Positions 1-64,000 of a DNA stretch of 64,000 nt are shown here, piece by piece; the first letter of the stretch is position 1, and the number at the start of each line of letters is the position of its first letter. The notes under the pieces are model-generated. The model saw nothing but the letters and a program-made list of their open reading frames with translations. It was not told the DNA's origin and did no database searches. Made by a program: the position numbers and the translations under genes. This DNA comes from an uncultured Isosphaeraceae bacterium (lineage in GTDB: Bacteria > Planctomycetota > Phycisphaerae > Phycisphaerales > SM1A02). The stretch is from positions 4,450 to 68,449 of the forward strand of contig CAZFZT010000001.1 of the NCBI GenBank assembly GCA_964523675.1, read 5' to 3'.

Positions 1-179
1 CACAGGGGGTGCTGCTCGCGCATGTGGAACTGCCCAGCGGCGGAACGCTCAACGAAATGATGCTTCGAGCAGGTCTGGCGCAGCGCGATGAACGCTGGCC
101 GCACAGGATGCTGACGCCATACGCGCAGGCGGAGAACATCGCCAGGCGCAAGAGCGAAGGCATCTGGAAAGAACATTAG
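1..179 (+). CDS. C-terminal fragment of a thermonuclease (SNase)-like nuclease; 5' end lies outside the window
   Basis: Frame-3 translation ...ELPSGGTLNEMMLRAGLAQRDERWPHRMLTPYAQAENIARRKSEGIWKEH* ends at TAG 177-179. The tail resembles micrococcal-nuclease homologues. Confidence 0.45.
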   Translation, partial: QGVLLAHVELPSGGTLNEMMLRAGLAQRDERWPHRMLTPYAQAENIARRKSEGIWKEH

Positions 180-189
180 CGGGAGGTTG

Positions 190-1164
190 TCAATTTTCGC
201 GCAGATCTGCCGGTTCGATCAGACTCGCCGCTGCGCGCCATTTGCGTCGATACCAACGGAGGGCGAAGATCCCTGCGGGCACATAGAAGATCGCTTCACC
301 TGCCGATTCAACCAGCGCCAGCTGTTCCCACGGCACATCGCCCACTGACTCCATCGCGCCGAGCCGGGCCGCTACAACTGCGACACAGAACTCTCGAAAT
401 CCGACGCGCCCAAAGGGGATTAGACTCGACGCCAGCGCGACCATCGCCAGCACGATCACGTGCTCTGTCGGCAAAGTGATCTCAAGGATGAGCAGTGCGG
501 CGAACATGCGCCCCGTAAACGCGGCGATGTCGATGACGCGCAGCACGGCAGCACCCCAGAGCGCGCGGTGATCGCGCAGCAGACGGCCGATGCCCCGGCC
601 GTGCTTCATGACAAGCGGGTGTCCGGCCAGAGCGCGTGTCGCCAATGCACCGAGTGCGATCTGTCCCAAAACGAGCGCGGCCCAGATCGGGTCAAAGTCG
701 CCGCGCACCAGCCAGGCGACGACGCATGAAGCAATGCCAAGCAGCAGGACGTAGCCGATCATGGCGAACCACGCGCCGATCTGAAGCAGCTCGAGTCGAT
801 CGACACGGTGGTGGTACAGCACGCGCGCAATCGCGCCGGCCCTGATCGGCGCGTAGTTCAGCATGTTTCCCACAAGGTTGAGCATGAGCATGTCATACAT
901 GCGCACACGTCGCAGCGGCTGGATTGTGATCCAGAACGTCGCGCCGTTGAGCACCCAGCTCAGCACTGTGCAGCCGATCAACATGAAGATGTGCAACGGC
1001 TTCGCATGCCAGAGCCGCGACCAGTCGCCGTATTCATATGCCCTGTACACAATCCACCCAAGCAAGCCGAGGCCGACGCACCAGAACAGTGCTTGAAGCG
1101 CGATCTTGCGCGGCCCGCCCAAGGCATCGGCGATTCGAATGGTTGGCTGTTCCGACATGGGCAT
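190..1164 (-). CDS. Polytopic membrane protein, lysylphosphatidylglycerol-synthase TM-region-like (flippase-like, UPF0104)
   Basis: ORF 190..1542 was trimmed to ATG 1164 (MPMSEQPTIRIADAL...). It has multiple hydrophobic helices. The upstream extension would overlap divergent lpxD. Confidence 0.55.
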   Translation of the reverse strand: MPMSEQPTIRIADALGGPRKIALQALFWCVGLGLLGWIVYRAYEYGDWSRLWHAKPLHIFMLIGCTVLSWVLNGATFWITIQPLRRVRMYDMLMLNLVGNMLNYAPIRAGAIARVLYHHRVDRLELLQIGAWFAMIGYVLLLGIASCVVAWLVRGDFDPIWAALVLGQIALGALATRALAGHPLVMKHGRGIGRLLRDHRALWGAAVLRVIDIAAFTGRMFAALLILEITLPTEHVIVLAMVALASSLIPFGRVGFREFCVAVVAARLGAMESVGDVPWEQLALVESAGEAIFYVPAGIFALRWYRRKWRAAASLIEPADLREN

Positions 1165-1261
1165 GAAAACGGTGAGGATTGGAGGATACCTGCACGACCT
1201 TTGCCGTGTTCGCCAGCGAGCGAATTGACCGGACGCGGGCAAATCGCTAGGTTCACAGCCC

Positions 1262-2413
1262 ATGGCTATGACGCTTGGTGAACTTGCAGAACGGTTGGGT
1301 GCTCGGTTGATTGGCGGTCCGGCTCGGGAGACTCCGATTACCGGCTGCGTTGCCATTGAGGATGCTGCCGCTGCTCCTGGTCGTGTGACCTTCCTCGCGA
1401 ACGCCAAGTATGTGAAGTACCTCAAGAACACGAAGGCGGCTGCGGTCCTCATCAATGAGAGCGTCCCGGCTGAAAACGTGCCGGAGCATGTCGCCCGGCT
1501 GGTCGTGGATGACCCGTACTTCGCCTTTCGCAACGCACTCATCGAACTGCACGGCTACCGACAGCACCCACCGGTCATTGGACCAACTCATGCGCCGGAT
1601 GCAAAGCCATTAGCCCCCGGTTCTGCCGTGGGAAGGGCCACCTTAAGCGAACGCGCATCAATTCACCCAGATGCGGTCATCGGTCCCGAAACCTCGATTC
1701 ACCCCAACGTCGTCATCGAGCGCGGCGCGACCATCGGCTCGAAGTGCGTCCTCTACCCCGGCGTGTACATTGGCGTCGATGCGAAGATCGCCGACGAGTG
1801 CGTCCTCTTCCCAAACGTCGCTATCTACGACCGCTGCGTCCTCGGCAACCGCGTCACCCTCCACGCCAACACCGTCATCGGCCAGGACGGCTTCGGCTAC
1901 GCCACCTACAAGGGGGCCCATCACAAGATTCCGCAGACGGGCATTGTCGTGATCGAAGATGATGTCGAAATGGGGGCAGGCTGCGCAGTCGAACGGGCGA
2001 CGATGGGTGAAACCCGCATCGGCAAGGGCACCAAGTTCGCTGACCTCATCTCGATCGGCCACGGCTCGAAGATCGGCGCCCATTGCCTGTTTGTCTCGCT
2101 CGTGGGCGTCTCCGGCTCGGTGGAGATCGGCAACTACGTCGTCCTCGGCGGGCAGGTCGGCGTGGCGGGGCACCTCAAGATCGGCGACGGCGTTCAGGCC
2201 ATGGCGCGAGCGGCCATCGCGCAGGACGTCGCGCCGGGGCAGAAGATTGGCGGCGTCCCAGCCGTCCCTGCCGACCTCGCCAAACGCAACGCCCTCGCCT
2301 CGCTGAATCTCTACGAGATGACTAAACGCCTCCGGCGGCTGGAGCGGGAGATCGCCGAGGTCCGCGGGCAGGTGTCAGGAGTCAGCGATCAGGCGCCAGG
2401 GGTGGGGCCGTAG
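1262..2413 (+). CDS. lpxD: UDP-3-O-(3-hydroxyacyl)glucosamine N-acyltransferase
   Basis: N-terminal LGELAERLGARL... domain, then long left-handed beta-helix hexapeptide repeats (IHPxAVIG, IGxxCVL, IGDxV...). C-terminal helical tail. Confidence 0.9.
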   Translation: MAMTLGELAERLGARLIGGPARETPITGCVAIEDAAAAPGRVTFLANAKYVKYLKNTKAAAVLINESVPAENVPEHVARLVVDDPYFAFRNALIELHGYRQHPPVIGPTHAPDAKPLAPGSAVGRATLSERASIHPDAVIGPETSIHPNVVIERGATIGSKCVLYPGVYIGVDAKIADECVLFPNVAIYDRCVLGNRVTLHANTVIGQDGFGYATYKGAHHKIPQTGIVVIEDDVEMGAGCAVERATMGETRIGKGTKFADLISIGHGSKIGAHCLFVSLVGVSGSVEIGNYVVLGGQVGVAGHLKIGDGVQAMARAAIAQDVAPGQKIGGVPAVPADLAKRNALASLNLYEMTKRLRRLEREIAEVRGQVSGVSDQAPGVGP

Positions 2414-2507
2414 AACTGACCGGTCGACCTACAGAAAACGGACACCTGCCGCCTGACACCCGACACCGCCGATCGCGTATCGTGTACGCGGAGCGCAGCG
2501 GAACTTC

Positions 2508-3830
2508 GTGGTCAAAGTCAGACAACAACTTGGAAAATATCGCATCGAGAAGCGGCTGGCCGAAGGCGGCTTCGCGGCTGTCTATCGCGCGCTCGACACC
2601 ATCGAGGGCATCCCCGTTGCGCTCAAGATTCCGCACGCGCACCTGCTCACCAAGCACGCGATGGACGACTTCCGCAGGGAAGTGCGCCTCACCGCCCGGC
2701 TGGATCATCCCAACATCCTGCCGATCAAGAACGCGACGTACATCGACGATCGTTTCGTCATCGTCTATCCGCTGGGCAAGTCATCGCTCGCAGACCGATT
2801 GTCGCGCAGGATGTCGCTGCGCACCGCGATGAACTTCGCTGAGCAAATGCTCGTGGCCGTTGCTGCTGCGCACGATCGCAAGATCGTTCATCTTGATGTC
2901 AAACCCGACAACTTCATCATCTTCAATGACGATCGGCTGCGCCTGACCGACTTCGGCATCGCCAAGGTCGCGCAGCGCACGATCGAAGCGTCCGGCGCGG
3001 GAACGGTGGGATACATCGCGCCAGAGCAGGCGATGGGCCGGCCCTCGCCGCGTTCCGATGTGTTTGCGCTCGGCTTGATTATCTATCGCATGGTCACGGG
3101 GCATTTGCCGGAGTGGCCGTTTGAGTGGCCGCCGCCGGGTTACGATCGGCTCAAGCGCGCGGTGCATCCGCAATTCATAGCGTTTCTTCGCCGGGCGATG
3201 GCGGTGGATCAGCGCGTGCGATATGCCGATGCGCGCAAGATGCTCGAAGCGTTTCGTCGCATCAAACCGCGCGCGATTCGGCATCATCTCAACGGTAAAG
3301 TGACGCGCAGCGGGAAGCGCAAGAAGCCGGCGACGACGAAGCGCGACTGGAAGACCGTGCGCGTGCGCGAGTTCCTTCGGCGATACAAAGCCCCGCTGGA
3401 CATTCGCTGCACGTGCGAGAACTGCGGGGAGCCGGTGGCTGAGGCCATGCAGGCGTGCCCTTGGTGCGGCGTCAAGCGCGAGAAACACCTGGATGAAACG
3501 ACGTATCCCGCGCGGTGTCCCCGATGCAAACGCGGCATGAAACTCGACTGGCGGTTCTGCGCGTGGTGCTACGGACCGGCCATTGGACCGTTCTCGAACC
3601 GCCAATTTACTGACAAGCGATATGCAAAGAGCGCGAAGTGCTCGAATCGCGCCTGTGAACGCAAAGCATTGATTCCGTTCTCGCGCTATTGTCCATGGTG
3701 CCGCACCAAGGTGAAGCACAAGTGGGCGATACCCGGCGGCGCCACGAAGGAGCGATGTCCGTCATGCCGCTGGGGCGTCGTCAGCGAATTCTGGGACTAC
3801 TGCCCTTGGTGTGCCCGGAAACTCGGGTAG
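2508..3830 (+). CDS. Soluble Ser/Thr protein kinase with four C-terminal zinc-ribbon modules
   Basis: Hanks motifs GGFAAVY, VALKIP, HLDVKPDN, DFG, GTVGYIAPE. The C-terminus carries four CxxC...CxxC units, each ending in CPWC or CAWC. GTG start. Confidence 0.85.
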   Translation: MVKVRQQLGKYRIEKRLAEGGFAAVYRALDTIEGIPVALKIPHAHLLTKHAMDDFRREVRLTARLDHPNILPIKNATYIDDRFVIVYPLGKSSLADRLSRRMSLRTAMNFAEQMLVAVAAAHDRKIVHLDVKPDNFIIFNDDRLRLTDFGIAKVAQRTIEASGAGTVGYIAPEQAMGRPSPRSDVFALGLIIYRMVTGHLPEWPFEWPPPGYDRLKRAVHPQFIAFLRRAMAVDQRVRYADARKMLEAFRRIKPRAIRHHLNGKVTRSGKRKKPATTKRDWKTVRVREFLRRYKAPLDIRCTCENCGEPVAEAMQACPWCGVKREKHLDETTYPARCPRCKRGMKLDWRFCAWCYGPAIGPFSNRQFTDKRYAKSAKCSNRACERKALIPFSRYCPWCRTKVKHKWAIPGGATKERCPSCRWGVVSEFWDYCPWCARKLG

Positions 3831-3842
3831 CCCGACAGCGTG

Positions 3843-4006
3843 TTCACCACAGAGGCACAGACGACACAGAGGAGAGCGGGTTGATTTTGAAACTGATTGG
3901 AGAGGGTGTTGTTCGGGTAGGCGCCAAGGCGAAGCGCGCTTTAATCAATACATCCTGCTCGCTCTCGCTCTCGCTTCCTCTCTGCTCTCTGTGCCTCTGT
4001 GGTGAA
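3843..4006. repeat. Inverted-repeat element with octamer-periodic arms
   Basis: TTCACCACAGAGGCACAGA at 3843-3861 is the perfect reverse complement of 3988-4006. The arms continue as degenerate 8-nt periods (CACAGAGG CACAGACG ... / ...GAGAGCGA). It lies between the kinase stop and the sigma-factor start. Confidence 0.8.
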
Positions 4007-4053
4007 CCCCCGCCGTGAAACTCGGATGAGTCCCCGCCCAATAAGGAATTGCT

Positions 4054-4794
4054 GTGATGAACACGCTCACCACATCCTTCGTCCGCCGACTGCGCAACCG
4101 TGATGAGGCGGCGTGGTTTGAGTTATGGGAGATCTTCGGTCCCGTCATCCGGGCGCAACTTTCCAAATGGGGCAGAGGCCGTATCGGCGTGGAGACCGTG
4201 CGCGATCTGACGCAAGAGACGCTCGCGGCGCTTTCTGACTCGATCGACCGCTACGATCCGAATCGCGGCGCGCGGTTCAGCACGTGGCTCCTCTCCATCG
4301 CCAAGCATGCGCTCGGCGATGAGATGGATCGACGCATGGCCCTCAAGCGCGGCGGTGGAGTGAAGGCGATGGAACTTGACGAGCGCTATATGGGCAAAGC
4401 TGCGGTCGTTGAAGCGGACGAGCACTATCAGCGGAACATCTTCGAGGCGAAGGTGTACGCAGCGATTCGCAAGGCCGAGCAGGAATCGGACTTCGTGCAG
4501 TTCCAGGTGTATCGCATGCGAGTTTTCGATGGCGCAAGCGGCAAGGTATGCGCCGAGCAGCTCGGCATCAGCGAGCCGACCGTAACGCGACATGTGCAGC
4601 GCGTGCGCGAGGTGCTGCGAGCGCGGCTTGCGGAGGTTGTCACGACCTATTCATTCACGGCCGAAGAAGAAACAGAACCGGACAAAGCCGGTCTGTGCGG
4701 GCCTGATCAGATGTTTGATGAAGCCATTTGCGAAATCTACCACAGGCAGTCGAAGCTTGTTCTCGATGATGAATCGATGAGTTCCCAGTTCTAG
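4054..4794 (+). CDS. ECF-type RNA polymerase sigma-70 factor with a C-terminal extension
   Basis: Region 2 (DLTQETLAALSDSIDRYDP..FSTWLLSIAKHALGD) and region 4 HTH (CAEQLGISEPTVTRHVQRVREVLR). About 50 extra C-terminal residues. Confidence 0.85.
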   Translation: MMNTLTTSFVRRLRNRDEAAWFELWEIFGPVIRAQLSKWGRGRIGVETVRDLTQETLAALSDSIDRYDPNRGARFSTWLLSIAKHALGDEMDRRMALKRGGGVKAMELDERYMGKAAVVEADEHYQRNIFEAKVYAAIRKAEQESDFVQFQVYRMRVFDGASGKVCAEQLGISEPTVTRHVQRVREVLRARLAEVVTTYSFTAEEETEPDKAGLCGPDQMFDEAICEIYHRQSKLVLDDESMSSQF

Positions 4795-4932
4795 CCGTTT
4801 GCATGACTGAAGCATTGCGACCCCCACCTTTCGTTCGCCACGTCACGCTCCAATGCGCGTCGCGGCTCAACACGCTGAAGACGCTGGTCGCATGGTGCCA
4901 CCCACGAACCTCGAATTGCTGAGCTCTCCATC

Positions 4933-7137
4933 ATGGCCCTCACGCCTCTTGCCATTCTCCTGTTCATCATCGCCGGGATCGTTTGCTTTGTGCTCTTTAC
5001 GATCTTCGTGATGGTGCCGCTGTTCCGCGGGATCGGTTGGCTGATCGGTTCGTTCTTTACCGGCGTTGCGTGGTTCATTGGCCACATCGCGGAGTGTATC
5101 GGTGGGATGATCGGCGACACCGTGCGCTGTATTGGATCCGCAATCTCGATTGTTCCGCTTTCATTGCTGAGTGTTCTCAATGTGATCATCGGTCGATGGT
5201 CCGCAGCGGGCCACTTTGCCGACTCTGTGAAGCGAGAATGTCATGTTGCCGGCGCCTGTTTGTATCGCGTGCTGCTGCGCAGACCACTCAAACTCTTCTG
5301 GTTGCATGGTCTCCTTGAAGGTGTGGAGCAGCGCGTGCCCGAGGCCATGTCTGCAGCACCTGGACGTGATCGCCCAGCTCGAGGGGTCGGGCAGTTCGAT
5401 GGATATACGATCGTCGGTTCACTTGCAGGCGGCGGCTCCGGCGGCAAGCTTTACATCGCCCGGCCGGATGAACATAAGCGGCGTCGCCTCGTCGGACATC
5501 CGGACGCTGTCGTCATTAAGTCGTTTGCGTTGACGGAGGGATCCTCCCTGCCGCAGATTGTCCGTGAAAGCCGCGCACTTGAAGCGGCGAAGCAGCTCGG
5601 CCACGTGCTGGATCACAACATGGACGAGAGCCGCTTCTACTACGTCATGCCGTACCACCCCGGTGAGCATCTCGGCATCGTTACGCGACAACTCCACGGT
5701 GAAACAGACGGCAAGGGGCTCGGATCGAAACAGTTGTCGCGGGCAGTGGGCTACGTGCGTGACCTCGTTACCACGCTTTCGCATTATCACCTTGGTGGGC
5801 TCTGGCATAAGGATGTCAAACCTGAGAACATCATCGTGCATGATGCGCGGGCGCATCTGGTCGATCTGGGGCTGGTGACTCCGCTCAAGAGCGCGATGAC
5901 GCTTACGACGCACGGCACCGAATACTTTCGTGATCCGGAAATGGTGCGGCAGGCGCTGCGCGGCGTGAAGGTGCACCAGGTCGATGGCGCGAAGTTTGAC
6001 ATCTACGCCGCCGGCGCAGTGCTCTACTTTATGATCGAGAATACGTTCCCCGCGCACGGGGGCCTCAGCCGTTTCTCGCTCAAGTCGCCCGAAGCACTTC
6101 GCTGGATCGTGAGACGCGCGATGGCGGAATACAACCAGCGATATGACTCCGCCGATGTCATGCTCGCCGATCTGCAATACGTGCTGCATGCCGACGACCC
6201 CTTCGCAATCAAACCGGCGCAGTTGCCCTCGATGGGTGGCCGGCCTGTGGAGGTGACTGCTTCGCAGCACCGTGCAGCAGAGGAATCCGCAGTTCATTTC
6301 GCGCAGGGATTTCCGCAGGATGCCGAGCCGCGCGAACATCCACCACGGCAGGCGGAAGCTCATCACGCCCACACCCCGAAGCCGCCGGCACGTCCTCGAC
6401 TTCGAGTCACCAACTGGTGGACGGGTAAATACGCGGTTGATGGTGGTCCAGACGCGCAGCCGCGCTCAGCCGCCGGTTCCGTCCCCGCTGCGGATGTTCG
6501 ACGCACTGCGCGTGAACAGATCGCATCGGCTCGTGCTCGAGCCAGGGAGGTCCGAGCTCGCGCTCAGGCGCATCGCCATCAGGTCGGCATCGAGCGGCAG
6601 CCGACGCCTGCTGTTGTCATGATCGTGCTTGGGTCGATCGCGTTTCTCGGTTTCATCCTTTATGCCGGCTGGCCCCGCAATGGCGCACCGGTGGAAGGGC
6701 TGCTTGATGGCTCGTGGAACGTTACGCGTGAGGTCAAGGTCAGCCGCTCGCAAACATCGATCATTTCGGCGGGCTCGGATGAGGGCGCCATTGCCGCACC
6801 GCCAACCTCACAGCCGTGGCTGCTCATCAACGATCACCCGGCCAAGCACGATCCTCGGGTACAGCAGCAGGTTGCGGAGATCATTCAGCGCTACAAGGAC
6901 GCTGGCTGGCATGTTCGTGAAGAAGAAGCCGCAGCCGAAGCGGACATTCGCCGCTACCTGCCGACGATATCCGAGCAGTTTGCGGCAGGCGACGCTTTGA
7001 TGACGAGCATCGCTCGATGGGACTTTGGCGGCATTCTTTATGTTGATGCAGCGGCTGAACCCGGCGATCTGCCTTCTCATCAACGGCTGCGGGTGCGCGA
7101 ACTGGCTGCCACGGTTGCTGCTGCGAGTCGCGACTGA
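4933..7137 (+). CDS. Membrane-embedded Ser/Thr protein kinase
   Basis: N-terminal hydrophobic helices. Kinase motifs GGGSGGKLY, VVIKSF, HKDVKPENIIV, VDLGLV, GTEYFRDPE. Arg-rich linker, a further TM (VVMIVLGSIAFLGFILYAGW) and a ~130-aa C-terminal domain. Confidence 0.85.
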   Translation: MALTPLAILLFIIAGIVCFVLFTIFVMVPLFRGIGWLIGSFFTGVAWFIGHIAECIGGMIGDTVRCIGSAISIVPLSLLSVLNVIIGRWSAAGHFADSVKRECHVAGACLYRVLLRRPLKLFWLHGLLEGVEQRVPEAMSAAPGRDRPARGVGQFDGYTIVGSLAGGGSGGKLYIARPDEHKRRRLVGHPDAVVIKSFALTEGSSLPQIVRESRALEAAKQLGHVLDHNMDESRFYYVMPYHPGEHLGIVTRQLHGETDGKGLGSKQLSRAVGYVRDLVTTLSHYHLGGLWHKDVKPENIIVHDARAHLVDLGLVTPLKSAMTLTTHGTEYFRDPEMVRQALRGVKVHQVDGAKFDIYAAGAVLYFMIENTFPAHGGLSRFSLKSPEALRWIVRRAMAEYNQRYDSADVMLADLQYVLHADDPFAIKPAQLPSMGGRPVEVTASQHRAAEESAVHFAQGFPQDAEPREHPPRQAEAHHAHTPKPPARPRLRVTNWWTGKYAVDGGPDAQPRSAAGSVPAADVRRTAREQIASARARAREVRARAQAHRHQVGIERQPTPAVVMIVLGSIAFLGFILYAGWPRNGAPVEGLLDGSWNVTREVKVSRSQTSIISAGSDEGAIAAPPTSQPWLLINDHPAKHDPRVQQQVAEIIQRYKDAGWHVREEEAAAEADIRRYLPTISEQFAAGDALMTSIARWDFGGILYVDAAAEPGDLPSHQRLRVRELAATVAAASRD

Positions 7138-7232
7138 ACTGATTCGCAACGTCGATCTCGTGAGGCAACGTCGGCGGAGTTCAGGGGCCGGTTTGCGGCG
7201 GGCGGCCGCGCACAGACGACCTATCATCGCTC

Positions 7233-8561
7233 ATGCCGAAGCGCGTCGTTATCGTCGGAGCTGGCTTTGGCGGGGCGTACTGCGCACACCGGCTTGAGCG
7301 AACGCTCCGGAGCATCGATGCGGACGTATTGGCGCTTGATCGAAAGAACTACTTTACCTTTACGCCGTTCCTCCTTGAGGCGGGTACTGGCGCTGTCGAG
7401 CCGCGGCATGCGGTTGTACCGATTCGATCGTTCATGAAGCACGGCGAGTTTCGCATGGCGGAAGTCCACGGCGTCGATCTGGTGAACCAGCGCGTGTCAT
7501 ACCGACAGAGCATTCCCGGTGAGGAGATTGCGGACACTCAATCGGTGGAGTACGACCATCTTGTGCTTGCCCTGGGTAGCGTGACGAAACTGCCGCCTGT
7601 GCCGGGGCTGCACGAGTACGGCTTCGAGCTGAAGGGACTGACCGACGCTGTTTCGCTCCGTGACCGCGCCGTTTCAATGCTGGAGATTGCCAATGCGACA
7701 AGCGATGCAATGCTGCGGCGCGAACTGCTGCACTTCGTGGTCGTCGGCGCCAACTTTACAGGTGCGGAGCTTGCCGGTGAATTCGATGTCTTCCTTCGTT
7801 CGGCAGCGCGGCGGCATTATCCAAATCTGTCCGAAAGCGACTGCCGCGTCACGCTCATTGAGCTGGCGGATCGGATCCTCGGCGCGCTCGATCCAAAGCT
7901 CTCTGATTATGCGCTTCGCACACTTCGCAAGCGGGGGATCGATATACGACTACGAACGACTGTAGAGGAAGTCGAGCGTCGTCGCGTGATCCTGAATGAC
8001 GGTACGGACCTCGCGACCCGAACGGTGATCTGGTGCGCTGGCATTGAGCCAAGCCCGCTCATTGAGAAACTCGATCTTCCCGTCGATGAGCGTGGGTACA
8101 TCCTGTGTGAACGCGATCTTCGTGTGAAGGACTTTGAGAATGTCTGGGCGATTGGCGACTCGGCGGTGAACATCGACTCGACTGGGCGGCCTTATCCCGC
8201 GACTGCGCAGCATGCCGTCGCGCAGGGGCGGCATCTGGCGAAGAACCTGGCGCTTGCTTTGCGTGGGCGAGGGGCGCAGCCATGCGAGCTGCGCACGAAG
8301 GGCACGTTGGCTGCCTTAGGTGGCATGAGCGGTGTGGCTCAGATCGGGCCGGTGCGGATATCGGGGTTTCTTGCGTGGTGGTTGTGGCGCACCGTTTATC
8401 TGCTGAAGATTCCGACGTTCCGCCGCAAGCTGCGCATCGCGCTTGACTGGACCGTGATGCTGTTCTTTCGCAACGATGTTGTGCAGCTGGGCATCCTTCG
8501 GCCCGAGCGGCACATCGTTCGTGAGAAGCGCAAGGTAATGATGTCATCAAACGAGTGTTAG
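7233..8561 (+). CDS. ndh: Type II NADH dehydrogenase (NDH-2) / FAD-dependent pyridine nucleotide-disulfide oxidoreductase
   Basis: Two Rossmann motifs (VVIVGAGFGG and FVVVGANFTGAE), WAIGD motif, C-terminal membrane-association helix. Confidence 0.8.
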   Translation: MPKRVVIVGAGFGGAYCAHRLERTLRSIDADVLALDRKNYFTFTPFLLEAGTGAVEPRHAVVPIRSFMKHGEFRMAEVHGVDLVNQRVSYRQSIPGEEIADTQSVEYDHLVLALGSVTKLPPVPGLHEYGFELKGLTDAVSLRDRAVSMLEIANATSDAMLRRELLHFVVVGANFTGAELAGEFDVFLRSAARRHYPNLSESDCRVTLIELADRILGALDPKLSDYALRTLRKRGIDIRLRTTVEEVERRRVILNDGTDLATRTVIWCAGIEPSPLIEKLDLPVDERGYILCERDLRVKDFENVWAIGDSAVNIDSTGRPYPATAQHAVAQGRHLAKNLALALRGRGAQPCELRTKGTLAALGGMSGVAQIGPVRISGFLAWWLWRTVYLLKIPTFRRKLRIALDWTVMLFFRNDVVQLGILRPERHIVREKRKVMMSSNEC

Positions 8562-9349
8562 TTCCGGTTGCCGCGAGCGTTCTCTCGGCCGCTCTCTTCA
8601 ACCCGAACAGTGGTTCGCATGGCTTCGCGCTGCTGCGCTTTCCACGTATCCGCATCAAGCGTAAACGTGCCGATGTGCCTGCCCATGTGCATGAGTGGAA
8701 CGAGCAGCGGCATCGCATTCGCTGGAGGATCCTCATCGATTGGCAGCAGACAATCTCGCTCGATGGCGCCGGAGCCGTCAAACACACGGTACAGCTGTCT
8801 CGGGCGGCTGGGGTGAGCTTCTATGCAATCAAGCAAAAGCAATCGCAAGTCATCGCCATTGCGATCGCACCACCACGCAACGGGTTCGCCCGGCATCAGA
8901 ATCGTGCCCGGCTGCGCCAGGGCAACAGAGCCGCGGCCGGCGAGAATGTCCTCAAGCGGCACGCCAGGCATAATCATCTCACCGGGGCCAGGCCAGATCA
9001 GTTCGACAAGCCCCTTATAAACCGATGCGTTCAGTGCGCTTCTGGCATCAAGCGCCATTTCGACCACGCTGCCGGGCGCCTGCCCCTCCCAGATGGCATG
9101 CAGGGCGGTCTCGCTCTGCTCGATGATGATTTCCGCACGGTCCCGCGCGTGCGGCCGATCGTCCGGTTCGAGCCGTTCGAGATCGGCAAGAGCGAAAGTC
9201 ACTGCCTGAAGGGTGATGATGTGCGGTACCGAGTCGCGCCAGCTCGTCCCTTCTGCATCCGTCGACAGCGCGCACGACGCCTTGGCAAAGTCGATCCACT
9301 TGCCCAGCAGCACGGTCCACGAGAGGGCTTCGGGATGAAGATCAGACAT
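8558..9349 (-). CDS. Hypothetical protein (263 aa); last gene of the ybeY-corC string
   Basis: The minus-strand translation has normal composition. The overlapping plus-strand ORF 8555..9556 is Arg-rich and looks like an artefact. No recognised motif. Confidence 0.5.
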   Translation of the reverse strand: MSDLHPEALSWTVLLGKWIDFAKASCALSTDAEGTSWRDSVPHIITLQAVTFALADLERLEPDDRPHARDRAEIIIEQSETALHAIWEGQAPGSVVEMALDARSALNASVYKGLVELIWPGPGEMIMPGVPLEDILAGRGSVALAQPGTILMPGEPVAWWCDRNGDDLRLLLLDCIEAHPSRPRQLYRVFDGSGAIERDCLLPIDEDPPANAMPLLVPLMHMGRHIGTFTLDADTWKAQQREAMRTTVRVEESGRENARGNRN

Positions 9350-9388
9350 GATCGATCTGGAGATGACGCGGATCGGCCAAGGGCGTCG

Positions 9389-10690
9389 CTACTTGCCGCT
9401 GTTCAACTCGTCGCGGCCATTGACCGCTGCGGGTTCCAGAAGTTCGATGCCGATCCTGCGGATATGCGTTGGCGTGGCATCGAGGATGATGAATCGAGCG
9501 CCGTGCGTTTCCAGAGTCTCGTTGGCTTCCGGGACGCGCCCGAACTTTGCAAGTAGAAAACCTGCGATGGTGTCGTACTCCTCTTCTTCAGGCAGTTCGA
9601 GGTTGAGTTCTTCATTGATTTCATCGATTCGGAACCGGCCATCGACTTCAGCACGTCCGTCGGTCAGCTTCGCAAGCGTCGGCTCGTCATCATCACCAGG
9701 TTCATGCTCATCATGAATCTCACCGACGATCTCCTCAAGCACATCCTCGATGGTGACTAGGCCGGCGGTGCCGCCGTATTCGTCGATCACGATCGCCATG
9801 TGGACTTCACTCTTCTGAAAGTCAGTCAGCAGTTCGCGCACCGGTTTCGTTTCGGGAACGACGATGGGCTTGCGCAGCAGCGGCTCGAGGCGAAAGTCGG
9901 GGGGCACGGCTTCGCCGAGGTACGGGATCAGATCCTTGACGATGAGAATGCCGATGATGTTGTCGAGGTTCTCCGAATAAACAGGAATTCGCGAGTGACC
10001 TGCTTCGATGATGAGTTTGCGAATGTCGCTGAGGTTGTCGGTCAGTTCAATGCCATCGATGTCGGTGCGCGGCGTCATGACTTCGCCGACATCGGTGGAG
10101 CCGAACTCGACGACGTTCTCAAGCAGCGCGGCCGCATCTTCGTCGAGTCCGCCCTTGAGGTGAGTTTCTTCGATACTGCGCAGGAGATCCGCCTCGATCT
10201 CTTCCTCTCGCGGGATGTTCGCGCCGGCGAGGCGTTTGACTGATTCATCGACGATGCTTCCGATCCAGCGAAGCGGGATGCCGAGAATGGTCAGTACGCG
10301 CAAGAAGCCGACGGAATAGTGGATGATTCCAACGCCGGCATAACGGGCAATCGCTGCGGACAGGACGCTTGTGACGAGCCAGAGCAGAAGCACAGACAGA
10401 ACGCCTGCCCAGACCAGGGTGCCCAGCGTGATCGGTTGACCCAGGCCGGCTATGTCAACAAGCACCAGCGCGAAAAAAGCGATGCGAAACGCGGTGCGCA
10501 CCAGCGCAGTCACCCCGATCGCGGCATCGAGGCGGTTCGCAACCCACTGTCCTGCCTCGGGTCGGCCTCGCTCTTCCATGCGGCGCACGAGTGCGAGTCG
10601 GCTGGCGCTCGACAAGGCCATATTCAATGCCGCGAGATACGCAGCCACGACGAGCACAAGAAATGCAAGCCAGGTCAGTGCAGCGGTCAA
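9389..10690 (-). CDS. CNNM/DUF21 - CBS pair - CorC_HlyC family protein (hemolysin/Mg-Co efflux-like)
   Basis: N-terminal 4-TM DUF21 region, tandem CBS region (VMTPRTDI... IPVY...), C-terminal CorC_HlyC-like tail (...[12 protein letters not shown]...). Confidence 0.85.
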
Positions 10691-11361
10691 TCGTGGAACC
10701 CTCGGCGGCTCGCTTCGACCCCCTCTCGAGCGCGGCCGCTGATCTGTTTGTCATGCTCAGCAGGATCGACATAGACAGCATCTTGCGCTGTGGCGCCGCT
10801 TCCCGCCGCTTCCGCCCAGAAGGTGCGGCCAACTCCGATGGCCTCGAGAATGCGATCTTCTTCGTTGTGCATGGCGGCGAACCCGGCTTCGTCGTGGTCG
10901 TCATAGCCCGCACAATGCAACATGCCGTGCAGGGCGTAGAGCAGCAGCTCACGTTCAACGGCATGGTCGAACTGATCCGCGCGCCAGCGCGCTTCGTCCA
11001 CGCACAGCACAATGTCTGCTTCAATGGGTTCGCCCGCATCCGAAGTGGGAAAGGTCAGCACGTCGGTGGAATCAGTGTTATCAAGATGCCGACCATGCAG
11101 AGCCCGCATTCGCTCATCGTGAACCAACTCGAGATTGATGGCCCTGACCGGCGTCCTCATCAATGCAATCACCTTGGTGAGATGCTCGGTGAACCAAGCC
11201 ACATCGATGTCGCGGGCGGCTTCGCCTGCAATATGGAGGACTGGCTGGGAATGTCGAGGAGCGGCCGCACGAAGATCCCCCGACGTACTAGGGCCAGGGT
11301 CGTCCGGCTCGTCGGTTAGACGAGTGGTCGCACGGGGCGACGTGGATTCTTTGGGATTCAT
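10687..11361 (-). CDS. ybeY: rRNA maturation endoribonuclease YbeY
   Basis: Zinc motif HGMLHCAGYDDH preceded by TDVLTFP. Trimmed to ATG 11361 so it does not overlap thyA. 4-nt overlap with the downstream CorC-like gene. Confidence 0.85.
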   Translation of the reverse strand: MNPKESTSPRATTRLTDEPDDPGPSTSGDLRAAAPRHSQPVLHIAGEAARDIDVAWFTEHLTKVIALMRTPVRAINLELVHDERMRALHGRHLDNTDSTDVLTFPTSDAGEPIEADIVLCVDEARWRADQFDHAVERELLLYALHGMLHCAGYDDHDEAGFAAMHNEEDRILEAIGVGRTFWAEAAGSGATAQDAVYVDPAEHDKQISGRAREGVEASRRGFHD

Positions 11362-11449
11362 AGCAGTGGAAATAATAGCGACGTAGGAGGGCCGGGGCGA
11401 GAGGATGCTGTGGCCCTGGCATGGCCAAGCCGCTGGACACCATGCGCCG

Positions 11450-12259
11450 CTAAACCGCGACGGGGGCGGAGATATGGGGGTGTGGTTCGTAATGCAGCAG
11501 CGTGAAGTCCTCAAACGCGAAGTCGAAGATGGAGCGGACCTTTGGATTGATCCGCATGGTCGGCAGAGGTCGGGGCGACCGCGACAGTTGTTCGCGTGCC
11601 TGCTCAACATGGTTCAGATACAAATGTGCATCGCCAAACGTGTGGATGAACTCACCCGGCGCAAGGTCGGTCACCTGCGCGACCATCAAGGTCAGCAGCG
11701 CGTACGACGCAATATTGAACGGTACGCCGAGGAAGATGTCGGCCGATCGCTGGTACAACTGGCAAGAGAGTCTTGCCGGGCCTTCGTCCGGATGATCAAC
11801 ATAGAACTGGAACAGGCAGTGACAAGGCGGAAGCGCCATCTCATCAATCTCCGCCACATTCCATGCACTCACGATCAGCCGCCGCGAGTCCGGCGTTTCT
11901 CGAATCTGCCTGACCACGTTGCTGATCTGATCAACCGTGCGGCCGTCGGGAGCGCTCCACGAGCGCCACTGCTTCCCATAGACGGGTCCAAGTTCGCCAT
12001 TCTCGTCCGCCCACTCATCCCAGATCGAGACGCCGTGTTCGTTGAGATAGGCGACATTCGTGTCGCCGCGCAGAAACCAGAGCAACTCGTGAATGATCGA
12101 GCGCAGGTGAAGCTTCTTTGTGGTGACGAGCGGGAACCCCTCAGCAAGTTGGAAGCGCATTTGATGGCCGAAGATGCTGCGCGTGCCGGTGCCGGTGCGA
12201 TCTTGCTTCTCCGCGCCGGTTTCGAGGGCGCGGGCCATGAGGTCAAGGTACTGCTTCAT
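11450..12259 (-). CDS. thyA: Thymidylate synthase (ThyA type)
   Basis: MKQYLDLM..., [63 protein letters not shown]. Confidence 0.95.
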
Positions 12260-12275
12260 CTCTGCCGCAAGTGTA

Positions 12276-12779
12276 TCACGCCGTGAAGGCACCGATGAAC
12301 ATCGAGCCGAGGCATCCGACGCTGATGAGCGTGCCTATTGCGCCGCCGATAATGGCGATCCATGCGTGGGCCAGGCCATGCACGTTCGGGTCTGCCTTGC
12401 GTTTGCGCAAACCGAAAGCGCCGAGCCACATGGCTACGGGCCCTGCGATCAGACCAATCAGTGGGATGAGCGAGCCAATGGCAACGTAATAGCCAGCCAG
12501 TGCCGGTCCATTCCGGTAGGGAATCAGCGTGGCAATGCTCTCCTCGCCGGCAGACCGCGAAATGGTTCGCACACCGGGCGTTGTCGGCGGAGCTTTAAGA
12601 ATGACGGCCAGTTCCGGACGGTCAAGGACAGGGATTTCTTCACCGCCGCCCTCGGGCACCAGCAGCGCATCTACCGGCACCCGGCCTTCTCGCGCCCATT
12701 GCTGAAGATGCTCCAAATCGGCCGGACCGAACTCCTGCTGATTCCCCAGCCGAACCAGATATCTTGGGGTTTCGTTCAC
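12276..12779 (-). CDS. GYF_2-like N-terminal domain fused to a DUF4190-like two-helix membrane domain
   Basis: N-terminal ...[23 protein letters not shown]... and C-terminal Gly/Ile-rich helices ([19 protein letters not shown]...). Confidence 0.55.
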
Positions 12780-12969
12780 CGAGATCCTCCAGTTTGGTAT
12801 CCACCCAACATCCTCATAGCGGGTTCAGTGCCCACTGAGGATAACAGATTGGCCCAGCTGCTGTATCATGTCGCGTTCAATTGTCGTACCGGCCGGGACC
12901 TTGGCGCCGTATCGCCAAGTCATCTCGTCGCCCCTGTACCTTGCCCTTTACCCCGGAGCCGCGATCGCA

Positions 12970-13344
12970 ATGCCCATGGAACGTCGCTATACCGACAGCC
13001 ACGAATGGTTCCAAGCCGACGGAGACACCGTTACGGTCGGCATCACCCAGTTTGCCGCCAACGAACTCACTGATGTGACTTATGTCGAGATGAAACGGCC
13101 GGGCACATCGGTTGAAGCGGGCGGCTCGCTGGGCGAGGTTGAGTCGGTGAAAACGACGAGCGACGTGTATTCGGCGGTCTGTGGCGAAATCGTCGAAGTG
13201 AATCAGCAGGCCCATGATGACCCATCTCTGCTGAATGCCGATCCATTAGGACAGGGGTGGCTTGTCAAGATCAGGAGCAATGATCTGTCTCCTTTGGAGA
13301 ACCTGATGGACCAGGCGACGTATGACGCCAAGTATCCGGTATAG
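12970..13344 (+). CDS. gcvH: Glycine cleavage system H protein
   Basis: YTDSHEWF..., lipoyl-lysine motif GEVESVKTTSDVYS, LLNADPLGQGWLVKI. Start is ATG 12970 or 12976. Confidence 0.9.
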   Translation: MPMERRYTDSHEWFQADGDTVTVGITQFAANELTDVTYVEMKRPGTSVEAGGSLGEVESVKTTSDVYSAVCGEIVEVNQQAHDDPSLLNADPLGQGWLVKIRSNDLSPLENLMDQATYDAKYPV

Positions 13345-13399
13345 ATTCTCGCGCCAGTTGCCAGCGCCCGCGGCATTGGCGTAAGGAGAGCCGGTACCC

Positions 13400-14242
13400 A
13401 TGAGCGAATTGTCAGGTTCAAACGGAAACAATCCGGGATGCCTGAACGGGCAGCCAGCGCACGTGGAGCCAGTTCATGAGCGGCTGCGCAGCTTCGGTAT
13501 GTCAGGTGACTGTTCAATCGTAGCCCAGGGCGTGCATAAGACCTACCGCTCGGGAGGTCGCGATGTGCATGCACTGCGCGGGATCGATCTTGAGATCGGC
13601 GAGTCCGGCTTCTATGGAATCATGGGACCGTCGGGAAGCGGCAAGACCACGCTTCTGCATCTTCTCGCTGCGCTTGATCGGCCGGACCGAGGGCAGATCT
13701 GCGTGTCCGGTGAGCGCATTGACACGATGAGTGAGTCAAGGCTGACGCTCTTTCGCCGGCGCAAGATCGGCATCGTCTTTCAACATTTCAATCTGGTGTC
13801 AACACTGACCGCGCTCGATAACGTCACATTGCCTGCGATGTTGGATGGCGTTCCTGTGAAGGAGCGGCGCAAGCGAGGCGAGCAACTGCTTGATCGGCTG
13901 GGGCTCGCAGCTCGAGCGCATCATCGGCCGGATGCGCTTTCCGGTGGCGAGCAGCAGCGGGTGGCAATCGCGCGATCGCTCATTTTCTCACCTTCGGTCG
14001 TGTTCGCCGACGAGCCGACTGGCAATCTTGATTCAGGAACAGGCGCGTACGTGTGGGGCCTTCTGAGGGAACTTGCGGAGGAGCATCAACTGACCGTGCT
14101 GATGGTGACGCATGAGCCGTCAGCCGCTTCGCATTGCAAACGCATCTTCGTCCTTCGCGACGGTCTCATTGAAAGGGCCTACGACGTTGACCGGGACGCT
14201 TCTGGCCAGTTTGGCCATCGCACGCAACAACCTCTCCGGTAG
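13400..14242 (+). CDS. ABC transporter ATP-binding protein (MacB/LolD/FtsE-like)
   Basis: Walker A GPSGSGKTT, Q-loop, signature LSGGEQQRVAIARS, Walker B VFADEPTGNLD, H-loop VTHE. The start may be the internal ATG at 13499. Confidence 0.9.
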   Translation: MSELSGSNGNNPGCLNGQPAHVEPVHERLRSFGMSGDCSIVAQGVHKTYRSGGRDVHALRGIDLEIGESGFYGIMGPSGSGKTTLLHLLAALDRPDRGQICVSGERIDTMSESRLTLFRRRKIGIVFQHFNLVSTLTALDNVTLPAMLDGVPVKERRKRGEQLLDRLGLAARAHHRPDALSGGEQQRVAIARSLIFSPSVVFADEPTGNLDSGTGAYVWGLLRELAEEHQLTVLMVTHEPSAASHCKRIFVLRDGLIERAYDVDRDASGQFGHRTQQPLR

Positions 14243-16802
14243 GCCCTGGCGGACCGCGCTCATTGTTGGGGCCGTGGCGATCGCGGGATCGCTGGCCGTG
14301 GCTGTTTCGTGCGCGATCAGTTCCGTGCAGGGATCGATGGAACTGGCGCTTGAGCGCATTCTCGGCAAGGCGGATGCCCGCATCATTCACCCAGGTCTCG
14401 GCCGCTTCGATGATGAGATACTCGAACAAGTGCGCAGCTGGCCGGAGGTCGAACATGCCAGCGGTCGTGTCGTGGCCACGCTGACATTCGTGCACAGCGA
14501 CCGCCGGGTTGACGAGAAAACAGGGCGGGTGCTGCGTGCTTCGCCCAGCGCGATCGGAATCGACTTTGTCGAGGATGCGCGGTTTCTTGAGCTCGACCTG
14601 ATCGCCGGTCACATGCCCGCACATGATAATGAGATTCTGCTCGACAGCATCACAACTGAGGAGTTGAAAGCGTCCGTCGGCGATGAGCTTCGCCTCGATC
14701 ACTTTGGAGCGCCGATCCATTTCACTGTCGCAGGTGTCTTTGAACGGCAGCGCCTGCTCGGCGCGGTGCAAAGACCCCAGGTGCGCCTTGATCGCCGGAC
14801 GCTCGAACGCGCGGTCGGCGGCATTCGCGGCGAACTCTCCAGCATCATGATCCTGACGCGCTCGGGCGTCGATGTTCAGCAGTTCTGTGAAGCACGTGGG
14901 GCGGAGCTGCCTGAAGCAATCAACCTGGAGCCGGCCGAGCGCGTGCGTTCCGGCTTTGATCGACGCATCGCAGCAAGCCGCATTGCAGTGGTCATCACGT
15001 CGATCCTTACGTTCATGAGCGCCTCGTTCATCATCGTGACCGCGCTGACGACGTCAGTGACGGAGCGGCAGCGTGAGATGGCGGTGATTCGCAGCATCGG
15101 CGCGAGCCGCAGACAGATTTTCCTCTCGCAGATTTCTGTCGGGGTGATTCTGGGGCTGATTGGCGCAGCGATCGCGATACCGATGGGGATTGGCCTTGCG
15201 GCTGTGCTCATTTCGTGGTTCAGCGAGGAGTTGCCGGCAGGTCTTGCCATCAGCAGAAGCGGCATCGTGCTGGCGGTCGGCGGCTCGATTGCAGCCGGTC
15301 TTGTTGGCGCGTTGTATCCAGCGTACATTGCCAGCCGGGTTACTCCAATGCAGGCGATGGCATGGCGGGCGCGGCCGCCACGCGTCATTGGCATAGTCGC
15401 ATGTACGTTCTTGGGGTTTGTTTTTATTGCTGCGCAATTGGCGCTGCTTTCGCCGCGCCTGCCCGGAGGTGTGGATGGGCAGTTCTATCGCTATGTCTAT
15501 GTCGGTCTGCCCGGCGTTCACATCGGATACTTCGTTCTGGCGGTGCCGGTGGTCATCCTGTTGTCGCTCGTGATCGCGCCGCTGATCTCGCGTTTGCTGC
15601 GCCTTCCGAAGGGTGTTCTGGCACAATCAATCCTGGCAACGCCTTATCGCCATGGCTTCACGGCCGGGGCATTGATGGTGGGAGTGTCAATTCTCGTCTC
15701 AACATGGGGCGGTATGGCGTCTTTGATGAATGATTGGGTCTCCACGATCCGTTTTCCTGACGGTTTCGCTTATCACCCGACCGGCCTCTCACCGCGCCAG
15801 CAGCGGACGATTCAGCGGATGGAGTTTGTCGAGGACGCGTGTCCGATTGGAATGTTGCAGTTGCGAGTCGCGGGGCAGCAGGTATTCGGGTTGCAGGGAC
15901 TTTCGCCAGCGTTCGTGATGGGGGCCGGCGCGGACCCAAAGCGTTTCCTTGATATGAACGCTGTCAAGTGGGTGCAGGGCACGCGCGAGGAAGCAGTGCC
16001 GCGACTGATGGACGGCGATGCGATTCTTGTGTCGGAGCGGTTTCTCGTCGCGCGGAATCTGGGCATTGGCGACCGGCTCACGCTTGCTTCAGGCCGAACG
16101 GAGAAGTCGTTTGAGATTGTCGGGGTCGTGAGTGTTCCGGGATTGGAGATTGCGATTCAATCATTTGGCGTGCGCAGCGCATATATGGAGTTGGCCATTA
16201 GCATGGTGCTCATGAGTGATCGAGCGCTTGCGGAGCATTTTCAACATCGAGATGCGCACGTGATGCAGGTCAATCTGGATGACAGTGTGAGTGATGAAGA
16301 AGTCGAGGCCGCCATTGCACGAGCTGCGCCTGGGGTGCGATTTCGCAGTGGGCGATGGATCTTGGACAAGATTTACGAGTTCCTCGGCACACTCTTAGCG
16401 ATCCAGACCGTCATCGCCTTTTCCGCTTTGTTCCTCGCGTGCATCGGAGCGGGGAATGTGATTGTGGCGAACATTCATGCGCGGCGGTATGAGTATGGTG
16501 TCCTTCGCGCGACAGGAGCGCATCGCGGCGTGCTACTGCGGCTGATCATGGCTGAAGCAGGCGTCCTTGCAATAGCCGGCGCGGTGGTGGGGACTGTGCT
16601 CGGCCTGCACCTGACGTGGGTGGGGACTGTTTTTTATCGTGAGCTGGCGGGCATCGAACTGCGCACCACATTTGCGACCTTGCCGGTCGCAATTGGGTGG
16701 GGCGTGCTGGTGCTCATGACGATTGCCGCGGCCGCCCCCGCTGCGATTTCATTGATGCGTCAGCAGCCGGCTGCGCTGCTTTCCACGGGACGAAACGGGT
16801 AG
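14187..16802 (+). CDS. ABC transporter permease with two FtsX-type domains (YbbP/MacB-like)
   Basis: Two 4-TM FtsX modules separated by periplasmic domains. The start is uncertain: TTG 14187, TTG 14211 or the ORF-track 14112. It overlaps the end of the ATPase gene. Confidence 0.8.
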   Translation: MTGTLLASLAIARNNLSGRPWRTALIVGAVAIAGSLAVAVSCAISSVQGSMELALERILGKADARIIHPGLGRFDDEILEQVRSWPEVEHASGRVVATLTFVHSDRRVDEKTGRVLRASPSAIGIDFVEDARFLELDLIAGHMPAHDNEILLDSITTEELKASVGDELRLDHFGAPIHFTVAGVFERQRLLGAVQRPQVRLDRRTLERAVGGIRGELSSIMILTRSGVDVQQFCEARGAELPEAINLEPAERVRSGFDRRIAASRIAVVITSILTFMSASFIIVTALTTSVTERQREMAVIRSIGASRRQIFLSQISVGVILGLIGAAIAIPMGIGLAAVLISWFSEELPAGLAISRSGIVLAVGGSIAAGLVGALYPAYIASRVTPMQAMAWRARPPRVIGIVACTFLGFVFIAAQLALLSPRLPGGVDGQFYRYVYVGLPGVHIGYFVLAVPVVILLSLVIAPLISRLLRLPKGVLAQSILATPYRHGFTAGALMVGVSILVSTWGGMASLMNDWVSTIRFPDGFAYHPTGLSPRQQRTIQRMEFVEDACPIGMLQLRVAGQQVFGLQGLSPAFVMGAGADPKRFLDMNAVKWVQGTREEAVPRLMDGDAILVSERFLVARNLGIGDRLTLASGRTEKSFEIVGVVSVPGLEIAIQSFGVRSAYMELAISMVLMSDRALAEHFQHRDAHVMQVNLDDSVSDEEVEAAIARAAPGVRFRSGRWILDKIYEFLGTLLAIQTVIAFSALFLACIGAGNVIVANIHARRYEYGVLRATGAHRGVLLRLIMAEAGVLAIAGAVVGTVLGLHLTWVGTVFYRELAGIELRTTFATLPVAIGWGVLVLMTIAAAAPAAISLMRQQPAALLSTGRNG

Positions 16803-16846
16803 CGGCAGACATACGGCAGTTTCGTTTCCGTTCCGGCGCGGATACG

Positions 16847-17674
16847 ATGGCGCCGATGCAATTTGCAGCCGTCCAGTTCGATATCGTCTGGGAAGACAAA
16901 GCCGCCAATCACGAGATCATCGAGCGCATCATTGACGAGGCACAACCCGCCATTGAGCCCGGCACATTCGTGTTGCTGCCGGAGCTCGGCGATACGGGTT
17001 TCAGTTTCAATCTTGATCGCATCGTTGATGGCCGAACGCTCGAGTGGGCATGCGGCTTCGCGCGGTCGCGCGGCATCTGGCTTCAGCCGGGTTTCGCAGA
17101 GCGCGCTGAAGATGGCCGCGGGCGAAACTGCGCTGCCATCATCGATCCCGAGGGAAACGTGCGAGGCATCTATCGCAAGGTGCATCCCTTCAGCTACGGC
17201 AAGGAGATCGAGCACTTCGATGGCGGCGATGTGCTCTTCTCGCAGCAATGCAATGATTTTCGCGTCTGCCCACTCATCTGCTATGACCTGCGGTTTCCAG
17301 AACTTTGGCGGCTGGGCGCGCTGGGCGGCGCAGAGGTGTTCACCATCGGCGCGAGTTGGCCCGCTGCGAGGCAAAGTCATTGGCGGGCGCTGCTCATTGC
17401 ACGCGCGATCGAGAACCAGGCGTTCGTCGTCGCCGCCAACCGGACCGGCCGCGACCCGCACATTCAGTACGCCGGTGGCTCCATCATCGTTTCGCCGACG
17501 GGCGATGTGCTGACGGAAGCCGGTGAGGCGGAAACCATTCTGCGGGCTCGCTTTGAGCCGGACACGCTGCGAATGTGGCGCGAAAAATTCCCGGCGCTCA
17601 AAGACATCCACAGAGGCCTTCTCGGCAACATTCCCCATGCGACCTCGACCGAACAGGTGAACGCAACTCAGTGA
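16847..17674 (+). CDS. Carbon-nitrogen hydrolase (nitrilase superfamily, omega-amidase-like)
   Basis: Catalytic E (LPELGDTG), K (YRKVHPF) and C (ICYDLRFPE) triad pattern. Trimmed to ATG 16847. Confidence 0.85.
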   Translation: MAPMQFAAVQFDIVWEDKAANHEIIERIIDEAQPAIEPGTFVLLPELGDTGFSFNLDRIVDGRTLEWACGFARSRGIWLQPGFAERAEDGRGRNCAAIIDPEGNVRGIYRKVHPFSYGKEIEHFDGGDVLFSQQCNDFRVCPLICYDLRFPELWRLGALGGAEVFTIGASWPAARQSHWRALLIARAIENQAFVVAANRTGRDPHIQYAGGSIIVSPTGDVLTEAGEAETILRARFEPDTLRMWREKFPALKDIHRGLLGNIPHATSTEQVNATQ

Positions 17675-17783
17675 GGTCAGAGTGGCGCCTTTGAGGAGTT
17701 GCCACATCATCTGGTGCCGGGCCTCAAAGCAGTCGCTGTGCCGATGCAATTGCAAGCGGGTCGATGCTTACGATTCGCTGAGC

Positions 17784-18071
17784 ATGAATTGGTATGCCAA
17801 CATGGGATTGCGGCAAGCCCGGCGGATCGTTGTCAGCGTGATTGGATTTACGGTGCTGGTGGTCGGTGTCGCGCTTCTGGTGCTGCCCGGCCCGGCTATG
17901 CTGGTGATCCCGATTGGGCTTGCAATCCTCGCTACCGAGTTCATCTGGGCGAGGCGGCTGCTTCGCCGCGTCCGACGGGCTGCGGGCAATGTGCATCAGG
18001 CGGCGAAGCGGAGATTCTCCGGCTGGCGAACGCGCAAGGAGCCGCAGATTGACTGTGCCAGGTCAAAGTGA
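17784..18071 (+). CDS. Small PGPGW-motif transmembrane protein
   Basis: LVLPGPAMLVIPIGLAILATEFIWARR matches the PGPGW family pattern. Two TM helices. Confidence 0.5.
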   Translation: MNWYANMGLRQARRIVVSVIGFTVLVVGVALLVLPGPAMLVIPIGLAILATEFIWARRLLRRVRRAAGNVHQAAKRRFSGWRTRKEPQIDCARSK

Positions 18072-18182
18072 GCTCCAAATCGGCATCCGAGGCGTGCGTC
18101 ACTTTGACCGCGGCCGGCTTTCCGCTATCCTTCTCTTCCCGTTGCGAATGCAGTGTTTGCCGCCCGCAGCGAGAGACAACTT

Positions 18183-18255
<73 letters not shown>

Positions 18256-18324
18256 CTTCAGCGGGATCAGTTCCTGATCCCATGTGGTCCGCATTTTGAA
18301 CCCGCACTATCACCGGAGTTCCCA

Positions 18325-18747
18325 TTGGCTAAGACGTTTCGCTGCTCCATCGTTACACCGACTCAAGCTGTGCTGGACGACGACGTGACTTACGTCTCGT
18401 TTCAGGCATGGGACGGTCAGAAGGGTGTGATGCCGGGTGAATCACCGCTGTTGACGCGGCTGGGTATCGGCTCGGTGCGGCTGGATTTTCCTGAAGGTGG
18501 AAGCCGGTGGTTCCTGGTGGATGGCGGCTTTGCTCAGGTGCAGGACAATGTGCTGACACTGCTCACGGAAGGGGCCACGGCCGCCGAATCGATCTCTCTT
18601 CAGGAGGTCAACGCCGAGCTTGCGGAGCTCAATGCGCGTATTCCGGAGAAGGTTGCCGATCGCACCCGGCTTGAGCGCGAGCAGCAGCGAGCCATGGCGA
18701 AGAAGTCGCTGGCCGAGCTCATGGCATCGCGCGGCCACGCTTTGTGA
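18325..18747 (+). CDS. atpC: F-type ATP synthase epsilon-subunit-like protein, not next to other atp genes
   Basis: FRCSIVTPTQAVLDDDVTYVSFQAWDGQKGVMPGESPLLTRL..VDGGFAQVQDNVLTLL plus a C-terminal helical hairpin follows the epsilon pattern. Probable TTG start at 18325. Confidence 0.65.
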   Translation: MAKTFRCSIVTPTQAVLDDDVTYVSFQAWDGQKGVMPGESPLLTRLGIGSVRLDFPEGGSRWFLVDGGFAQVQDNVLTLLTEGATAAESISLQEVNAELAELNARIPEKVADRTRLEREQQRAMAKKSLAELMASRGHAL

Positions 18748-18792
18748 GTGTTCATCATCTCCGCCGGCTCGCATCTGCCTTATGATGCTCGC

Positions 18793-19536
18793 ATGACCCA
18801 CGTTGAGAGCACGGAGGAGCAGATGGCGGCTGAATCAGATGAGGGATCCGCCGAGGAAGAGGCAAGCGTCGACATCGAAACCTTCGCCCAACAGGAGGAG
18901 CCGTGCGCTGATGTGCCGTTGGAAGCGCGACTCGAAGCTGTTCTGCTCTCGACAGATCGGCCGCTGAACGAATCGCGTCTTTCGGAGGTGCTTGGCGTAT
19001 CAGGGAAGGGCGCAGCAAAGCGATTGCGCGATGCGTTCGCGACACTGAACGCGGCCTACGAGAAAACCGGCCGCTCATTCCGCGCGGAACGGCTGGCCGG
19101 GGGGTGGCAACTTCTGACGGTTCCTGCGTTCGGGCCGCTGCTTCATCGACTGCACACTGAGCGGCAACAGTCACGCTTGAGTCAAGCGGCGCTGGAGACG
19201 CTGGCGATCATTGCATATCGCCAGCCGATTATGCGCGCCGAGGTTGAAGCGATCCGTGGCGTCGCATCCGGCGAGGTGTTGCGCGGCCTGCTCGAACGGC
19301 GTCTGATCAAAATTGCGGGCCGGGCCGAGGAATTGGGCCGTCCGATGCTGTATGGAACGACAAAGGAGTTTCTGAAGGTATTTGGCCTTGGCTCTCTCGA
19401 TGATCTGCCTGCCGTGCAAGGACTGTCGCCGCGTGCAGAGAAGGCGGCGCCTCCGCCGAAAAACACAGCGACTGGCGAGGATGGAGCCGGCGAGAGCAGC
19501 GAACCGGCGGCGAACGATCAAGAAGACGCTGGTTGA
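18793..19536 (+). CDS. scpB: Segregation and condensation protein B
   Basis: LEAVLLSTDRPL..., SQAALETLAIIAYRQPIMRAEVEAIRGV, RPMLYGTTKEFLKVFGL. Confidence 0.85.
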   Translation: MTHVESTEEQMAAESDEGSAEEEASVDIETFAQQEEPCADVPLEARLEAVLLSTDRPLNESRLSEVLGVSGKGAAKRLRDAFATLNAAYEKTGRSFRAERLAGGWQLLTVPAFGPLLHRLHTERQQSRLSQAALETLAIIAYRQPIMRAEVEAIRGVASGEVLRGLLERRLIKIAGRAEELGRPMLYGTTKEFLKVFGLGSLDDLPAVQGLSPRAEKAAPPPKNTATGEDGAGESSEPAANDQEDAG

Positions 19537-19542
19537 GCAGGT

Positions 19543-22500
19543 TCAGTTGTTAACTCGGCCGCCCAGGATGCGCGAGATGGCGTCCGTAACGTCGGCGAAG
19601 GGCATGACCTGGATGTCTCGTTCGGCGATGGTGCCGTCGATTCGGACGGACGCAGTATCGGTCTGAATGGCGCCAATGAGTCGATCGAGACTCTTGACGC
19701 CGGGCAAGTCGAGATCGCGCAACGGTCGAACGACACCTGCAGCAACGCCGGAGATAGGAGAGTCAGCACCGCGCCAGATGTTCTCCAAGCGCAGACGTGC
19801 GACAATGTCCGTGCCGCGATTGAAATACGTCAGTCGGCGAATGTCGATGGCGTTGTTTTCGAGCCGGATGAACGCCTCGCCATAGCCGGTCGGCTCGGAC
19901 CTGCCGAAGTCAATGCGCAGCACGTTGTACAGCGCAGCAAAACCGGGGACAGCAACAAGATCGGACTGCTCGATCGACAGGTTCGCCTGCCCGAAGAGGC
20001 GAGGCCCGGTCATGCGCTCAACCTCTTCGCCCTCAAAGGTGGTAACGGTTTCGATTGCAGGACTGATCAAGTACCCTCCGACTGATCCCCAACCGGAAAT
20101 GCGGCCGGGTATGGGGCGTCGCTCATCTGAGTTCGTCATGAACCGCGCGATCTGTTCCAAGTCCAGATCGTCGAGCGTCACGTGTACATGGACGAAAGGA
20201 TCACCTTCATGCTGGGTGAGCCGGCCCCAGAAATCGATTGTCCCGCCTGCGAGATTGGCAGTGGCATGCTGGATCATCAAGCGATCGCGGCCGAGGTACG
20301 CTTCAACAGTGGCCGCCTCAATGGCAATCTCGCCGTAGTGTGAATCTTGAAGGGTCGCGCTAAGGTTGAGGCGGATGGGCTCGACCGCTCGAGGATCGTC
20401 GGTGCGCTGGGCGGAAAATGTACCGCTGCTGATTCCATCGAGCGGCAGGAACCGATCTGAGTACTGCGCCAGCAGGCCGAGATCAACACCGCTCCATTGC
20501 GCTTCGAGAACACTTTGTGACCACTGTTGCGGGTCGAGGTAAAGCGTACCGTTGCCGGTGGTTTCTCCCCCGAGCACATCCGCATGGAGCGTGTGCAGGT
20601 GGATCGTTCGGCCGAGTATGCCCGCTTGCAGATCGAACTCACCGATCGGTGCATCACGAAGAGATGCTGATCCAACGACCTTGAAATCACCGACAGCGCT
20701 GACGTCCGTGAGATCGATGTCGAGAGCGGCATCACCGGAAACGCGCCCCGTAACATCAAGTGCCGTTAGTTCCAATGGCCAGTCGGTGACGGCAACGTCG
20801 ACAGTGAGCGCGCTCAGGTCATTGAGATTCATTACAGCAGAGCCGCTCATCATGCCATCACCGTGTTCCAGCACGAGATCAGTAAAGTGTGCAGTCTGAC
20901 CCGCGATATAGACCTTGCCGCTTCCGCTTTCTGCTCGGAAGACGCGGCCGCGCAGATCGTCTGCCGCCCAGGAGCCCTCCACTTCCGCACGTGAAAACTC
21001 AAGATCAGGAATGAGTACCGCAACGGTGAGCGATGCAGTACCTGCGTACCCCGCCGGGCCACCGAGCATGGCGACGAGTCGCTCAATGTCCGCTGCATCG
21101 GCATCGACTGTGAGGGCGGCGCTGTGGAGTGCGCGACCGTACTTGCCGGTGACTTGCCAGGTGCCTCCAATGAACTCGAACGTGTCTGATTCGAAACGTG
21201 CTGATTCTGCGTCGACTTCACCATCCAATCGAACTGCTATCTCGTCGAACGTCCGTCCATTCCAGTCGAGTCCGACTGCGTTGATGATGCCGCCGATCTG
21301 AAGTTGGAGTGGTTGCAACTCGCCGCTGACGTTCATCTCGCCATGAAGCTGCCCAGTGACCATTGCGCTGGCATCAGGAATTCGCGTGTCGAACAGGAGT
21401 CGTGCTGAGAGCGGCGAGGGATCATCGGGCTGGTATCGTCCTGCGAGATGGAAATCGCCGTCTTGTGTGGTTACCACAAGTTGCTCCAGTTCAATAGCAC
21501 GATCGCCGGTTGCGCTGGAAGCCCGCAGGCGGAAATGAAGTGGCGCATTCTCAAGTCGATTCAGACTCACGGGTGGCGTCCAATTCGTTGCAGCGACATC
21601 GGCTGACCATGCATAGGTATCGAGATGAATCACGCCTCGACCTCGGAATGATGCATCGGCATCGCTATGCGCGGCTGAGGGCAGATCCAGATCTGTCAGT
21701 TGAAGCTGCCGATCCTGAATGATGAATCGGGCGAGAAGTCCGCTGAAATCGTAGAGGTCTTCTTCTACGGCAATGTCGAACTGCTTCGCCGCAACTCTTC
21801 CCCTCAAGGCGTTCCATGAACTCCCAGAGCCGACCAAACTGATTTCTGCATCCCATGTGCCTTGCGGAGTCGATCCTTGTGTGGAAAGGGTCGCATCCAG
21901 GGTTCTCGGACCGACGGCTGGAGTGGTGAAGTGGATGCCGATCGCGCCGTCATGGTCGGCTTCCCATTCAAGAAGCCGGCCCTCCCAGCGGACGCTTGCG
22001 TTGCCGCGCTCCTCACCGCCGTCCCACTCGCCGTTGATCTGCGCAGCTAAATGACCTTGCCGCCCCTCGCTCTGTGCATGAAGGCGCGAAACGCGCGTTT
22101 GCTGCGCCGCCATGTCGTGGATCACACTGCCGCGGAGAAGCCGGAGCGACTCAAGCTCCGGATGAAGCGCTGTGATGGCAAGATCGTGTGGCTCAATGGT
22201 GAGGGTTGATCCAGCGACGGCGAGCGTCACCGCACCGCGCGCTTCCATCTCCGCCGCAATGAAGCGATCAATCGAGAGCCGGCCGCGGACGCCATTATCG
22301 GTAAGCGCGCCATCCCATGTGGCAGCAATTGACAGGTTGCGCGGAATCTCCAGGACAGTGCTTGCGGAGCCGGCGTCATCTTGGCTTGTGAGTTCATCCT
22401 CCGGTTGCGCTTCGACGAGCTGCGTCAGTTCCTGCCGCCATGGATCCAGATACGGCGCGACGCGCTGAACGTCAAGTTCAAAATGGTGCGGCCAGCGGCC

Positions 22501-23130
22501 GCGCGGCGAAAGATGTCCGGAGGCGATCTGCTCCTGACCCAGGCGGGCATCGAACTGCCATGCCAGGGTCGAAGCGCTCGCTCCTTCGATAGAAAGCGGT
22601 GCGTACGTGATCACGCGATCGTGGGCAGCGCCGGCCGGAGCCGGATGAATGTCGATTTGCGCATTGCGTATCGAAATCGACGGAAGGTCGAACGTCTGGC
22701 GTGCACGACTTGCGGAATCGCGATGGATCTGGACGCTCTCGGTGATTGCAGCGGCACGAGCGACATTCCATGCGCCGGCCGCATCCTGACGAATGACCAG
22801 ATGCGGGGTCTCGACGATAGCTTCATCGATGACAATTCTGCGCAAGAGAATCAGACGGATGAGATCGGTGTGCGTGATCCGTAGCGACGAGATGGTGAGG
22901 AACGGATCGCGTTCGAGGGGAAGTGCGACGGTGATGCTTTGAAGTTCCGTTCGGCCACGCCATCCTGTCGACAATGAAGCCGCCTCGAATCGCAGGCCGG
23001 TGTTTTCGTGAAGCGCATCAAGGACCATTTGTCGCGGCAGATCTGTCATAAGCATGATCTGCACGGCCAGCGCAGCAAGGCCGAGCAACACGAAAAGCCC
23101 GATGATGAGGCGAAACACCCGTCGTCGCAT
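19543..23130 (-). CDS. Giant single-anchor envelope protein, AsmA/TamB-like
   Basis: N-terminal signal anchor MRRRVFRLIIGLFVLLGLAALAV, long beta-rich body, C-terminal segment reminiscent of the TamB DUF490 region (...IRLENNAIDIRRLTYFNRGTDIVARLRLE...). Confidence 0.6.
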   Translation of the reverse strand: MRRRVFRLIIGLFVLLGLAALAVQIMLMTDLPRQMVLDALHENTGLRFEAASLSTGWRGRTELQSITVALPLERDPFLTISSLRITHTDLIRLILLRRIVIDEAIVETPHLVIRQDAAGAWNVARAAAITESVQIHRDSASRARQTFDLPSISIRNAQIDIHPAPAGAAHDRVITYAPLSIEGASASTLAWQFDARLGQEQIASGHLSPRGRWPHHFELDVQRVAPYLDPWRQELTQLVEAQPEDELTSQDDAGSASTVLEIPRNLSIAATWDGALTDNGVRGRLSIDRFIAAEMEARGAVTLAVAGSTLTIEPHDLAITALHPELESLRLLRGSVIHDMAAQQTRVSRLHAQSEGRQGHLAAQINGEWDGGEERGNASVRWEGRLLEWEADHDGAIGIHFTTPAVGPRTLDATLSTQGSTPQGTWDAEISLVGSGSSWNALRGRVAAKQFDIAVEEDLYDFSGLLARFIIQDRQLQLTDLDLPSAAHSDADASFRGRGVIHLDTYAWSADVAATNWTPPVSLNRLENAPLHFRLRASSATGDRAIELEQLVVTTQDGDFHLAGRYQPDDPSPLSARLLFDTRIPDASAMVTGQLHGEMNVSGELQPLQLQIGGIINAVGLDWNGRTFDEIAVRLDGEVDAESARFESDTFEFIGGTWQVTGKYGRALHSAALTVDADAADIERLVAMLGGPAGYAGTASLTVAVLIPDLEFSRAEVEGSWAADDLRGRVFRAESGSGKVYIAGQTAHFTDLVLEHGDGMMSGSAVMNLNDLSALTVDVAVTDWPLELTALDVTGRVSGDAALDIDLTDVSAVGDFKVVGSASLRDAPIGEFDLQAGILGRTIHLHTLHADVLGGETTGNGTLYLDPQQWSQSVLEAQWSGVDLGLLAQYSDRFLPLDGISSGTFSAQRTDDPRAVEPIRLNLSATLQDSHYGEIAIEAATVEAYLGRDRLMIQHATANLAGGTIDFWGRLTQHEGDPFVHVHVTLDDLDLEQIARFMTNSDERRPIPGRISGWGSVGGYLISPAIETVTTFEGEEVERMTGPRLFGQANLSIEQSDLVAVPGFAALYNVLRIDFGRSEPTGYGEAFIRLENNAIDIRRLTYFNRGTDIVARLRLENIWRGADSPISGVAAGVVRPLRDLDLPGVKSLDRLIGAIQTDTASVRIDGTIAERDIQVMPFADVTDAISRILGGRVNN

Positions 23131-23181
23131 GGACAGTGAGGATAGGCGACCGTGTCAGCGGGCGCGGTAGGATCAACTGCG

Positions 23182-23901
23182 ATGCCTGCGAACACAATGT
23201 CGAAACAACCGGTCGCCATCATCACGGGGGCCGGATCAGGGATCGGCCGCGCAATATGCGTGCTCCTCGCCAAAGAGGGTTGGCGTGTTGCCCTTGCGGG
23301 TCGCAATCGCTCACCGCTGGAAGAGACGATTGAGCACATACATGCTGGCCCGGATCACGCGCTGGTGGTCACCACCGATGTCACTCACCCGCGGGAAGTA
23401 ACACACCTGGTCGAAGAGGTTGCAAGCCGGTTTGGTCGCATCGATGCCCTTGTCAACAATGCCGGGGCCGTTGAATCTTCTCCGATACCGGAGATGACGC
23501 AGGAACATCTCAAGCACATGTTTGCGGTCAACACGTTTGGGCCTGCACACCTGATTGCTCGTGTCTGGCCGGTGATGGCGAGGCAGGGGAGTGGATGTAT
23601 TGTCAATGTCTCAAGCATGTCTGCGGTCGATCCGTTTCCCGGACTTGCTTTCTATGGCGCGGCCAAGAGCGCTTTGCACGGCTTGACATGCGGCATCGTC
23701 AATGAAGGCGGTCCCCATAACATTCGCGGATTCACGGTCGCGCCTGGAGCGGTCGAGACACCGATGCTCCGCGGGTTGGTGTCGGAGGACGAACTGCCGC
23801 CTAGCGCGGTGCTCAAGCCGAACGATGTCGCCCAAGTCGTCGTCGAATGTATCCTCGGCCGAAGGGATGAGGATATCGGACGTCTCATTCAGGTCGCTTA
23901 G
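23182..23901 (+). CDS. Short-chain dehydrogenase/reductase (SDR)
   Basis: TGAGSGIGRA cofactor motif, NNAG, catalytic S...YGAAK. Confidence 0.9.
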   Translation: MPANTMSKQPVAIITGAGSGIGRAICVLLAKEGWRVALAGRNRSPLEETIEHIHAGPDHALVVTTDVTHPREVTHLVEEVASRFGRIDALVNNAGAVESSPIPEMTQEHLKHMFAVNTFGPAHLIARVWPVMARQGSGCIVNVSSMSAVDPFPGLAFYGAAKSALHGLTCGIVNEGGPHNIRGFTVAPGAVETPMLRGLVSEDELPPSAVLKPNDVAQVVVECILGRRDEDIGRLIQVA

Positions 23902-24107
23902 CGGGTTTTCACTCTCAAGGTCACCGGGAGACCAGACTACCGTGCGGTTTCTACCGTCTGCGCAGGTAATGAGGGGCGGCAAGTGGTCCGTACGGCTTGC
24001 AAGTGGGGTGTTTACATTCGATCTTTGGTGAGCGTGTCGCCCTGGCGTGCGGCACGCACACCATCGTTTGGATGCGATTCGGCGACCGCGTCGCCCCCGG
24101 AGATTGC

Positions 24108-25244
24108 ATGCTCCTTCGAGCACATCAGAGTGGATGCACTCAACCGCGGCTCCTGATCTTGAGCGATGACGCAGAACTCCTGCGGCTCATGATTGAGGGT
24201 TTGAACCGGCCGTGCATGAAGCCGGAACGGGTCGCTACTGACGACCCGTGCGGGGTCAGTTGCGAGTGCGGCCTTGACGGGCGGCCGTGCGTGCAAGTCA
24301 TCGATTCGCTGCACCGGCTCTATGAGGGTGATCTTGAACGTTGGGATGTTCTGCTCTGCGGAAGCATGCTCGACGACGGTTCGGGATTTGACGCGCTGGC
24401 TTTTGCGCGCGGAATGAGGCCCGACATGCCGGTCATCATGACCGCGCCGCCCGGTGAGTCGGCACTGGCCGTCGAAGCCATCCGGGCTGGAGCCGCAGAT
24501 GTCCTGCTGGCAACAGCAGGCAACATGCTCTCATTACCCCTCGCCATTGAAAAGTCGCTCGCCCAACATCGCACCAAGCGAGAGAATGAGCGGCTGCAGG
24601 CAGATCTTGCGAGGTCGGTGGCGGAGACAGCGGTGAAGAACCGGCAACTGGAGGCGCTGATCGAACAGCTCGAAACGATGGCGCGCACCGATGAATTGAC
24701 CGGGCTGTGCAATCGCAGATGGTTCAATCTGATGCTGGAGCGCGCTTGGGCGGAAGCGATCCGCAGCGGGACGCCTCTCGCATTCGCGATGATGGACCTG
24801 GACGGGTTCAAGACGATTAACGACCACCGTGGCCACCAGCGAGGCGATGAACTGCTCCGTCTCGCAGGTCGCGTCATTCAGGCCAACTCGCGCACCGTCG
24901 ATTTGCCGGCCCGGTACGGTGGGGATGAGTTCTGCATCTTGATGCCTCATACTCATGTCTGGGAGGCAGCCAAGGTCATGCAGCGCATTACAGATGCCTT
25001 TGCTGTTGCGATGCAGAAGATTGGCGAGGAAGGGCAATCGTTGAGCATGTCGGTCGGGGTCTCGCACATCGACGTCACCAGACCGTCGAATGCTGATCAG
25101 CTCGTCCTGCATGCTGACGAAGCGCTCTACGCAGCGAAAGACGCAGGCAAACGTTGCATCATGATCCGCGAGCCAAGGCAGGCGGTCCCATTTGAGGAGT
25201 CGGTTCAGTCTGGAGCGCCGGTTCTGCTGGCTCCGAAGCCCTAA
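24108..25244 (+). CDS. Diguanylate cyclase: degenerate receiver domain - coiled coil - GGDEF
   Basis: Intact GGDEF (RYGGDEFCIL) with an I-site-like RTVD five residues upstream. In the REC-like N-terminus the phospho-Asp position reads G (DVLLCGSML). The start is uncertain (ORF opens at 23997). Confidence 0.8.
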   Translation: MLLRAHQSGCTQPRLLILSDDAELLRLMIEGLNRPCMKPERVATDDPCGVSCECGLDGRPCVQVIDSLHRLYEGDLERWDVLLCGSMLDDGSGFDALAFARGMRPDMPVIMTAPPGESALAVEAIRAGAADVLLATAGNMLSLPLAIEKSLAQHRTKRENERLQADLARSVAETAVKNRQLEALIEQLETMARTDELTGLCNRRWFNLMLERAWAEAIRSGTPLAFAMMDLDGFKTINDHRGHQRGDELLRLAGRVIQANSRTVDLPARYGGDEFCILMPHTHVWEAAKVMQRITDAFAVAMQKIGEEGQSLSMSVGVSHIDVTRPSNADQLVLHADEALYAAKDAGKRCIMIREPRQAVPFEESVQSGAPVLLAPKP

Positions 25245-25732
25245 CTTCTCCTCACTGACATGGCGCGATCGATCTCGCGTCGTGTCTCACGCTTGGCGAT
25301 GTCCTGCCGCTTGTCAGTCCTGCCCTTTCCCTTGCCCAGCCCGACAAGCAGCTTGGCCCGGCCGCGCACGAAATAGACCTTGAGCGGCACCAGCGTGAAT
25401 CCCTTCTCACGACTCTTGGTCGCGAGCTTGTGGATTTCTCGTTTGTTGGCAAGCAGCACGCGCGTGCGCGTCGGTGCATGCTGATGGGCCTCGCCTGCTG
25501 GTGGGTACTCCGCAATGTGGGCGCTATGCAGGGTCAGGGCGAGCGGCGCCTCGGTCGCGCGGACATATCCCTCAGCCAAAGACATCTGGCCGGCACGGAC
25601 CGATTTGATCTCAGTGCCGGTGAGTTTGATACCGCACTCGAGCGTGTCCTCGATGAAGTAATCGTGCCGCGCCCGGCGATTTTCGATCGTCGGCTCGTTG
25701 GTCTTCGATTTCTCCTTCCCTGACTTGGCCAT
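25241..25732 (-). CDS. smpB: SsrA-binding protein
   Basis: NRRARHDYFIEDTLECGIKLTGTEIKSVR, ...LLANKREI.KL..K..EKGFTLVPLKVYF. Trimmed to ATG 25732 because the ORF extension runs through tRNA-Leu. Confidence 0.95.
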   Translation of the reverse strand: MAKSGKEKSKTNEPTIENRRARHDYFIEDTLECGIKLTGTEIKSVRAGQMSLAEGYVRATEAPLALTLHSAHIAEYPPAGEAHQHAPTRTRVLLANKREIHKLATKSREKGFTLVPLKVYFVRGRAKLLVGLGKGKGRTDKRQDIAKRETRREIDRAMSVRRS

Positions 25733-25820
25733 GAAGCACCAACATGGTGTGAATACGACAGCCGCCTGCGGCTTGGCGCGACCTGTTTCGAGGTCTAGTG
25801 CGCGAAGCCGCAAGCGGCGA

Positions 25821-25906
25821 ATGCCCAGGAGAGGACTCGAACCTCCACGGGATTTTACTCCCACCAGCACCTCAAGCTGACGCGTCTGCCAATTCCGCCA
25901 CCTGGG
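25821..25906 (-). tRNA. tRNA-Leu (anticodon GAG), long variable arm
   Basis: The reverse complement GCCCAGGTGGCGGAATTGGCAGACGCGTCAGCTTGAGGTGCTGGTGGGAGTAAAATCCCGTGGAGGTTCGAGTCCTCTCCTGGGCA folds as a class II tRNA. Confidence 0.95.
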
Positions 25907-26250
25907 CAGGTCCGGTTTGGGACGGGAAGTATATCGCGTTGGGCATGGTTGTCGAGTGGCGTCGAAGAGCTTGGCGCAGCGGGGCAAGACGCGCCGGCTG
26001 CCGCTGCTGGATGGCCGGAATGAGGACATCTTCCTTCTGCCTGCCCCTTCTTCGCCCCCTTCTTCAGTTCGTTCCTTGCGCACTCGACCCTTCTTTTTCC
26101 AGTCTGCACTGGCCTGAACCCGTTTTATGTGGCATCTTGTTGGTGTGGGAAACGAGAGTCGGCGCGGCGGTCGCGGCGACCAGGTACATCAACACGAACG
26201 CGCCTGCGGGAGGGGATTCCGGCAGGGGCGTGGAATGAAGGGATTCCAAC

Positions 26251-26523
26251 ATGGGGCCGCTTTACACAGCCATTATCCACTTGAGGGAGCCAGCGACACC
26301 GATCGTGCAACGGCTTGTGCTGCCGGCGCTGGGAGCAATTCCCGGAATTGGGGATACTGAGCACATTCCCGGTGAGGCCCTGCTCGCGGTCACCTTCGAT
26401 GCTGAGCGGGCCCGGCTGCCGGACATCATTCGCGTGATCGAGGATGCTGGCTCTCCGGTTGCAGCGGTGGGGCAGCGGCTGGCGCGCGTGGCTCGGCGTC
26501 TGCGTGGCCACGCGCGGACCTGA
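26251..26523 (+). CDS. Small hypothetical protein (90 aa) upstream of queE
   Basis: Open frame with plausible composition, ending 11 nt before queE. No recognised motif. Confidence 0.3.
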   Translation: MGPLYTAIIHLREPATPIVQRLVLPALGAIPGIGDTEHIPGEALLAVTFDAERARLPDIIRVIEDAGSPVAAVGQRLARVARRLRGHART

Positions 26524-26534
26524 TCGTCCTACGA

Positions 26535-27227
26535 TTGCGTGTGTCTGAGCCGACGCTGCGCATCAATGAAATTTTCTTCTCGATTCAGGGCGAATCGACT
26601 TGGGCCGGCTTGCCGTGCGTCTTTGTCCGGTTGACCGGCTGCCATTTGCGATGCACCTACTGCGACACGGAGTACGCCTTCCGCGAAGGGCAGACCTGCA
26701 CGGTCGAGTCGATCATCGACGAAGTAGCCGCGTATGAGTGCGATCTCGTGGAAGTGACGGGTGGCGAGCCGCTCAATCAAAAGCGCGTGCATGAACTGAT
26801 GGCCCGGCTTTGCGACCTCGGCAAGACGGTCCTGGTTGAAACCTCAGGCGCGGTGGACATCAGCAGCTGTGATCCGCGCGTCATCCGCATCATGGACCTC
26901 AAGACGCCCGGCAGCGGCGAGTGTGAGCGAAACCTGTGGAGCAACATCGAGCACCTCAATGAGCGCGATGAAGTGAAGTTCGTCATCACCAGCCGCGAGG
27001 ATTACGAATGGGCGCGGGATGTGATCGCCCGGCACAAGCTTTCAGGCAAGTGCGGAGCGGTGCTTATGTCGGCGGTGCATGAGCAGCCGGCAGGTCTGGA
27101 GATCGCCGGCTGCGAAGGGCTCAGCCAGCGCGATCTGGCTGAGTGGATTCTCGAGGATCGCCTGCCGGTGCGCATGCAGACGCAATTGCACAAGTTGATC
27201 TGGGATCCGCAGATGCGCGGCGTATGA
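26535..27227 (+). CDS. queE: 7-carboxy-7-deazaguanine synthase (radical SAM)
   Basis: INEIFFSIQGESTWAGLPCVFVRLTGCHLRCTYCDT (CxxxCxxC variant cluster), VEVTGGEPL. Confidence 0.9.
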   Translation: MRVSEPTLRINEIFFSIQGESTWAGLPCVFVRLTGCHLRCTYCDTEYAFREGQTCTVESIIDEVAAYECDLVEVTGGEPLNQKRVHELMARLCDLGKTVLVETSGAVDISSCDPRVIRIMDLKTPGSGECERNLWSNIEHLNERDEVKFVITSREDYEWARDVIARHKLSGKCGAVLMSAVHEQPAGLEIAGCEGLSQRDLAEWILEDRLPVRMQTQLHKLIWDPQMRGV

Positions 27228-27268
27228 TGCCTCTCCGCCGCTTGCGGCTTAGCAACACTCGCTCACTG

Positions 27269-27631
27269 ATGCGCGTCCGACTCATCAAATCCTTCGGCTT
27301 CGAGGCCGCCCACTTCCTGCCTTCATTCCCAGACGGCCACAAGTGCCGGCGCATGCACGGGCACTCGTTCCGCGTGGATGTCGTCGTCGAAGGCGACATC
27401 CCGCAGGGGCAGCACCATCTCATCGATTATGGCGAGATTCGCGCGGTTCTCGAACCGCTGCGCAGTCAACTCGATCATCACTGCTTGAATGACATCGAAG
27501 GGCTGGAAAATCCGACGAGCGAGATGATCGCGAAGTGGTTGTGGGATCGCATCAGGCCGCAACTGCCGCTGCTTGTGGAGATCCACGTGCATGAAACATG
27601 CACCAGCCGCTGCGAGTACCGCGGCGGGTGA
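27269..27631 (+). CDS. queD: 6-carboxy-5,6,7,8-tetrahydropterin synthase
   Basis: FGFEAAHFLP, CRRMHGHSF, DH.CLND, HETCTS. An alternative start at ATG 27224 overlaps the queE stop (ATGA). Confidence 0.9.
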   Translation: MRVRLIKSFGFEAAHFLPSFPDGHKCRRMHGHSFRVDVVVEGDIPQGQHHLIDYGEIRAVLEPLRSQLDHHCLNDIEGLENPTSEMIAKWLWDRIRPQLPLLVEIHVHETCTSRCEYRGG

Positions 27632-27671
27632 GATGCTTGCGGCTTTGTGCTGTCGCTGCGATCATCACAGC

Positions 27672-28364
27672 ATGAACATCTACGTCGAACACGACACCCG
27701 CACAATCGCCGCACTCACGCGGCACGAAGCGCCTGGCTGCGACGGCGTCATCGTCAAGCTCGGCGATCCGAGCGTCGTACTTGCATCTACCATGCGCTCC
27801 AATCCGCTGGGGAGCAATTGGCTCCTCGACGTTGACTGTCCCGGCGCGCGCATCGTTTCCTGGTCGGGAACGCTCGGCGAAATGCTCCTCGATGCAGAGC
27901 CGCGTAATTGGATGAAGCCCGGCTTTGATGCGCTTCGCGCATTTTGCGACGAAGTGTCGCCGCAACTCGTAGCGCATGAGCGCACGCTCTGCTTCCAACC
28001 GCACGCACGGCATGTGCTGAGCGATGTGCAGGCAGCAATGCGATTCCTCAATGATCGTGAGCAGGAGCCGTTCGAGATCGCGCTCGCGCCCGGGTCGCTG
28101 CTTGAAAGGTCCATGCTCGAGAAGATCGAAGATCATCTGCACCGCGCGTTTGAAGCGCTGGGCAGCAGGTGCTCGATGCTGGTACTGCACGACGCGTTGC
28201 CCGGCGAACAGGACGACGCGCCGCTCAACGCGGTGCCGCTTGGTCGAGGTGTTCTACCACAAGGGCTTGTGCGCGAGTTGATGGACCGCTATGTGCCGGA
28301 TGAGACGCCGATTGTGCTCATGCCGCAGGCGATAGATGAGCAGTTAGCGTGGCTTGCATCGTGA
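27672..28364 (+). CDS. Hypothetical protein; weak xylose-isomerase-like TIM-barrel flavour
   Basis: Directly follows queD. The antisense ORF 27552..28190 is Arg-rich and was rejected. No firm motif. Confidence 0.45.
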   Translation: MNIYVEHDTRTIAALTRHEAPGCDGVIVKLGDPSVVLASTMRSNPLGSNWLLDVDCPGARIVSWSGTLGEMLLDAEPRNWMKPGFDALRAFCDEVSPQLVAHERTLCFQPHARHVLSDVQAAMRFLNDREQEPFEIALAPGSLLERSMLEKIEDHLHRAFEALGSRCSMLVLHDALPGEQDDAPLNAVPLGRGVLPQGLVRELMDRYVPDETPIVLMPQAIDEQLAWLAS

Positions 28365-28413
28365 CGGATGGGTTGACCCAACCGCTGCGCGTAGCCGCAA
28401 GCGCCAAGTCGAT

Positions 28414-29130
28414 TCAGAACCCGCCGGAGCGCATCACGTCGAGTGATTTCGGGAACGGATAATTGGCGAACGCGCCGGTGGGAGCGCACTCCCACATGCC
28501 CAGTGAGGGGTATACATCGCCACGGTAGCCCGCTTCGAACATTGTGCGCAGGACGACCTCGAACGCTGGTTCATCTTCGCCACCATCGCGCAGCCGGTTT
28601 GATTTCGCGCCGAGGAAACTCACCGATGCACACGGCAGGCGGTCATAGCGTCCTTCGAGCATCTGAGCGACCTTGCGGAACCCTTTCTTAAGATCATCGA
28701 GCGTGAAATACTCGCGGCCAGGTGGCCTGAGCAGCGCCAGCACCGTCACCGCATCAAGGTCGTATTTGAGGACCAACACATCGTCTTCCGCCAGCGACTT
28801 CGAGAACGTCTTCGCATGAGCGGTAATCGTTTGCGCGTTCCACTGGCTGGTCGGAAGCAGTTCTGCAAGTTCTCCGATAATGCCGTGGCTGTTGTCATCA
28901 GGATTGACGCCACAGACAAGCGTGCGGTAGCGGTGCGCGAGGAGGTCCGCCAGGAGGTGCTGGCCCCATTGGATACGAATCCGATCGGGGTCGGTACTCG
29001 CGACGCGCGGATCGCCTGCGGGCAGAAGAATCACGCGATCGGCGCGCTGATCGGCTTGCAGCAGCAGATCGCCTTCTGCCTCGTAGATGCGCGGTTTGGA
29101 TGATTGAATCGCGGTCCGGGTCATGCTCAT
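28414..29130 (-). CDS. Hypothetical protein (238 aa)
   Basis: Good composition. The stretch LVCGVNPDDNSHGIIGEL faintly recalls macro-domain nucleotide-binding loops. This is not a confident assignment. Confidence 0.5.
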   Translation of the reverse strand: MSMTRTAIQSSKPRIYEAEGDLLLQADQRADRVILLPAGDPRVASTDPDRIRIQWGQHLLADLLAHRYRTLVCGVNPDDNSHGIIGELAELLPTSQWNAQTITAHAKTFSKSLAEDDVLVLKYDLDAVTVLALLRPPGREYFTLDDLKKGFRKVAQMLEGRYDRLPCASVSFLGAKSNRLRDGGEDEPAFEVVLRTMFEAGYRGDVYPSLGMWECAPTGAFANYPFPKSLDVMRSGGF

Positions 29131-29243
29131 TCTCCTCGTGATCGGTCTGCAGGCAGTATATCATGCCGTGGTTGCTTCCACATTGTCTGATATGCGCAAC
29201 GGCCCGAATCAGTTGCCGTTCTGACGTAATCTCGGAAACAAAT

Positions 29244-29807
29244 ATGCGATTGTTCAGTCTCATCCTGGGTTCCTGCGCTGCGATGCTCATGTTCTGCACC
29301 GGATGCGACGTGCAGCCAGTGCGAGAAGAGCCGGAGCCGGCACCGCCGCCATCCCCTTGGCGCAGTGACCGAACGATCGCGGTGCCTGCGGGTGACCTTG
29401 ACGAAGCGCTCGAAGCGGCCATCGCACAGGCGCAAGAGACAGTTAATGGTGCAAGGCAACAATGGGAGACGACGCCCGAATCCTTGCGATCGCGATGGGC
29501 AATCAAGTGGGCGGCTCCGACGGCTGACGGCGGTATCGAATACCTCTGGGTACAGCCGCTGCATTGGTCGCCGTTTCGAATCGAGGGGCTGCTGGCAAGC
29601 GATCCAGTGAACGAATTGCACACCCCATTCGCTCGAAATGAAGAGACCCCGCTCAGCTCCGGCGATCTTGTGGCGCTGCCTATCGAGCAGCTTGCGGATT
29701 GGGTGCATTTCCTTGAAGGCGATCCTGACGGGCCGCGTGAAGGCGGGTTCACAATCGAGGCGCTGGAATCTCGATTCGGCAAGCCGCCGGAGCGCGATCA
29801 GAATTGA
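29244..29807 (+). CDS. Lipoprotein with a DUF2314-like domain
   Basis: Lipobox-like signal MRLFSLILGSCAAMLMFCTGC. C-terminal ...IEYLWVQPLHWSPFRIEGLLASDPV... resembles DUF2314. Confidence 0.55.
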   Translation: MRLFSLILGSCAAMLMFCTGCDVQPVREEPEPAPPPSPWRSDRTIAVPAGDLDEALEAAIAQAQETVNGARQQWETTPESLRSRWAIKWAAPTADGGIEYLWVQPLHWSPFRIEGLLASDPVNELHTPFARNEETPLSSGDLVALPIEQLADWVHFLEGDPDGPREGGFTIEALESRFGKPPERDQN

Positions 29808-31843
29808 CGTTCTTGCCGGGCTGCGGCACTCGGGTGAGCCGGCAACTCCAGGGCCGCAGCGTGTTCGTCAACGCGCTGCTTGATGTCTTCGCTCATCGTG
29901 ATGATCGGCGGGTAATCGCGCACCGGCTGGCCGTGATTGTCATCGCCGGGCAGCTTGCGCGTGGCGTCGAAGGCGATGCGGCCGCCTAGCCGGTAGAGAT
30001 CGCGCCCGGGATCGGCATTGGCGGTGAGGTGGAAGAAGACATCGCGCCAATCTGCGAGACTACCGGGATGATCAATGACGATGATGAAGTCGGCCGCTGA
30101 ATGTTGCGGATCATCAAGGAGAGCTTCGAGTGCGCGGCAGCCGTCCTTTGCATGATGCTTAGCAATCTGCGCGAGAAGGAGGCGGCCGCCAGCGAAGGAT
30201 GGCTTTGCGATTCTTATGTTCTCTGAACCCCAGGGATGGGAATCCCTGGGCTTTGGCTCCGCATCGTTCTGCGCGCGAGCAATCATGGTCACCTCTTCAC
30301 CCGCAATCTTGCGCGTTGCGTCGAAGCCGATCTTGTGGCCCGCTCCAAGCCGCGGCGAGGCGTGATCGAGAATATCCAGCGGGCCGTTGACGAGTTCCAC
30401 ATCACGCGCAAACTCGCAATGCTTGAACAGCGCGCGCAGCACCGCCTCCTCATCGTGCACGTTCACATCGTCATCAACAACCACAATCATCTTTGTCCAC
30501 GCCATCTGGCCCGCGCCCCACACCGCGTGCATGACACGCCGGGCCTGCAGCGCGTATTGCTTTCTGATCCTGATGAACGCACAGTTGTGAAAGCAGCCGA
30601 ACATCGGCAGGTGGTAGTCCTCAATGTCATGAACGATGGTCTTCAAGAGTGGCAGGAAGATGCGCTCGGTTGCCTTGCCGAGGTAGTAGTCCTCCTGCGG
30701 CGGCAGGCCGACGATCGTCGTGGGATACACCGCATCGCGACGGTGCGTGATCGCGCTCACTTCCACGATCGGATAACGGTCCGGCATCGAGTAATACCCG
30801 GTGTGGTCGCCAAAGGGGCCTTCGAAGACGGCCGAAGGCCCGAGCGGTTCACCGCTCCGCGGGTCGAAGCCAATCTCGCGGCACTCCGTGCTCACCCAGC
30901 CCTCGATCAGAATCTCAGAGTTTGCAGGCACCCACAGCGGCACGGTCTTCGCGCGCACAAGCGGAATGCCGCGCCCGTTGAGGAAGCCGGCCATGAGCAG
31001 TTCGCTCATTCCCGGTGGCAGCGGCGCGGTCGCAGCGTAGGGCAGCACGGGCTCGCCGCCCAGACAAATCGCAATCGGCATCGGCTTGCCTTTACGCTTC
31101 CACGATCGCCAGTGATTCGCGCCATCGTGATGAATGTGCCAGTGCATCGCCAGGCGCGTCTTGTCAATCAACTGCGCGCGGTACATGCCGATGTTGTGGC
31201 TCGCCGGCTTCGCTTCACCTTCATCATCGGCATGAATCGTGTGCATGCCCGCGAACGTGATGTAACGCCCTTCACCCGCAGCAGTTCCCGCTTGTTCAGG
31301 CGATACGTCATACCCAACCTTCCGCGGATCGCCATCAAACGGCCAGCACTTGATCAGCGGCAACCGCGTGAGATCAACTTCTCCCCGGCCCCCGGATGTG
31401 AGTTTCACGACTTCCTGACAGATGCCCTTCTTCACGCGCTTCGGCGGTATGCGCAGCAGCGGCAGCAGTTCGCGCCCCTTTGCGAACATATCACCAATCG
31501 AGCGAGGCGGCTGCAACTTCACCAGCGAGCCGATTCGCCTGGCAATACTCTCAAAATCGCAGCCCAGCGCCATTTCCATCCGCCGGTACGAGCCGAACAC
31601 GTTGATCGCCAATGGAAAGTCGCACCCTTCGATGTTCTCGAAGAGGAGCGCCTTGCCTCCGGAGGCGAAGTGGTCGGGATCGAAGGCCCGCGCATGCTCG
31701 CTGAGAGTGGGGGGAGCCGCCTTCGAGTGCCGATCCGCGATCTCGCTTACTTCCAGAATGGGCGAGACCGGCCGGGTGATACGGTGCAGCTCTCCGGCAG
31801 ATTCAAGGGCGTCAAGGAAGTGTTGGAGCGTGGGGAAAGTCAT
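29798..31843 (-). CDS. UbiD-family (prenylated-FMN dependent) decarboxylase, menaquinone/ubiquinone biosynthesis type
   Basis: MTFPTLQHFLDALESAGELHRITRPVSP..., ALLFENIEGCDFPLAINVFGS, long conserved core. Trimmed to ATG 31843. Confidence 0.88.
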   Translation of the reverse strand: MTFPTLQHFLDALESAGELHRITRPVSPILEVSEIADRHSKAAPPTLSEHARAFDPDHFASGGKALLFENIEGCDFPLAINVFGSYRRMEMALGCDFESIARRIGSLVKLQPPRSIGDMFAKGRELLPLLRIPPKRVKKGICQEVVKLTSGGRGEVDLTRLPLIKCWPFDGDPRKVGYDVSPEQAGTAAGEGRYITFAGMHTIHADDEGEAKPASHNIGMYRAQLIDKTRLAMHWHIHHDGANHWRSWKRKGKPMPIAICLGGEPVLPYAATAPLPPGMSELLMAGFLNGRGIPLVRAKTVPLWVPANSEILIEGWVSTECREIGFDPRSGEPLGPSAVFEGPFGDHTGYYSMPDRYPIVEVSAITHRRDAVYPTTIVGLPPQEDYYLGKATERIFLPLLKTIVHDIEDYHLPMFGCFHNCAFIRIRKQYALQARRVMHAVWGAGQMAWTKMIVVVDDDVNVHDEEAVLRALFKHCEFARDVELVNGPLDILDHASPRLGAGHKIGFDATRKIAGEEVTMIARAQNDAEPKPRDSHPWGSENIRIAKPSFAGGRLLLAQIAKHHAKDGCRALEALLDDPQHSAADFIIVIDHPGSLADWRDVFFHLTANADPGRDLYRLGGRIAFDATRKLPGDDNHGQPVRDYPPIITMSEDIKQRVDEHAAALELPAHPSAAARQERQF

Positions 31844-31850
31844 TGACAGC

Positions 31851-31995
31851 AGGCACGTAGGCACGAAGGCACATAGGGATGAGCGGACGAGAGGCAGTGT
31901 AATGCAGCGCTGTGCAGTCCCCGCCTGGCGTCCGATGAAAATGCAATCCTCGAAAAGCGTATAAACTGCCGACCAATTCCCTTCGTGCCTCTGTG
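31851..31995. repeat. Octamer arrays forming inverted arms across a divergent intergenic region
   Basis: AGGCACGT AGGCACGA AGGCACAT AGGGATGA at 31851-31882. AGGCACGAAGG (31859-31869) is the perfect complement of 31980-31990. The right arm ends in ...CCTCTGTG, the same CACAGAGGCAC word as at 3847. Confidence 0.7.
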
Positions 31996-32000
31996 ACCCC

Positions 32001-33005
32001 ATGTCCTACACCATCGACCTGCACGATGTAAAGAAGACCTACCGCGGCAAGGTGCATGCGCTGCGCGGCATCCAGATGCAGGTGCATCCCGGTGAGGTCT
32101 TCGGCCTGCTTGGCCCCAACGGCGCGGGCAAATCCACGCTGGTCAAGATCATGATGACCGTCGTCCGGCCGACGCACGTCACCGGCACCATGCTCGGCCA
32201 GCGCATCGGCCACAAACCAACCCTCGCGAGAGTTGGCTATTTGCCGGAACACCACCGCATGCCGCGTTATCTGACCGGTCGGCAGGTGATCGATTTCTAC
32301 GGCTGGCTGGCGAAGGTCGATCGCACCACGCGCAGGAAGCGCGCGGACGAACTGCTCGCCACCGTCGGCATGACCGAATGGGCGGACAAGAAGATCAGTT
32401 CCTACTCGAAGGGCATGCTTCAGCGCATTGGTCTTGCGCAGGCGCTGGTGAATGATCCTGATCTGGTGGTGCTTGATGAGCCGACGGACGGCGTTGATCC
32501 GGTCGGACGGCGCGAGATTCGCGATGTGCTCGTGCAACTGCGCGAGCAGGGCAAGACGGTGTTCCTCAACAGCCATCTGCTGAGCGAACTGGAGATGGTC
32601 TGCGACCGCGTGGCGATTCTGGTGCAGGGGCAGGTGTCCAGCCAGGGCACGATTGAGGAGTTGACGGCTGAGAGCAGGCGATACGAGATTGAGGTGGAGG
32701 GCGACGTGCCCCGCGATGTGGTTGAGCGGTTTGAAGGCGCGCGGCTGGCGGAGAAGGTGAACGGCCGGAGCAAGTTGATCGTGAAGGGCGCGGAAGCGGA
32801 GCGCGTGCAGCCGATCCTGGATGCGCTGCGTCAGCGGAACATGGTGATTGTGTCGGTGAAGCCGATGCGCGAATCGCTGGAGGATCTGTTTATGCGGGCG
32901 GTGACTGATCCGGTGACGGGTAAGGCGCACAAGCCCGGCGCGAAGATTGATCGCAAGGACCAGCCGGCTGTGCCGCCCGTGCAGCGAACCGGAGGTGCTG
33001 CATGA
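32001..33005 (+). CDS. ABC transporter ATP-binding protein (ABC-2 type)
   Basis: Walker A GPNGAGKST, signature YSKGMLQRIGLAQAL, Walker B LVVLDEPTDGVD. Confidence 0.9.
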   Translation: MSYTIDLHDVKKTYRGKVHALRGIQMQVHPGEVFGLLGPNGAGKSTLVKIMMTVVRPTHVTGTMLGQRIGHKPTLARVGYLPEHHRMPRYLTGRQVIDFYGWLAKVDRTTRRKRADELLATVGMTEWADKKISSYSKGMLQRIGLAQALVNDPDLVVLDEPTDGVDPVGRREIRDVLVQLREQGKTVFLNSHLLSELEMVCDRVAILVQGQVSSQGTIEELTAESRRYEIEVEGDVPRDVVERFEGARLAEKVNGRSKLIVKGAEAERVQPILDALRQRNMVIVSVKPMRESLEDLFMRAVTDPVTGKAHKPGAKIDRKDQPAVPPVQRTGGAA

Positions 33006-34129
33006 GAGTCCTGTTTACGATTCTGCTCGACCAGTATCGGGAATTGAGTTCGCGCAAGATATTCTGGCTCTCGCTCATCCTCTCGCTGCTTCTGGTTGTT
33101 GCGTACGCATCGATCGGGTTCTCGGAGTCCGGCGTCTCGGTCCTTTTCGGGCTCTACTCCTTTGAGAGCGAGTTCATTAATACGGAGACCCCGCTTGCCA
33201 ATGTGCTGTATCGAGGCATTTTCGTTTCGTTCATCGTCGGTATCTGGCTGGCATGGGCGGCGACGATCCTTGCGCTCGTTTCCACTGCGAGCATCTTTCC
33301 GGATCTCGTCACTGGCGGCTCGATTGACCTGATGCTGTCGAAGCCGGTGTCGCGGCTGACGATCTTCGGCGCGAAGTACCTTGCAGGGTTGCTGTTTGCG
33401 ATACTGCAAGTGACGTTGGTTTGCGTGGGCGTGTTCCTCGCGCTGGGATGGCGGCTGGGCGACTGGAACTGGGCGACGTTTGTCGCCATCCCTATCGTGG
33501 TGATCTTCTTCAGTTACCTCTTCTGCGTGAGCGTGCTTGTTGGATTGGTATCAAGGTCGGCGATCACTGCGCTGCTGTTGGCGTTTCTTTTCTGGTTCCT
33601 CATCTTCAGCGTGCAAGCCGCTGAGAGCATCATGCATGCTATGAAGATGGAGATGGTTGTCTCTGTCGAGCGGCAGCAGACTGAATTGAATGCCGTCCAA
33701 GCGCGCCTCGATGGGCTCGAGAGTGCAAGTGATGCCGAGAATCTTGAGCGGCAATTGCAACAACAACTCACAACCGCCCAACAGCGGCTCGATCAGGAGC
33801 AGCAGACTCTCGACAAACTCGATCCATGGCATCGGCGCGTCGAACTGATTCTTTTACCCTTGCCCAAGACAGGCCAAACGATCGGGTTGCTCGACCGCTG
33901 GCTGGTTCGTGAGGGTGACATCGGCATGCAGGATCTGATGACCGGGAACTTCCAGTTCAATAATGAGGGTGAGATCGTGCCGTCGCGGCCACCCGAAACC
34001 GACGCCCAGCGAAGACTTCAGGAAGCATATGACGCCAAGTCCATCTGGCACATCGTCGGCACATCACTCATCTTCGAGGCCGTCGTACTCCTGCTCGCCG
34101 GCTGGATCTTCGTGCGGCGCGACTTCTAA
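33002..34129 (+). CDS. ABC-2 type permease with an internal coiled-coil insertion
   Basis: 4-nt overlap with the ATPase gene. Multiple TM helices. Gln/Leu-rich coiled segment (ERQQTELNAVQARLDGLES...QQRLDQEQQTLDKL). Confidence 0.7.
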   Translation: MRVLFTILLDQYRELSSRKIFWLSLILSLLLVVAYASIGFSESGVSVLFGLYSFESEFINTETPLANVLYRGIFVSFIVGIWLAWAATILALVSTASIFPDLVTGGSIDLMLSKPVSRLTIFGAKYLAGLLFAILQVTLVCVGVFLALGWRLGDWNWATFVAIPIVVIFFSYLFCVSVLVGLVSRSAITALLLAFLFWFLIFSVQAAESIMHAMKMEMVVSVERQQTELNAVQARLDGLESASDAENLERQLQQQLTTAQQRLDQEQQTLDKLDPWHRRVELILLPLPKTGQTIGLLDRWLVREGDIGMQDLMTGNFQFNNEGEIVPSRPPETDAQRRLQEAYDAKSIWHIVGTSLIFEAVVLLLAGWIFVRRDF

Positions 34130-34134
34130 GCGCC

Positions 34135-34149
34135 GAGCGGAAACCGCTC
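34135..34149 (+). terminator. Possible short terminator hairpin after the ABC permease
   Basis: GAGCGG-AAA-CCGCTC followed by a CT-rich tract (ATCTCCTTCTCTTT). Confidence 0.35.
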
Positions 34150-34204
34150 ATCTCCTTCTCTTTGCCCTCTCCGCGCACTCCGCGATCTTAGCGGTGAACC
34201 TGCT

Positions 34205-37200
34205 CTACTGCCTGCCGCGCCCTTGGGTGATGTTGATCGTATCGCGGCGCATGTTCCACACGGCGCGTTGGGCGTGCATTGGGAAGGCCGAACCGGCGGT
34301 GCGGATCGTAATATCGCGATCCGCTGCGGCCACGAGTTGCGCGACGCCGCCGCCGACGTTGTAATCGAACTCGCCGCAGTTGATCGTGCGATGATCGGTG
34401 ACAATCTCGACGGTTCCCGCTGCCCGCACACGTTCGAGTTCCGCAGAGCCGCCGAAGTCAAGATCGCCCCGCCGCGCTTCTTCACTGCCGCGCACGGCCG
34501 TGGCGGCAAGTTCATCGCACATCACTGTCGAAATCTGCTCGTCAAGGTCGCGATGTCGAAGTCGCACATTGCGCGTGGCGATCAAGTCGAAGATGTTGTC
34601 AAGACGTCGTTTGAGTTCGAGTTTTCCGTCCCACGTGAGCATGGTCGAGCCCTTCGCGCCGAATGGCGCGGGGTCATCGCCTGCGCGCACCGGCGCGACA
34701 TCATGGATGAGCAGGTGGCCGTCACCGACAACAAGCGCTTCACCGGTCAGCGCGTGGTACTCCACATGATGGCCTGCCACGTAGAAAATGCGCGGCTCCG
34801 CATCGGCGTCGCGCGCTTCGATACTGTCCCATGATTGCGACTCAATCTTCGCATCCTGCCGCGCAACGAGCATCGCCAACTGCCGCTGCCTGCCACCCAC
34901 GATCGGCTGAGCATCACCCAACAACCGCACGTGCTCCTTGCGGCCCTCTGATTCTTCGTCTTTCCTTCGCTCCTCCGCCCCTTCGCCCCTTCGCCCCTCT
35001 CCTATCACAAACGCAAACTCCAACGTCAGCGCATCACCGGTCATCGTATTGTGTTCAGTTGGAGAAGGGTCGGACATGACCGACACATCGCCGCGAAGAT
35101 CGATCGATCCTGCGCCGTCATTGGCTTGATTGTGAAAGAGCATCTCGCGCAGCCAGCGGGCGCGGACTTCCATCGGGTTCTTCTCATCATCGATCGCCGG
35201 GCGCTCAACGCGTGATGGCCGCTCATCAGGATTGACCTCGCGCTGTGGCATGATCTGATTCTGAAATAGCCGGAACTGGCCGGCTCCGGGCACACTCGCC
35301 ACACCCTTCCTGCGATCGAGCGTGATGCGACGGGCTTGATCGATGATCATGCGATCGCTCACGACCGCGACGCTGCCGATGTCGGGCGAAGTGAGTTCGA
35401 TGGTTTCACTGACACCGTTACCTGAGAGGCGGTCTGCGAAAACGCGCGTGCCGTCCGCAAGGATGACCTGCACATTTCGCTCGGCGATGAAGTCTTCGAC
35501 ATCCGCGCCCCGGCCGCGCAGAAGCCCGCCCATCCCTTCATCCTCTGCTTCTGCGTCATCCAGCGCGGCCGTCGATTCACGGAAACTCACGCGCAGGGCG
35601 TCGGCCCAAATCGTCTGCTCCTCATCGAAAGCCAGCACGTCGCCTGTGGCGACGAGCATTTTCGGAATGGTCTTTCCCGCTGTTGTCTGTTGAAGATTCA
35701 ATTGCAAATCGGCGCATCGAATGGCGGAGCGTTCGAGCATTCCGGTGACGTTGACATCGCCGGTGGCGTGGACCGATTCAATGGCATCAGACCCACCCTG
35801 TTCTGCGAAGGCGACAGCCATCTGATCAGCGGTCATATTGAATTCGGGGCTGGTGATGTTGACCGCGCCTTTGAAATGTGCATTTGAAATGCGGTCGCCT
35901 TCATCGTCGAATTGCAGATCAACGCCTCCCTCCCAGGTGATGTGCAGTTCAGGTTCCTCTCGCGGCTCTGGCGGCGCCTCACGACGTGCAACGCGCTGAG
36001 GCAGCGGATCGTCAGCAGCACACGCCAACGCAAACCACTCCTGATCAGCACGATCGCGGCGACTCATCCAACCATCGCCGTCGAATCCACCTTCTGCGTC
36101 CAGCTGCGCGAGATAGAAGCGCTCGCCGCCTGCTTCCATTTCAGGCGTGTTCACGCGCAGCGGATGGCCGGGCGAACCAACGAGTTCGATCACTCCGCGA
36201 TCGGTTTGGTAGACGAGCGTTCTGCCGAGCGCCTGTGATTGCTTGCCGAAATCACACAATTGAACCGGCCGGCCAGTGAGTTCCAATCGGGCGTCTTCCG
36301 CTCGAGCCAGAGCGCGGGAAGAATCACGCAGCGGCTGGATCGTGAGCGGGCCGCCTGCGCGGACGAGCGTGATGTTTTCACCGAGGAGCGACTCGATGCC
36401 GCCGGCACGCGGTTGAGTCACTGGGGAGAGTGAGCCGAGCGTCATCGCCGTGAGGGCTGCGCGAAGGTTGAATGATCGTCTGGCGGCGGGGCTGGGGGCG
36501 GCCGATGAGTGCGCGAGCGCAGAGGTGATTGACGGGGGCAGGAACGCAAGCGGGGAATCAAGCGATTCGGATTTTGAGGTAAAGATCAGTTCGAGGCGGT
36601 CACCAGATGCGGTGCGGCGGGCGGCACGCGTGCCTTCATCGATCCGAACGTTGTCCTGTAACGTCAAGAGGTAGAAGCGCGAATCGGCAGCGTCAGCGCT
36701 GTGAGAGCCCCCTGAAGACGGCTCGGAACGCGACGCAGCCAGCGAAGCTGTGCGCGAATAAAACCCTTGTGCCGAACGTGCTGAAGAGTACGACCGGGTC
36801 GATCGCTCTCGATCTTCACGTACGAAGCGGATGTACTCGACCTTGGCGAGGGTAATGCGAACTTCATCGTGTTGATCGTCGATCAGAATACTCAGCCGAT
36901 CACCGGGCATGGTGAAATTGGGCCCTTCGATGAGGACGCCGCCGCCTGCGCTAATCTCGCCGAGGAAGTTCTCGAATGACGCCTCGGCTGTATGCATGGT
37001 CATTGCCGGTTCATCGTGTTCCGGGTCGATGGGCTGACCGGGTTCATAGTCAAAGACCCTGACCACGACGTTTCCGGTTACGGTCCCTTGCTCGACAGCC
37101 CGCTGCGGGGCGTACGTGAAGGCGGTATCTCCGGCGATGGAAATGATGCGATCGTCGGAGAAGATTTCCATGCGCGGCTGAGTCATCTCCAGCCATCCAG

Positions 37201-37570
37201 GCCCCATGCCGTCCGGCGCTGGATCAAGTGCCTCGCAGCGGTATCGCTGTGCCGGTGTGCCATCGCTGTTGTGCGTTTGGATCCAGCCACGCTGAGCGCG
37301 AAGCGGCTGCATTCGGTCACCGGCTTGAGCGAGGTCAGCGTCGGTCAACGGGCTGGGCGGCGCGATGAGCTCGATGATCTGCTCATCAGTGAGGTGCTTG
37401 CTGCCGCGCGGCTCCTGATCGATATTCAATATGACAATGAGCAGCAGCGCTGCGACGATGCCGCCGCAAGTGAGAATCAGAAGTGGCTTGCTCGGGCCAG
37501 TGCGAACGGGGGGAGGTGCGCCGTCGTCGAGAAGCTGTCTACGCGGTGTGTCCATGTCGATTCTCACCAA
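34205..37570 (-). CDS. Giant (1121 aa) membrane-anchored protein built of repeated OstA/LptA-LptC-like beta-jellyroll modules
   Basis: Single N-terminal TM (PLLILTCGGIVAALLLIVILNI). There are at least 8 recurrences of the LptA/LptC-type pattern (e.g. ISIAGDTAFTY...GTVTGNVVV, VHATGDVNVTG, AERNVQVILADGTRVFADRL, LRGDVSVMS...MTGDALTLEF, VRAAGTVEIVTDHRTINCGEFDY). It sits directly downstream of kdsC, as lptC-lptA do in E. coli. Confidence 0.6.
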   Translation of the reverse strand: MVRIDMDTPRRQLLDDGAPPPVRTGPSKPLLILTCGGIVAALLLIVILNIDQEPRGSKHLTDEQIIELIAPPSPLTDADLAQAGDRMQPLRAQRGWIQTHNSDGTPAQRYRCEALDPAPDGMGPGWLEMTQPRMEIFSDDRIISIAGDTAFTYAPQRAVEQGTVTGNVVVRVFDYEPGQPIDPEHDEPAMTMHTAEASFENFLGEISAGGGVLIEGPNFTMPGDRLSILIDDQHDEVRITLAKVEYIRFVREDRERSTRSYSSARSAQGFYSRTASLAASRSEPSSGGSHSADAADSRFYLLTLQDNVRIDEGTRAARRTASGDRLELIFTSKSESLDSPLAFLPPSITSALAHSSAAPSPAARRSFNLRAALTAMTLGSLSPVTQPRAGGIESLLGENITLVRAGGPLTIQPLRDSSRALARAEDARLELTGRPVQLCDFGKQSQALGRTLVYQTDRGVIELVGSPGHPLRVNTPEMEAGGERFYLAQLDAEGGFDGDGWMSRRDRADQEWFALACAADDPLPQRVARREAPPEPREEPELHITWEGGVDLQFDDEGDRISNAHFKGAVNITSPEFNMTADQMAVAFAEQGGSDAIESVHATGDVNVTGMLERSAIRCADLQLNLQQTTAGKTIPKMLVATGDVLAFDEEQTIWADALRVSFRESTAALDDAEAEDEGMGGLLRGRGADVEDFIAERNVQVILADGTRVFADRLSGNGVSETIELTSPDIGSVAVVSDRMIIDQARRITLDRRKGVASVPGAGQFRLFQNQIMPQREVNPDERPSRVERPAIDDEKNPMEVRARWLREMLFHNQANDGAGSIDLRGDVSVMSDPSPTEHNTMTGDALTLEFAFVIGEGRRGEGAEERRKDEESEGRKEHVRLLGDAQPIVGGRQRQLAMLVARQDAKIESQSWDSIEARDADAEPRIFYVAGHHVEYHALTGEALVVGDGHLLIHDVAPVRAGDDPAPFGAKGSTMLTWDGKLELKRRLDNIFDLIATRNVRLRHRDLDEQISTVMCDELAATAVRGSEEARRGDLDFGGSAELERVRAAGTVEIVTDHRTINCGEFDYNVGGGVAQLVAAADRDITIRTAGSAFPMHAQRAVWNMRRDTINITQGRGRQ
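34953..35000. repeat. Octamer tandem array inside the giant Lpt-like CDS
   Basis: ...CGCTCCTC CGCCCCTT CGCCCCTT CGCCCCTC on the plus strand, which reads GAGGGGCG AAGGGGCG AAGGGGCG on the coding strand. It encodes the low-complexity GEGRRGEGAEERRKDEESEGRKE. Confidence 0.7.
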
Positions 37571-37674
37571 GAGCGGGTTTCAGAACTGAGGCCGCGAAGT
37601 GTGACTTTTGATACACGCATTGATGGTCACCTCGGTCGGTTCCTTGCTGTGCGCATTCGCGCTCATCAGCAGTG

Positions 37675-38190
37675 TCACTCCTCAAAGAGCGAGATGGCCT
37701 CGTTCCACTGATCGCGGGCGTCGAGCAGGTGTTCGATCGCTTCCCTGACTGCGCCGTGGCCGCCGGTTTTTTTGGTGGTAAAGGCGGCGACCGCTTTGAC
37801 TTCGGGGACGGCGTCGGCGACGGCCATAGGATAGCCGCAACGGTTGAGAAGCGGCAGGTCGGGCAGGTCATCGCCCAGCATCGCCGCCTCCGAGGCGTGC
37901 AGACCCAGCCGCTCGAGCAGATCAAGAAAGCACTTGCCTTTTTCCTTGACGCCCTGGAAGACGTAGGGCACAGCGAGTTCATCAGCGCGGTGCCGCAGGG
38001 CGAGGCCGGACCGGCCGGTGATGATGGCGACGTCGTACCCGAGCCGAAGCCAGACGCGGATGCCGGTGCCATCGCGCACGTGAAATCGCTTGGTCTCAAC
38101 GCCCTGATCGTTGATGTTGATCGAACCATCAGTCAGAACGCCGTCAGCGTCAAGACAAAGCAGTTTCACATTGGCGGCGGCTTCGATCAT
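37675..38190 (-). CDS. kdsC: 3-deoxy-D-manno-octulosonate 8-phosphate phosphatase
   Basis: HAD motifs LLCLDADGVLTDG, VRDG.GI, ITGR, GDDLPDLP. Length is typical of KdsC. Confidence 0.9.
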   Translation of the reverse strand: MIEAAANVKLLCLDADGVLTDGSININDQGVETKRFHVRDGTGIRVWLRLGYDVAIITGRSGLALRHRADELAVPYVFQGVKEKGKCFLDLLERLGLHASEAAMLGDDLPDLPLLNRCGYPMAVADAVPEVKAVAAFTTKKTGGHGAVREAIEHLLDARDQWNEAISLFEE

Positions 38191-38195
38191 CGGGA

Positions 38196-38341
38196 GGAGC
38201 TAGGAGCTAGGGATTCGAGATGAGGCGTTCAGGATATACACTATCCGGAACACATCGAGAGCAAGAAGGCGAGCAGCCGTCTCTCTCGGCGACCTAACTT
38301 AACTCCTAACTCCTAACTCCTGGCTCCTAACGCCTAACTCC
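38196..38341. repeat. Heptamer arrays forming imperfect inverted arms
   Basis: Left arm GGAGCTA GGAGCTA GGGATTC GAGATGA GGCGTTC (38196-38230). Right arm CCTAACT TAACTCC TAACTCC TAACTCC TGGCTCC TAACGCC TAACTCC (38293-38341). Read on opposite strands, both are GGAG[C/T]TA arrays. Confidence 0.8.
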
Positions 38342-39066
38342 ATCGCAACGGCGAGTCGATCGCTTGCGATGGAGATTGCCCCATCGTTGATATCGATGCC
38401 GATGTACCGCCGGGCCAGGTGCGCCGCTGCGACGAGCGTGGTGCCGCTGCCGCAGAAGGGATCGAGCACGAGTCCGCCGGGCGGGCAGCAGGCGCTGATG
38501 AGCAGTTCGAGCAGTGCAACTGGCTTCTGTGTTGGGTAGCCGCAACGCTCGCTTGCCATGTTATTGAGCGACGGAACATCGATGACGTCCGTCGCCTTCT
38601 TCATCATGCCCTTCATGCGTGCGCTTTGGGCGGGAACCATTGGCGGCTTGAACCAGTAGTCATCGGTCTTCGAGTAGAACAGGATGTCGTCATGCTTGCG
38701 CGCGAATCGACGTGGCGATGAACCGCCCAGGCCGTAGCGCCAGATGAGGTGGTTCACGAACTGTTCCGGGCCGAAGATCTCATCAAGCATTCGGCGAAGG
38801 TGATGGCAAGTGCGCCAATCGCAATGCAGGAGAATCGAGCCGGTGGGGGAGAGTACGCGATGAACCTGGCGAAGACGCGGCTCCATCATGTGGAGGTGTC
38901 CCTCCACGCCGTCCCATGAATCGGCATACGATCCGTTGCGGCCGGCCATGGTCCGCCCCGTATTGAAGGGCGGATCAAGATAGGCAAGATCAACGCATTG
39001 GTCGGGCACGCGCGATAGCGCATCAAGACAATCGCTGCACATGATCTGGTCGAGAAGTTGCTGCAC
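38299..39066 (-). CDS. Beta-class DNA methyltransferase (N6-adenine or N4-cytosine), orphan
   Basis: DPPF catalytic motif (LAYLDPPFNTG) placed before the SAM-binding motif (VLDPFCGSGTT), plus TQKP. No nuclease gene is adjacent. The last 14 aa (ELGVRSQELGVRS) are encoded by the heptamer array. Confidence 0.85.
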   Translation of the reverse strand: MQQLLDQIMCSDCLDALSRVPDQCVDLAYLDPPFNTGRTMAGRNGSYADSWDGVEGHLHMMEPRLRQVHRVLSPTGSILLHCDWRTCHHLRRMLDEIFGPEQFVNHLIWRYGLGGSSPRRFARKHDDILFYSKTDDYWFKPPMVPAQSARMKGMMKKATDVIDVPSLNNMASERCGYPTQKPVALLELLISACCPPGGLVLDPFCGSGTTLVAAAHLARRYIGIDINDGAISIASDRLAVAMELGVRSQELGVRS

Positions 39067-39090
39067 GATGGTGATGCGCTCGATGGGTGA

Positions 39091-40188
39091 TTAGGATGCG
39101 AACTCGCGCAGGATGCGTCGTTGCGCGTTGCTCATAGGAAGGTCGTCAATCTCATAGCGTTCTCTCCAAACGCCTGCGCGATTCGCTCTGGCCAGTGAAG
39201 CAGAATAGATGTGAAACGTGATGCGGCGGTGCGTGGTCTGGTAGTCGAAGCGGCCGCCATTCGAGAGCGAGTTTGCGTTGATCTTCATGCGCCGCGCCAG
39301 TTGCGCGATCGTCAGAGGTTCGCAACTCTCGATTGTCGGCACCTGCCACATCCCAGCCCAGAGGCCCGTGCGCGGCCTCTGTTCAAGAAGTAGTCGCGCA
39401 GGCGATGTGCGGCAGCGGATGATGATGGCGTGGTGGTGAACCTGGTACTGTGCGGCCGGCAATTTGGCCGGCGGAATGATGCCTTGCTCCCCGCGCGCCT
39501 TTGCAATGCAGTGCCGGGCAACGGGGCAACGGGTGCAGTCCGGCGCACGGGGCGTACACACGGTCGCGCCGAGTTCCATGAGCGCTTCGTTCAATACCGC
39601 CGGATTGGTTGCGGCCTTCACCATCTCTTGAGCCCTGGACCATGACCAGGTTGAACCCTCGCGGCCATTCGCGGCGTGGTGAACAGCATCAAGACGTGTG
39701 AGGACGCGATGGACGTTGCCATCCACGATCGGCTCCGCACGACCGAAGACAATTGATGCAATCGCACCGGCTGTGTATCTGCCGACCCCCGGCAGGGTCA
39801 TGAGATCGGCAGCGTCTTGTGGAACTCTGCCGCCGAATTTCTCCACGATGATCTGGGCAGCCCGATGGAGATGCCGTGCCCGCCGGTAGTATCCCAGCCC
39901 CTGCCACATGAGAAGAACCTGTTGCTCATCGGCGTGAGCGAGCGCAGCAGGCGTTGGGAACGCAGCCATGAAAGCGGTGAATCGATCAATCACCCGCGCC
40001 ACCTGGGTTTGCTGAAGCATCGCCTCTGCCACGAGCGCAGCCCAGGCGCATCGCTTGCCCCGCCGCGTGCGCCTCCACGGCAAATCACGCTGGTGCACGG
40101 TGAACCACGCGATGAGTTTCTCGGCAATGGCGCGATCGCGCGATGTACGTCGTGATCTGGTCGATGTGCTGCTTGCAGCGCGTTTCAC
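39091..40188 (-). CDS. mutY: A/G-specific adenine DNA glycosylase
   Basis: RDLPWRR, LQQTQV, GLGYYRRAR, HhH-GPD LPGVGRYTAGAI, Fe-S cluster CxxxxxxCxxCxxxxxC (CTPRAPDCTRCPVARHC), NUDIX-like C-terminal domain. GTG start at 40188. Confidence 0.9.
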   Translation of the reverse strand: MKRAASSTSTRSRRTSRDRAIAEKLIAWFTVHQRDLPWRRTRRGKRCAWAALVAEAMLQQTQVARVIDRFTAFMAAFPTPAALAHADEQQVLLMWQGLGYYRRARHLHRAAQIIVEKFGGRVPQDAADLMTLPGVGRYTAGAIASIVFGRAEPIVDGNVHRVLTRLDAVHHAANGREGSTWSWSRAQEMVKAATNPAVLNEALMELGATVCTPRAPDCTRCPVARHCIAKARGEQGIIPPAKLPAAQYQVHHHAIIIRCRTSPARLLLEQRPRTGLWAGMWQVPTIESCEPLTIAQLARRMKINANSLSNGGRFDYQTTHRRITFHIYSASLARANRAGVWRERYEIDDLPMSNAQRRILREFAS

Positions 40189-40455
40189 TCACTCCGCCTC
40201 CGCGAGAACGGCGGCAATCGCCGGCTTGACTCTGCTCCAGTCCGCGTCGGGAGACTTATTGACCGTGACCCAATCGCCGTTGAACAGTACAGTTGTCGCG
40301 CCGGCCCGCTCGAAAAGAGCCCGCGCGATGGGATCGTCCTCAGCCATCTGGGCATTGAGAAAACTACGCGGCACCTCGCTGATCGGCCGATTGAGCCAAC
40401 ACTTCACTGCGTTGGGGTTCGGCGTTGTCTCGAATTCGACGATGGTGAACGGCAT
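40189..40455 (-). CDS. Stand-alone Nfu/NifU N-terminal-domain-like protein (88 aa)
   Basis: MPFTIVEFETTPNPNAVKCWL... fits the Nfu_N pattern (..PNPN..KF..). Its stop codon (40189-40191) abuts the mutY GTG. Confidence 0.65.
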   Translation of the reverse strand: MPFTIVEFETTPNPNAVKCWLNRPISEVPRSFLNAQMAEDDPIARALFERAGATTVLFNGDWVTVNKSPDADWSRVKPAIAAVLAEAE

Positions 40456-40562
40456 GACAGATGATATGGTGAGACGATGAGGCGGTGGCTGGTCTCGATC
40501 AACATCAATGCGGTTCATGTGCCACAGCATCACGTCCGTCGCATCACACTTATCATTCAGCC

Positions 40563-41633
40563 GTGTCCGCACCCTCCGAACATTTCCTGCCGCGCCTCAT
40601 GGCGGGGATGCCGCGCGCTGCGACGACGTGGTTGTGCCGATGCTTCAATGAGCATCCGGATACTGCGTCGTTTGGTGAGACGTTGTATTGGGGTCGTGGA
40701 TACGTGGAGCCGCGCGGCGAAGGCGGCCGGTACACACCCGAGCAGGTCGACGCGGTGTTGGCCCGCCTCAAGGGCGGCGAGTGCATTACATCGGTCATAG
40801 GGGCACGTGCCGGTTCGCTTCGCAACATCACGCGCGACACTTTGCCGGGGGTTCTCGATCGCATGCGTGAGGAACTGCCAGAGCGGCCGACGGCGGGTGA
40901 GTTGTTCGTCGGCGTGTGTCGAGCGATCGGCCGCGCGGAAGGCAAATCGATCGTGGTCGAGAAGACGCCGCACCACATCAACTGGCTCGATCGCATCATG
41001 CAGCAGATGCCGGGCGTCAAGATCGTTGTGCTGCTGCGCGAGCCGTACTCGTTCATGCTTTCATACAAACATCAGGGCGACCGCAAGCGTGAGCACGTTC
41101 GCCGGCACTTTGCGCTGCGGTATCACCCGCTGGCCTGCGCTCTTGTTTGGCGGGCTTGCATGAAGGCGGCGGAGGCGGCGGAGGCCCGTTATCCCGCGCA
41201 GTTTCTGGTCGTGCAGAATGACGACATCCGTAAGAATCCGGGGTCGGTGCTCGATCGTGTGCAGGAGTTCTATGACTTGCCGACGCATGTACCGGGATGT
41301 CAGATTGCAGAGAAGGTCAAGCCGGAGAACACGAGCTTTCCATCGCAGGAAGGACACGACGCAGCCCGGCCGGAGTTGTGCGCTGAGGATGTCTTTTGGA
41401 TGAACCTGATCGGCGGGCGCACGATGGCGCGGTCCGGTTACATCAAGCGAAGCGTTCCGCGTGAACCGATACGGATCGCATGGTCAATCGCTCGACTGCC
41501 CGTGTGGGCTATTCGGAACTTCTTCAGTCTGCGGCGGCGCGTCGGCGGATCGATCGTCGCCTACCTCTGGCGATGGGTGGCGACGCCTCGCAGGGGTGTG
41601 CCGGTTCATGAAGAAGCGAACGCTCAAGGTTGA
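40563..41633 (+). CDS. Sulfotransferase family protein
   Basis: 5'-PSB-like loop MAGMPRAATTWL and 3'-PB-like region VVLLREPYSFMLSYKH. Probable GTG start at 40563 (ORF opens at 40485). Confidence 0.7.
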   Translation: MSAPSEHFLPRLMAGMPRAATTWLCRCFNEHPDTASFGETLYWGRGYVEPRGEGGRYTPEQVDAVLARLKGGECITSVIGARAGSLRNITRDTLPGVLDRMREELPERPTAGELFVGVCRAIGRAEGKSIVVEKTPHHINWLDRIMQQMPGVKIVVLLREPYSFMLSYKHQGDRKREHVRRHFALRYHPLACALVWRACMKAAEAAEARYPAQFLVVQNDDIRKNPGSVLDRVQEFYDLPTHVPGCQIAEKVKPENTSFPSQEGHDAARPELCAEDVFWMNLIGGRTMARSGYIKRSVPREPIRIAWSIARLPVWAIRNFFSLRRRVGGSIVAYLWRWVATPRRGVPVHEEANAQG

Positions 41634-42991
41634 ATGATTTGCCGGTGATGATGACGCACGACGCACGAAACAGTTCAATCGATCGGTCGAGCATGGCTCT
41701 ACCATGGTTTGCACTTGCGATGCTGATAGTCATCGTTGCGGGGCTTGCGCTGCGCTACGGCACGAACATTCTCGATTACCCCGATGTGCGCGATGAACTG
41801 CTGATGAAGCGGCCGATCGACGGCATCGTCCAGAGTGGCTGGAATGTTGACACAGCGATCAACTACCAGGAAGTCAAGGGGCCGGCGTTCTTCTGGCCTT
41901 ACGCGGCCGGGGCACAGATGATCGGTAATGAGATGAATGATCTGCGGCTCATCTCGATGTTGTTTTTCATCGGCGGCGCGATTCCGCTGCTGCTTATTGC
42001 GATGCGGTGCGGCGCGCGGAGTTGGATGCTGGCGTTGATCGCACTGCTCTATGTGCTTCTGCCATACAACGCGTGGGTCGCGCAGATGCTGATGAGCGAA
42101 CCGTCGTTCAATTTTTTCGGCCTGTGGATGATGTGGGCGTTCGTATGGGGACTTACGAGCGAGTCGGTCGTGGTCCGCCGATGCGCGCTGGCGCTCTTTA
42201 CGCTACTGCTTTCAACTCTGCTGCATCATCGCCCGCAGGGGATAGCGCTGGCTGGAGCGGCTGCACTCGTTGCCTTTGAGCGCGACGGGCTGCGCTCCTG
42301 GCCGTGGATTGCGGCTTGCATGATTGCGGGGCTGAGCCGTCTGCCGCTCTGGCTTCATTGGGGTGGCTTGGTGACGAGCGATTATCAGGGGCTCTTTGCC
42401 TTCGGTTTTCGACTCGATCCCATGACGTATCTGCTCGCCGCGGCGCTGCCGTTTACGGCGGCGTTCCTTTGGCCGGTGTTCAGCGAGCTGCGATATCGCA
42501 GCTGGAGGTGGTGGATGATCGGAGGGGGAGTCGCAGGGACGCTCTTTGGCTTCCTTTTCCCTCCCGACCTCTTTGCACGAGTTGAGTATCAACTTCTCAG
42601 CATGGAAGCAGCGGCAACACAGCCCATCTACATGGGCGTGATCGCGACAGGTGTCAAGTTGATGTTGCCCGGCGGCAAGGTGCAGCTTTTGATCATTGCC
42701 GCTCTAACAGGAACGGGCGTTATGTCGCTCATCGCCATGCTGGCGGTGACGTGGTCGCGCAGTGCGCTGCTAGGCGAGGGGGCGGTGTGCCGGCTGGGTT
42801 TCTGGATGCTGGCTGCGGGTTTGCCGCTTTACACCATCACGGCCGGTCCGGTTTATGACCGTTACCTCGCGGTGTGGGTCGTGCTGCTTCCGATCATCTG
42901 GGCGCGGACGCTGCCGCGCGGCGCGGTTCTGGCGCAACTTGCACTGATGAGCGCCATGTTCGTCTACTTTGTGTTCGAGAACCTGATGTAA
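41630..42991 (+). CDS. Polytopic membrane protein, GT-C (ArnT/PMT-like) glycosyltransferase fold suspected
   Basis: At least 10 hydrophobic helices. The first periplasmic loop carries acidic residues (DYPDVRDELL). 4-nt ATGA overlap with the sulfotransferase gene. Confidence 0.5.
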   Translation: MNDLPVMMTHDARNSSIDRSSMALPWFALAMLIVIVAGLALRYGTNILDYPDVRDELLMKRPIDGIVQSGWNVDTAINYQEVKGPAFFWPYAAGAQMIGNEMNDLRLISMLFFIGGAIPLLLIAMRCGARSWMLALIALLYVLLPYNAWVAQMLMSEPSFNFFGLWMMWAFVWGLTSESVVVRRCALALFTLLLSTLLHHRPQGIALAGAAALVAFERDGLRSWPWIAACMIAGLSRLPLWLHWGGLVTSDYQGLFAFGFRLDPMTYLLAAALPFTAAFLWPVFSELRYRSWRWWMIGGGVAGTLFGFLFPPDLFARVEYQLLSMEAAATQPIYMGVIATGVKLMLPGGKVQLLIIAALTGTGVMSLIAMLAVTWSRSALLGEGAVCRLGFWMLAAGLPLYTITAGPVYDRYLAVWVVLLPIIWARTLPRGAVLAQLALMSAMFVYFVFENLM

Positions 42992-42996
42992 ACCGG

Positions 42997-43395
42997 TCAC
43001 CCTGCCGAGCCGGGGTCGAAGGGCTTTGAGCGCACTTCCGTTGATGCGCAGTTCATCGACGCTGCGCTGGATGTGGCGTCCTTCGGTTCCGTCTCGATGC
43101 GCACCTCAAACGTCACAGGACCGATCGTGAGCCGGTCTGCATGGTTCAGGACGGCTTCGCGAACACGACTCCCATTGTGGAATGTTCCGCTATGCCGCGG
43201 ACCAGCGTCGAGGTCGGCGAGGCGTGGAACTCCGCGCTCGACGACGATCTCGCAGTGGCGCTCAGAGACGGATGGGACGGCGATGCGGACATTGCAGCGC
43301 GTCTCCCGGCCGATCGTGATCCGGTCGTTCACAGGGAACGGCCGCTCCTGCCCATTCGCAGATCTCATGACGAGCCAGATACCCATGAGAATCAC
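42997..43395 (-). CDS. FHA domain protein
   Basis: ITIGRETRCNVRIAVPSVSERHCEI...G.FHNGSRV......DRLTIGPVTFEV is a canonical FHA pattern. Confidence 0.8.
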   Translation of the reverse strand: MILMGIWLVMRSANGQERPFPVNDRITIGRETRCNVRIAVPSVSERHCEIVVERGVPRLADLDAGPRHSGTFHNGSRVREAVLNHADRLTIGPVTFEVRIETEPKDATSSAASMNCASTEVRSKPFDPGSAG

Positions 43396-43397
43396 CT

Positions 43398-44741
43398 TTG
43401 ACGCATGCTGCCCTGGCTATGATCTGCATTCATTCATCAGTCCCGATGGGCCCGGCGGCCCAATACTCCGGGAACCTTCACGTGCCTTGCCAGAGTCGCA
43501 TCCAGATTACCACACCTAGGGCTGGCTTCCAACAAGGAAACCGCCCGATAACTGCGCGGGAGCTCTTCAAAGGGCCTTTGGAGGCCCCTGCGGGCGGTGG
43601 AGGCGCTCCGGCGGTCAAGCTGGGGTGGTATCTGCACGTGCCGTTTTGCTTCCACAAATGTCATTACTGCGACTTCTACAGCATCGTGGATTCCCGGGAC
43701 CGGCAAGCATCGTTTACGGGCAGACTGATCGAGGAGATTGAGGCGTTCTCCACTTTCCATCCCCAAATCGTCCCCCACCCCAGCACCATTTTTGTCGGAG
43801 GCGGCACCCCGACGCTGCTTAGAATCGACCTGTGGGAACGGCTGCTGGCGGCTCTCGCGCCTTGGGCGGGAGAGGGAATCGAATTCACCGTGGAAGCCAA
43901 CCCCGAGACCGTCACGCCTGAGCTGGCGAAGACGCTCGCGGCTGGCGGCGTCAATCGGGTGTCGATCGGCGCGCAGTCGTTCAATCCGATACACCTCAAG
44001 ACGCTTGAACGCTGGCATGATCCCGCCAACGTCGGCCGGGCCGTTGAGTGGTTCCGCGGAGCTGGCATCGCTCGAGTCAATCTTGATCTCATCTTCGGCA
44101 TCCCCGGCCAAACGCTCGATGACTGGTGGGCTGACCTTGATGCGGCTCTTGCACTCGCGCCTGCGCATCTCAGCTGCTATGGCTTGATGTATGAGCCGAA
44201 TACCGCGCTGACTGCTCGGATGCGTGCCGGGTCCGTGCAGCCAATCGACGATGATGTGGAAGCAGCAATGTATGAACTGACGATTGATGCACTTGCGGCC
44301 CACGGTTATGAACATTATGAAATCAGCGCGTGGGCGAAACCAGGTGAGCAGTGCAATCACAACCTGCTGTACTGGACGAACGCGAATTGGTGGCCGTTTG
44401 GCCCCAGTGCTTCAGGCCATTGGAATGGAACGCGCTGGAAGAATGTGGCTCGCCTTGGAGAGTACATCGAGTCACGCGATCTGCCGCCGATCACGGAGGT
44501 TGAGCAGGTCGATGCGGATGTACGAGTGGGGGAGGAGTTGATGCTGTCGCTGCGCTTGATCAAGGGAATCGAGCGCGAGCGGTATCAACATCTGCTTGCA
44601 CAAGGCAGGCGTGGTGAAGCGCGCGACATCGCGGTTCGCCAGGCAATTGATCGCGGCCACCTTGTATGGGCGAATGACTGCTTGCGGCTCACGCGGGACG
44701 GCTTGATGCTTGCCGATGAGGTCATCAGCGAGCTGCTATGA
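43398..44741 (+). CDS. hemW: Radical SAM HemN-family protein (heme chaperone HemW-like)
   Basis: YLHVPFCFHKCHYCDF cluster motif, TIFVGGGTPT, SIGAQSF. The start is uncertain (ATG 43398, 43419 or 43446). Confidence 0.85.
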   Translation: MTHAALAMICIHSSVPMGPAAQYSGNLHVPCQSRIQITTPRAGFQQGNRPITARELFKGPLEAPAGGGGAPAVKLGWYLHVPFCFHKCHYCDFYSIVDSRDRQASFTGRLIEEIEAFSTFHPQIVPHPSTIFVGGGTPTLLRIDLWERLLAALAPWAGEGIEFTVEANPETVTPELAKTLAAGGVNRVSIGAQSFNPIHLKTLERWHDPANVGRAVEWFRGAGIARVNLDLIFGIPGQTLDDWWADLDAALALAPAHLSCYGLMYEPNTALTARMRAGSVQPIDDDVEAAMYELTIDALAAHGYEHYEISAWAKPGEQCNHNLLYWTNANWWPFGPSASGHWNGTRWKNVARLGEYIESRDLPPITEVEQVDADVRVGEELMLSLRLIKGIERERYQHLLAQGRRGEARDIAVRQAIDRGHLVWANDCLRLTRDGLMLADEVISELL

Positions 44742-44788
44742 CAGTCCAGCGTCGAGCGGCATCACGGCGGAGCGATTCAGGCCGACGA

Positions 44789-45241
44789 CTACAACTCGAT
44801 TGATGGCGTGCCGGTTTCACCGGCGGCGGCTCCCACCGCCTGTCGTGCTTGCTGCTCTGCAACAAGTTGCGATATCTGCACGAAGCGGGATCGCAACTCC
44901 GCGAGCAGTTGCTTGATTTCTTCCGCCTCATCCTTCTCCAGATTGCCCTTGGTCTTCTCTTCAAGCACCGCCAGCAGATCAATGCTGAACCTCGCGCCTT
45001 CGAGATCGACGACGGCCCGACCGGTCTTGGGGTCGGCATAGGCGCCTAGACCCATGATGGCCTGCGAAGCCAGAACGCTCACCAGAGTGCGAAAGTTCGC
45101 TTCGGGTAGGCCGTGTTCGCCGGCAGCGGTCTGCTGAGCGGCTTTCTGCTGCTCCTGAGCCGCCAACCGCTCCTTCTCGGCCTGTGCCTGGGCCTTCCAG
45201 TCGCTGTCGATGTGAAGTTTTGGCGTTTCATCCTGTGTCAT
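44789..45241 (-). CDS. DUF1844-like protein
   Basis: LPEANFRTLVSVLASQAIMGLG...DLEGARFSIDLLAVLEEKTKGNL follows the DUF1844 pattern. Confidence 0.65.
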   Translation of the reverse strand: MTQDETPKLHIDSDWKAQAQAEKERLAAQEQQKAAQQTAAGEHGLPEANFRTLVSVLASQAIMGLGAYADPKTGRAVVDLEGARFSIDLLAVLEEKTKGNLEKDEAEEIKQLLAELRSRFVQISQLVAEQQARQAVGAAAGETGTPSIEL

Positions 45242-45445
45242 GGTCTTCCTTTGCAGCTGTGGCGCCGAATTTGACGAAGCAGCAATCTGCCCATTGTGTT
45301 CTCATTCAGCGTGAGCGCCGGTTCTTCGACGAAGCACATCGAGCATAAGCCCTCAACCGGCCGCCTCCGAGTATAGCGCCGCGATGTGGTACAATCCGCA
45401 GCGCCCCTGCTTGGTTTTTCAGTTGAAAATGCACCGCGAACTGTG

Positions 45446-46741
45446 ATGACCGCACCAGCCCCTTCAGTGAACGCCGCAGCCGTGTCGGTCTGCACTTTCT
45501 TCTTTGCGACGATGATGGTCGGCTGCGCGGTATATGAGACCGTCCTGCCGAACAATGCGACGAGGCGGATCGCTCTCGCAGAGTTTGCGCAGGTGAACGT
45601 TGACGCTGAAACGACGAACGAGCATTCAATCGCTGGCGTTAAGCAAGGCAGTGATTCTTCGCCGAATGCGATTGTTTCGGAGCCCGTCGAGAGCGAACAG
45701 TCGGAATCGTCGGAGGCGGTGTCAGGCGCGCCTCAGGACCGCTCACGTCTAGCGGCGCTTGAGCCAGGGCAGGTGTACATCGTCGATAGTCTGGTCGGGC
45801 AGATTAACGGCAGGCCGGTCTACGCTGATCAGTTCTTTGGGCCACTTGAGAACCAGCTCATTGAAGAGCGCCGGCGCTTGAGTGATATCGCCTTTCGCGA
45901 CCGAGCTTGGGAAATCATCGTGACGCATCTGCGTACGCTCATTGAAGATGAGCTCTTTCTCGCTGAAGCGCAGGCGTCGCTCAAGCCGGAAGAGAGGCAA
46001 GGTCTCTTTGCCTTTATGCGCTACATGCGTGAACGCACCATCGCGATGGGTGGCGGCACCCTCTCGGGGGCACAGCAGCGACTGGAAGAGATGGGCGAGG
46101 TGACGACGATCGATCAATACGTTCGCGGTCGGCTTGATGAGGAGCTGATACGGCGACTGCTTCATGAAAAGATCATGCCGCGCGTGATTGTGTCATGGAA
46201 AGATGTCGAGCGCGAGTACCGTCGCCGCGAACTCGAATTCAATCCTCCACCCACTATTCACCTCTCACGAATCCGCGTCTCCAACGATGACCAGGAGATG
46301 ATCGGGCGCGTCAAGTCGATGCTTGAGGCGGACGAGCCGTTCTCGCAGATTGCTCAAAGCATCGGCCAAGGCGACGGCACATGGCAGTCGTTCACCGTTG
46401 GTCCGGAGGGCTTCCACGACATTGCCATCAGTGATGCAATCAAGCCGTACCTGCAGGGGTTGAAGGTCGGCGACACGACGGAACCGATTGTCCTCGCAAG
46501 TACGACAATGTGGCTTCACCTTGCACAGTTCGAGCAGACCCGGCGCGATTTATACGATCTGGAAGTACAGCGAACGCTGCTCAGGCACCTGCACAATCTG
46601 CGATTTCATACTGAACAGACGCGCTACATGGAGTCTCTACTTGAGGACCGCGTTACCAGCGATCTTACGGTGATGGCACGGCGTCTGCTCGAAGTCGCGC
46701 TTCAGCGCTACGGCGGCCCAATGGCGGAGCAAACCGAGTGA
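45446..46741 (+). CDS. SurA-like periplasmic chaperone / parvulin-type PPIase lipoprotein
   Basis: Lipobox-like FFFATMMVGC, SurA_N-like helical region, C-terminal parvulin-like segment (IHLSRIRV....MLEADEPFSQIAQ...). An extended -10 (TGGTACAAT) lies upstream near 45388. Confidence 0.55.
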   Translation: MTAPAPSVNAAAVSVCTFFFATMMVGCAVYETVLPNNATRRIALAEFAQVNVDAETTNEHSIAGVKQGSDSSPNAIVSEPVESEQSESSEAVSGAPQDRSRLAALEPGQVYIVDSLVGQINGRPVYADQFFGPLENQLIEERRRLSDIAFRDRAWEIIVTHLRTLIEDELFLAEAQASLKPEERQGLFAFMRYMRERTIAMGGGTLSGAQQRLEEMGEVTTIDQYVRGRLDEELIRRLLHEKIMPRVIVSWKDVEREYRRRELEFNPPPTIHLSRIRVSNDDQEMIGRVKSMLEADEPFSQIAQSIGQGDGTWQSFTVGPEGFHDIAISDAIKPYLQGLKVGDTTEPIVLASTTMWLHLAQFEQTRRDLYDLEVQRTLLRHLHNLRFHTEQTRYMESLLEDRVTSDLTVMARRLLEVALQRYGGPMAEQTE

Positions 46742-47148
46742 GGTGGATGCGGGGCATTGCGGATCTGCTGGGGCGAGGGGGCAATCTGCCGCTTGGAGCG
46801 CGGGGTGAACGGGAGGCGGAGCGATGGCTGCGCACGCGCGGCTACCGCATTCTTGCACGTAATCTGCAATCCGTCAGCGATGAAATTGATCTGCTTGCGC
46901 TTGATCCGGATGGTGAGACGCTTGTCGTTGTCGAAGTCAAGACGCGCGGCGACACTGCTCATGGATTGCCTGAAGAGCAGGTAGGTTTCAGGAAGCAGAA
47001 GCGGTTGGCGCGGATTGCATCTCGCCTACAACAGACGAGGCGCTATCGTGGAAAACCCCTTCGCTTCGATGTAGTGGCGATCATCTGGCCGGATGGCGAA
47101 GAGGCGAAAGTGAAGCACATTCCTTCCGCGTTTGAATCGCCGATTTGA
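46738..47148 (+). CDS. yraN: YraN-family (UPF0102) endonuclease-like protein
   Basis: GEREAERWLRTRGYRILARN.....EIDLLALD.....VVVEVKTR is the PD-(D/E)xK pattern of UPF0102. Confidence 0.85.
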   Translation: MRWMRGIADLLGRGGNLPLGARGEREAERWLRTRGYRILARNLQSVSDEIDLLALDPDGETLVVVEVKTRGDTAHGLPEEQVGFRKQKRLARIASRLQQTRRYRGKPLRFDVVAIIWPDGEEAKVKHIPSAFESPI

Positions 47149-47212
47149 GAGATGGGCCTGACGGGGAACGCTCCGCTGCGCGTTGCGGCCAAACGGGGAA
47201 CATGGAGCCCAT

Positions 47213-48250
47213 TTACAGCGCATCGGCATCGACGCGCGAGAGGACGAAGTCGAGGCGATTCACGCGCTGATTGAGATTGCCGTGAAAGCGCTTCGGTGGC
47301 TCGGTGCTACGCGGCCACATGTATCGCCATGGCCAGTAGTTGTTGCAGACTTCATAGATGTTGAAGCCGGACTCGACGAGCGGCGCAAGCACATCGCGCG
47401 GCGTCTTCTCTCGGTCGCTCCACCATGCCGGCGACAGTTCCACGAGAATCTCAACATCCTGCCGCAAGCGATCAAGACTCTTCGCAAGTCCCGATAGCAC
47501 CGCATCTTCGCCCCCTTCGACGTCAATCTTGATAAGCCGGGCGCGGCTCAGGCACTCATCGCCGACCAGCTCGTGCAGCGGCGCTGCTTCGATCGTGCCA
47601 TCCGATTTCATGCCGCGGTGCTGGCACGTGCTGGTGAGGCCGAGATTATGTGATGGTCCGCGATAGAGGTCGATCGTCGCAACGCGGTCGGAAGCGGCCT
47701 TGTTAATGAGGCGCATGTTGCCGGGCGTCTCATTGAGCGCCGCGTTGCGCTGCAACTGTGCGAAGATACGTGGCGACGCCTCGATAGAGATGACGTGCCC
47801 GTTCTCACCCACCTGTTCCGATGCCATGAACGAGAAGTAGCCGACGTTCGCGCCGACATCGATGAAGACGTCGCCCGGCTGGAGACGCCGGCGAAGAAAC
47901 GCCGCAACATCCGGCTCCCATGCGCCAAACAAATACAAGTACGTCTGAATCATGTCTGGCAGGTGACACTCAAGCTGATGGCCCGAAGTCGTCTCGGCTA
48001 GCGTTCTCACCGGTCCGCGCAGCAACGTGCGCAGTCGCATGTATGCCCACCACGGCGAAAAGATAACGACGAGTACGGTCCCCAGCACCAACTTGAGCAG
48101 CGCCGGCGTCTCGCGCCGCTTCGTCTGCAGCGCGCGGATCAATCGCCGACACACTGCATGCAGCGGTCTGGAGCGAAGTGCAGCGAGATTCGGATCACTA
48201 TCAAGCTGCTCGCGCCCGAGTTCGGCCGTGTTCTTCGGTCGATTCATCAC
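47213..48250 (-). CDS. FkbM-family SAM-dependent methyltransferase with an N-terminal TM helix
   Basis: VFIDVGANVGYFS, VISIEASP, LIKIDVEGGE. N-terminal helix LLKLVLGTVLVVIFSPWWAY. Confidence 0.8.
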   Translation of the reverse strand: MMNRPKNTAELGREQLDSDPNLAALRSRPLHAVCRRLIRALQTKRRETPALLKLVLGTVLVVIFSPWWAYMRLRTLLRGPVRTLAETTSGHQLECHLPDMIQTYLYLFGAWEPDVAAFLRRRLQPGDVFIDVGANVGYFSFMASEQVGENGHVISIEASPRIFAQLQRNAALNETPGNMRLINKAASDRVATIDLYRGPSHNLGLTSTCQHRGMKSDGTIEAAPLHELVGDECLSRARLIKIDVEGGEDAVLSGLAKSLDRLRQDVEILVELSPAWWSDREKTPRDVLAPLVESGFNIYEVCNNYWPWRYMWPRSTEPPKRFHGNLNQRVNRLDFVLSRVDADAL

Positions 48251-49008
48251 CGCTTGATGTACCTGCCGTAAATGCGAACAAGGTCGATCCCGACGATGAA
48301 GAAGTCGCTGTAGCGCAGTTTCGATCCCGCCACATCGCGCCAGACGAACAGCGGGTGTTCATAGATAATGTCGTGCGGCCGGGGCACGTTGTTGTTCGCC
48401 CCGGCGAGGCGCTTGGCGCGGGTGAGCCGCGCGACAAGTTCCACATCGAAGATCCATTTCGAGATGAACGGGTCCTGAAAGATGGACCTGACCAGTTCAG
48501 TCTGTCGAAACATCTTCGCGCCGCATTGCGTGTCGTAGATCGGTACGCGAATCACGGCCACCGCGAGCGTGGCGAAGATGCGGCCGACCCAGTGGCGAAC
48601 AAGATTTCGCTTTACAGACCGCCCGAGCAGATTCACGCGAGAACCGAAGATCATCTGAATATCATCGCGCTGATCGAGCAGATTGCGGAACACCCGAATG
48701 TCATCCAGCGGCGTCGCCAGGTCGGCGTCCCAGAACCCGGCATACGACGCGCCATCCTCGAATGCTCTCAGCATGCCAAGACGCACCGCCTCGGCCTTGC
48801 CCATGTTGCGCGGTAGACGGAGCGCGTCGAACGCCTCATTCTCGGACGCAAGTCGTTCGATCAATGTTCCGGTGTCGTCGGTCGAGCCGTCATCAACGAA
48901 AAGAAAGCGCACATCCGGCTCGCGCGCTGCGTACTCCATGAACGCGTCGGCGTCGAGGCGTTCCGCCTCGTTGTAGCAGGGAATGATGATGGTGGTTGGT
49001 GTCGCCAT
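48247..49008 (-). CDS. Family 2 glycosyltransferase (polyprenyl-phosphate sugar transferase-like)
   Basis: IIIPCYNEAERL, FVDDGSTDDT, NMGKAEAVR, DAD motif (WDADL). 4-nt overlap with the FkbM gene. Confidence 0.85.
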   Translation of the reverse strand: MATPTTIIIPCYNEAERLDADAFMEYAAREPDVRFLFVDDGSTDDTGTLIERLASENEAFDALRLPRNMGKAEAVRLGMLRAFEDGASYAGFWDADLATPLDDIRVFRNLLDQRDDIQMIFGSRVNLLGRSVKRNLVRHWVGRIFATLAVAVIRVPIYDTQCGAKMFRQTELVRSIFQDPFISKWIFDVELVARLTRAKRLAGANNNVPRPHDIIYEHPLFVWRDVAGSKLRYSDFFIVGIDLVRIYGRYIKR

Positions 49009-49089
49009 AAGCCGGTTGAGACGGGCGTCGATGATACGACGGCACCGCTTTATCGGCTCAATACGACGCCGCGCTGCGGGATGTGCGAA

Positions 49090-50169
49090 TCAGGATACGG
49101 CGGTGCGGCGTTCGTGCGAGGCCGCAAGCGGCTGCGTTGCCAAATCCAGCGCGAGTTCGATCGCGGCGGTCATCGATCCAGCACTCGCCTTGTTTCGCCC
49201 GGCAATGTTGAAAGCCGTGCCGTGGTCGGGACTCGTGCGAATGATCGGCAGGCCGATGGTCCAGTTGACTGCCTTGTCCCAACCGAGCAACTTGACCGGA
49301 ATCAGGCCCTGATCGTGGTACATCGCGACCACCAGGTCATATTCCCCGGCAGCTGCGTCAATGAAAATCGTGTCGGCCGGGAACGGGCCACGCGCATCGA
49401 TCCCCGCATCGCGTGCCACATTAATCGCCGGTTCGATCAGCCGGTGCTCTTCATCGCCGAACTGACCCGCTTCTCCGGCATGTGGGTTGAGTCCCGTCAC
49501 CGCGATGCGCGGCTTCGTGATGCCCAACCGCTTACATGCGTCGTTGCCCAAGTCAATCGGATCGAACACGCGGCCGATCGTGAGCAGATTGCGAATCTCC
49601 ATGAGCGGCACGTGCGTCGTGGCAAGAACGACCTTCAAGCGGGGCGAGACGAACATCATCGCATGGCGTTTGACTTTCGTCCGATGAGCAAGAAGCTCAG
49701 TGTGGCCCGGCCAGTTGAAACCGGCCATCTGCCACGATTCCTTGCTGATCGGCCCAGTGACAATGGCATCAAGCCGGCGCACATCACCGGGCTCGCGCAT
49801 CGCATCGCTGAGCGCCTCTTCGACGAACGTTTTCGACGCGAACCCGCCGCCTTTGGACGGTTCGCGCGGCGAACGCAGCAGGCCGTCGAACTCATCAAAA
49901 TCCAGCACCACAACGTTGTCGGTGATCGCGCGGTGGGTTCGGCTTGAATCGTGCTGCACGCGGAACCAGAACGGATCAAGTTCCTGCTGATCAGCTTCGT
50001 AGGTGAGCAGCTCGTTGAGGCCATAAATCACGAAGCGGGCTCGTCGCCTGAGGTGCGGGTCGGAAAGCGCTTTGAGCAGCACCTCTGGGCCGATGCCCGC
50101 AGGATCGCCCATCGTGACGCCAATAGTCGGCTTCGCGTGCTCATGTGCAGAATGGGCAGGTGTGGACAT
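49090..50169 (-). CDS. pdxA: 4-hydroxythreonine-4-phosphate dehydrogenase
   Basis: GDPAGIGPEV, GLNPHAGE.G.FG.EE, AMYHDQGLIP.K, RTSPDHGTAF.IAG...A. Confidence 0.9.
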   Translation of the reverse strand: MSTPAHSAHEHAKPTIGVTMGDPAGIGPEVLLKALSDPHLRRRARFVIYGLNELLTYEADQQELDPFWFRVQHDSSRTHRAITDNVVVLDFDEFDGLLRSPREPSKGGGFASKTFVEEALSDAMREPGDVRRLDAIVTGPISKESWQMAGFNWPGHTELLAHRTKVKRHAMMFVSPRLKVVLATTHVPLMEIRNLLTIGRVFDPIDLGNDACKRLGITKPRIAVTGLNPHAGEAGQFGDEEHRLIEPAINVARDAGIDARGPFPADTIFIDAAAGEYDLVVAMYHDQGLIPVKLLGWDKAVNWTIGLPIIRTSPDHGTAFNIAGRNKASAGSMTAAIELALDLATQPLAASHERRTAVS

Positions 50170-50360
50170 CCGTTCATCTTAGGTGTGCCATAGACGTGAA
50201 TCACGCTGAGGACCTGTTCTCCTTGATGGCAGTGATCGAGCAATAGCCACGTGGCGGAAGCCCGCGGTTGGGGTGCAGGTTTGCCGCGCTGGCGATTAAC
50301 GGCTGTCGGCACGCGGCTATTCTGTATGCTTCCACTCGCTGCGCCTCTTTCTTCACAGTC

Positions 50361-50858
50361 ATGATCTCACTCATCGTCGCCATGTCGGAGAATCGCGTGA
50401 TTGGCAAGGATGGCACGCTGCCATGGCACTTGCCGGGCGATCTTGCGCACTTCAAGAAGACCACGATGGGCCGGCCGGTCATCATGGGGCGCAAGACGTT
50501 CGAGTCAATGAAGGGGCCGCTGCCGGGTCGGGTCAACATCGTGGTGACGCGCAATCACACGTACAGACCGGAAGGTGCGATCGCCGTGCATGACCTGCGC
50601 GATGCAATCAAGCGCGCAGAGGAACTTGCCAGCGATGGCGGCGAACTCTTTATCCTCGGCGGCGCGGAGATCTATCGCCAGGTCCTGCCGCTCGCGGATC
50701 GAATGTACATCACGCATGTTCACACGACGGTCGAAGGCGATACGTATTTTCCCGAGTTCGACGCTTCGCACTGGCGGATCACCGAAGAAAGCAGTCACAA
50801 AGCGGATCAGCGGAACGCGCACGACTTCACCATTGGAACCTATGAGCGCGGCAGGTAG
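50361..50858 (+). CDS. folA: Dihydrofolate reductase
   Basis: MISLIVAMSENRVIGKDGTLPWHLPGDLAHFKKTTMGRPVIMGRKTFES..PLPGR.NIV. Trimmed to ATG 50361. Confidence 0.9.
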   Translation: MISLIVAMSENRVIGKDGTLPWHLPGDLAHFKKTTMGRPVIMGRKTFESMKGPLPGRVNIVVTRNHTYRPEGAIAVHDLRDAIKRAEELASDGGELFILGGAEIYRQVLPLADRMYITHVHTTVEGDTYFPEFDASHWRITEESSHKADQRNAHDFTIGTYERGR

Positions 50859-50967
50859 GAGAAGCGCTGAGGGCTTTGCAACTCGAAGTCCAGCTATGGC
50901 AGGTTGCTGTTCGGATCGGGCGGTATTCAGGTCCGAATCGCGGCGACCGGCGCGGTACACTTTCACC

Positions 50968-51930
50968 ATGCAGATGACACAACGTGAGACGGATAAAGCC
51001 GTCTATCAGACGAATCTATCGCTCGCCGGTCGGCGGCAGGGCAAAGTTCGGGACATCTACCAGACGCCTGCTTCGGAGACTTCGCCGCCACGTGTGTTGA
51101 TCGTCGCCACCGATCGAGTCAGCGCGTTTGATGTGGTGCTGCCGACGCCGGTGCCGGGCAAAGGGCGGTTGCTCACCGAGATCAGCACGAACTGGTTCTC
51201 GTTCATTCGCAGGTTGAACCTGATCGGCGATCACCTGATCTCAACTGAGCCAGAGGATGTGGCCGGCCTGCCGCGCGAGCAGTATGACGAAGTGCGCGGC
51301 CGCATGATGCTCGGCCGAGTCGCGAAGGTGATTCCTGTCGAGTTCGTCGTGCGCGGTTATCTTGCCGGCTCCGGATGGAATGAATACAGGCAGTCTCAAA
51401 GTGTGTGCGGCGTGAAACTGCCTGCCGGGCTGCGGCAGTGCGATCAGTTGCCGCAGCCAATCTTCACGCCCGCGACCAAGGCCGATGTCGGTCACGATGA
51501 GAACATCGACTTCGATCGCGCGGCTGAGATAGCAGGGCGCGAAGTGATGGAGCGTTTGCGCGAGGTTTCGATTGCGATCTACAACGCCGGTGCCGAGCAT
51601 GCAAGGTCGCGCGGCATCATTCTGGCAGATACGAAGTTCGAGTTCGGATATGCGCTTGATGAGAAGGGCAACCAGACTGACGAGATCATTCTGATCGATG
51701 AAGTGCTCACGCCGGATTCATCACGTTTCTGGCCGGCTGACGTGTATGAACCGGGTCGCGATCAGGAGAGTTTCGATAAGCAATACGTGCGGAATTATCT
51801 GTTGGGGTTGGTGGCTGCGGGGAAGTGGGATAAGACGTCGCCCGGGCCGGAGTTGCCAGCTGAGATTGTGCGAAATACATTGGCGCGGTACCGCGAAGCG
51901 CGGGACAGGTTGTTCTCGTCAACGCGGTAG
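50968..51930 (+). CDS. purC: Phosphoribosylaminoimidazole-succinocarboxamide synthase (long form)
   Basis: GKVRDIY, ATDRVSAFD, GKG.LLT.IS.WF, EFVVRGYLAGS, LADTKFEFG. Trimmed to ATG 50968. Confidence 0.9.
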   Translation: MQMTQRETDKAVYQTNLSLAGRRQGKVRDIYQTPASETSPPRVLIVATDRVSAFDVVLPTPVPGKGRLLTEISTNWFSFIRRLNLIGDHLISTEPEDVAGLPREQYDEVRGRMMLGRVAKVIPVEFVVRGYLAGSGWNEYRQSQSVCGVKLPAGLRQCDQLPQPIFTPATKADVGHDENIDFDRAAEIAGREVMERLREVSIAIYNAGAEHARSRGIILADTKFEFGYALDEKGNQTDEIILIDEVLTPDSSRFWPADVYEPGRDQESFDKQYVRNYLLGLVAAGKWDKTSPGPELPAEIVRNTLARYREARDRLFSSTR

Positions 51931-51963
51931 TGCGTACCGGTTCGATTGCAGCGGAACTGAAAC

Positions 51964-52809
51964 GTGATGAGCCCGCAGTCTGCAAAAATCTGTGTGGTCT
52001 GTGGCGAAGATTGCTCACATTCGCCGCGCGTGAAAGATCCTCGCGGCCGGTATTACTGCAAGCCGTGCTATGAATCGGCGCGCCAGGGCGGCAAGGAACA
52101 CAGCCGGCGTCATGACGACGAGGATGAGCGGACAACGTCATCAAACTGGGGCGGCTCACTACTTGATGATCTCGATGCGGAGGAGAGCAGTGCCGCATCC
52201 GGCAAGTGCCCCGAATGTGATGCAGCGCTGGAACCGGGCGCGGTGCTGTGCGTGAACTGCGGCTACATCCTCAAGGCGGGCAAGCACATCAAGTCCGAAA
52301 TCATTACCGATGAGGGTGCAGATCCGGCCGAGGCAGATGAGCCGCGATCGAAGTGGCCGATTGTGGTCGGCATCTTTTCGCTGATCTTCGCGGTATTCGG
52401 CGTTCTGGTGTACGGCGCAGGTTCATTCATGGCGTTGAAGAGCAGTCCGGCGGAGGCAGGCGGACCGCTTGTGTGGGCATTGGGCATCGTGTTGCAGCCG
52501 ATTCTGCTTGTGCTGAGCATCGGCCTTGGCGCCGTTGCGACCATGCTCATGAAGCGACGCGCCGCTGGAGCAGTATGGCTGTGGCGGTGGTCATGGGCCA
52601 AAGCGATCGCATCCCTTGCGTACGGAGCTTTCGTCGCCATGCAGATCTCCTCCGCGACCGATTTGCCGGATGAAGTGCGCTCTGTCGTTGCGATCGGGAC
52701 GGCGATCATTGTGCCGCTGGTGCTGCTCTGGATGCTCTTCTGGCCGGTATTTCTTCTGCCTTGGCTTCGGCGGACGCGAGTGCGCGAAGAAGTCGCGCAG
52801 TGGACCTGA
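51964..52809 (+). CDS. Zinc-ribbon membrane protein (hypothetical)
   Basis: Two Cys4 units (CVVCGEDC...CKPC and CPECDA...CVNCG) followed by about 4 TM helices. Confidence 0.55.
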   Translation: MMSPQSAKICVVCGEDCSHSPRVKDPRGRYYCKPCYESARQGGKEHSRRHDDEDERTTSSNWGGSLLDDLDAEESSAASGKCPECDAALEPGAVLCVNCGYILKAGKHIKSEIITDEGADPAEADEPRSKWPIVVGIFSLIFAVFGVLVYGAGSFMALKSSPAEAGGPLVWALGIVLQPILLVLSIGLGAVATMLMKRRAAGAVWLWRWSWAKAIASLAYGAFVAMQISSATDLPDEVRSVVAIGTAIIVPLVLLWMLFWPVFLLPWLRRTRVREEVAQWT

Positions 52810-52867
52810 CTTCGCCTTCGTGACGGAGATGAAGCCAAAGTGGCTGGAGAAAAATGGCTTCTCGGGC

Positions 52868-52912
52868 TTGACTTTCAGCAAAGTCCGCCGCATACTATGG
52901 AAGACCTAGTAT
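52868..52912 (+). promoter_or_regulatory. Putative sigma70-type promoter overlapped by a palindromic operator upstream of padR
   Basis: TTGACT (52868-52873), 17 nt, CATACT (52891-52896). Palindrome ATACTA (52892-52897) / TAGTAT (52907-52912) with a 9-nt spacer. Confidence 0.4.
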
Positions 52913-52966
52913 CATTGTCCATTGAGATCGATCGCCCTTACCTCTTACCGCTCATCAGGGGTATCT

Positions 52967-53335
52967 ATGCGAATAGAGCGCGAATTGATGAAAGGTGCTG
53001 GCCCTTTGGCGGTGCTGGAACTGCTTGAACGCCGACCTATGTACGGCTGGGAACTCATTGAGCAATTGGCGACCAAAGCGGGTGCCGTACTCAAGACGGG
53101 TCAATCGACGCTGTACCCAATGCTCTACAACCTTGAGGCCAAGGGGTTCATCCGCGCGACCTGGCGCGACGCTGACTCGGGGCGGCAGCGCAAGTACTAC
53201 GCGCTCACAGCCAAGGGGAAGAAACGCCTGAGTACGGAGATGAAACAGTGGCGAGCGGTGGCAGGGGCGATGAGCGCGATCGGCGCTTTGCCCGGCACTG
53301 AAGGTGAAGCCGCTGCGAAGGGAGCAATCGCATGA
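52967..53335 (+). CDS. PadR-family transcriptional regulator
   Basis: LAVLELLERRPMYGWELIEQL......GQSTLYPMLYNLEAKGFI......GRQRKYYALTAKG is a canonical PadR winged helix. Confidence 0.88.
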   Translation: MRIERELMKGAGPLAVLELLERRPMYGWELIEQLATKAGAVLKTGQSTLYPMLYNLEAKGFIRATWRDADSGRQRKYYALTAKGKKRLSTEMKQWRAVAGAMSAIGALPGTEGEAAAKGAIA

Positions 53336-55161
53336 GCGGGCGCGGCCCACGATCTTCTGATTCACGTGGTCTCTTTGCGCGGGCAGCACACACGCCGATG
53401 CGCGATTTCGCCCGCCTGCGCATCACCGGCCGGCTTGACATTGCGCAGATGATCGAAGAAGCCGAACTTCCCGCTTCGCTCGGCTCGATTGTGATGCAAG
53501 TTGTTCGGCGGACGCGGCTCTGGCGCATTGAGAGAGCCGATGTCGCGCGGGAATTGATTGCCCACTTTGCCGACGGTCTTGAAGCCGGCGCTTCGGCCGA
53601 GCAACTCGTGCGTGACTTCGGCGATACGCAGCAAGCCGCTGTGCTCATTCGACGCGCGAAGAAACGCAACCGTCCCGCATGGTGGAACACGGCCCGTTAT
53701 GGCATGTACGGCTTCGGCTTCCTGCTGCTCACATACGCCGCGTTGGTCGCTTACTTTGTGCTCGATCGGCCGCAGGTCATGCATGACTATGTTGCCGACA
53801 TCAACGCGGTAGCGGCATCAGCAACCCCTGAGGAACGCGGCTGGCCGTTGTATCGGGAGGGGCTGCTTGCACTTGAGCCGGTGCCTGAAGAATTGCAAGA
53901 TCACTGGCCGCATCCGCCGGAAGAATTGTGGCCGATTGCAGCAGAGTATCTGGAACGCAACAGTGAATCGCTCGACCTCTTTCGCCGGGCTGCAAGAAGG
54001 CCTGCGATGGGGCTGACCATCGGTTGTGAGGTCGCGCCGGAGGATCAGCCGCTCTGGCCTGACATGAAGTCGGACTGTGGCAGTGACGGCCTCATTGCAG
54101 TCATCATGCCCCACGTCGCAAAGATGCGCGAAATCGCCCGGTTGTTGGAGGTGGACAATAAACGGGCGGCGATGGATGGCGATGCTGAGATCGTGTACGC
54201 GAACCTCGTCACCATGTTGCGCCTTCCGACGCATCTCAAGGAGCATCCAGTGCTCATCTGCGACCTGGTGGCCTTCGCTGTGCTTGATCTGGCACTCAAG
54301 GTGATCGGCGAGCAGTTGCGCGACAACCCGCAGTTGTTTACGGACGATGCACTTGTGGCACTCGCACATGAGATCAGCAGCGCGGCAGGCGAAAGAACGT
54401 TGCGCATGCAGTTTGAAGGCGAACGTATGTTCTTCGCCGACTGGCTTCAGCGCAACTTCACCGATGATGGCGAGGGCGGCGGGAAATTGTCGCCGCACGG
54501 TCTGCGGAGTCTGGCGATGCTGGATTCGGGGTATTTCGATCTCGCCGACACTGAAATGCCGCTGAGCACGTACCTCGCAGCGCCTGTCGCTGGCTTCATC
54601 GTGGGCAACCGCCGTGACCAAATGGCGAAGTACGATGCGTTCTATGCAATGTTGGTCGAGGAAGCAGCAAAGCCGCTTTGGCAGCGGACCTATGCCGACT
54701 CCCCGGACCAGCGCGTTCAAGAGCTCGAGATGTCGATGATCCTGCGACTGCGATACTTGCCCATCGTTGTGCTGATGCCGGCCCTGTCGAATGCAAGCAT
54801 AAAGCCGCATCAGGTCGCACAGCATCGCGACGGGATTCTGACGGCGATTGCGCTGGAGTTGTATCGGCGGCGGCATGGCAAGTGGCCAACGTCACTTGAC
54901 GATCTGACGCCGCAATACCTGCCGCAGGTTCCGATTGATCGCTTCGACGGGAAACCGCTTCGTTATGTCGTTCGCGAAGGGCGGCCGATTCTCTACTCCA
55001 TCGGCACGAATCACAAAGATGATGGCGGGGTTGCGGCACTCGACCAGAATGACGTACCGCAACCGACCGCAGCATCACGATGGATGTCGGCCGAATCCGC
55101 CGTAGTGCGCGGTTCATCGGTGCCGCAAGGCGATTGGATTCTTTGGTCTCGCGAGAGGTAG
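53332..55161 (+). CDS. PadR-coupled membrane protein (609 aa) with a large extracytoplasmic domain
   Basis: 4-nt overlap with padR. N-terminal cytoplasmic helical region, one TM (YGMYGFGFLLLTYAALVAYFVL), long C-terminal domain ending in a pseudopilin-like ...ILYSIGTNHKDDGG. Confidence 0.6.
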   Translation: MSGRGPRSSDSRGLFARAAHTPMRDFARLRITGRLDIAQMIEEAELPASLGSIVMQVVRRTRLWRIERADVARELIAHFADGLEAGASAEQLVRDFGDTQQAAVLIRRAKKRNRPAWWNTARYGMYGFGFLLLTYAALVAYFVLDRPQVMHDYVADINAVAASATPEERGWPLYREGLLALEPVPEELQDHWPHPPEELWPIAAEYLERNSESLDLFRRAARRPAMGLTIGCEVAPEDQPLWPDMKSDCGSDGLIAVIMPHVAKMREIARLLEVDNKRAAMDGDAEIVYANLVTMLRLPTHLKEHPVLICDLVAFAVLDLALKVIGEQLRDNPQLFTDDALVALAHEISSAAGERTLRMQFEGERMFFADWLQRNFTDDGEGGGKLSPHGLRSLAMLDSGYFDLADTEMPLSTYLAAPVAGFIVGNRRDQMAKYDAFYAMLVEEAAKPLWQRTYADSPDQRVQELEMSMILRLRYLPIVVLMPALSNASIKPHQVAQHRDGILTAIALELYRRRHGKWPTSLDDLTPQYLPQVPIDRFDGKPLRYVVREGRPILYSIGTNHKDDGGVAALDQNDVPQPTAASRWMSAESAVVRGSSVPQGDWILWSRER

Positions 55162-55242
55162 GCGAAGGGGCAGAGGGGCGAGGGATGCCTTGCCTACAGC
55201 CGGCCTACAGCCGGCCAACAGCCAACAGCCAACAGCCAACAG
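55161..55242. repeat. Composite short tandem repeats upstream of guaB
   Basis: GGCGAAGG GGCAGAGG GGCGAGGG (8-nt period, 55161-55184). CCTACAGCCGG x2 (55193-55214). CCAACAG x4 (55215-55242). Confidence 0.85.
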
Positions 55243-55265
55243 CCCGCCGACTTACCGTTTGAGTC

Positions 55266-56889
<1,624 letters not shown>

Positions 56890-56968
56890 ATTGCTAGCAG
56901 CTAGTCCACAGGTCCATAGATCCTCGAAACCATACCGTTGATCTGGCAACCTGCAGTAGTCGGCCCTG

Positions 56969-56989
56969 CCGCCGTGGCTTCAACGGCGG
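56969..56989 (+). terminator. Weak terminator-like hairpin downstream of guaB
   Basis: CCGCCGT-GGCTTCA-ACGGCGG followed by GTGTTTG. Confidence 0.35.
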
Positions 56990-57112
56990 GTGTTTGAAAC
57001 ATCCACATCTCTTCATTGCCGGATTAGACTTCCACGGCAGCTCAAACTGCAAGCACGTCGTTGAAGGCCGGCTATAATGCCCGCTTCGCATTAATCAGCA
57101 GGAAGCCTTTCT

Positions 57113-57670
57113 ATGAAATCCACCGATCTGCGGCCGGGCATGGCCATTAAACTCGACGGCAATCTCTTTGTCATCACCCAGTTCCAGCATGTGACGCCGG
57201 GCAACCTGCGCGCGTTCGTGCAGGTGAAGATCAAGAATCTGAACAACGGCTCGATCATCGAGAAGCGGCTGCGCTCCGGCGAGGACATTGAGCGGATCGA
57301 TCTCGATCGCCGGACGATGGAGTACCTCTATTCCGATGCTTCGGGTCCAGTCTTCATGGACAATGAATCGTTCGAGCAGGTGACGCTCGATAAGGAACTT
57401 GCCGCGGATTACATGCCCTATGTGAAGCCGAACACACAGATTACGGTGCTGTTCGCCGACGGCAACCCGGTGTCGATCGAGTTGCCGCCGACGGTTGACT
57501 TGGAGGTCACCGACACGCCGCCCGGCATCAAGGGAGCGACAGCGACGAATCAACTCAAGGAAGCCACGCTGGAGACGGGATTGAAAACGCGCGTTCCGCC
57601 GTTCATTGAGATCGGCGAAGTTGTGCGCATCAGCACAGCAGACGGCTCGTACAATTCAAGGGCGAATTGA
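57113..57670 (+). CDS. efp: Elongation factor P family protein with a non-canonical loop
   Basis: Three-domain EF-P pattern. Domain III reads LPPTVDLEVTDTPPGIKGATAT....ATLETG..T.VPPFIEIGEVV. The beta3-beta4 loop reads HVTPGNLRAF instead of VKPGKGQAF. AGGAAG lies 8 nt upstream of the ATG and TATAAT at 57073-57078. Confidence 0.88.
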   Translation: MKSTDLRPGMAIKLDGNLFVITQFQHVTPGNLRAFVQVKIKNLNNGSIIEKRLRSGEDIERIDLDRRTMEYLYSDASGPVFMDNESFEQVTLDKELAADYMPYVKPNTQITVLFADGNPVSIELPPTVDLEVTDTPPGIKGATATNQLKEATLETGLKTRVPPFIEIGEVVRISTADGSYNSRAN

Positions 57671-57733
57671 TGCGTCCGAGAGGATGGCGGCTTGGATGTG
57701 GAGTGCGATTCGACCTCATCGCTCAAACGAGAA

Positions 57734-57758
57734 GCCCACGGCCGGGAAGACCGTGGGC
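57734..57758. terminator. Hairpin terminator between efp and the convergent tRNA-Ala
   Basis: GCCCACGG-CCGGGAAGA-CCGTGGGC followed by CTTATTCTT on the plus strand. It could serve both converging transcripts. Confidence 0.6.
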
Positions 57759-57789
57759 CTTATTCTTCAAGGCGCGGATGCCGTGATAG

Positions 57790-57862
57790 TGGAGCAGATG
57801 AGACTCGAACTCACAACCTCCTCGATGCGACCGAGGCGCTCTCCCAATTGAGCTACTGCCCC
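57790..57862 (-). tRNA. tRNA-Ala (anticodon CGC)
   Basis: The reverse complement GGGGCAGTAGCTCAATTGGGAGAGCGCCTCGGTCGCATCGAGGAGGTTGTGAGTTCGAGTCTCATCTGCTCCA folds as a cloverleaf with a G3:U70 pair. Confidence 0.95.
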
Positions 57863-58070
57863 TGAGCCAGGCCCGTGGGGGCTGGCGGGGAACCAGATCA
57901 TATCGTCTCTGCAACCGCTCATCCAGTGCCGGTCATTCAGTATGCCCCGTTCAGCTTGATCGGCCGGCGAGCCCGCTTCGGCTGGCGACCCCGAAACCCA
58001 TCGCATCGCCGCAGTAGTCGCCTCTCTGCTACACTGTCCGTCCAATTACCTAGTCAGAAGGATTCCATCC

Positions 58071-59183
58071 ATGAAGGTCATCTGCGATCGTGCTGCTCTC
58101 CAGGAAGCCGTCAACCTCGTCGCGGGCGTCGTGGTCGGGCGGACCCCGACCCCTGTACTCCAGTGCGTGAAGCTCTCTGCCAAGGGAGGCGCATTGACGC
58201 TTGCCGCCACGGATCTTGAAGTCGGGCTGCGCCTCTCTGTGGATCAGGTTGATGTGCAGAAGGAGGGGGAGGCGCTCATCCCGTCAGACAAGCTCACACA
58301 AATCGTTCGCGCTTCTGACGACCCGACACTCACGCTCGAAACCGACGATGATGCCATGCACATCCGAGGGGCAGATGCGCACTACAAGGTGTACGGCTTT
58401 GATCCGAAAGAGGCGCCCGCAGTGCGTGAGTTCGGTGATGCCAAGGTCGATTGCGAGATTTCATCGGATATCCTGCACGCGCTCATCAGCCGCACGCTTT
58501 TCGCCGCCGCTGCCGAATACAGTCGTTACGCCATCAACGGCGTGCTGTACGACAGGGACGGCAAGAAACTACGTCTGGTCGCCACCGACGGTCGGCGGCT
58601 CGCACTTGCTGTGGGCTCCTGCAAGGCCAAGGAAGGAAAATCATCGTGCATCATCCCGACCAAAGCGCTCAATCTCATCAATCGCCTTATCTCGGACGGT
58701 GAGGTGCCGGTGAAAGTGGCCATCGAAAAGAACCAGGTTATTGTCGCAGTGGGGGAGGGCGCCGATGCCGCAGTGCTCTCGAGCAATCTGATCGAAGGCG
58801 CATTCCCTCCGTTTGAGGACGTGATCCCACGCGACCTTGATAAGAAGGCGAGCTTCGATGCGCAGACACTCGCCAGCGCCATTCGCCGGGCTGCGCTGCT
58901 CACCAACGAAGAATCCAAGGGCGTGCGGATGAGTTTCGATAAGAAGACGCTCACCCTCACCAGCCGAGCGCCGGAAATGGGTGAGGCCGAGATTCATCTT
59001 GACCTCTCCAATTATGAGGGCGATGCTCTGGAGATCGGCTTCAATCCGAGTTACATCACCGATGCGCTCAAGGTCGTGGACAGCCGCGATGTCATTTTCG
59101 AGTTCAAGGCGCCGAACAAGCCCGGTGTCATCCGCACGGGTCAGGATTTCACGTATGTCGTGATGCCTGTCAACCTGCAGTGA
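58071..59183 (+). CDS. dnaN: DNA polymerase III beta sliding clamp
   Basis: MKVICDRAALQEAVNLV...PVLQCVKLSA..G.LTLAATDLEV, YAINGVL, LVATDGRRLA, three-domain length of 370 aa. Confidence 0.9.
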   Translation: MKVICDRAALQEAVNLVAGVVVGRTPTPVLQCVKLSAKGGALTLAATDLEVGLRLSVDQVDVQKEGEALIPSDKLTQIVRASDDPTLTLETDDDAMHIRGADAHYKVYGFDPKEAPAVREFGDAKVDCEISSDILHALISRTLFAAAAEYSRYAINGVLYDRDGKKLRLVATDGRRLALAVGSCKAKEGKSSCIIPTKALNLINRLISDGEVPVKVAIEKNQVIVAVGEGADAAVLSSNLIEGAFPPFEDVIPRDLDKKASFDAQTLASAIRRAALLTNEESKGVRMSFDKKTLTLTSRAPEMGEAEIHLDLSNYEGDALEIGFNPSYITDALKVVDSRDVIFEFKAPNKPGVIRTGQDFTYVVMPVNLQ

Positions 59184-59401
59184 CGGACTTCGAGGATGAC
59201 GCCCACTTGTGGTGACCCCAATGAAGGCACCAGGCCGAGGCGTGAGCGAGCATGACGTTCGTCTCGCTCGCGCGCGGAGATCGCGTGGCTGCCGTGGGCT
59301 GGAGTCTTTGCGAGTCGCTCAAGCAAGTTCGGAAAGAAGCGCGCGATCCGCCGCTCTGATCGGCTCGTATGAACTGGTCGCATCGATGGATTGGGCCGAT
59401 C

Positions 59402-60751
59402 ATGAGCACCATGCCCGCTTCAACTTCTTCCTCACCCGCCGACGAACTGCGCACGCGCATAGAGAGCAAGACTGCGCTCATCGCCGTCGTTGGCCTGGGC
59501 TATGTGGGTCTGCCGCTGGTGCGCGCGGTGCATGAGGCGGGCTACCGCGTGCTCGGCTACGACATCGACCCGGCGAAGATCCAGCGGTTGCGACGAGGCG
59601 AAACGTACCTCAAGCATCTTGGCGATGATCTTGCGCAGGCGCTCGCAGCTTCAGATCGCTTTGAAGCCACGGATGAATCATCGCGACTCGCTGAAGCCGA
59701 TGTCATCATCCTGTGCGTGCCGACTCCGCTGGGCGAACACCGCGAACCGGACCTGAGTTATGTTCTGAACTCGACGCGCATGGTGGCGCGCACGCTGCGC
59801 AACGGGCAACTCGTCGTGCTGGAGTCGACAACCTATCCCGGCACGACGCGCAGCGAGATGCTGCCGATTCTGAGTGAGTCAAACCTCACCTTCGGCAGCG
59901 ATTTCTTTCTGGCGTATTCGCCTGAACGCGAAGATCCCGGCCGAAAGGATGCCACGACGCGCACCGTTGCCAAGCTCGTCGGCGGCGTCGATGAGCCGTC
60001 AACCGATCTTGCGATGACGCTCTACTCGCAAGTGGTGGATCATGCGCACCGTGTGTCGTCGGCCGAGGTCGCAGAGGCGGCGAAACTGCTCGAGAACGTC
60101 TTCCGCGCGGTCAACATCGCGCTGGTGAACGAACTCAAGATGCTCCTCGACGCAATGGGCATCGACGTGTGGGAAGTGATTGCTGCGGCTTCGACCAAGC
60201 CGTTCGGCTTCATGCCGTTTCACCCGGGGCCGGGCCTTGGCGGACACTGCATCCCCATTGATCCCTTCTATCTGGCGTGGAAGGCGAAGGAAGTAGGTCA
60301 GCCGACGAAATTCATTGAGCTTGCCGGCGAAATCAACTCGCTCATGCCGGGGTATGTCATTTCTCGAATCGCAGCTGCCCTCAACGAGGAGCAGAAATCG
60401 ATCAAGGGTTCGAAGATTCTCATCATTGGCATCGCGTACAAGCCGGATGTTGACGACATTCGCGAGAGCCCCGCAGCGGTGATCATCGAGTTGCTGCGCG
60501 ATGCAGGCGGGGAGGTGTCGTACCATGATCCGCACATTCCGCAGTTTCCATCGATGCGCAAACACGAAATTGACCTGCGCTCGGTGCCGCTGGACGAGAA
60601 GACGCTTGCGCAGCAGGACTGTGTGGTGATCGTAACGAACCATTCAACGGTGGATTACATGCTGATCGGCCGATCGGCAACATTGATCGTGGACACCCGC
60701 AATGTGATGGCGGCGGTGGGCAACACTGCCGCCCGCATTGTGAAGGCCTAG
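59402..60751 (+). CDS. Nucleotide-sugar dehydrogenase (UDP-N-acetyl-hexosamine 6-dehydrogenase family, WecC/WbpA/TviB-like)
   Basis: VVGLGYVGLPL Rossmann motif, VLESTTYPGTT, catalytic GGHCIPIDP, C-terminal UDP-binding domain (GIAYKPDVDDIRESP). Confidence 0.85.
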   Translation: MSTMPASTSSSPADELRTRIESKTALIAVVGLGYVGLPLVRAVHEAGYRVLGYDIDPAKIQRLRRGETYLKHLGDDLAQALAASDRFEATDESSRLAEADVIILCVPTPLGEHREPDLSYVLNSTRMVARTLRNGQLVVLESTTYPGTTRSEMLPILSESNLTFGSDFFLAYSPEREDPGRKDATTRTVAKLVGGVDEPSTDLAMTLYSQVVDHAHRVSSAEVAEAAKLLENVFRAVNIALVNELKMLLDAMGIDVWEVIAAASTKPFGFMPFHPGPGLGGHCIPIDPFYLAWKAKEVGQPTKFIELAGEINSLMPGYVISRIAAALNEEQKSIKGSKILIIGIAYKPDVDDIRESPAAVIIELLRDAGGEVSYHDPHIPQFPSMRKHEIDLRSVPLDEKTLAQQDCVVIVTNHSTVDYMLIGRSATLIVDTRNVMAAVGNTAARIVKA

Positions 60752-60754
60752 CCA

Positions 60755-60839
60755 CATAGCCCCGGCCTTGGCCGGGGGATCGGCATTGCTAAGCGGTGCG
60801 TGCCAATTGTTCGATCACCCCGGCCAAGGCCGGGGCTAT
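60755..60839. repeat. Two inverted copies of a GC-rich palindromic unit (REP-like); probable bidirectional terminators
   Basis: ATAGCCCCGGCC-TT-GGCCGGGG (hairpin 60760-60777) and CCCCGGCC-AA-GGCCGGGGCTAT (hairpin 60818-60835). They lie between two convergent stop codons. Confidence 0.75.
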
Positions 60840-60844
60840 ATGAG

Positions 60845-62365
60845 TTAGCCGCCGCCTGCGCCAGAGGCACCCGGTTCGGTCATTGCGCGTGCATCCAGCA
60901 GCGCATCGAGGCGTTTGGGCTCGATGAGTTTGTGCTCCAGCACATACTCGCGCACGGTCTGACCGGTTTTGAACGCGCTCTTGGCGACCTCCGCCGCCTT
61001 GTCGTAGCCGATCTCCGGCGCGAGACTCGTGCACATCATCAGCGACTTCTCAACCATTCCCGTCGCGATGTCTTTGTTGACTTCCAAACCGTCGAGGCAC
61101 TTGTCCACGAACATCTGCGATGCGTTTGCGAGCAGAGTGATCGACTCGATCAGGTTGTCAGCCATCATCGGCATGGCGACGTTGAGATCGAGCAGCGACC
61201 CGACACCGCCCATGCCGCCCATGGTGATCGCTGCATCATTGCCGACGACCTGACACGCCACCTGCATGAGTGATTCGCAGATGACGGGGTTCACCTTGCC
61301 GGGCATGATCGACGAGCCGGGCTGCATCGCAGGCAAGGACAACTCGAACAACCCGCAGCGCGGCCCCGAACCGAGCAGGCGAATGTCGCTTGCGATCTTC
61401 GAAAGCGCGACAGCAATGGTTTTCAAATGGCCGCTTGCTTCGACGACGCAGTCGCGCGTCGCCTGCGCTTCGAAATGATTCGGCGCTTCCTTGAAGTCGA
61501 CTTTCGTTCGCTGCTTCAAGCGCTTCGCGACCATCGAGCCGAATTTCGGATGGGTATTGATGCCGGTGCCGACGGCCGTGCCGCCGATGGGCAAATTCTC
61601 CGCCAGCCGTTGCATGGCGCGCTCGGCCCGCAGCACCGAGTACTCCGCCGCAGCTGCGTACCCGGAGAACTCCTGGCCAAGACGTATCGGCGTCGCATCC
61701 ATCAGATGTGTGCGGCCAATCTTGACGATCGAATCCCACTTTCTCGCCTTCGAGGCAAGGGCCTTCTGCAGATTCTTCAATGCAGGAATGAGTTGCTCAT
61801 TGATCGCAATTGCTGCGGCAACCTGCATGGCTGTCGGAAACGTGTCGTTCGACGACTGTCCCATGTTGACGTGGTCATTCGGATGAACGACATCTCTGGA
61901 GCCAATGGCCTTTCCGGAGTACCTGGCAACGAGGTTGGCGACGACCTCGTTGACGTTCATGTTCGTGGATGTACCCGAGCCGGTCTGGAAGATGTCGATG
62001 GGGAAGTGCTCCATCATGGCAGAGGCATCCTGGGATCGAGTCGTTGAGGCATTGGGTGCCTCGCCGGCCCTTTGTCCTGATGCCTTGCTGCCTTGATGCC
62101 TCGTGCCCTTCGCAACCTCATCACACGCCTTCACGATCAACTTCGCGCGCTTCTGATCGAGCTTCTTCAACTGCAGGTTCGTCTCAGCGCACGCGCCTTT
62201 GAGCAGTGCGAACGCATGAATCACCTCCGGCGGCACCGGCCTTCCCGAAACCGGAAAGTTCAGCACCGCGCGCTGCGTCGTCGCGCCGTAGAGGACGTGT
62301 GAGGGAACGGTCATTTCACCCATTGAATCGCGCTCGATGCGCGTTTTTGCAGAAGTCTTTGCCAT
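60845..62365 (-). CDS. fumC: Class II fumarate hydratase
   Basis: ERDSMGEMTVP, FPIDIFQTGSGTSTNMNVNEV, VHPNDHVN.GQSSND.FPTA, signature GSSIMPGKVNP. Contains a ~28-aa insertion relative to E. coli FumC. Confidence 0.85.
   Translation of the reverse strand: MAKTSAKTRIERDSMGEMTVPSHVLYGATTQRAVLNFPVSGRPVPPEVIHAFALLKGACAETNLQLKKLDQKRAKLIVKACDEVAKGTRHQGSKASGQRAGEAPNASTTRSQDASAMMEHFPIDIFQTGSGTSTNMNVNEVVANLVARYSGKAIGSRDVVHPNDHVNMGQSSNDTFPTAMQVAAAIAINEQLIPALKNLQKALASKARKWDSIVKIGRTHLMDATPIRLGQEFSGYAAAAEYSVLRAERAMQRLAENLPIGGTAVGTGINTHPKFGSMVAKRLKQRTKVDFKEAPNHFEAQATRDCVVEASGHLKTIAVALSKIASDIRLLGSGPRCGLFELSLPAMQPGSSIMPGKVNPVICESLMQVACQVVGNDAAITMGGMGGVGSLLDLNVAMPMMADNLIESITLLANASQMFVDKCLDGLEVNKDIATGMVEKSLMMCTSLAPEIGYDKAAEVAKSAFKTGQTVREYVLEHKLIEPKRLDALLDARAMTEPGASGAGGG
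62022..62107. repeat. Octamer-periodic imperfect palindrome inside fumC
   Basis: GAGGCATC CTGGGATC GAGTCGTT GAGGCATT GGG... / CCTGATGC CTTGCTGC CTTGATGC CTCGTGCC. GAGGCATC (62022-62029) pairs perfectly with GATGCCTC (62095-62102). Inner hairpin GAGGCA-TTGGG-TGCCTC at 62046-62062. Confidence 0.7.
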
Positions 62366-62449
62366 AAGAGAAGAATATCACAGAAGCCGTAACCTGCCAT
62401 TTGTCGCCGGCCCAACCGCGGGCTTCCGCCACGCGGCTACTGGTACGCT

Positions 62450-63367
62450 TCACCGCTGCGACAGCTCCGCCAGCCGCGCCAGCCGCGCGGGCTCGATCCA
62501 TGGGTCGTCCTTCAACTGCTCATGCGCCACTGCGAAGTGTGGGCCGGCCTCGTCGCTTCGCCCCAGCGCGTGCAAGCACTCCGCAATCTCTTCATGCACG
62601 AAGCCGTCTTTCTCACCTGCACGCTGCAACTCATCGCGCAACTGCATCTGCTGCGCCAGGGCCTCGTCGATTCTGTTCATCGAACGCAAGCAGCGACCAA
62701 CGCACCAGCGCGCGATGCGCGCCTCCCGCGGCTGATTCTGCTCAAGACGCGCTGCGAGCGCCTGCTCAAAGTGCTGCATGGCCGATTCATAGTCGCCGCG
62801 GTCATGATGCGTCCAGCCGAGGTTGTTGTGCAGCGAGCCGCGCCAGCGGCGAGCGCGGGGATCGCTCGATGAATCTGCAAGTTCGATCGCGCGGTGGTTC
62901 CACTCGATGGCCTCATTGCCCGCCCCACTTGCGATCGCCACCATGTGCGCTGCATCAACGGCCAGGGCATCGAGCTGAATCGACACCGCCTCACGCCATG
63001 CCTGCTCAAACACCGGCCGTGCCTGTTCGCGCTTGCCTGAGGAGTTGAGCACCCGGCCTCGCTCCAGCAGCAGCCGCACGCGCACCCGGCCGCGATGCTC
63101 CTCGTCCAGATCGCTCAGCGACTGCTCAACATCATCAAGCAACACATGCGCATCGTCGAAGCGCTTCTGCAAGCCCATTGCTCTCGCGTGTTGCGTCAAT
63201 AGAGCCATACGTCGGCCTTCGTCGCCGACCTTCATCGCTCTGACTTCCGCTTCGCGAAAACGCGCTTGGCTTGCGGCAGGGTCGCTGAAGTCCCAGAGTT
63301 CTGCGATCTGATCGTCGACGGGTATAGACATTGCTCCCATCATGGAGCGAGCGACGCGATGCCGCAA
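62450..63367 (-). CDS. Tetratricopeptide-repeat protein
   Basis: Repeated 34-aa helical pattern (e.g. NNLGWTHHDRGDYESAMQHFEQALA). Confidence 0.7.
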   Translation of the reverse strand: MRHRVARSMMGAMSIPVDDQIAELWDFSDPAASQARFREAEVRAMKVGDEGRRMALLTQHARAMGLQKRFDDAHVLLDDVEQSLSDLDEEHRGRVRVRLLLERGRVLNSSGKREQARPVFEQAWREAVSIQLDALAVDAAHMVAIASGAGNEAIEWNHRAIELADSSSDPRARRWRGSLHNNLGWTHHDRGDYESAMQHFEQALAARLEQNQPREARIARWCVGRCLRSMNRIDEALAQQMQLRDELQRAGEKDGFVHEEIAECLHALGRSDEAGPHFAVAHEQLKDDPWIEPARLARLAELSQR

Positions 63368-63401
63368 GTCCGATTCGATGCGCGCTCAGCTGCAATCGGC
63401 T

Positions 63402-64000
63402 TCAGATGGTCGATTCGGTGACGCGCAGCACTTCTTCGACGGTGGTGATGCCGAGGCCGACCTTGCGCATGCCGTCGTCACGCAGCGACACCATGCCGCG
63501 CTCCTTGCACGTGCGACGAAACTCGGTGACGTTGGGATTGCGCGCGATGGCGTCACGCGTATGGTCGTCGAGCACGAGCAATTCATAAAGTCCATTGCGG
63601 CCGGAGTAGCCGGTCTCGCGGCAGCGCTGACACCCCTTACCGTGCTTCACCACCTTTTGATTGATACCGTGCATCGTGAGGAACTCTGCGAGGTCGGATT
63701 TGATTTCCACATCCTGCTTGCAATGCTCGCAGATTTTTCGAACCAGCCGCTGCGCGAGTACAGAATTCACGGCTGCGCCGACCAGGAACGGTTCGATACC
63801 GATGTTGATCAGTCGCGTGATCGACGACGGCGCATCATTCGTGTGGAGCGTCGAAAGCACAAGGTGGCCTGTGAGCGCGGCCTGGATGGCGATCGTCGCG
63901 GTCTCCATATCGCGGATTTCACCGAGCATGATGACGTCGGGGTCCTGTCGCAGCAGCGCCTTGAGCGCTTTGGCGAACGTCATGCCGATGCGCTCGTGCG
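63402..64000 (-). CDS. Type II secretion / type IV pilus assembly ATPase (GspE/PilB family); N-terminus outside the window
   Basis: [29 protein letters not shown], tetracysteine CEHC...[16 protein letters not shown]. Confidence 0.88.

Follow-up and report, generated by a model that had tools for sequence, protein, structure and literature searches.

Short-period tandem-array hairpins in a Planctomycetota genome fragment: probable gene-less members of a widespread element class

Results

Seven loci in a 64-kb window carry tandem arrays of 7- or 8-nt units

The window, which is the whole 64-kb stretch of DNA analysed here, from a Phycisphaerae-like planctomycete, contains three tRNAs and no rRNA according to an Rfam search, and period-7/8 tandem arrays lie at seven places in it, designated elements A to F and H (Table 1). 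Element A is intergenic, with a Ser/Thr kinase gene (2508-3830, +) on one side and an ECF sigma gene (4054-4794, +) on the other, as assigned by Pfam. Element B lies between a divergent UbiD-like gene (likely start 31843, -) and an ABC ATPase gene (32001, +). Element C is in frame within a 1121-aa ORF (34205-37570, -), where it encodes ...GEGRRGEGAEERRKDEESEG.... The left arm of element D is located 5-21 nt upstream of the start of a HAD-hydrolase gene (38190, -; Pfam), and its right arm forms the end of the coding sequence of a DNA methylase (38299-39066, -), with the final 14 residues (MELGVRSQELGVRS) and the stop codon; the Pfam domain of this protein ends at residue 234 of 255. Element E is intergenic and upstream of the IMP dehydrogenase (IMPDH) gene (55285-56889, +), and elements F and H lie within the IMPDH and fumarase C genes, respectively. 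Most copies are found between co-directional genes or close to starts or stops.

Table 1 Array elements of the window and their Tandem Repeats Finder (TRF) arrays.
Element	Position	Strand	Composition	TRF arrays
A	3842..4007	.	arms 3842-3873 and 3976-4007, CACAGAGG/AGGCACAG-type octamers, 102-nt loop	3848-3871 and 3977-4001
B	31851..31995	.	left array AGGCACGT/AGGCACGA/AGGCACAT, 31851-31880	31851-31877, period 8, 3.4 copies
C	34953..35000	-	single (GGGGCGAA)-type array on the sense strand, 4.4 copies	34964-34998, score 56
D	38195..38341	.	left arm AGGAGCT x2.4, 38195-38211; right arm TAACTCC x6, 38300-38341	38195-38211 and 38300-38341
E	55161..55244	+	G-rich octamers 55161-55184; GCCTACAGCCG x2.9, 55192-55223; GCCAACA x4.4, 55214-55244	55161-55184 and 55214-55244; also 11-mer at 55192-55223
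F	55761..55839	+	(GGGATYRA) octamer hairpin, arms 55761-55792 and 55805-55836, GTCGAC centre	55761-55793 and 55805-55839
H	62012..62107	-	decayed (AGGCATCA)-type octamer hairpin, in frame in fumarase C (60845-62365, -)	62078-62107

The initial annotation had named eight loci, and Tandem Repeats Finder detected period-7/8 arrays at seven of them, with 2.4-6.0 copies per array, a period of 8 in 8 of 11 arrays (7 only at 38195, 38300 and 55214) and at least six unit types within the 64 kb. The eighth locus, 56893-56930, displayed neither TRF periodicity nor a hairpin (fold z +0.5) and is thus not a family member. As a chance control, the window was dinucleotide-shuffled 40 times. Arrays of period 7, 8, 14 or 16 numbered 15 in the window and 4.85 on average in the shuffles (maximum 11), and those scoring at least 40 numbered 9 versus 0.55 (maximum 2). 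In addition, the 11-mer CACAGAGGCAC, a recurring word already pointed out before, was confirmed at three sites (3848, +; 3991, -; 31985, -) against an expectation of 0.05. These results show that the window arrays are real and far above chance; the enrichment over shuffled sequence and the proposal of one family with a shared architecture, present both between genes and in frame within conserved genes, were upheld. Several two-copy TRF rows (e.g. 17058, 39516 and 41653) were at shuffle level.

Facing arms are present at five loci

Partner-arm alignment and folding identified complementary facing arms at elements A, B, D, F and H, and the partner scores exceeded those of every shuffled array at three loci (baseline of 145 shuffled arrays: mean 13.8, 95th percentile 18, maximum 23). 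Element A has 32-nt arms with 88% complementarity, partner scores of 33/35 and a DNA fold of -39.7 kcal/mol (z -4.77), and the 32-nt arms of element F are 81% complementary (scores 34/34, fold z -4.86). Elements D (score 24/24, fold z -3.08) and H (score 23 at 62022-62102, fold z -3.06) followed. Element B has a short right arm (CCCTTCGTGCCTCTGTG at 31978-31995), a loop of ~100 nt and 16-18-nt arms of 78-88% complementarity (score 22, fold z -1.2). No complementary arm was found within 700 nt of element C (score 18), and the adjacent arrays of element E are non-complementary, with no hairpin (z -0.29) and no partner arm (score 12). The claim of inverted arms holds for only five of the eight loci, 34953-35000 and 55161-55244 being unpaired and 56893-56930 a non-member.

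The mismatches between the arms of element D are C-A on the plus strand and hence G-U on the transcribed minus strand, which hints at a constraint at the RNA level at this locus. A G-quadruplex-forming repeat would call for four or more runs of at least 3 G in one array; three to four runs of G3-G4 occur in elements C, E and F, and GG runs only in A, B, D and H. The arm starts (GTTCACC, AGGCAC, GGAGCT and GGGAT) have no head in common. Elements A, F and H lack a visible target-site duplication, a conserved end was likewise not seen, and the loops share nothing with one another or with about 220 fetched loci. Three candidate identities were rejected, the first two in agreement with the initial annotation. 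The units are contiguous and 7-8 nt long, as against the 24-48-nt repeats with unique spacers of similar length of a CRISPR array; a classical REP/BIME is contradicted by the lack of a common GTAG/CGTC head on the arms and of any transposase hit among the 18 window ORFs scanned by Pfam, the latter also as stated before; and no terminator-like site in the window overlaps any array, which argues against intrinsic terminators. No Rfam family matched the hairpins.

Two hairpins lie in frame within housekeeping enzymes

Four copies had been placed inside ORFs. Three are internal (in the 1121-aa ORF, IMPDH and fumarase) and a further one forms the C-terminal tail of the methylase (38300-38341), while 31851-31995, although within a long ORF, is intergenic: the Pfam domain of the UbiD-like protein begins at residue 63 and a Met is present at residue 54, so this element lies upstream of the likely start.

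Element F is a 72-nt in-frame insertion that adds 24 residues between the two CBS domains of IMPDH. It is missing in 17 genome relatives and also in the nearest relative, P0002, the sister of the window. Of 120 relatives, 70 have a linker of 10 residues; the window linker has 34. Some insert occupies the same linker in ~20 of the 120 relatives, in at least 10 separate clades, and these inserts, present in about one sixth of the relatives, have unrelated sequences. Two of the other inserts translate as octamer arrays, namely (AGGCACGA)n in P0006, confirmed at the DNA level (L081, 10505-10538), and (GAAGCGAC)n in P0022. The AAGGACC immediately left of the window insert resembles the unit AAGGGACC.

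Element H corresponds to residues ~89-118 of fumarase C (TRHQGSKASGQRAGEAPNASTTRSQDASA), which has ~28 residues inserted relative to solved fumarases. The fumarase gene of L214 carries a sequence-similar hairpin at the same site that is much better paired (GGCATCAA x4.5 / CTCGATGC x3.9; fold -51 versus -32 kcal/mol in the window). Across this one orthologous pair, on which the test for compensatory change rests, 20 stem pairs were unchanged, 3 were kept by a one-sided change, 0 were compensatory and 9 were broken. These data show that at least one window copy is decaying and that its pairing is not maintained. In L216 the fumarase loop is in its ancestral state and includes GAGGCAGATGC, from which AGGCATC/GATGCCT could have been seeded. 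The IMPDH and fumarase C hairpins are lineage-specific in-frame insertions; the sites include permissive surface loops of both enzymes, and the inserts there are simply translated.

The same class is found in metagenomes and other phyla

Matches to AGGCACGAAGGCACGNAGGCACG placed the AGGCACGA octamer array, the unit of which is that of element B, in at least 120 metagenome contigs. It mostly forms facing pairs of the purine-first kind, and the contigs with AGGCACGA range in GC content from 0.46 to 0.72 and include Bacteroidales MAGs. We scanned 706 kb, made up of the AGGCACGAAGGCACGNAGGCACG-matching metagenome contigs, the window, L081 and L083, and found 66 facing pairs with a median loop of 48 nt. 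Among the 65 oriented pairs, 58 were purine-first and 7 pyrimidine-first (p = 4e-11), and the histogram of repeat periods in the same 706 kb peaked at 7 and 8. In 40 hairpins with at least two transition mismatches, the mismatches were all of one kind in 21, versus 15.6 expected.

Seven period-7/8 arrays were present in the 21.6 kb of L081, a Phycisphaerales-like contig of GC 0.61, and facing heptamer arrays were also found in other Planctomycetota and in Acidobacteriota loci. Period 8 is found in the high-GC relatives (Gemmatirosa, L081) too, and period 7 in cyanobacteria. Between L081 and L082, which come from two samples, the arrays were identical, with no length change, while a 20-nt-period repeat did change; the arrays are therefore not hypervariable on that scale. 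In one metagenome subfamily (L093, L151 and L155) the arms are nearly identical and the loops related.

PF05635 genes are bracketed by such arrays

The PF05635/TIGR02436 protein, "S23p", is a four-helix bundle known as the 23S rRNA intervening-sequence (IVS) protein and related to Avd; in Xanthomonas it forms a toroidal homopentamer. The family is not known to have catalytic activity or a recombinase fold. A long loop often encodes such a "23S rRNA IVS protein", as in L081, L130, L131/L163 and L029, and in L081 the arrays flanking the gene (TGAGGGGG) are unlike every other array in the contig. For the converse test, plasmids were searched by tblastn with a PF05635 protein and 14 genes were fetched. 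Each of the 14 was flanked on either side by period-7/8 arrays, which were complementary to one another in 11-12 cases; on the same plasmids, arrays bracketed 1 of 80 other genes. One flank consisted of a 14-nt double-heptamer unit x20 and another of a heptamer x15.6. These results show that a PF05635 gene nearly always has such arrays on either side. In Xanthomonas, GGGAATC repeat #15 overlaps the start of XCC0516 (PMC4692102, supplement), which is a PF05635 protein (PMC10053308). A jackhmmer search over all window ORFs found no PF05635 ORF, and the link of the window copies to this cassette thus rests on the architecture and the shared AGGCACGA unit.

Discussion

The window loci are probably members, without a gene of their own, of a widespread class of hairpin elements built from short-period tandem arrays, an assignment that we favour with some reserve, and the copies can be read as gene-less, decaying IVS-like elements. 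Such an element consists of a purine-rich array in which a 7- or 8-nt unit is repeated ~3-6 times, a variable loop and a complementary array; in the long form, seen in other bacteria, the loop is a PF05635/TIGR02436 gene, and the window copies would stand to the PF05635 cassette as short to long rRNA intervening sequences. We infer selfish or near-neutral insertional DNA rather than host regulatory devices, in which array copy number would shift by slippage. In transcripts, the arms may pair into a long stem open to cutting by RNase III, by analogy with the Coxiella IVS, the one case in which this is demonstrated. New copies could arise either when a pre-formed element moves, perhaps helped by the PF05635 protein or an enzyme of the host, or by growth in place. 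Unconserved loops, the lack of a target-site duplication and the lack of a conserved end mean that there is no direct sign of transposition, and a single mobile element does not explain the many unit types in one genome. The distinct arrays beside the PF05635 gene of L081, the identity of the arrays between L081 and L082 and the hint of constraint on RNA at element D also weigh against the element reading.

Growth in place throughout is a possible, though not a likely, alternative to the element reading. Replication slippage, favouring steps of 7-8 nt, would expand a short local seed, intramolecular template switching would copy the expansion to the other arm of a small palindrome that was already there, and the by-products would be tolerated where harmless. 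Nearly every locus has its own unit, and the same permissive loops were hit repeatedly with different units each time, as this model would have it. The AAGGACC beside the IMPDH insert resembles its unit, the GAGGCAGATGC in the L216 loop could be a seed, copy number varies widely (the x20 and x15.6 flanks; 2-3 heptamers among Coxiella strains), and Mrazek has proposed a polymerase footprint as the source of the excess of heptamer repeats (cited in PMC4692102). However, random seeds would not yield one octamer, AGGCACGA, in at least 120 contigs spanning GC 0.46-0.72, and neither the 58:7 purine-first bias nor the almost invariable presence of arrays around a single gene family (14/14 versus 1/80) would be expected. 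The absence of any array length change between L081 and L082, where the 20-nt-period repeat did change, also speaks against it.

Selection by the host is less probable still. The arrays would then be RNA stems acting in processing, mRNA stabilisation or translational control, arrays bound by a periodic nucleic-acid-binding protein, or G-quadruplex/i-motif switches. The location of most copies between co-directional genes or near starts and stops is consistent with this, as are the G-U mismatches of element D and the one-kind transition mismatches in 21 of 40 hairpins. About four units per array and a G-run in most units fit the G4 argument and the in-vitro G4 results of Rehm et al. (PMC4692102), and Xanthomonas repeats are usually retained in the same gene context between two species (PMC4692102). 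On the other hand, the only orthologous pair has 0 compensatory and 9 broken pairs, AGGCAC-type units hold GG runs only, two housekeeping enzymes have hairpins within their coding sequence, and a divergent promoter region holds another. The unrelated inserts at the IMPDH linker in ~1/6 of relatives, and the lack of any terminator-like site at an array or Rfam match, likewise count against host selection.

Ordinary MITEs, that is, IS deletion derivatives moved in trans whose terminal inverted repeats are periodic by chance, are very unlikely. A 12-110-nt core between terminal inverted arms 16-32 nt long, dispersed copies and the L093, L151 and L155 subfamily with its nearly identical arms and related loops resemble MITEs, but A, F and H show no target-site duplication, the window loops are unrelated to each other or to other fetched loci, the arms vary from copy to copy, the window ORFs examined by Pfam included no evident transposase, and the long form carries PF05635, which is not known to have a recombinase fold. 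That the arrays arose by chance or from composition, in a genome rich in GC and with coding stretches of low complexity, as suggested by the shuffle-level two-copy rows, is already refuted for seven loci by the high-scoring arrays (9 versus 0.55), the partner scores above all shuffles at three loci, the 11-mer common to three sites and the same units in independent contigs, and stands for 56893-56930 only.

A bolder form of the element reading, which we regard as doubtful, is that the S23p pentamer recognises the tandem 7-8-nt units around its own gene, about one unit per subunit, and that gene and arrays form a self-propagating, REPtron-like module with the gene-less hairpins as non-autonomous progeny. 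Such binding would account for the preference for 4-5 units in an array. If it is true, the progeny would comprise thousands of gene-less heptamer or octamer hairpins, among them cyanobacterial STRRs, Xanthomonas GGGAATC pairs, rRNA intervening sequences and the in-frame inserts of the window, and STRR repeats, IVS elements and the TIGR02436 family, all long-standing orphans, would come under a single account.

The view that the repeats could not be placed in any named family was too strong, since they fit the class of 7-nt long SSRs or STRRs as well as the ends of the Coxiella IVS. The cyanobacterial STRR heptamers were reportedly described by Mazel et al. in 1990. The GGGAATC and GGGGA(C/T)T arrays of Xanthomonas and Nostoc are head-to-tail, genome-dispersed short units with ~4 copies preferred (Rehm et al. 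2015, PMC4692102); there are 70-75 convergent array pairs per Xanthomonas genome, and the heptamer arrays, of which the function is not known, lie mostly near gene ends and are under-represented in ORFs (PMC4692102). Few-copy, head-to-tail tandem units and convergent facing pairs (5 of 7 window loci) are common to this class and the window, and the window IMPDH unit GGGATCAA resembles GGGAATC. The match to a described family, which the initial annotation had named as a ground for refutation, is partial: the unit is 7 nt in this class and mostly 8 in the window; one unit dominates per genome, whereas the window has at least six types in 64 kb; and the class is over-represented in non-coding DNA, whereas three or four of the seven window copies are in coding sequence, two of them, unlike in the published descriptions, as insertions in conserved enzymes. 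Those descriptions also concern other phyla and draw no link to PF05635.

The 23S IVS of Coxiella burnetii carries an S23p ORF and a 28-bp terminal stem (Warrier et al. 2016, PMC4990558). Its 5' terminal repeat consists of tandem GACAGAT heptamers, 2-3 depending on the strain, RNase III cuts within the stem, and the IVS has been described as a selfish element; S23p-carrying IVSs are also reported for Leptospira and Brucella (PMC4990558). Long-stem inverted ends around a variable interior and terminal repeats made of tandem short units are shared with the window, and a PF05635 ORF between similar arms is shared with L029, L081, L130, L131 and the 14 plasmid loci. The Coxiella IVS lies in rRNA and holds an ORF, whereas the window copies are outside rRNA and ORF-less. 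In contrast to an rRNA IVS, an insert in a protein-coding gene is not removable without destroying the message and is therefore translated.

REP/BIME sequences with their RAYT (REPtrons) resemble the PF05635 cassette in having a small gene between inverted repeats that also occur as solo copies. GTAG/CGTC-tagged REP classes have been described by Di Nocera et al. (2013, PMC3733652). REPs are single 20-40-bp palindromes that share a conserved GTAG/CGTC head and lack internal periodicity, whereas the window arms have no conserved tetranucleotide head; RAYT is an HUH transposase and PF05635 a four-helix bundle. Rickettsia palindromic elements, reportedly described by Ogata et al. in 2000, are, like the window inserts, palindromic selfish DNA that sits in frame within conserved genes and is translated into additional surface segments; unlike them, they have a conserved 100-150-bp consensus and no short-period arms and are confined to Rickettsia. 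The kind of element matches ones already known (STRRs, Xanthomonas arrays and Coxiella IVS ends), and what is new is the AGGCACGA octamer in at least 120 contigs, PF05635 in the long loops and the bracketing of plasmid PF05635 genes.

Short-period arrays in the window

The window has a G+C content of 60% and a gene content typical of Planctomycetota. Among the matches listed from genomes of Phycisphaerales and other Planctomycetota, none exceeds 70% identity to its IMPDH (55285-56889), whose nearest neighbor in a large protein collection shares 75-79% identity. The window IMPDH and fumarase appear in this collection as P0001 and P0154. Statements on the host genome refer to these 64 kb of sequence.

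The initial annotation described at least eight loci of tandem 7-8-nt units, most with complementary facing arms, both intergenic and in frame. The observation was real, though only partly as described. Of the eight loci named, seven gave Tandem Repeats Finder arrays with a period of 7 or 8; 56893-56930 was dropped because it has neither periodicity nor a fold. Arrays of period 7, 8, 14 or 16 numbered 15 in the window, compared with a mean of 4.85 in 40 dinucleotide-preserving shuffles of it, and the enrichment was stronger for arrays with a score of at least 40 (9 versus 0.55, with a maximum of 2 in any shuffle). One word that recurs between loci, CACAGAGGCAC, occurs three times in the window against 0.05 expected. 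Facing arms were quantified by searching up to 200 nt from each array for the segment that complements it best, with 145 arrays born in the shuffles as the baseline (mean 13.8, 95th percentile 18, maximum 23). Five loci have facing arms, whereas elements C and E and the discarded 56893-56930 do not. Seven loci of the window are genuine copies of a repeat class, five of them facing-arm hairpins.

Position and arm statistics of the seven array elements in the window
Element	Extent	Gene position	Interval analyzed	Arms (length, complementarity)	Fold z	Partner-arm score
A	3842-4007	Ser/Thr kinase on one side, ECF sigma gene on the other	3842-4007	32 nt, 88%	-4.8	33/35
B	31851-31995	between divergent UbiD-like gene and ABC ATPase	31854-31995	16-18 nt	-1.2	22
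C	34953-35000	internal to 1121-residue ORF	34953-35000			18
D	38195-38341	minus-strand DNA methylase/HAD hydrolase interval; right array codes for the C-terminal 14 residues of the methylase	38195-38341		-3.1	24/24
E	55161-55244	IMPDH upstream region	55161-55244			12
F	55761-55839	within IMPDH	55761-55839	32 nt, 81%	-4.9	34/34
H	62012-62107	within fumarase C	62022-62102		-3.1	23

Where element A begins on the left, 16 nt (3837-3852, AGCGTGTTCACCACAG) are 94% complementary to 4052-4067, which spans the ECF sigma start codon; the match may reflect pairing over a distance or may be fortuitous.

Arrays of the same class in relatives and other phyla

The array class also occurs in relatives and in other phyla, and one unit is very widely shared. 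The related contig L081 carries AAAGTCC/GGACTTT in the accB-accC gap, TGAGGGGG/TCACCCCC, CTAATCC and AGCTTTC arrays, plus an array in its IMPDH gene. Heptamer arrays facing each other were also found in other Planctomycetota (L021 and L029) and in Acidobacteriota (L037, L048, L065 and L078). A single scan detected AGGCACGAAGGCACGNAGGCACG in at least 120 metagenome contigs, with a GC content of 0.46-0.72 among the matches listed, and about one quarter of the first 80 of these contigs have a complementary array 60-500 nt downstream.

We then combined the AGGCACGAAGGCACGNAGGCACG-selected contigs with the window, L081 and L083 into a 706-kb set. Arrays of period 7 (108) and period 8 (239, about 170 of them the selected unit) far outnumbered those of period 6 (10) and period 10 (27). 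The purine-rich arm came first in 58 of 66 facing pairs and the pyrimidine-rich arm in 7 (p = 4e-11), with a median loop of 48 nt. Arms were conserved between copies and loops were not. As a probe for RNA-level selection, the wobble asymmetry of the hairpins amounted to 21 consistent cases versus 15.6 expected. A search with RHEGTKAR, the in-frame reading of (AGGCACGA)n, matched only spurious ORFs of 32-66 aa and gave no list of host proteins carrying the array in frame; the AGGCACGA unit is mainly intergenic and also occurs in Bacteroidales MAGs.

None of the 7-8-nt arrays changed between two samples of one contig (L081 and L082). Their 13 kb differ at a single place, near L081 13025, by one 20-nt unit in another kind of tandem repeat (CCCGTGGCGCGGGAGACTCT), whose period is about 20 nt and which is apparently more labile than the 7-8-nt arrays. 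Three elements (L093 7183-7408, L151 4136-4481 and L155 1480-1969) have near-identical CACGAAGG arms and related interiors of 200-490 nt, whose translations have common motifs such as ..SANGA..YQPGA.PQ... They gave no match in Rfam and look like a MITE-like subfamily inside the array class.

Arrays bracket PF05635 genes

Long loops often bear a gene, which belongs to PF05635/TIGR02436 between the arms TGAGGGGG in L081, AGGCACGA in L130, GGAGGGAC in L131/L163 and AGGCAGT in L029. The family is annotated as "23S rRNA intervening sequence protein", and its members are four-helix bundles related to Avd of diversity-generating retroelements. The converse test was blind to repeats: one PF05635 protein was searched by tblastn against 72,556 plasmids, which returned 22 records; most were from Nostoc, Calothrix and related genera, with Gemmatirosa making up nearly all of the rest. 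Arrays lay at both ends of all 14 PF05635 genes from 14 of these records, at distances of a few to about 120 nt, with period 7, except in GC-rich Gemmatirosa, where it is 8. The arrays at the two ends were mutually complementary in 11-12 of the 14. The control comprised 80 further annotated genes, from 100 kb of sequence on two of these plasmids, and one of them had arrays on both sides. PF05635 genes are almost always bracketed by arrays.

The plasmid genes sit between nrdB and nrdA, between cas6 and cas4 (twice), and beside transposases and an integrase, which is the behavior of a small inserted cassette. These data show that the long form of the array architecture is a PF05635 cassette. The two cas6-cas4 genes are on plasmids of distant cyanobacteria, Anabaena sp. 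90 (L209) and Pseudanabaena (L211), and their units differ (TGACAGG and AAAAGCT).

The main rival explanation is that arrays grow in place by slippage and template switching. Growth in place accounts for the diversity of units, but it leaves the shared unit, the polarity and the gene association unaccounted for; random local slippage alone is hard to reconcile with a specific, widespread unit with fixed polarity.

Related repeats have been described before. In Xanthomonas, GGGAATC heptamer arrays form 70-75 convergent inverted pairs per genome, with four units preferred, and Rehm et al. found no function for them; Nostoc has GGGGA(C/T)T arrays, and the paper refers to earlier work in which heptamers were the over-represented long repeat of many bacteria (PMC4692102). 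Repeat #15 (GGGAATC) of Xanthomonas campestris overlaps the start codon of XCC0516, beside accB (supplement of PMC4692102), and XCC0516 is a crystallized PF05635 protein that forms a homopentamer (PMC10053308). The planctomycete accB-accC spacer of L081 has its AAAGTCC/GGACTTT hairpin at 3149-3237; together with the Xanthomonas XCC0516-XCC0517 locus, this raises the possibility that elements land in the spacer recurrently. The Coxiella 23S IVS contains an S23p ORF and a 28-bp terminal stem; at its 5' end lie GACAGAT heptamers in tandem, three or four depending on the strain, and RNase III cleaves within the stem, at the first repeat (PMC4990558). Beggiatoaceae carry TAACTGA direct repeats, as described by MacGregor (PMC4679880). 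In the literature covered, which was incomplete, we found no published statement of a general rule of array-bracketed PF05635 genes across phyla.

In-frame inserts in IMPDH and fumarase

Element F adds exactly 72 nt, or 24 residues, to the linker joining the CBS domains of IMPDH and is missing from 17 genome relatives. Of 120 relatives, 70 have a linker of 10 residues and about 20 have one of 15-39. In a neighbor-joining tree built with the linker left out, long linkers were spread over at least 10 separate clades, and the sister of the window protein (P0002) has the short form. The insert of P0006, ARHEGTKARRHEAG, is a recognizable translation of an octamer array, and its DNA (L081 10505-10538) reads (AGGCACGA) x4.2, the same unit as in element B. 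The insert of P0022, KSDEATKRRSD, is a translated (GAAGCGAC)n octamer array. This one permissive loop thus took up, or grew, different arrays on repeated occasions.

Within 55266-55300, a promoter-like TTGACA-16-GATAAT (11/12 matches) ends 7 nt before the ATG at 55300, which is the start in the database protein (P0001, 529 aa). The IMPDH mRNA may therefore be leaderless. The start of the 534-aa ORF at 55285 is probably wrong.

The window fumarase (60845-62365) has about 28 residues more than solved fumarase structures, and the fumarase of L214 (P0156) has an insert with identical boundaries and length. Both carry a AGGCATCA-type hairpin at this one site, and that of L214 is much better (GGCATCAA x4.5 facing CTCGATGC x3.9; -51 versus -32 kcal/mol in the window). 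The two sequences differ at 19 of 86 positions in the insert and at 8 of 58 in the flanks. The L214 fold has 32 pairs; the window shares 20 of them without change, preserves 3 through substitution on one side and has lost 9, with no compensatory change. Because pairs were broken and none was compensated, the window hairpin is decaying and is not structurally maintained.

This comparison and the coding locations count against the reading of the hairpins as selected structures, which is weakened; the G-U pairs on the transcribed strand of element D keep it alive for some copies. With the insert removed, the window fumarase is closest to P0155 (88%) and P0156 to P0161 (90%). Both of these neighbors are without the insert, and the two carriers are only 80% alike. 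No block of raised identity indicating a recombination tract was found around the insert. The comparison covered the window, L214, L215 and L216, and the presence of the insert in the window and L214 might stem from two losses, from lateral recombination or from renewed insertion at this one site.

Intrinsic terminators were ruled out by a scan of the window, in which no terminator-like site overlaps any array, and reading of the sequences ruled out CRISPR, REP and MITE identities, the first two as initially annotated. Rfam at gathering thresholds returned tRNAs alone in the window, with no array match, and had no match in eight array-bearing contigs.

A repeat of a kind unlike the arrays lies at 60753-60842, where the genes for UDP-glucose dehydrogenase and fumarase converge. 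Its two 25-nt arms (CACATAGCCCCGGCCTTGGCCGGGG and the complement) match each other at 96% complementarity, and each arm is a palindrome in its own right; the repeat may be a bidirectional terminator or resemble a REP.

Interpretation and relation to known repeats

We infer that the window copies are related to the PF05635 cassette but lack its gene, and that they are selfish or neutral. Such elements would survive at permissive sites only, which would account for the reuse of certain protein loops and of the accB-accC and cas6-cas4 spacers. The unit number in their arrays would shift by slippage, and transcribed array stems would be sensitive to RNase III.

The main value of these results is that they connect the PF05635 family with rRNA intervening sequences and with hairpins built of short-period repeats. 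Arrays also stand alone as hairpins, which can land in frame in housekeeping enzymes across Phycisphaerales. The connection makes it possible to ask whether the pentamer binds its flanking units, whether RNase III cuts the stems and whether new copies appear. The elements give rise to spurious small ORFs, such as those for RHEGTKAR-type peptides, give conserved proteins lineage-specific low-complexity loops, and cause assembly and annotation trouble in high-GC metagenome bins.

The initial annotation could not place the arrays, but they belong to a known, if unexplained, kind. To our knowledge, neither origin nor function has been assigned to the cyanobacterial STRRs and the Xanthomonas heptamers, catalogued for 35 years, and the 23S rRNA IVS and the very common TIGR02436/PF05635 "four helix bundle protein" family are equally unexplained. 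Compared with the known short-period repeats, the window copies differ in their octamer period, their occurrence in Planctomycetota, the many units in a single genome and their presence as in-frame inserts in enzymes.

Follow-up and report, generated by a model that had tools for sequence, protein, structure and literature searches.

The closest described system is the Lpt machinery of E. coli, in which a bitopic LptC of 191 aa and a periplasmic LptA of 185 aa are encoded in the locus kdsD-kdsC-lptC-lptA-lptB (PDB 3MY2/4B54, 2R19/2R1A and 6MIT), the LptA-type units associating head-to-tail. An engineered E. coli LptC-LptA fusion bound LptB2FG in a stable complex and supported, in vitro, a transfer of LPS to LptD that depended on ATP, and a covalent design can therefore work (PMC12065857). 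In nature, parts of an Lpt bridge are covalently fused in the 'putative ABC permease' G4FGC1 of Thermotoga maritima, a single chain that combines domains resembling LptF/G, LptA and LptD (Sexton et al. 2023, PMC10160955). Within the Planctomycetota, proteins of the type LptC-(OstA)n carry one PF06835 domain followed by four PF03968 domains (L036, 869 aa) or three (L038, 657 aa). An anchor in the inner membrane and, after it, a long one-chain conduit of repeated modules are the design principle also of the periplasm-spanning lipid conduits TamB and YhdP, which are AsmA-like, and of the seven-MCE-domain LetB (PMC10345924; bioRxiv 10.1101/2021.09.30.462657).

In the window (the whole stretch of 64,000 nucleotides of DNA analysed, from a bacterium of the Phycisphaerales, Planctomycetota), kdsC is followed by a single long reading frame, whose product, here called the bridge protein, is considered likely to be the only LptC/LptA homologue of the organism: a bitopic inner-membrane protein with a continuous series of Lpt-type beta-jellyrolls, one LptC-like and about four LptA-like. 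As in E. coli, the gene follows kdsC, an N-terminal transmembrane (TM) anchor precedes an LptC-like jellyroll, the downstream modules are predicted to have the LptA fold (Foldseek probability 1.00, TM 0.67-0.78), and lptB, lptF/G and lptD are present. In contrast to E. coli, one polypeptide of ~1,120 aa is found instead of two proteins of ~190 aa, its LptA-type units are covalently joined, long disordered inserts occur inside and between modules, and lptB is unlinked. The units lie in one anchored chain, and not in the soluble, secreted, self-associating protein of ~160-185 aa that is typical of LptA. Whereas the engineered fusion was made in the laboratory and includes one LptA, the bridge protein is natural, conserved and contains about five units. 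In G4FGC1 a permease, LptA and a barrel are fused in an organism without LPS, while here LptF/G and LptD are separate and only LptC and LptA-type units are joined. The Planctomycetota LptC-(OstA)n proteins share with the bridge protein the architecture, the position after kdsD-kdsC (L069, L070 and L074) and profile homology, but they are strong in Pfam (E=1e-36 and 1e-17), whereas the Phycisphaerales family has diverged and has one unit above the cut-off. No paper describing such a one-piece LptC-LptA bridge was found in a literature search.

The kdsC gene (37675-38190, minus strand) encodes a Kdo-8-phosphate phosphatase of 171 aa, which scored 153 bits with TIGR01670 against a cut-off of 107 and was matched by E. 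coli KdsC at 1e-35. The bridge gene, on the same strand, was listed from a TTG at 37570 to a stop codon at 34205-34207 (34205-37570, 1121 aa). For all 13 homologues the alignment begins at the Met at residue 6, the identical database protein has 1116 aa, and a GGTGAG is situated 7 nt 5' of the ATG at 37555. Because these three observations agree, the ATG at 37555 is preferred over the TTG and is probably the true start of a 1116-aa protein. The spacer between the two genes (37556-37674, minus strand) would then be 119 nt long, compared to 104 nt with the TTG. The expectation of kdsC followed 104 nt later by one 1121-aa frame thus held for both genes and their coordinates, but probably not for the start and the values derived from it. 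Neither a sigma-70-like promoter nor a terminator was found in the spacer, which fits co-transcription, and the two genes may form one transcription unit. The bridge gene is single-copy in the genome. The window contains no lptC, lptA or lptB, as had been noted, and no lptB lies adjacent to the bridge gene. The ABC ATPase at 32001-33005 is part of an ABC-2/DrrA-type exporter, which lies on the strand opposite to the bridge gene.

The domains of the bridge protein, all encoded on the minus strand, could be delimited as follows, with residues numbered from the TTG. An N-terminal tail (residues 1-27; 37490-37570) shows the motif RRxLLDDxPPPVRxGP, conserved in the homologue alignment, and is predicted to be cytoplasmic, the N-in orientation being assigned because positive charges precede the TM helix. 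The anchor itself is a single helix at residues 28-50 (37421-37489), where Kyte-Doolittle hydropathy peaks at 3.03 (residues 30-48) and AlphaFold2 (AF2) places a helix at 28-48, so that the expected single N-terminal TM helix is present. The topology is that of a bitopic LptC, one N-terminal TM helix being followed by an all-beta module, the LptC-like module 1 (residues 95-335; 36566-37288), which was recognised by TIGR04409, the unit profile, AF2 and Foldseek. Residues 254-292 (36695-36811) interrupt this module as a disordered insert. It is followed by a disordered, poorly conserved linker (residues 337-389; 36404-36562; pLDDT <50, variable alignment columns). The LptA/OstA-like modules 2 and 2b (residues 396-702; 35465-36385) are based on the unit profile, PF03968 and the unit HMM, the LptA-like module 3 (residues 709-912; 34835-35446) on the unit profile, hhalign and AF2, and the LptA-like module 4 (residues 929-1062; 34385-34786) on the unit profile and the C-terminal AF2 model. 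The chain ends with a partial module and conserved strands (residues 1062-1121; 34208-34387), to which the unit profile gave a partial match of 32%. Within module 3, a loop at residues 858-893 has pLDDT <50 and is missing or different in homologues. Tandem Repeats Finder detected an octamer array, CCTTCGCC x4.4, at 34964-34998 (no strand assigned), which translates in frame into a charged low-complexity stretch of this loop.

Similarity of the bridge protein to curated Lpt models is weak. PF03968 (LptD_N/OstA) reached 21.7 bits (22.5 as a fragment) against a cut-off of 20.4, over residues 562-607 in modules 2/2b (35750-35887), and this match spans only model positions 13-58, or ~45 residues. 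The TIGR04409 LptC model matched residues 128-234 with 20 bits (E=3.8e-4), below its cut-off of 38, and TIGR03002 (LptA) gave 15.6 bits, below 71.7. The LptC family PF06835 was not matched in the bridge protein or genome-wide; in relatives of the same order it gave sub-threshold matches of 17-18.5 bits at the place equivalent to module 1. Pfam searches with fragments of the protein detected nothing outside residues 540-670, and a PDB sequence search with the protein gave no match.

When a profile of canonical Lpt units was compared with the bridge-protein family profile by hhalign, residues 446-621 (98%, E=1.8e-13), 709-912 (97%, E=1.7e-11) and 929-1062 (95%, E=1.8e-8) were matched, together with weaker matches at 125-240 (70%), 562-702 (62%) and 301-331 (45%) in addition to the C-terminal partial one. 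When other planctomycete proteins were used to build a unit HMM, the bridge frame ranked first of 25,063 ORFs in the genome (E=6e-19), with a 35-bit domain in modules 2/2b, while the next ORFs were marginal or non-significant (E=0.027 and above). Residues 441-585 align to 704-844 with an hhalign probability of 88%; on this alignment module 3 duplicates module 2 within the chain, and the repetition within the protein is real at the sequence level. The motif on which the original prediction was based, A(D/G)x9G.V.GNV.V recurring at least 8 times, could not be confirmed, with no literal matches and five relaxed ones. Five relaxed matches compare with 1.3 +/- 1.1 in shuffled sequences (n=500), three of which reach five, and the motif core G[DNE]V.[VIL] occurs three times against 0.19 expected.

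The full-length AF2 model is all-beta, with pLDDT 72 and a pTM of only 0.55, and the C-terminal 436 residues modelled alone reached pLDDT 82 and pTM 0.76; the input alignments were shallow, with 13 and 11 rows. The placement of the modules relative to one another in the full-length model, and with it a straight continuous groove, is tentative. Module 1 contains 15 strands at pLDDT ~75-90, and module 3 has pLDDT 85-92 outside its disordered loop. Foldseek searches of the PDB with the full model returned LptD, LptC (4b54/3my2, TM 0.65-0.68, with 4b54 at 0.67-0.68), LptA (2r1a, TM 0.70) and LptH (4uu4), all with probability 1.00, and the C-terminal model matched LptA 2r1a (TM 0.78) and LptC (TM 0.71), also with probability 1.00. 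An Lpt-type beta-jellyroll is thus predicted along the entire periplasmic part, in agreement with the expected fold. The count is about five LptA-equivalents, set in eight beta blocks split by disordered loops, rather than eight modules or more.

A lone TM helix with ~1000 residues of uninterrupted beta structure behind it is also the architecture of AsmA/TamB/YhdP-type phospholipid bridges, and the likeness to Lpt could in that case come only from the shared groove-forming beta structure. No TamB (PF04357) match was found anywhere in the genome, therefore the TamB role looks unfilled, and an RBG-type LPD-3 complex appeared as a weak Foldseek match (probability 0.21). Nevertheless, this explanation seems most improbable. 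At probability 1.00 Foldseek matched Lpt proteins only, neither model had a TamB, YhdP or AsmA chain among its top 50, and the Pfam/NCBIfam matches are only to LptD_N, LptC and LptA, with no AsmA/TamB family in Pfam at E<=10. The profile homology reaches proteins with significant LptC and LptD_N domains, and the synteny is with Kdo genes. The AsmA-like proteins and LetB belong to other fold families, and neither Pfam nor Foldseek places the bridge protein in them. LetB forms a hexameric tunnel instead of a groove.

The remaining parts of an LPS pathway were identified in the genome, as the Lpt reading would lead one to expect. They include, away from the bridge locus, lptB (314 bits against a cut-off of 240), lptF/G on contig C89 and lptD adjoining lpxB, and in addition the lipid A/Kdo genes lpxA/C/D/B/K, kdsC and kdsD, and msbA-like genes. 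Profile searches of the genome, which is 94.6% complete, detected no other OstA-, LptA- or LptC-like ORF and hence no stand-alone lptA or lptC. The bridge protein would, according to sequence and model, replace separate LptC and LptA proteins. A bridge derived from Lpt could also carry a cargo other than LPS, e.g. lipoproteins or another glycolipid. Proposals of this kind exist for the Lpt homologues of Borrelia and for the Lpt-like fusion of Thermotoga. Lpt-like machines are known in organisms that lack LPS (bioRxiv 10.1101/2022.12.21.521298; PMC10160955), and the sequence of the bridge protein is very distant from canonical LptA/LptC. Against the gene set listed above, a phylum-wide tie of the bridge gene to kdsC/kdsD, and the lack of any other protein available as LptC/LptA for the LPS presumably made, a different cargo is regarded as unlikely.

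This tie was seen when the loci of related genomes were compared. In all 10 loci of the same family kdsC is directly upstream of the bridge homologue, and in the wider class and phylum this is so for 11 of 16 loci (13 of 16 with kdsC or kdsD), so that overall 23 of 26 related loci have kdsC or kdsD as the gene directly upstream. The class and phylum loci with upstream kdsC/kdsD include proteins having significant LptC and LptA domains. A single long bridge frame was detected in 25 of 25 genomes of the family, 7 of 7 relatives of the same order and 39 of the 61 class genomes searched. The family profile collected 1995 cluster representatives at E<=1e-3, and planctomycete proteins which Pfam reads as LptC plus three to four LptD_N domains (LptD_N E=1.7e-36, LptC E=1.6e-17) scored as high as 100.6 bits with the family HMM. 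In 32 of 38 genomes from across the Planctomycetota, the LptC domain belongs to a frame of 500 aa or longer. LptC-LptA fusions are therefore widespread in this phylum. The Phycisphaerales family members are labelled 'hypothetical protein' in databases. Taken with the profile, fold and genome results, this distribution supports the LPS-transport bridge that had been proposed.

An LPS function might be limited to module 1, acting as LptC, with the other ~700 residues serving as a spacer, a scaffold or for cell-wall or partner binding, and a very divergent free LptA having been missed. The Lpt signal is indeed uneven along the chain, long disordered loops break up the modules, and Pfam sensitivity is poor in this lineage, where even the LptD N-terminal domain reaches only 11 bits. 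This division of labour is nonetheless very improbable. The C-terminal 436 residues alone fit LptA better than any other fold, the three downstream regions match the unit profile at 95-98%, and the C-terminal strands are among the best-conserved parts of the protein. Moreover, no short LptA- or OstA-like frame was found in 41 genomes of the family, every PF03968 match (E<=0.1) being in a frame of 638-1370 aa.

For the bridge built from all modules, a mode of action can be proposed by analogy with the E. coli LptB2FGC-A-DE complex. The N-terminal helix would sit at the LptF/LptG interface, and module 1 would join the LptF periplasmic jellyroll edge-to-edge. Later modules would build the hydrophobic groove in cis, whereas E. 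coli uses free LptA molecules in trans. LptB2FG would extract LPS using ATP and push it along the groove to the outer membrane. The conserved C-terminal strands, in which W1105 is invariant in both homologue alignments and D1110 nearly invariant in one, may dock on the LptD periplasmic domain, as the candidate counterpart of the docking edge at the E. coli LptA C-terminus.

It is thus probable that one chain, fixed in length, forms the LPS bridge across the periplasm. With covalent links between the modules, the gene would determine both the stoichiometry and how long the bridge is. A heuristic count on the DSSP strings of the model gave ~41 beta rungs, which would correspond to ~20 nm, excluding LptF/G and LptD. 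The concatenated bridge may be linked to an enlarged periplasm. In longer relatives a clean duplication of ~245 residues was observed, indicating that bridge length is altered among relatives via duplication of whole units.

The kdsC gene (37675-38190, minus strand; 171 aa), scored at 153 bits by the KdsC model TIGR01670 against a cut-off of 107, is followed downstream on the same strand by a single ORF at 34205-37570, encoding 1121 aa when read from the TTG at 37570, from which residues are numbered here. The gene order and the single ORF of the original prediction were retained, but the gap of 104 nt given there is probably 119 nt. Translation probably begins with the ATG at 37555 (1116 aa), as judged from the alignment of all 13 homologues from this methionine, from an identical database protein of 1116 residues, and from a GGTGAG located 7 nt 5' of the codon. 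One strongly hydrophobic helix was found (residues 28-50), as expected from the single N-terminal transmembrane helix claimed earlier, and the positive charges on its N-terminal side indicate that most of the protein is located in the periplasm. The cytoplasmic tail ahead of the helix (37490-37570) carries a conserved motif, RRxLLDDxPPPVRxGP, shared by most members of the family. A tail of this kind is missing from E. coli LptC; here it could serve as a cytoplasmic contact to LptB or LptF/G. Two heptamer arrays, AGGAGCT x2.4 (38195-38211) and TAACTCC x6 (38300-38341), flank the junction of a DNA methyltransferase gene and kdsC, the latter array coding for the C-terminus of the methyltransferase. 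A scan for promoter and terminator patterns gave nothing informative.

Searches with curated models placed PF03968 (LptA/LptD N-terminal domain, LptD_N/OstA) just over its cut-off (21.7 versus 20.4 bits, residues 562-607) and the LptC model TIGR04409 under its own (20 bits, E=3.8e-4, residues 128-234), while the LptA model TIGR03002 gave 15.6 bits and PF06835 (LptC) did not match the protein. Pfam analysis of ten separate fragments returned a match in residues 540-670 only, and a profile search of PDB sequences yielded chance matches (E ~1). Comparison of the family alignment with LptC and LptA of E. coli, one sequence each, by hhalign was uninformative, with probabilities of only 0.3% and 2.7%, respectively.

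The homology proposed from pattern recognition could be traced via intermediates. A survey of the phylum with PF03968 and PF06835 revealed many Planctomycetota with several OstA matches in one long frame. Ten such proteins were retrieved and read with Pfam, among them an 869-aa protein with LptC and four LptD_N domains (LptD_N E=1.7e-36), a 657-aa protein with LptC (E=1.6e-17) and three LptD_N domains, and a 1059-aa protein with LptC and LptD_N. An HMM built from the Phycisphaerales homologues of the bridge protein scored up to 100.6 bits on the retrieved proteins, several of its regions matching their OstA units, which links the family to Lpt despite its weak scores with the curated models. 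Since querying with E. coli LptA retrieved only enterobacterial sequences more than 82% identical, too narrow a set for a broad profile, a unit HMM was made from the planctomycete OstA units together with E. coli LptA. Among all 25,063 ORFs of the genome this HMM ranked the bridge ORF first (E=6e-19), all further matches being marginal or not significant (E=0.027 and above). Profile-profile comparison of the unit and family profiles placed canonical units at residues 446-621 (hhalign 98%, E=1.8e-13), 709-912 (97%, E=1.7e-11), 929-1062 (95%, E=1.8e-8), 125-240 (70%, E=3.9e-5) and 562-702 (62%, E=7.6e-5), with partial units at 301-331 (45%, E=2.3e-4) and 1062-1118 (32%, E=5.0e-4).

The short motif by which the modules had been recognised, and which was said to recur at least eight times, did not hold: it has no literal occurrence, and a relaxed form occurs five times against 1.3 expected. 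The core G[DNE]V.[VIL] is present three times (0.19 expected), and a genuine internal repeat was detected between residues 441-585 and 704-844 (hhalign probability 88%). The poorly conserved, disordered loops of the protein look like tolerated inserts. The loop at residues 858-893 contains in frame an octamer array, CCTTCGCC x4.4 (34964-34998), which is translated into a charged Gly/Glu/Arg-rich stretch that the homologues do not have.

AlphaFold2 modelling of the full chain, from 13 alignment rows (mean pLDDT 72, pTM 0.55), predicted a single transmembrane helix and, after it, eight blocks comprising about 60 beta strands in total, with low-confidence loops between the blocks at residues 254-292, 337-389, 519-538, 670-686 and 858-893. 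In a Foldseek search of the PDB, LptD, LptC, LptA and LptH were retrieved with a probability of 1.00 or close to it, with TM scores of 0.65-0.68 (rmsd ~4 A) for LptC (4b54 and 3my2) and up to 0.70 for LptA (2r1a). Large competing matches to teneurin, Tc toxin shells and the T9SS translocon were of low probability (rmsd >30 A). The C-terminal part (residues 686-1121), modelled separately (pLDDT 82, pTM 0.76), matched LptA (TM 0.78), LptC (TM 0.71), LptH and the LptC chain of LptB2FGC at probabilities of 0.98-1.00, so that the Lpt fold is predicted to extend to the very end of the protein.

AsmA or TamB-type chains were absent from the results for this C-terminal model. A phospholipid bridge of this type, for which it may be said that nothing in the genome matches TamB (PF04357) at E<=0.01 although six of the control diderm genomes have a match, is contradicted by all homology and fold evidence and is considered highly improbable; a TamB homologue is either too divergent or absent here.

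For an estimate of length, rungs were counted from DSSP strings, a bent strand of at least 11 residues or two short strands being taken as one rung. The resulting ~41 rungs, at ~4.8 A per strand, would correspond in the model to a bridge of about 20 nm, or about five E. coli LptA equivalents of eight rungs each, and the ~808 structured periplasmic residues, divided by ~155 per LptA, also give ~5 equivalents. LptF/G and LptD would add further to this span. As a yardstick, in a published Borrelia model, LptC, LptA and the N-terminal part of LptD together measure ~18.5 nm, each 12-rung LptA contributing ~6 nm (bioRxiv 10.1101/2022.12.21.521298).

The assembly of the genome (3.47 Mb in 152 contigs, 94.6% complete) contains the bridge gene in a single copy and no other OstA- or LptC-like ORF, which extends to the whole genome the earlier remark that separate lptC and lptA genes are not visible in the window. 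The remaining components were located elsewhere: lptB on contig C98 (314 bits, cut-off 240) between small membrane proteins and pilT, two neighbouring lptF/G genes on C89, and, in the region C31:25595-30129, an lptD homologue directly after lpxB on the same strand. This LptD has ~500 residues ahead of the barrel, including a Pro-rich low-complexity stretch, compared with ~200 in E. coli, and its N-terminal jellyroll reached only 11 bits with PF03968. The bridge may thus be extended at its outer-membrane end too. A weak LptF/G match in the window itself (~15003-15176) belongs to an FtsX-type permease beside an ABC ATPase and was discarded. Incompleteness of the genome is an unlikely cause of the missing free LptA and LptC: across 41 same-family genomes, all PF03968 matches at E<=0.1 lie in frames of 638-1370 aa and none in short frames. 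The possibility that the protein is an LptC with a non-transport tail, a free LptA having gone undetected, is very unlikely in view of this family-wide absence of short OstA frames and of the LptA-like C-terminal model.

Genes for lpxA, lpxC, lpxD, lpxK, kdsD and msbA-like proteins are all present. At C93:9431-10999 both E. coli LpxC and FabZ match one frame of 523 codons, with lpxD upstream and lpxA downstream, and by sequence the two genes appear to be fused. A further lpxD homologue is found in the window at 1229-2410 (E. coli LpxD, E=2e-44), the copy on C93 being the second. Directly upstream of the bridge homologue, kdsC was found in 10 out of 10 same-family loci, and kdsC or kdsD in 13 of 16 further loci from the class and phylum, including those of proteins with significant LptC and LptA domains. 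The bridge loci mirror the E. coli order kdsD-kdsC-lptC-lptA, with the difference that lptB never comes next. Transport of a cargo other than LPS is unlikely, given this linkage to kdsC and the full set of lipid A and Kdo genes.

Taken as LptC and LptA of this organism in one chain, which is the probable identity of the protein, the bridge can be compared with the solved E. coli complexes. By this analogy, the anchor helix and the LptC-like module 1 (residues 95-335) would act as LptC at LptB2FG, modules 2-5 would stand in for the LptA oligomer in cis, and the conserved C-terminal strands, in which W1105 is invariant and D1110 nearly so, would dock on LptD, while ATP hydrolysis would drive LPS along the groove. 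The transport chemistry is presumably ordinary Lpt chemistry. Covalent linkage is compatible with function, as an LptC-LptA fusion made in the laboratory binds LptB2FG and sustains in vitro LPS transfer to LptD (PMC12065857). Besides this engineered construct, a precedent for covalent Lpt fusion is found in Thermotoga, with LptF/G, LptA and LptD in one chain (PMC10160955); literature searches gave no account of multi-module LptC-LptA chains occurring in nature. The role of the protein is probably like that of LptC plus LptA, yet it stays below the curated LptC models, reaches those for LptA only over the ~45-residue PF03968 match, and lies outside the definition of LptA as a 'small soluble protein', and is therefore placed as a variant of the Lpt bridge belonging to neither.

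The proposed survey of such fusions showed a wide distribution. A word-indexed search gave 12 homologues with 30-52% identity, the few named ones being 'hypothetical protein'; named relatives originate from MAGs labelled Phycisphaeraceae, Phycisphaerales or Phycisphaerae, and one from Isosphaeraceae. When 1.84 billion cluster representatives were searched with the profile, 1995 matched at E<=1e-3, 835 of them at E<=1e-30, most having 1000-1480 aa. Homologues were present in 25 of 25 same-family genomes by BLAST and, by profile, in 7 of 7 same-order relatives and 39 of the 61 class genomes searched, each time as one long frame. An LptC-domain match was obtained in 38 Planctomycetota genomes; the frame that contains it has at least 500 aa in 32 of these (at least 900 aa in 16) and less than 500 aa in six. 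A few Planctomycetota genomes carry short LptA-like frames of 190-231 aa, and both designs are therefore present in the phylum. Family members of 1271-1484 aa contain a clean tandem duplication adding ~245 residues, roughly one unit: their match to the family HMM falls into two domains, one ending at profile position 780-810 and the next beginning again at ~540. The number of modules therefore changes by whole units.

Planctomycetota are known for an unusual, enlarged periplasm, and even in E. coli the number of LptA per bridge and the matching of bridge length to periplasm width are still disputed. It is tentatively proposed, with slightly more doubt than belief, that a single covalent chain, with no free LptA, makes up the entire LPS bridge across the periplasm from LptB2FG to LptD in Phycisphaerae and probably in the majority of Planctomycetota, the protein acting as, or reporting on, a molecular ruler for the distance between inner and outer membrane. 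If so, length would be gene-encoded, with ~5 LptA equivalents here and one extra ~245-residue unit in the relatives of 1271-1484 aa, and a natural system of fixed stoichiometry would be available to settle the number of jellyrolls required in an Lpt bridge. With an anchor and ~4 LptA-type units in one natural chain, both unit number and length would be fixed by the gene, and relatives differing by one cleanly duplicated unit provide a ready-made series of lengths, against which envelope spacing measured by cryo-tomography can be set. The assignment also fills an annotation gap, as these proteins carry the label 'hypothetical'; in surveys of LptA and LptC based on standard models, Phycisphaerae would be recorded as devoid of both, which bears on arguments about outer-membrane evolution.

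Two other loci were recorded. The window contains, at 40485-42991, a gene for a sulfotransferase (PF13469) that overlaps the beginning of another, which encodes a 453-aa polytopic membrane protein without Pfam match; the two could be a pair for envelope glycan or lipid modification. At C36:14733-21026, outside the window, two adjoining proteins of ~1,035 and 1,062 aa have near-identical Gly/Asn-rich repeats of ~190 aa and a common C-terminus with two dockerin-like segments; their matches to the unit HMM (E=0.027 and 4.5) were attributed to chance, and the proteins look like secreted repeat proteins.
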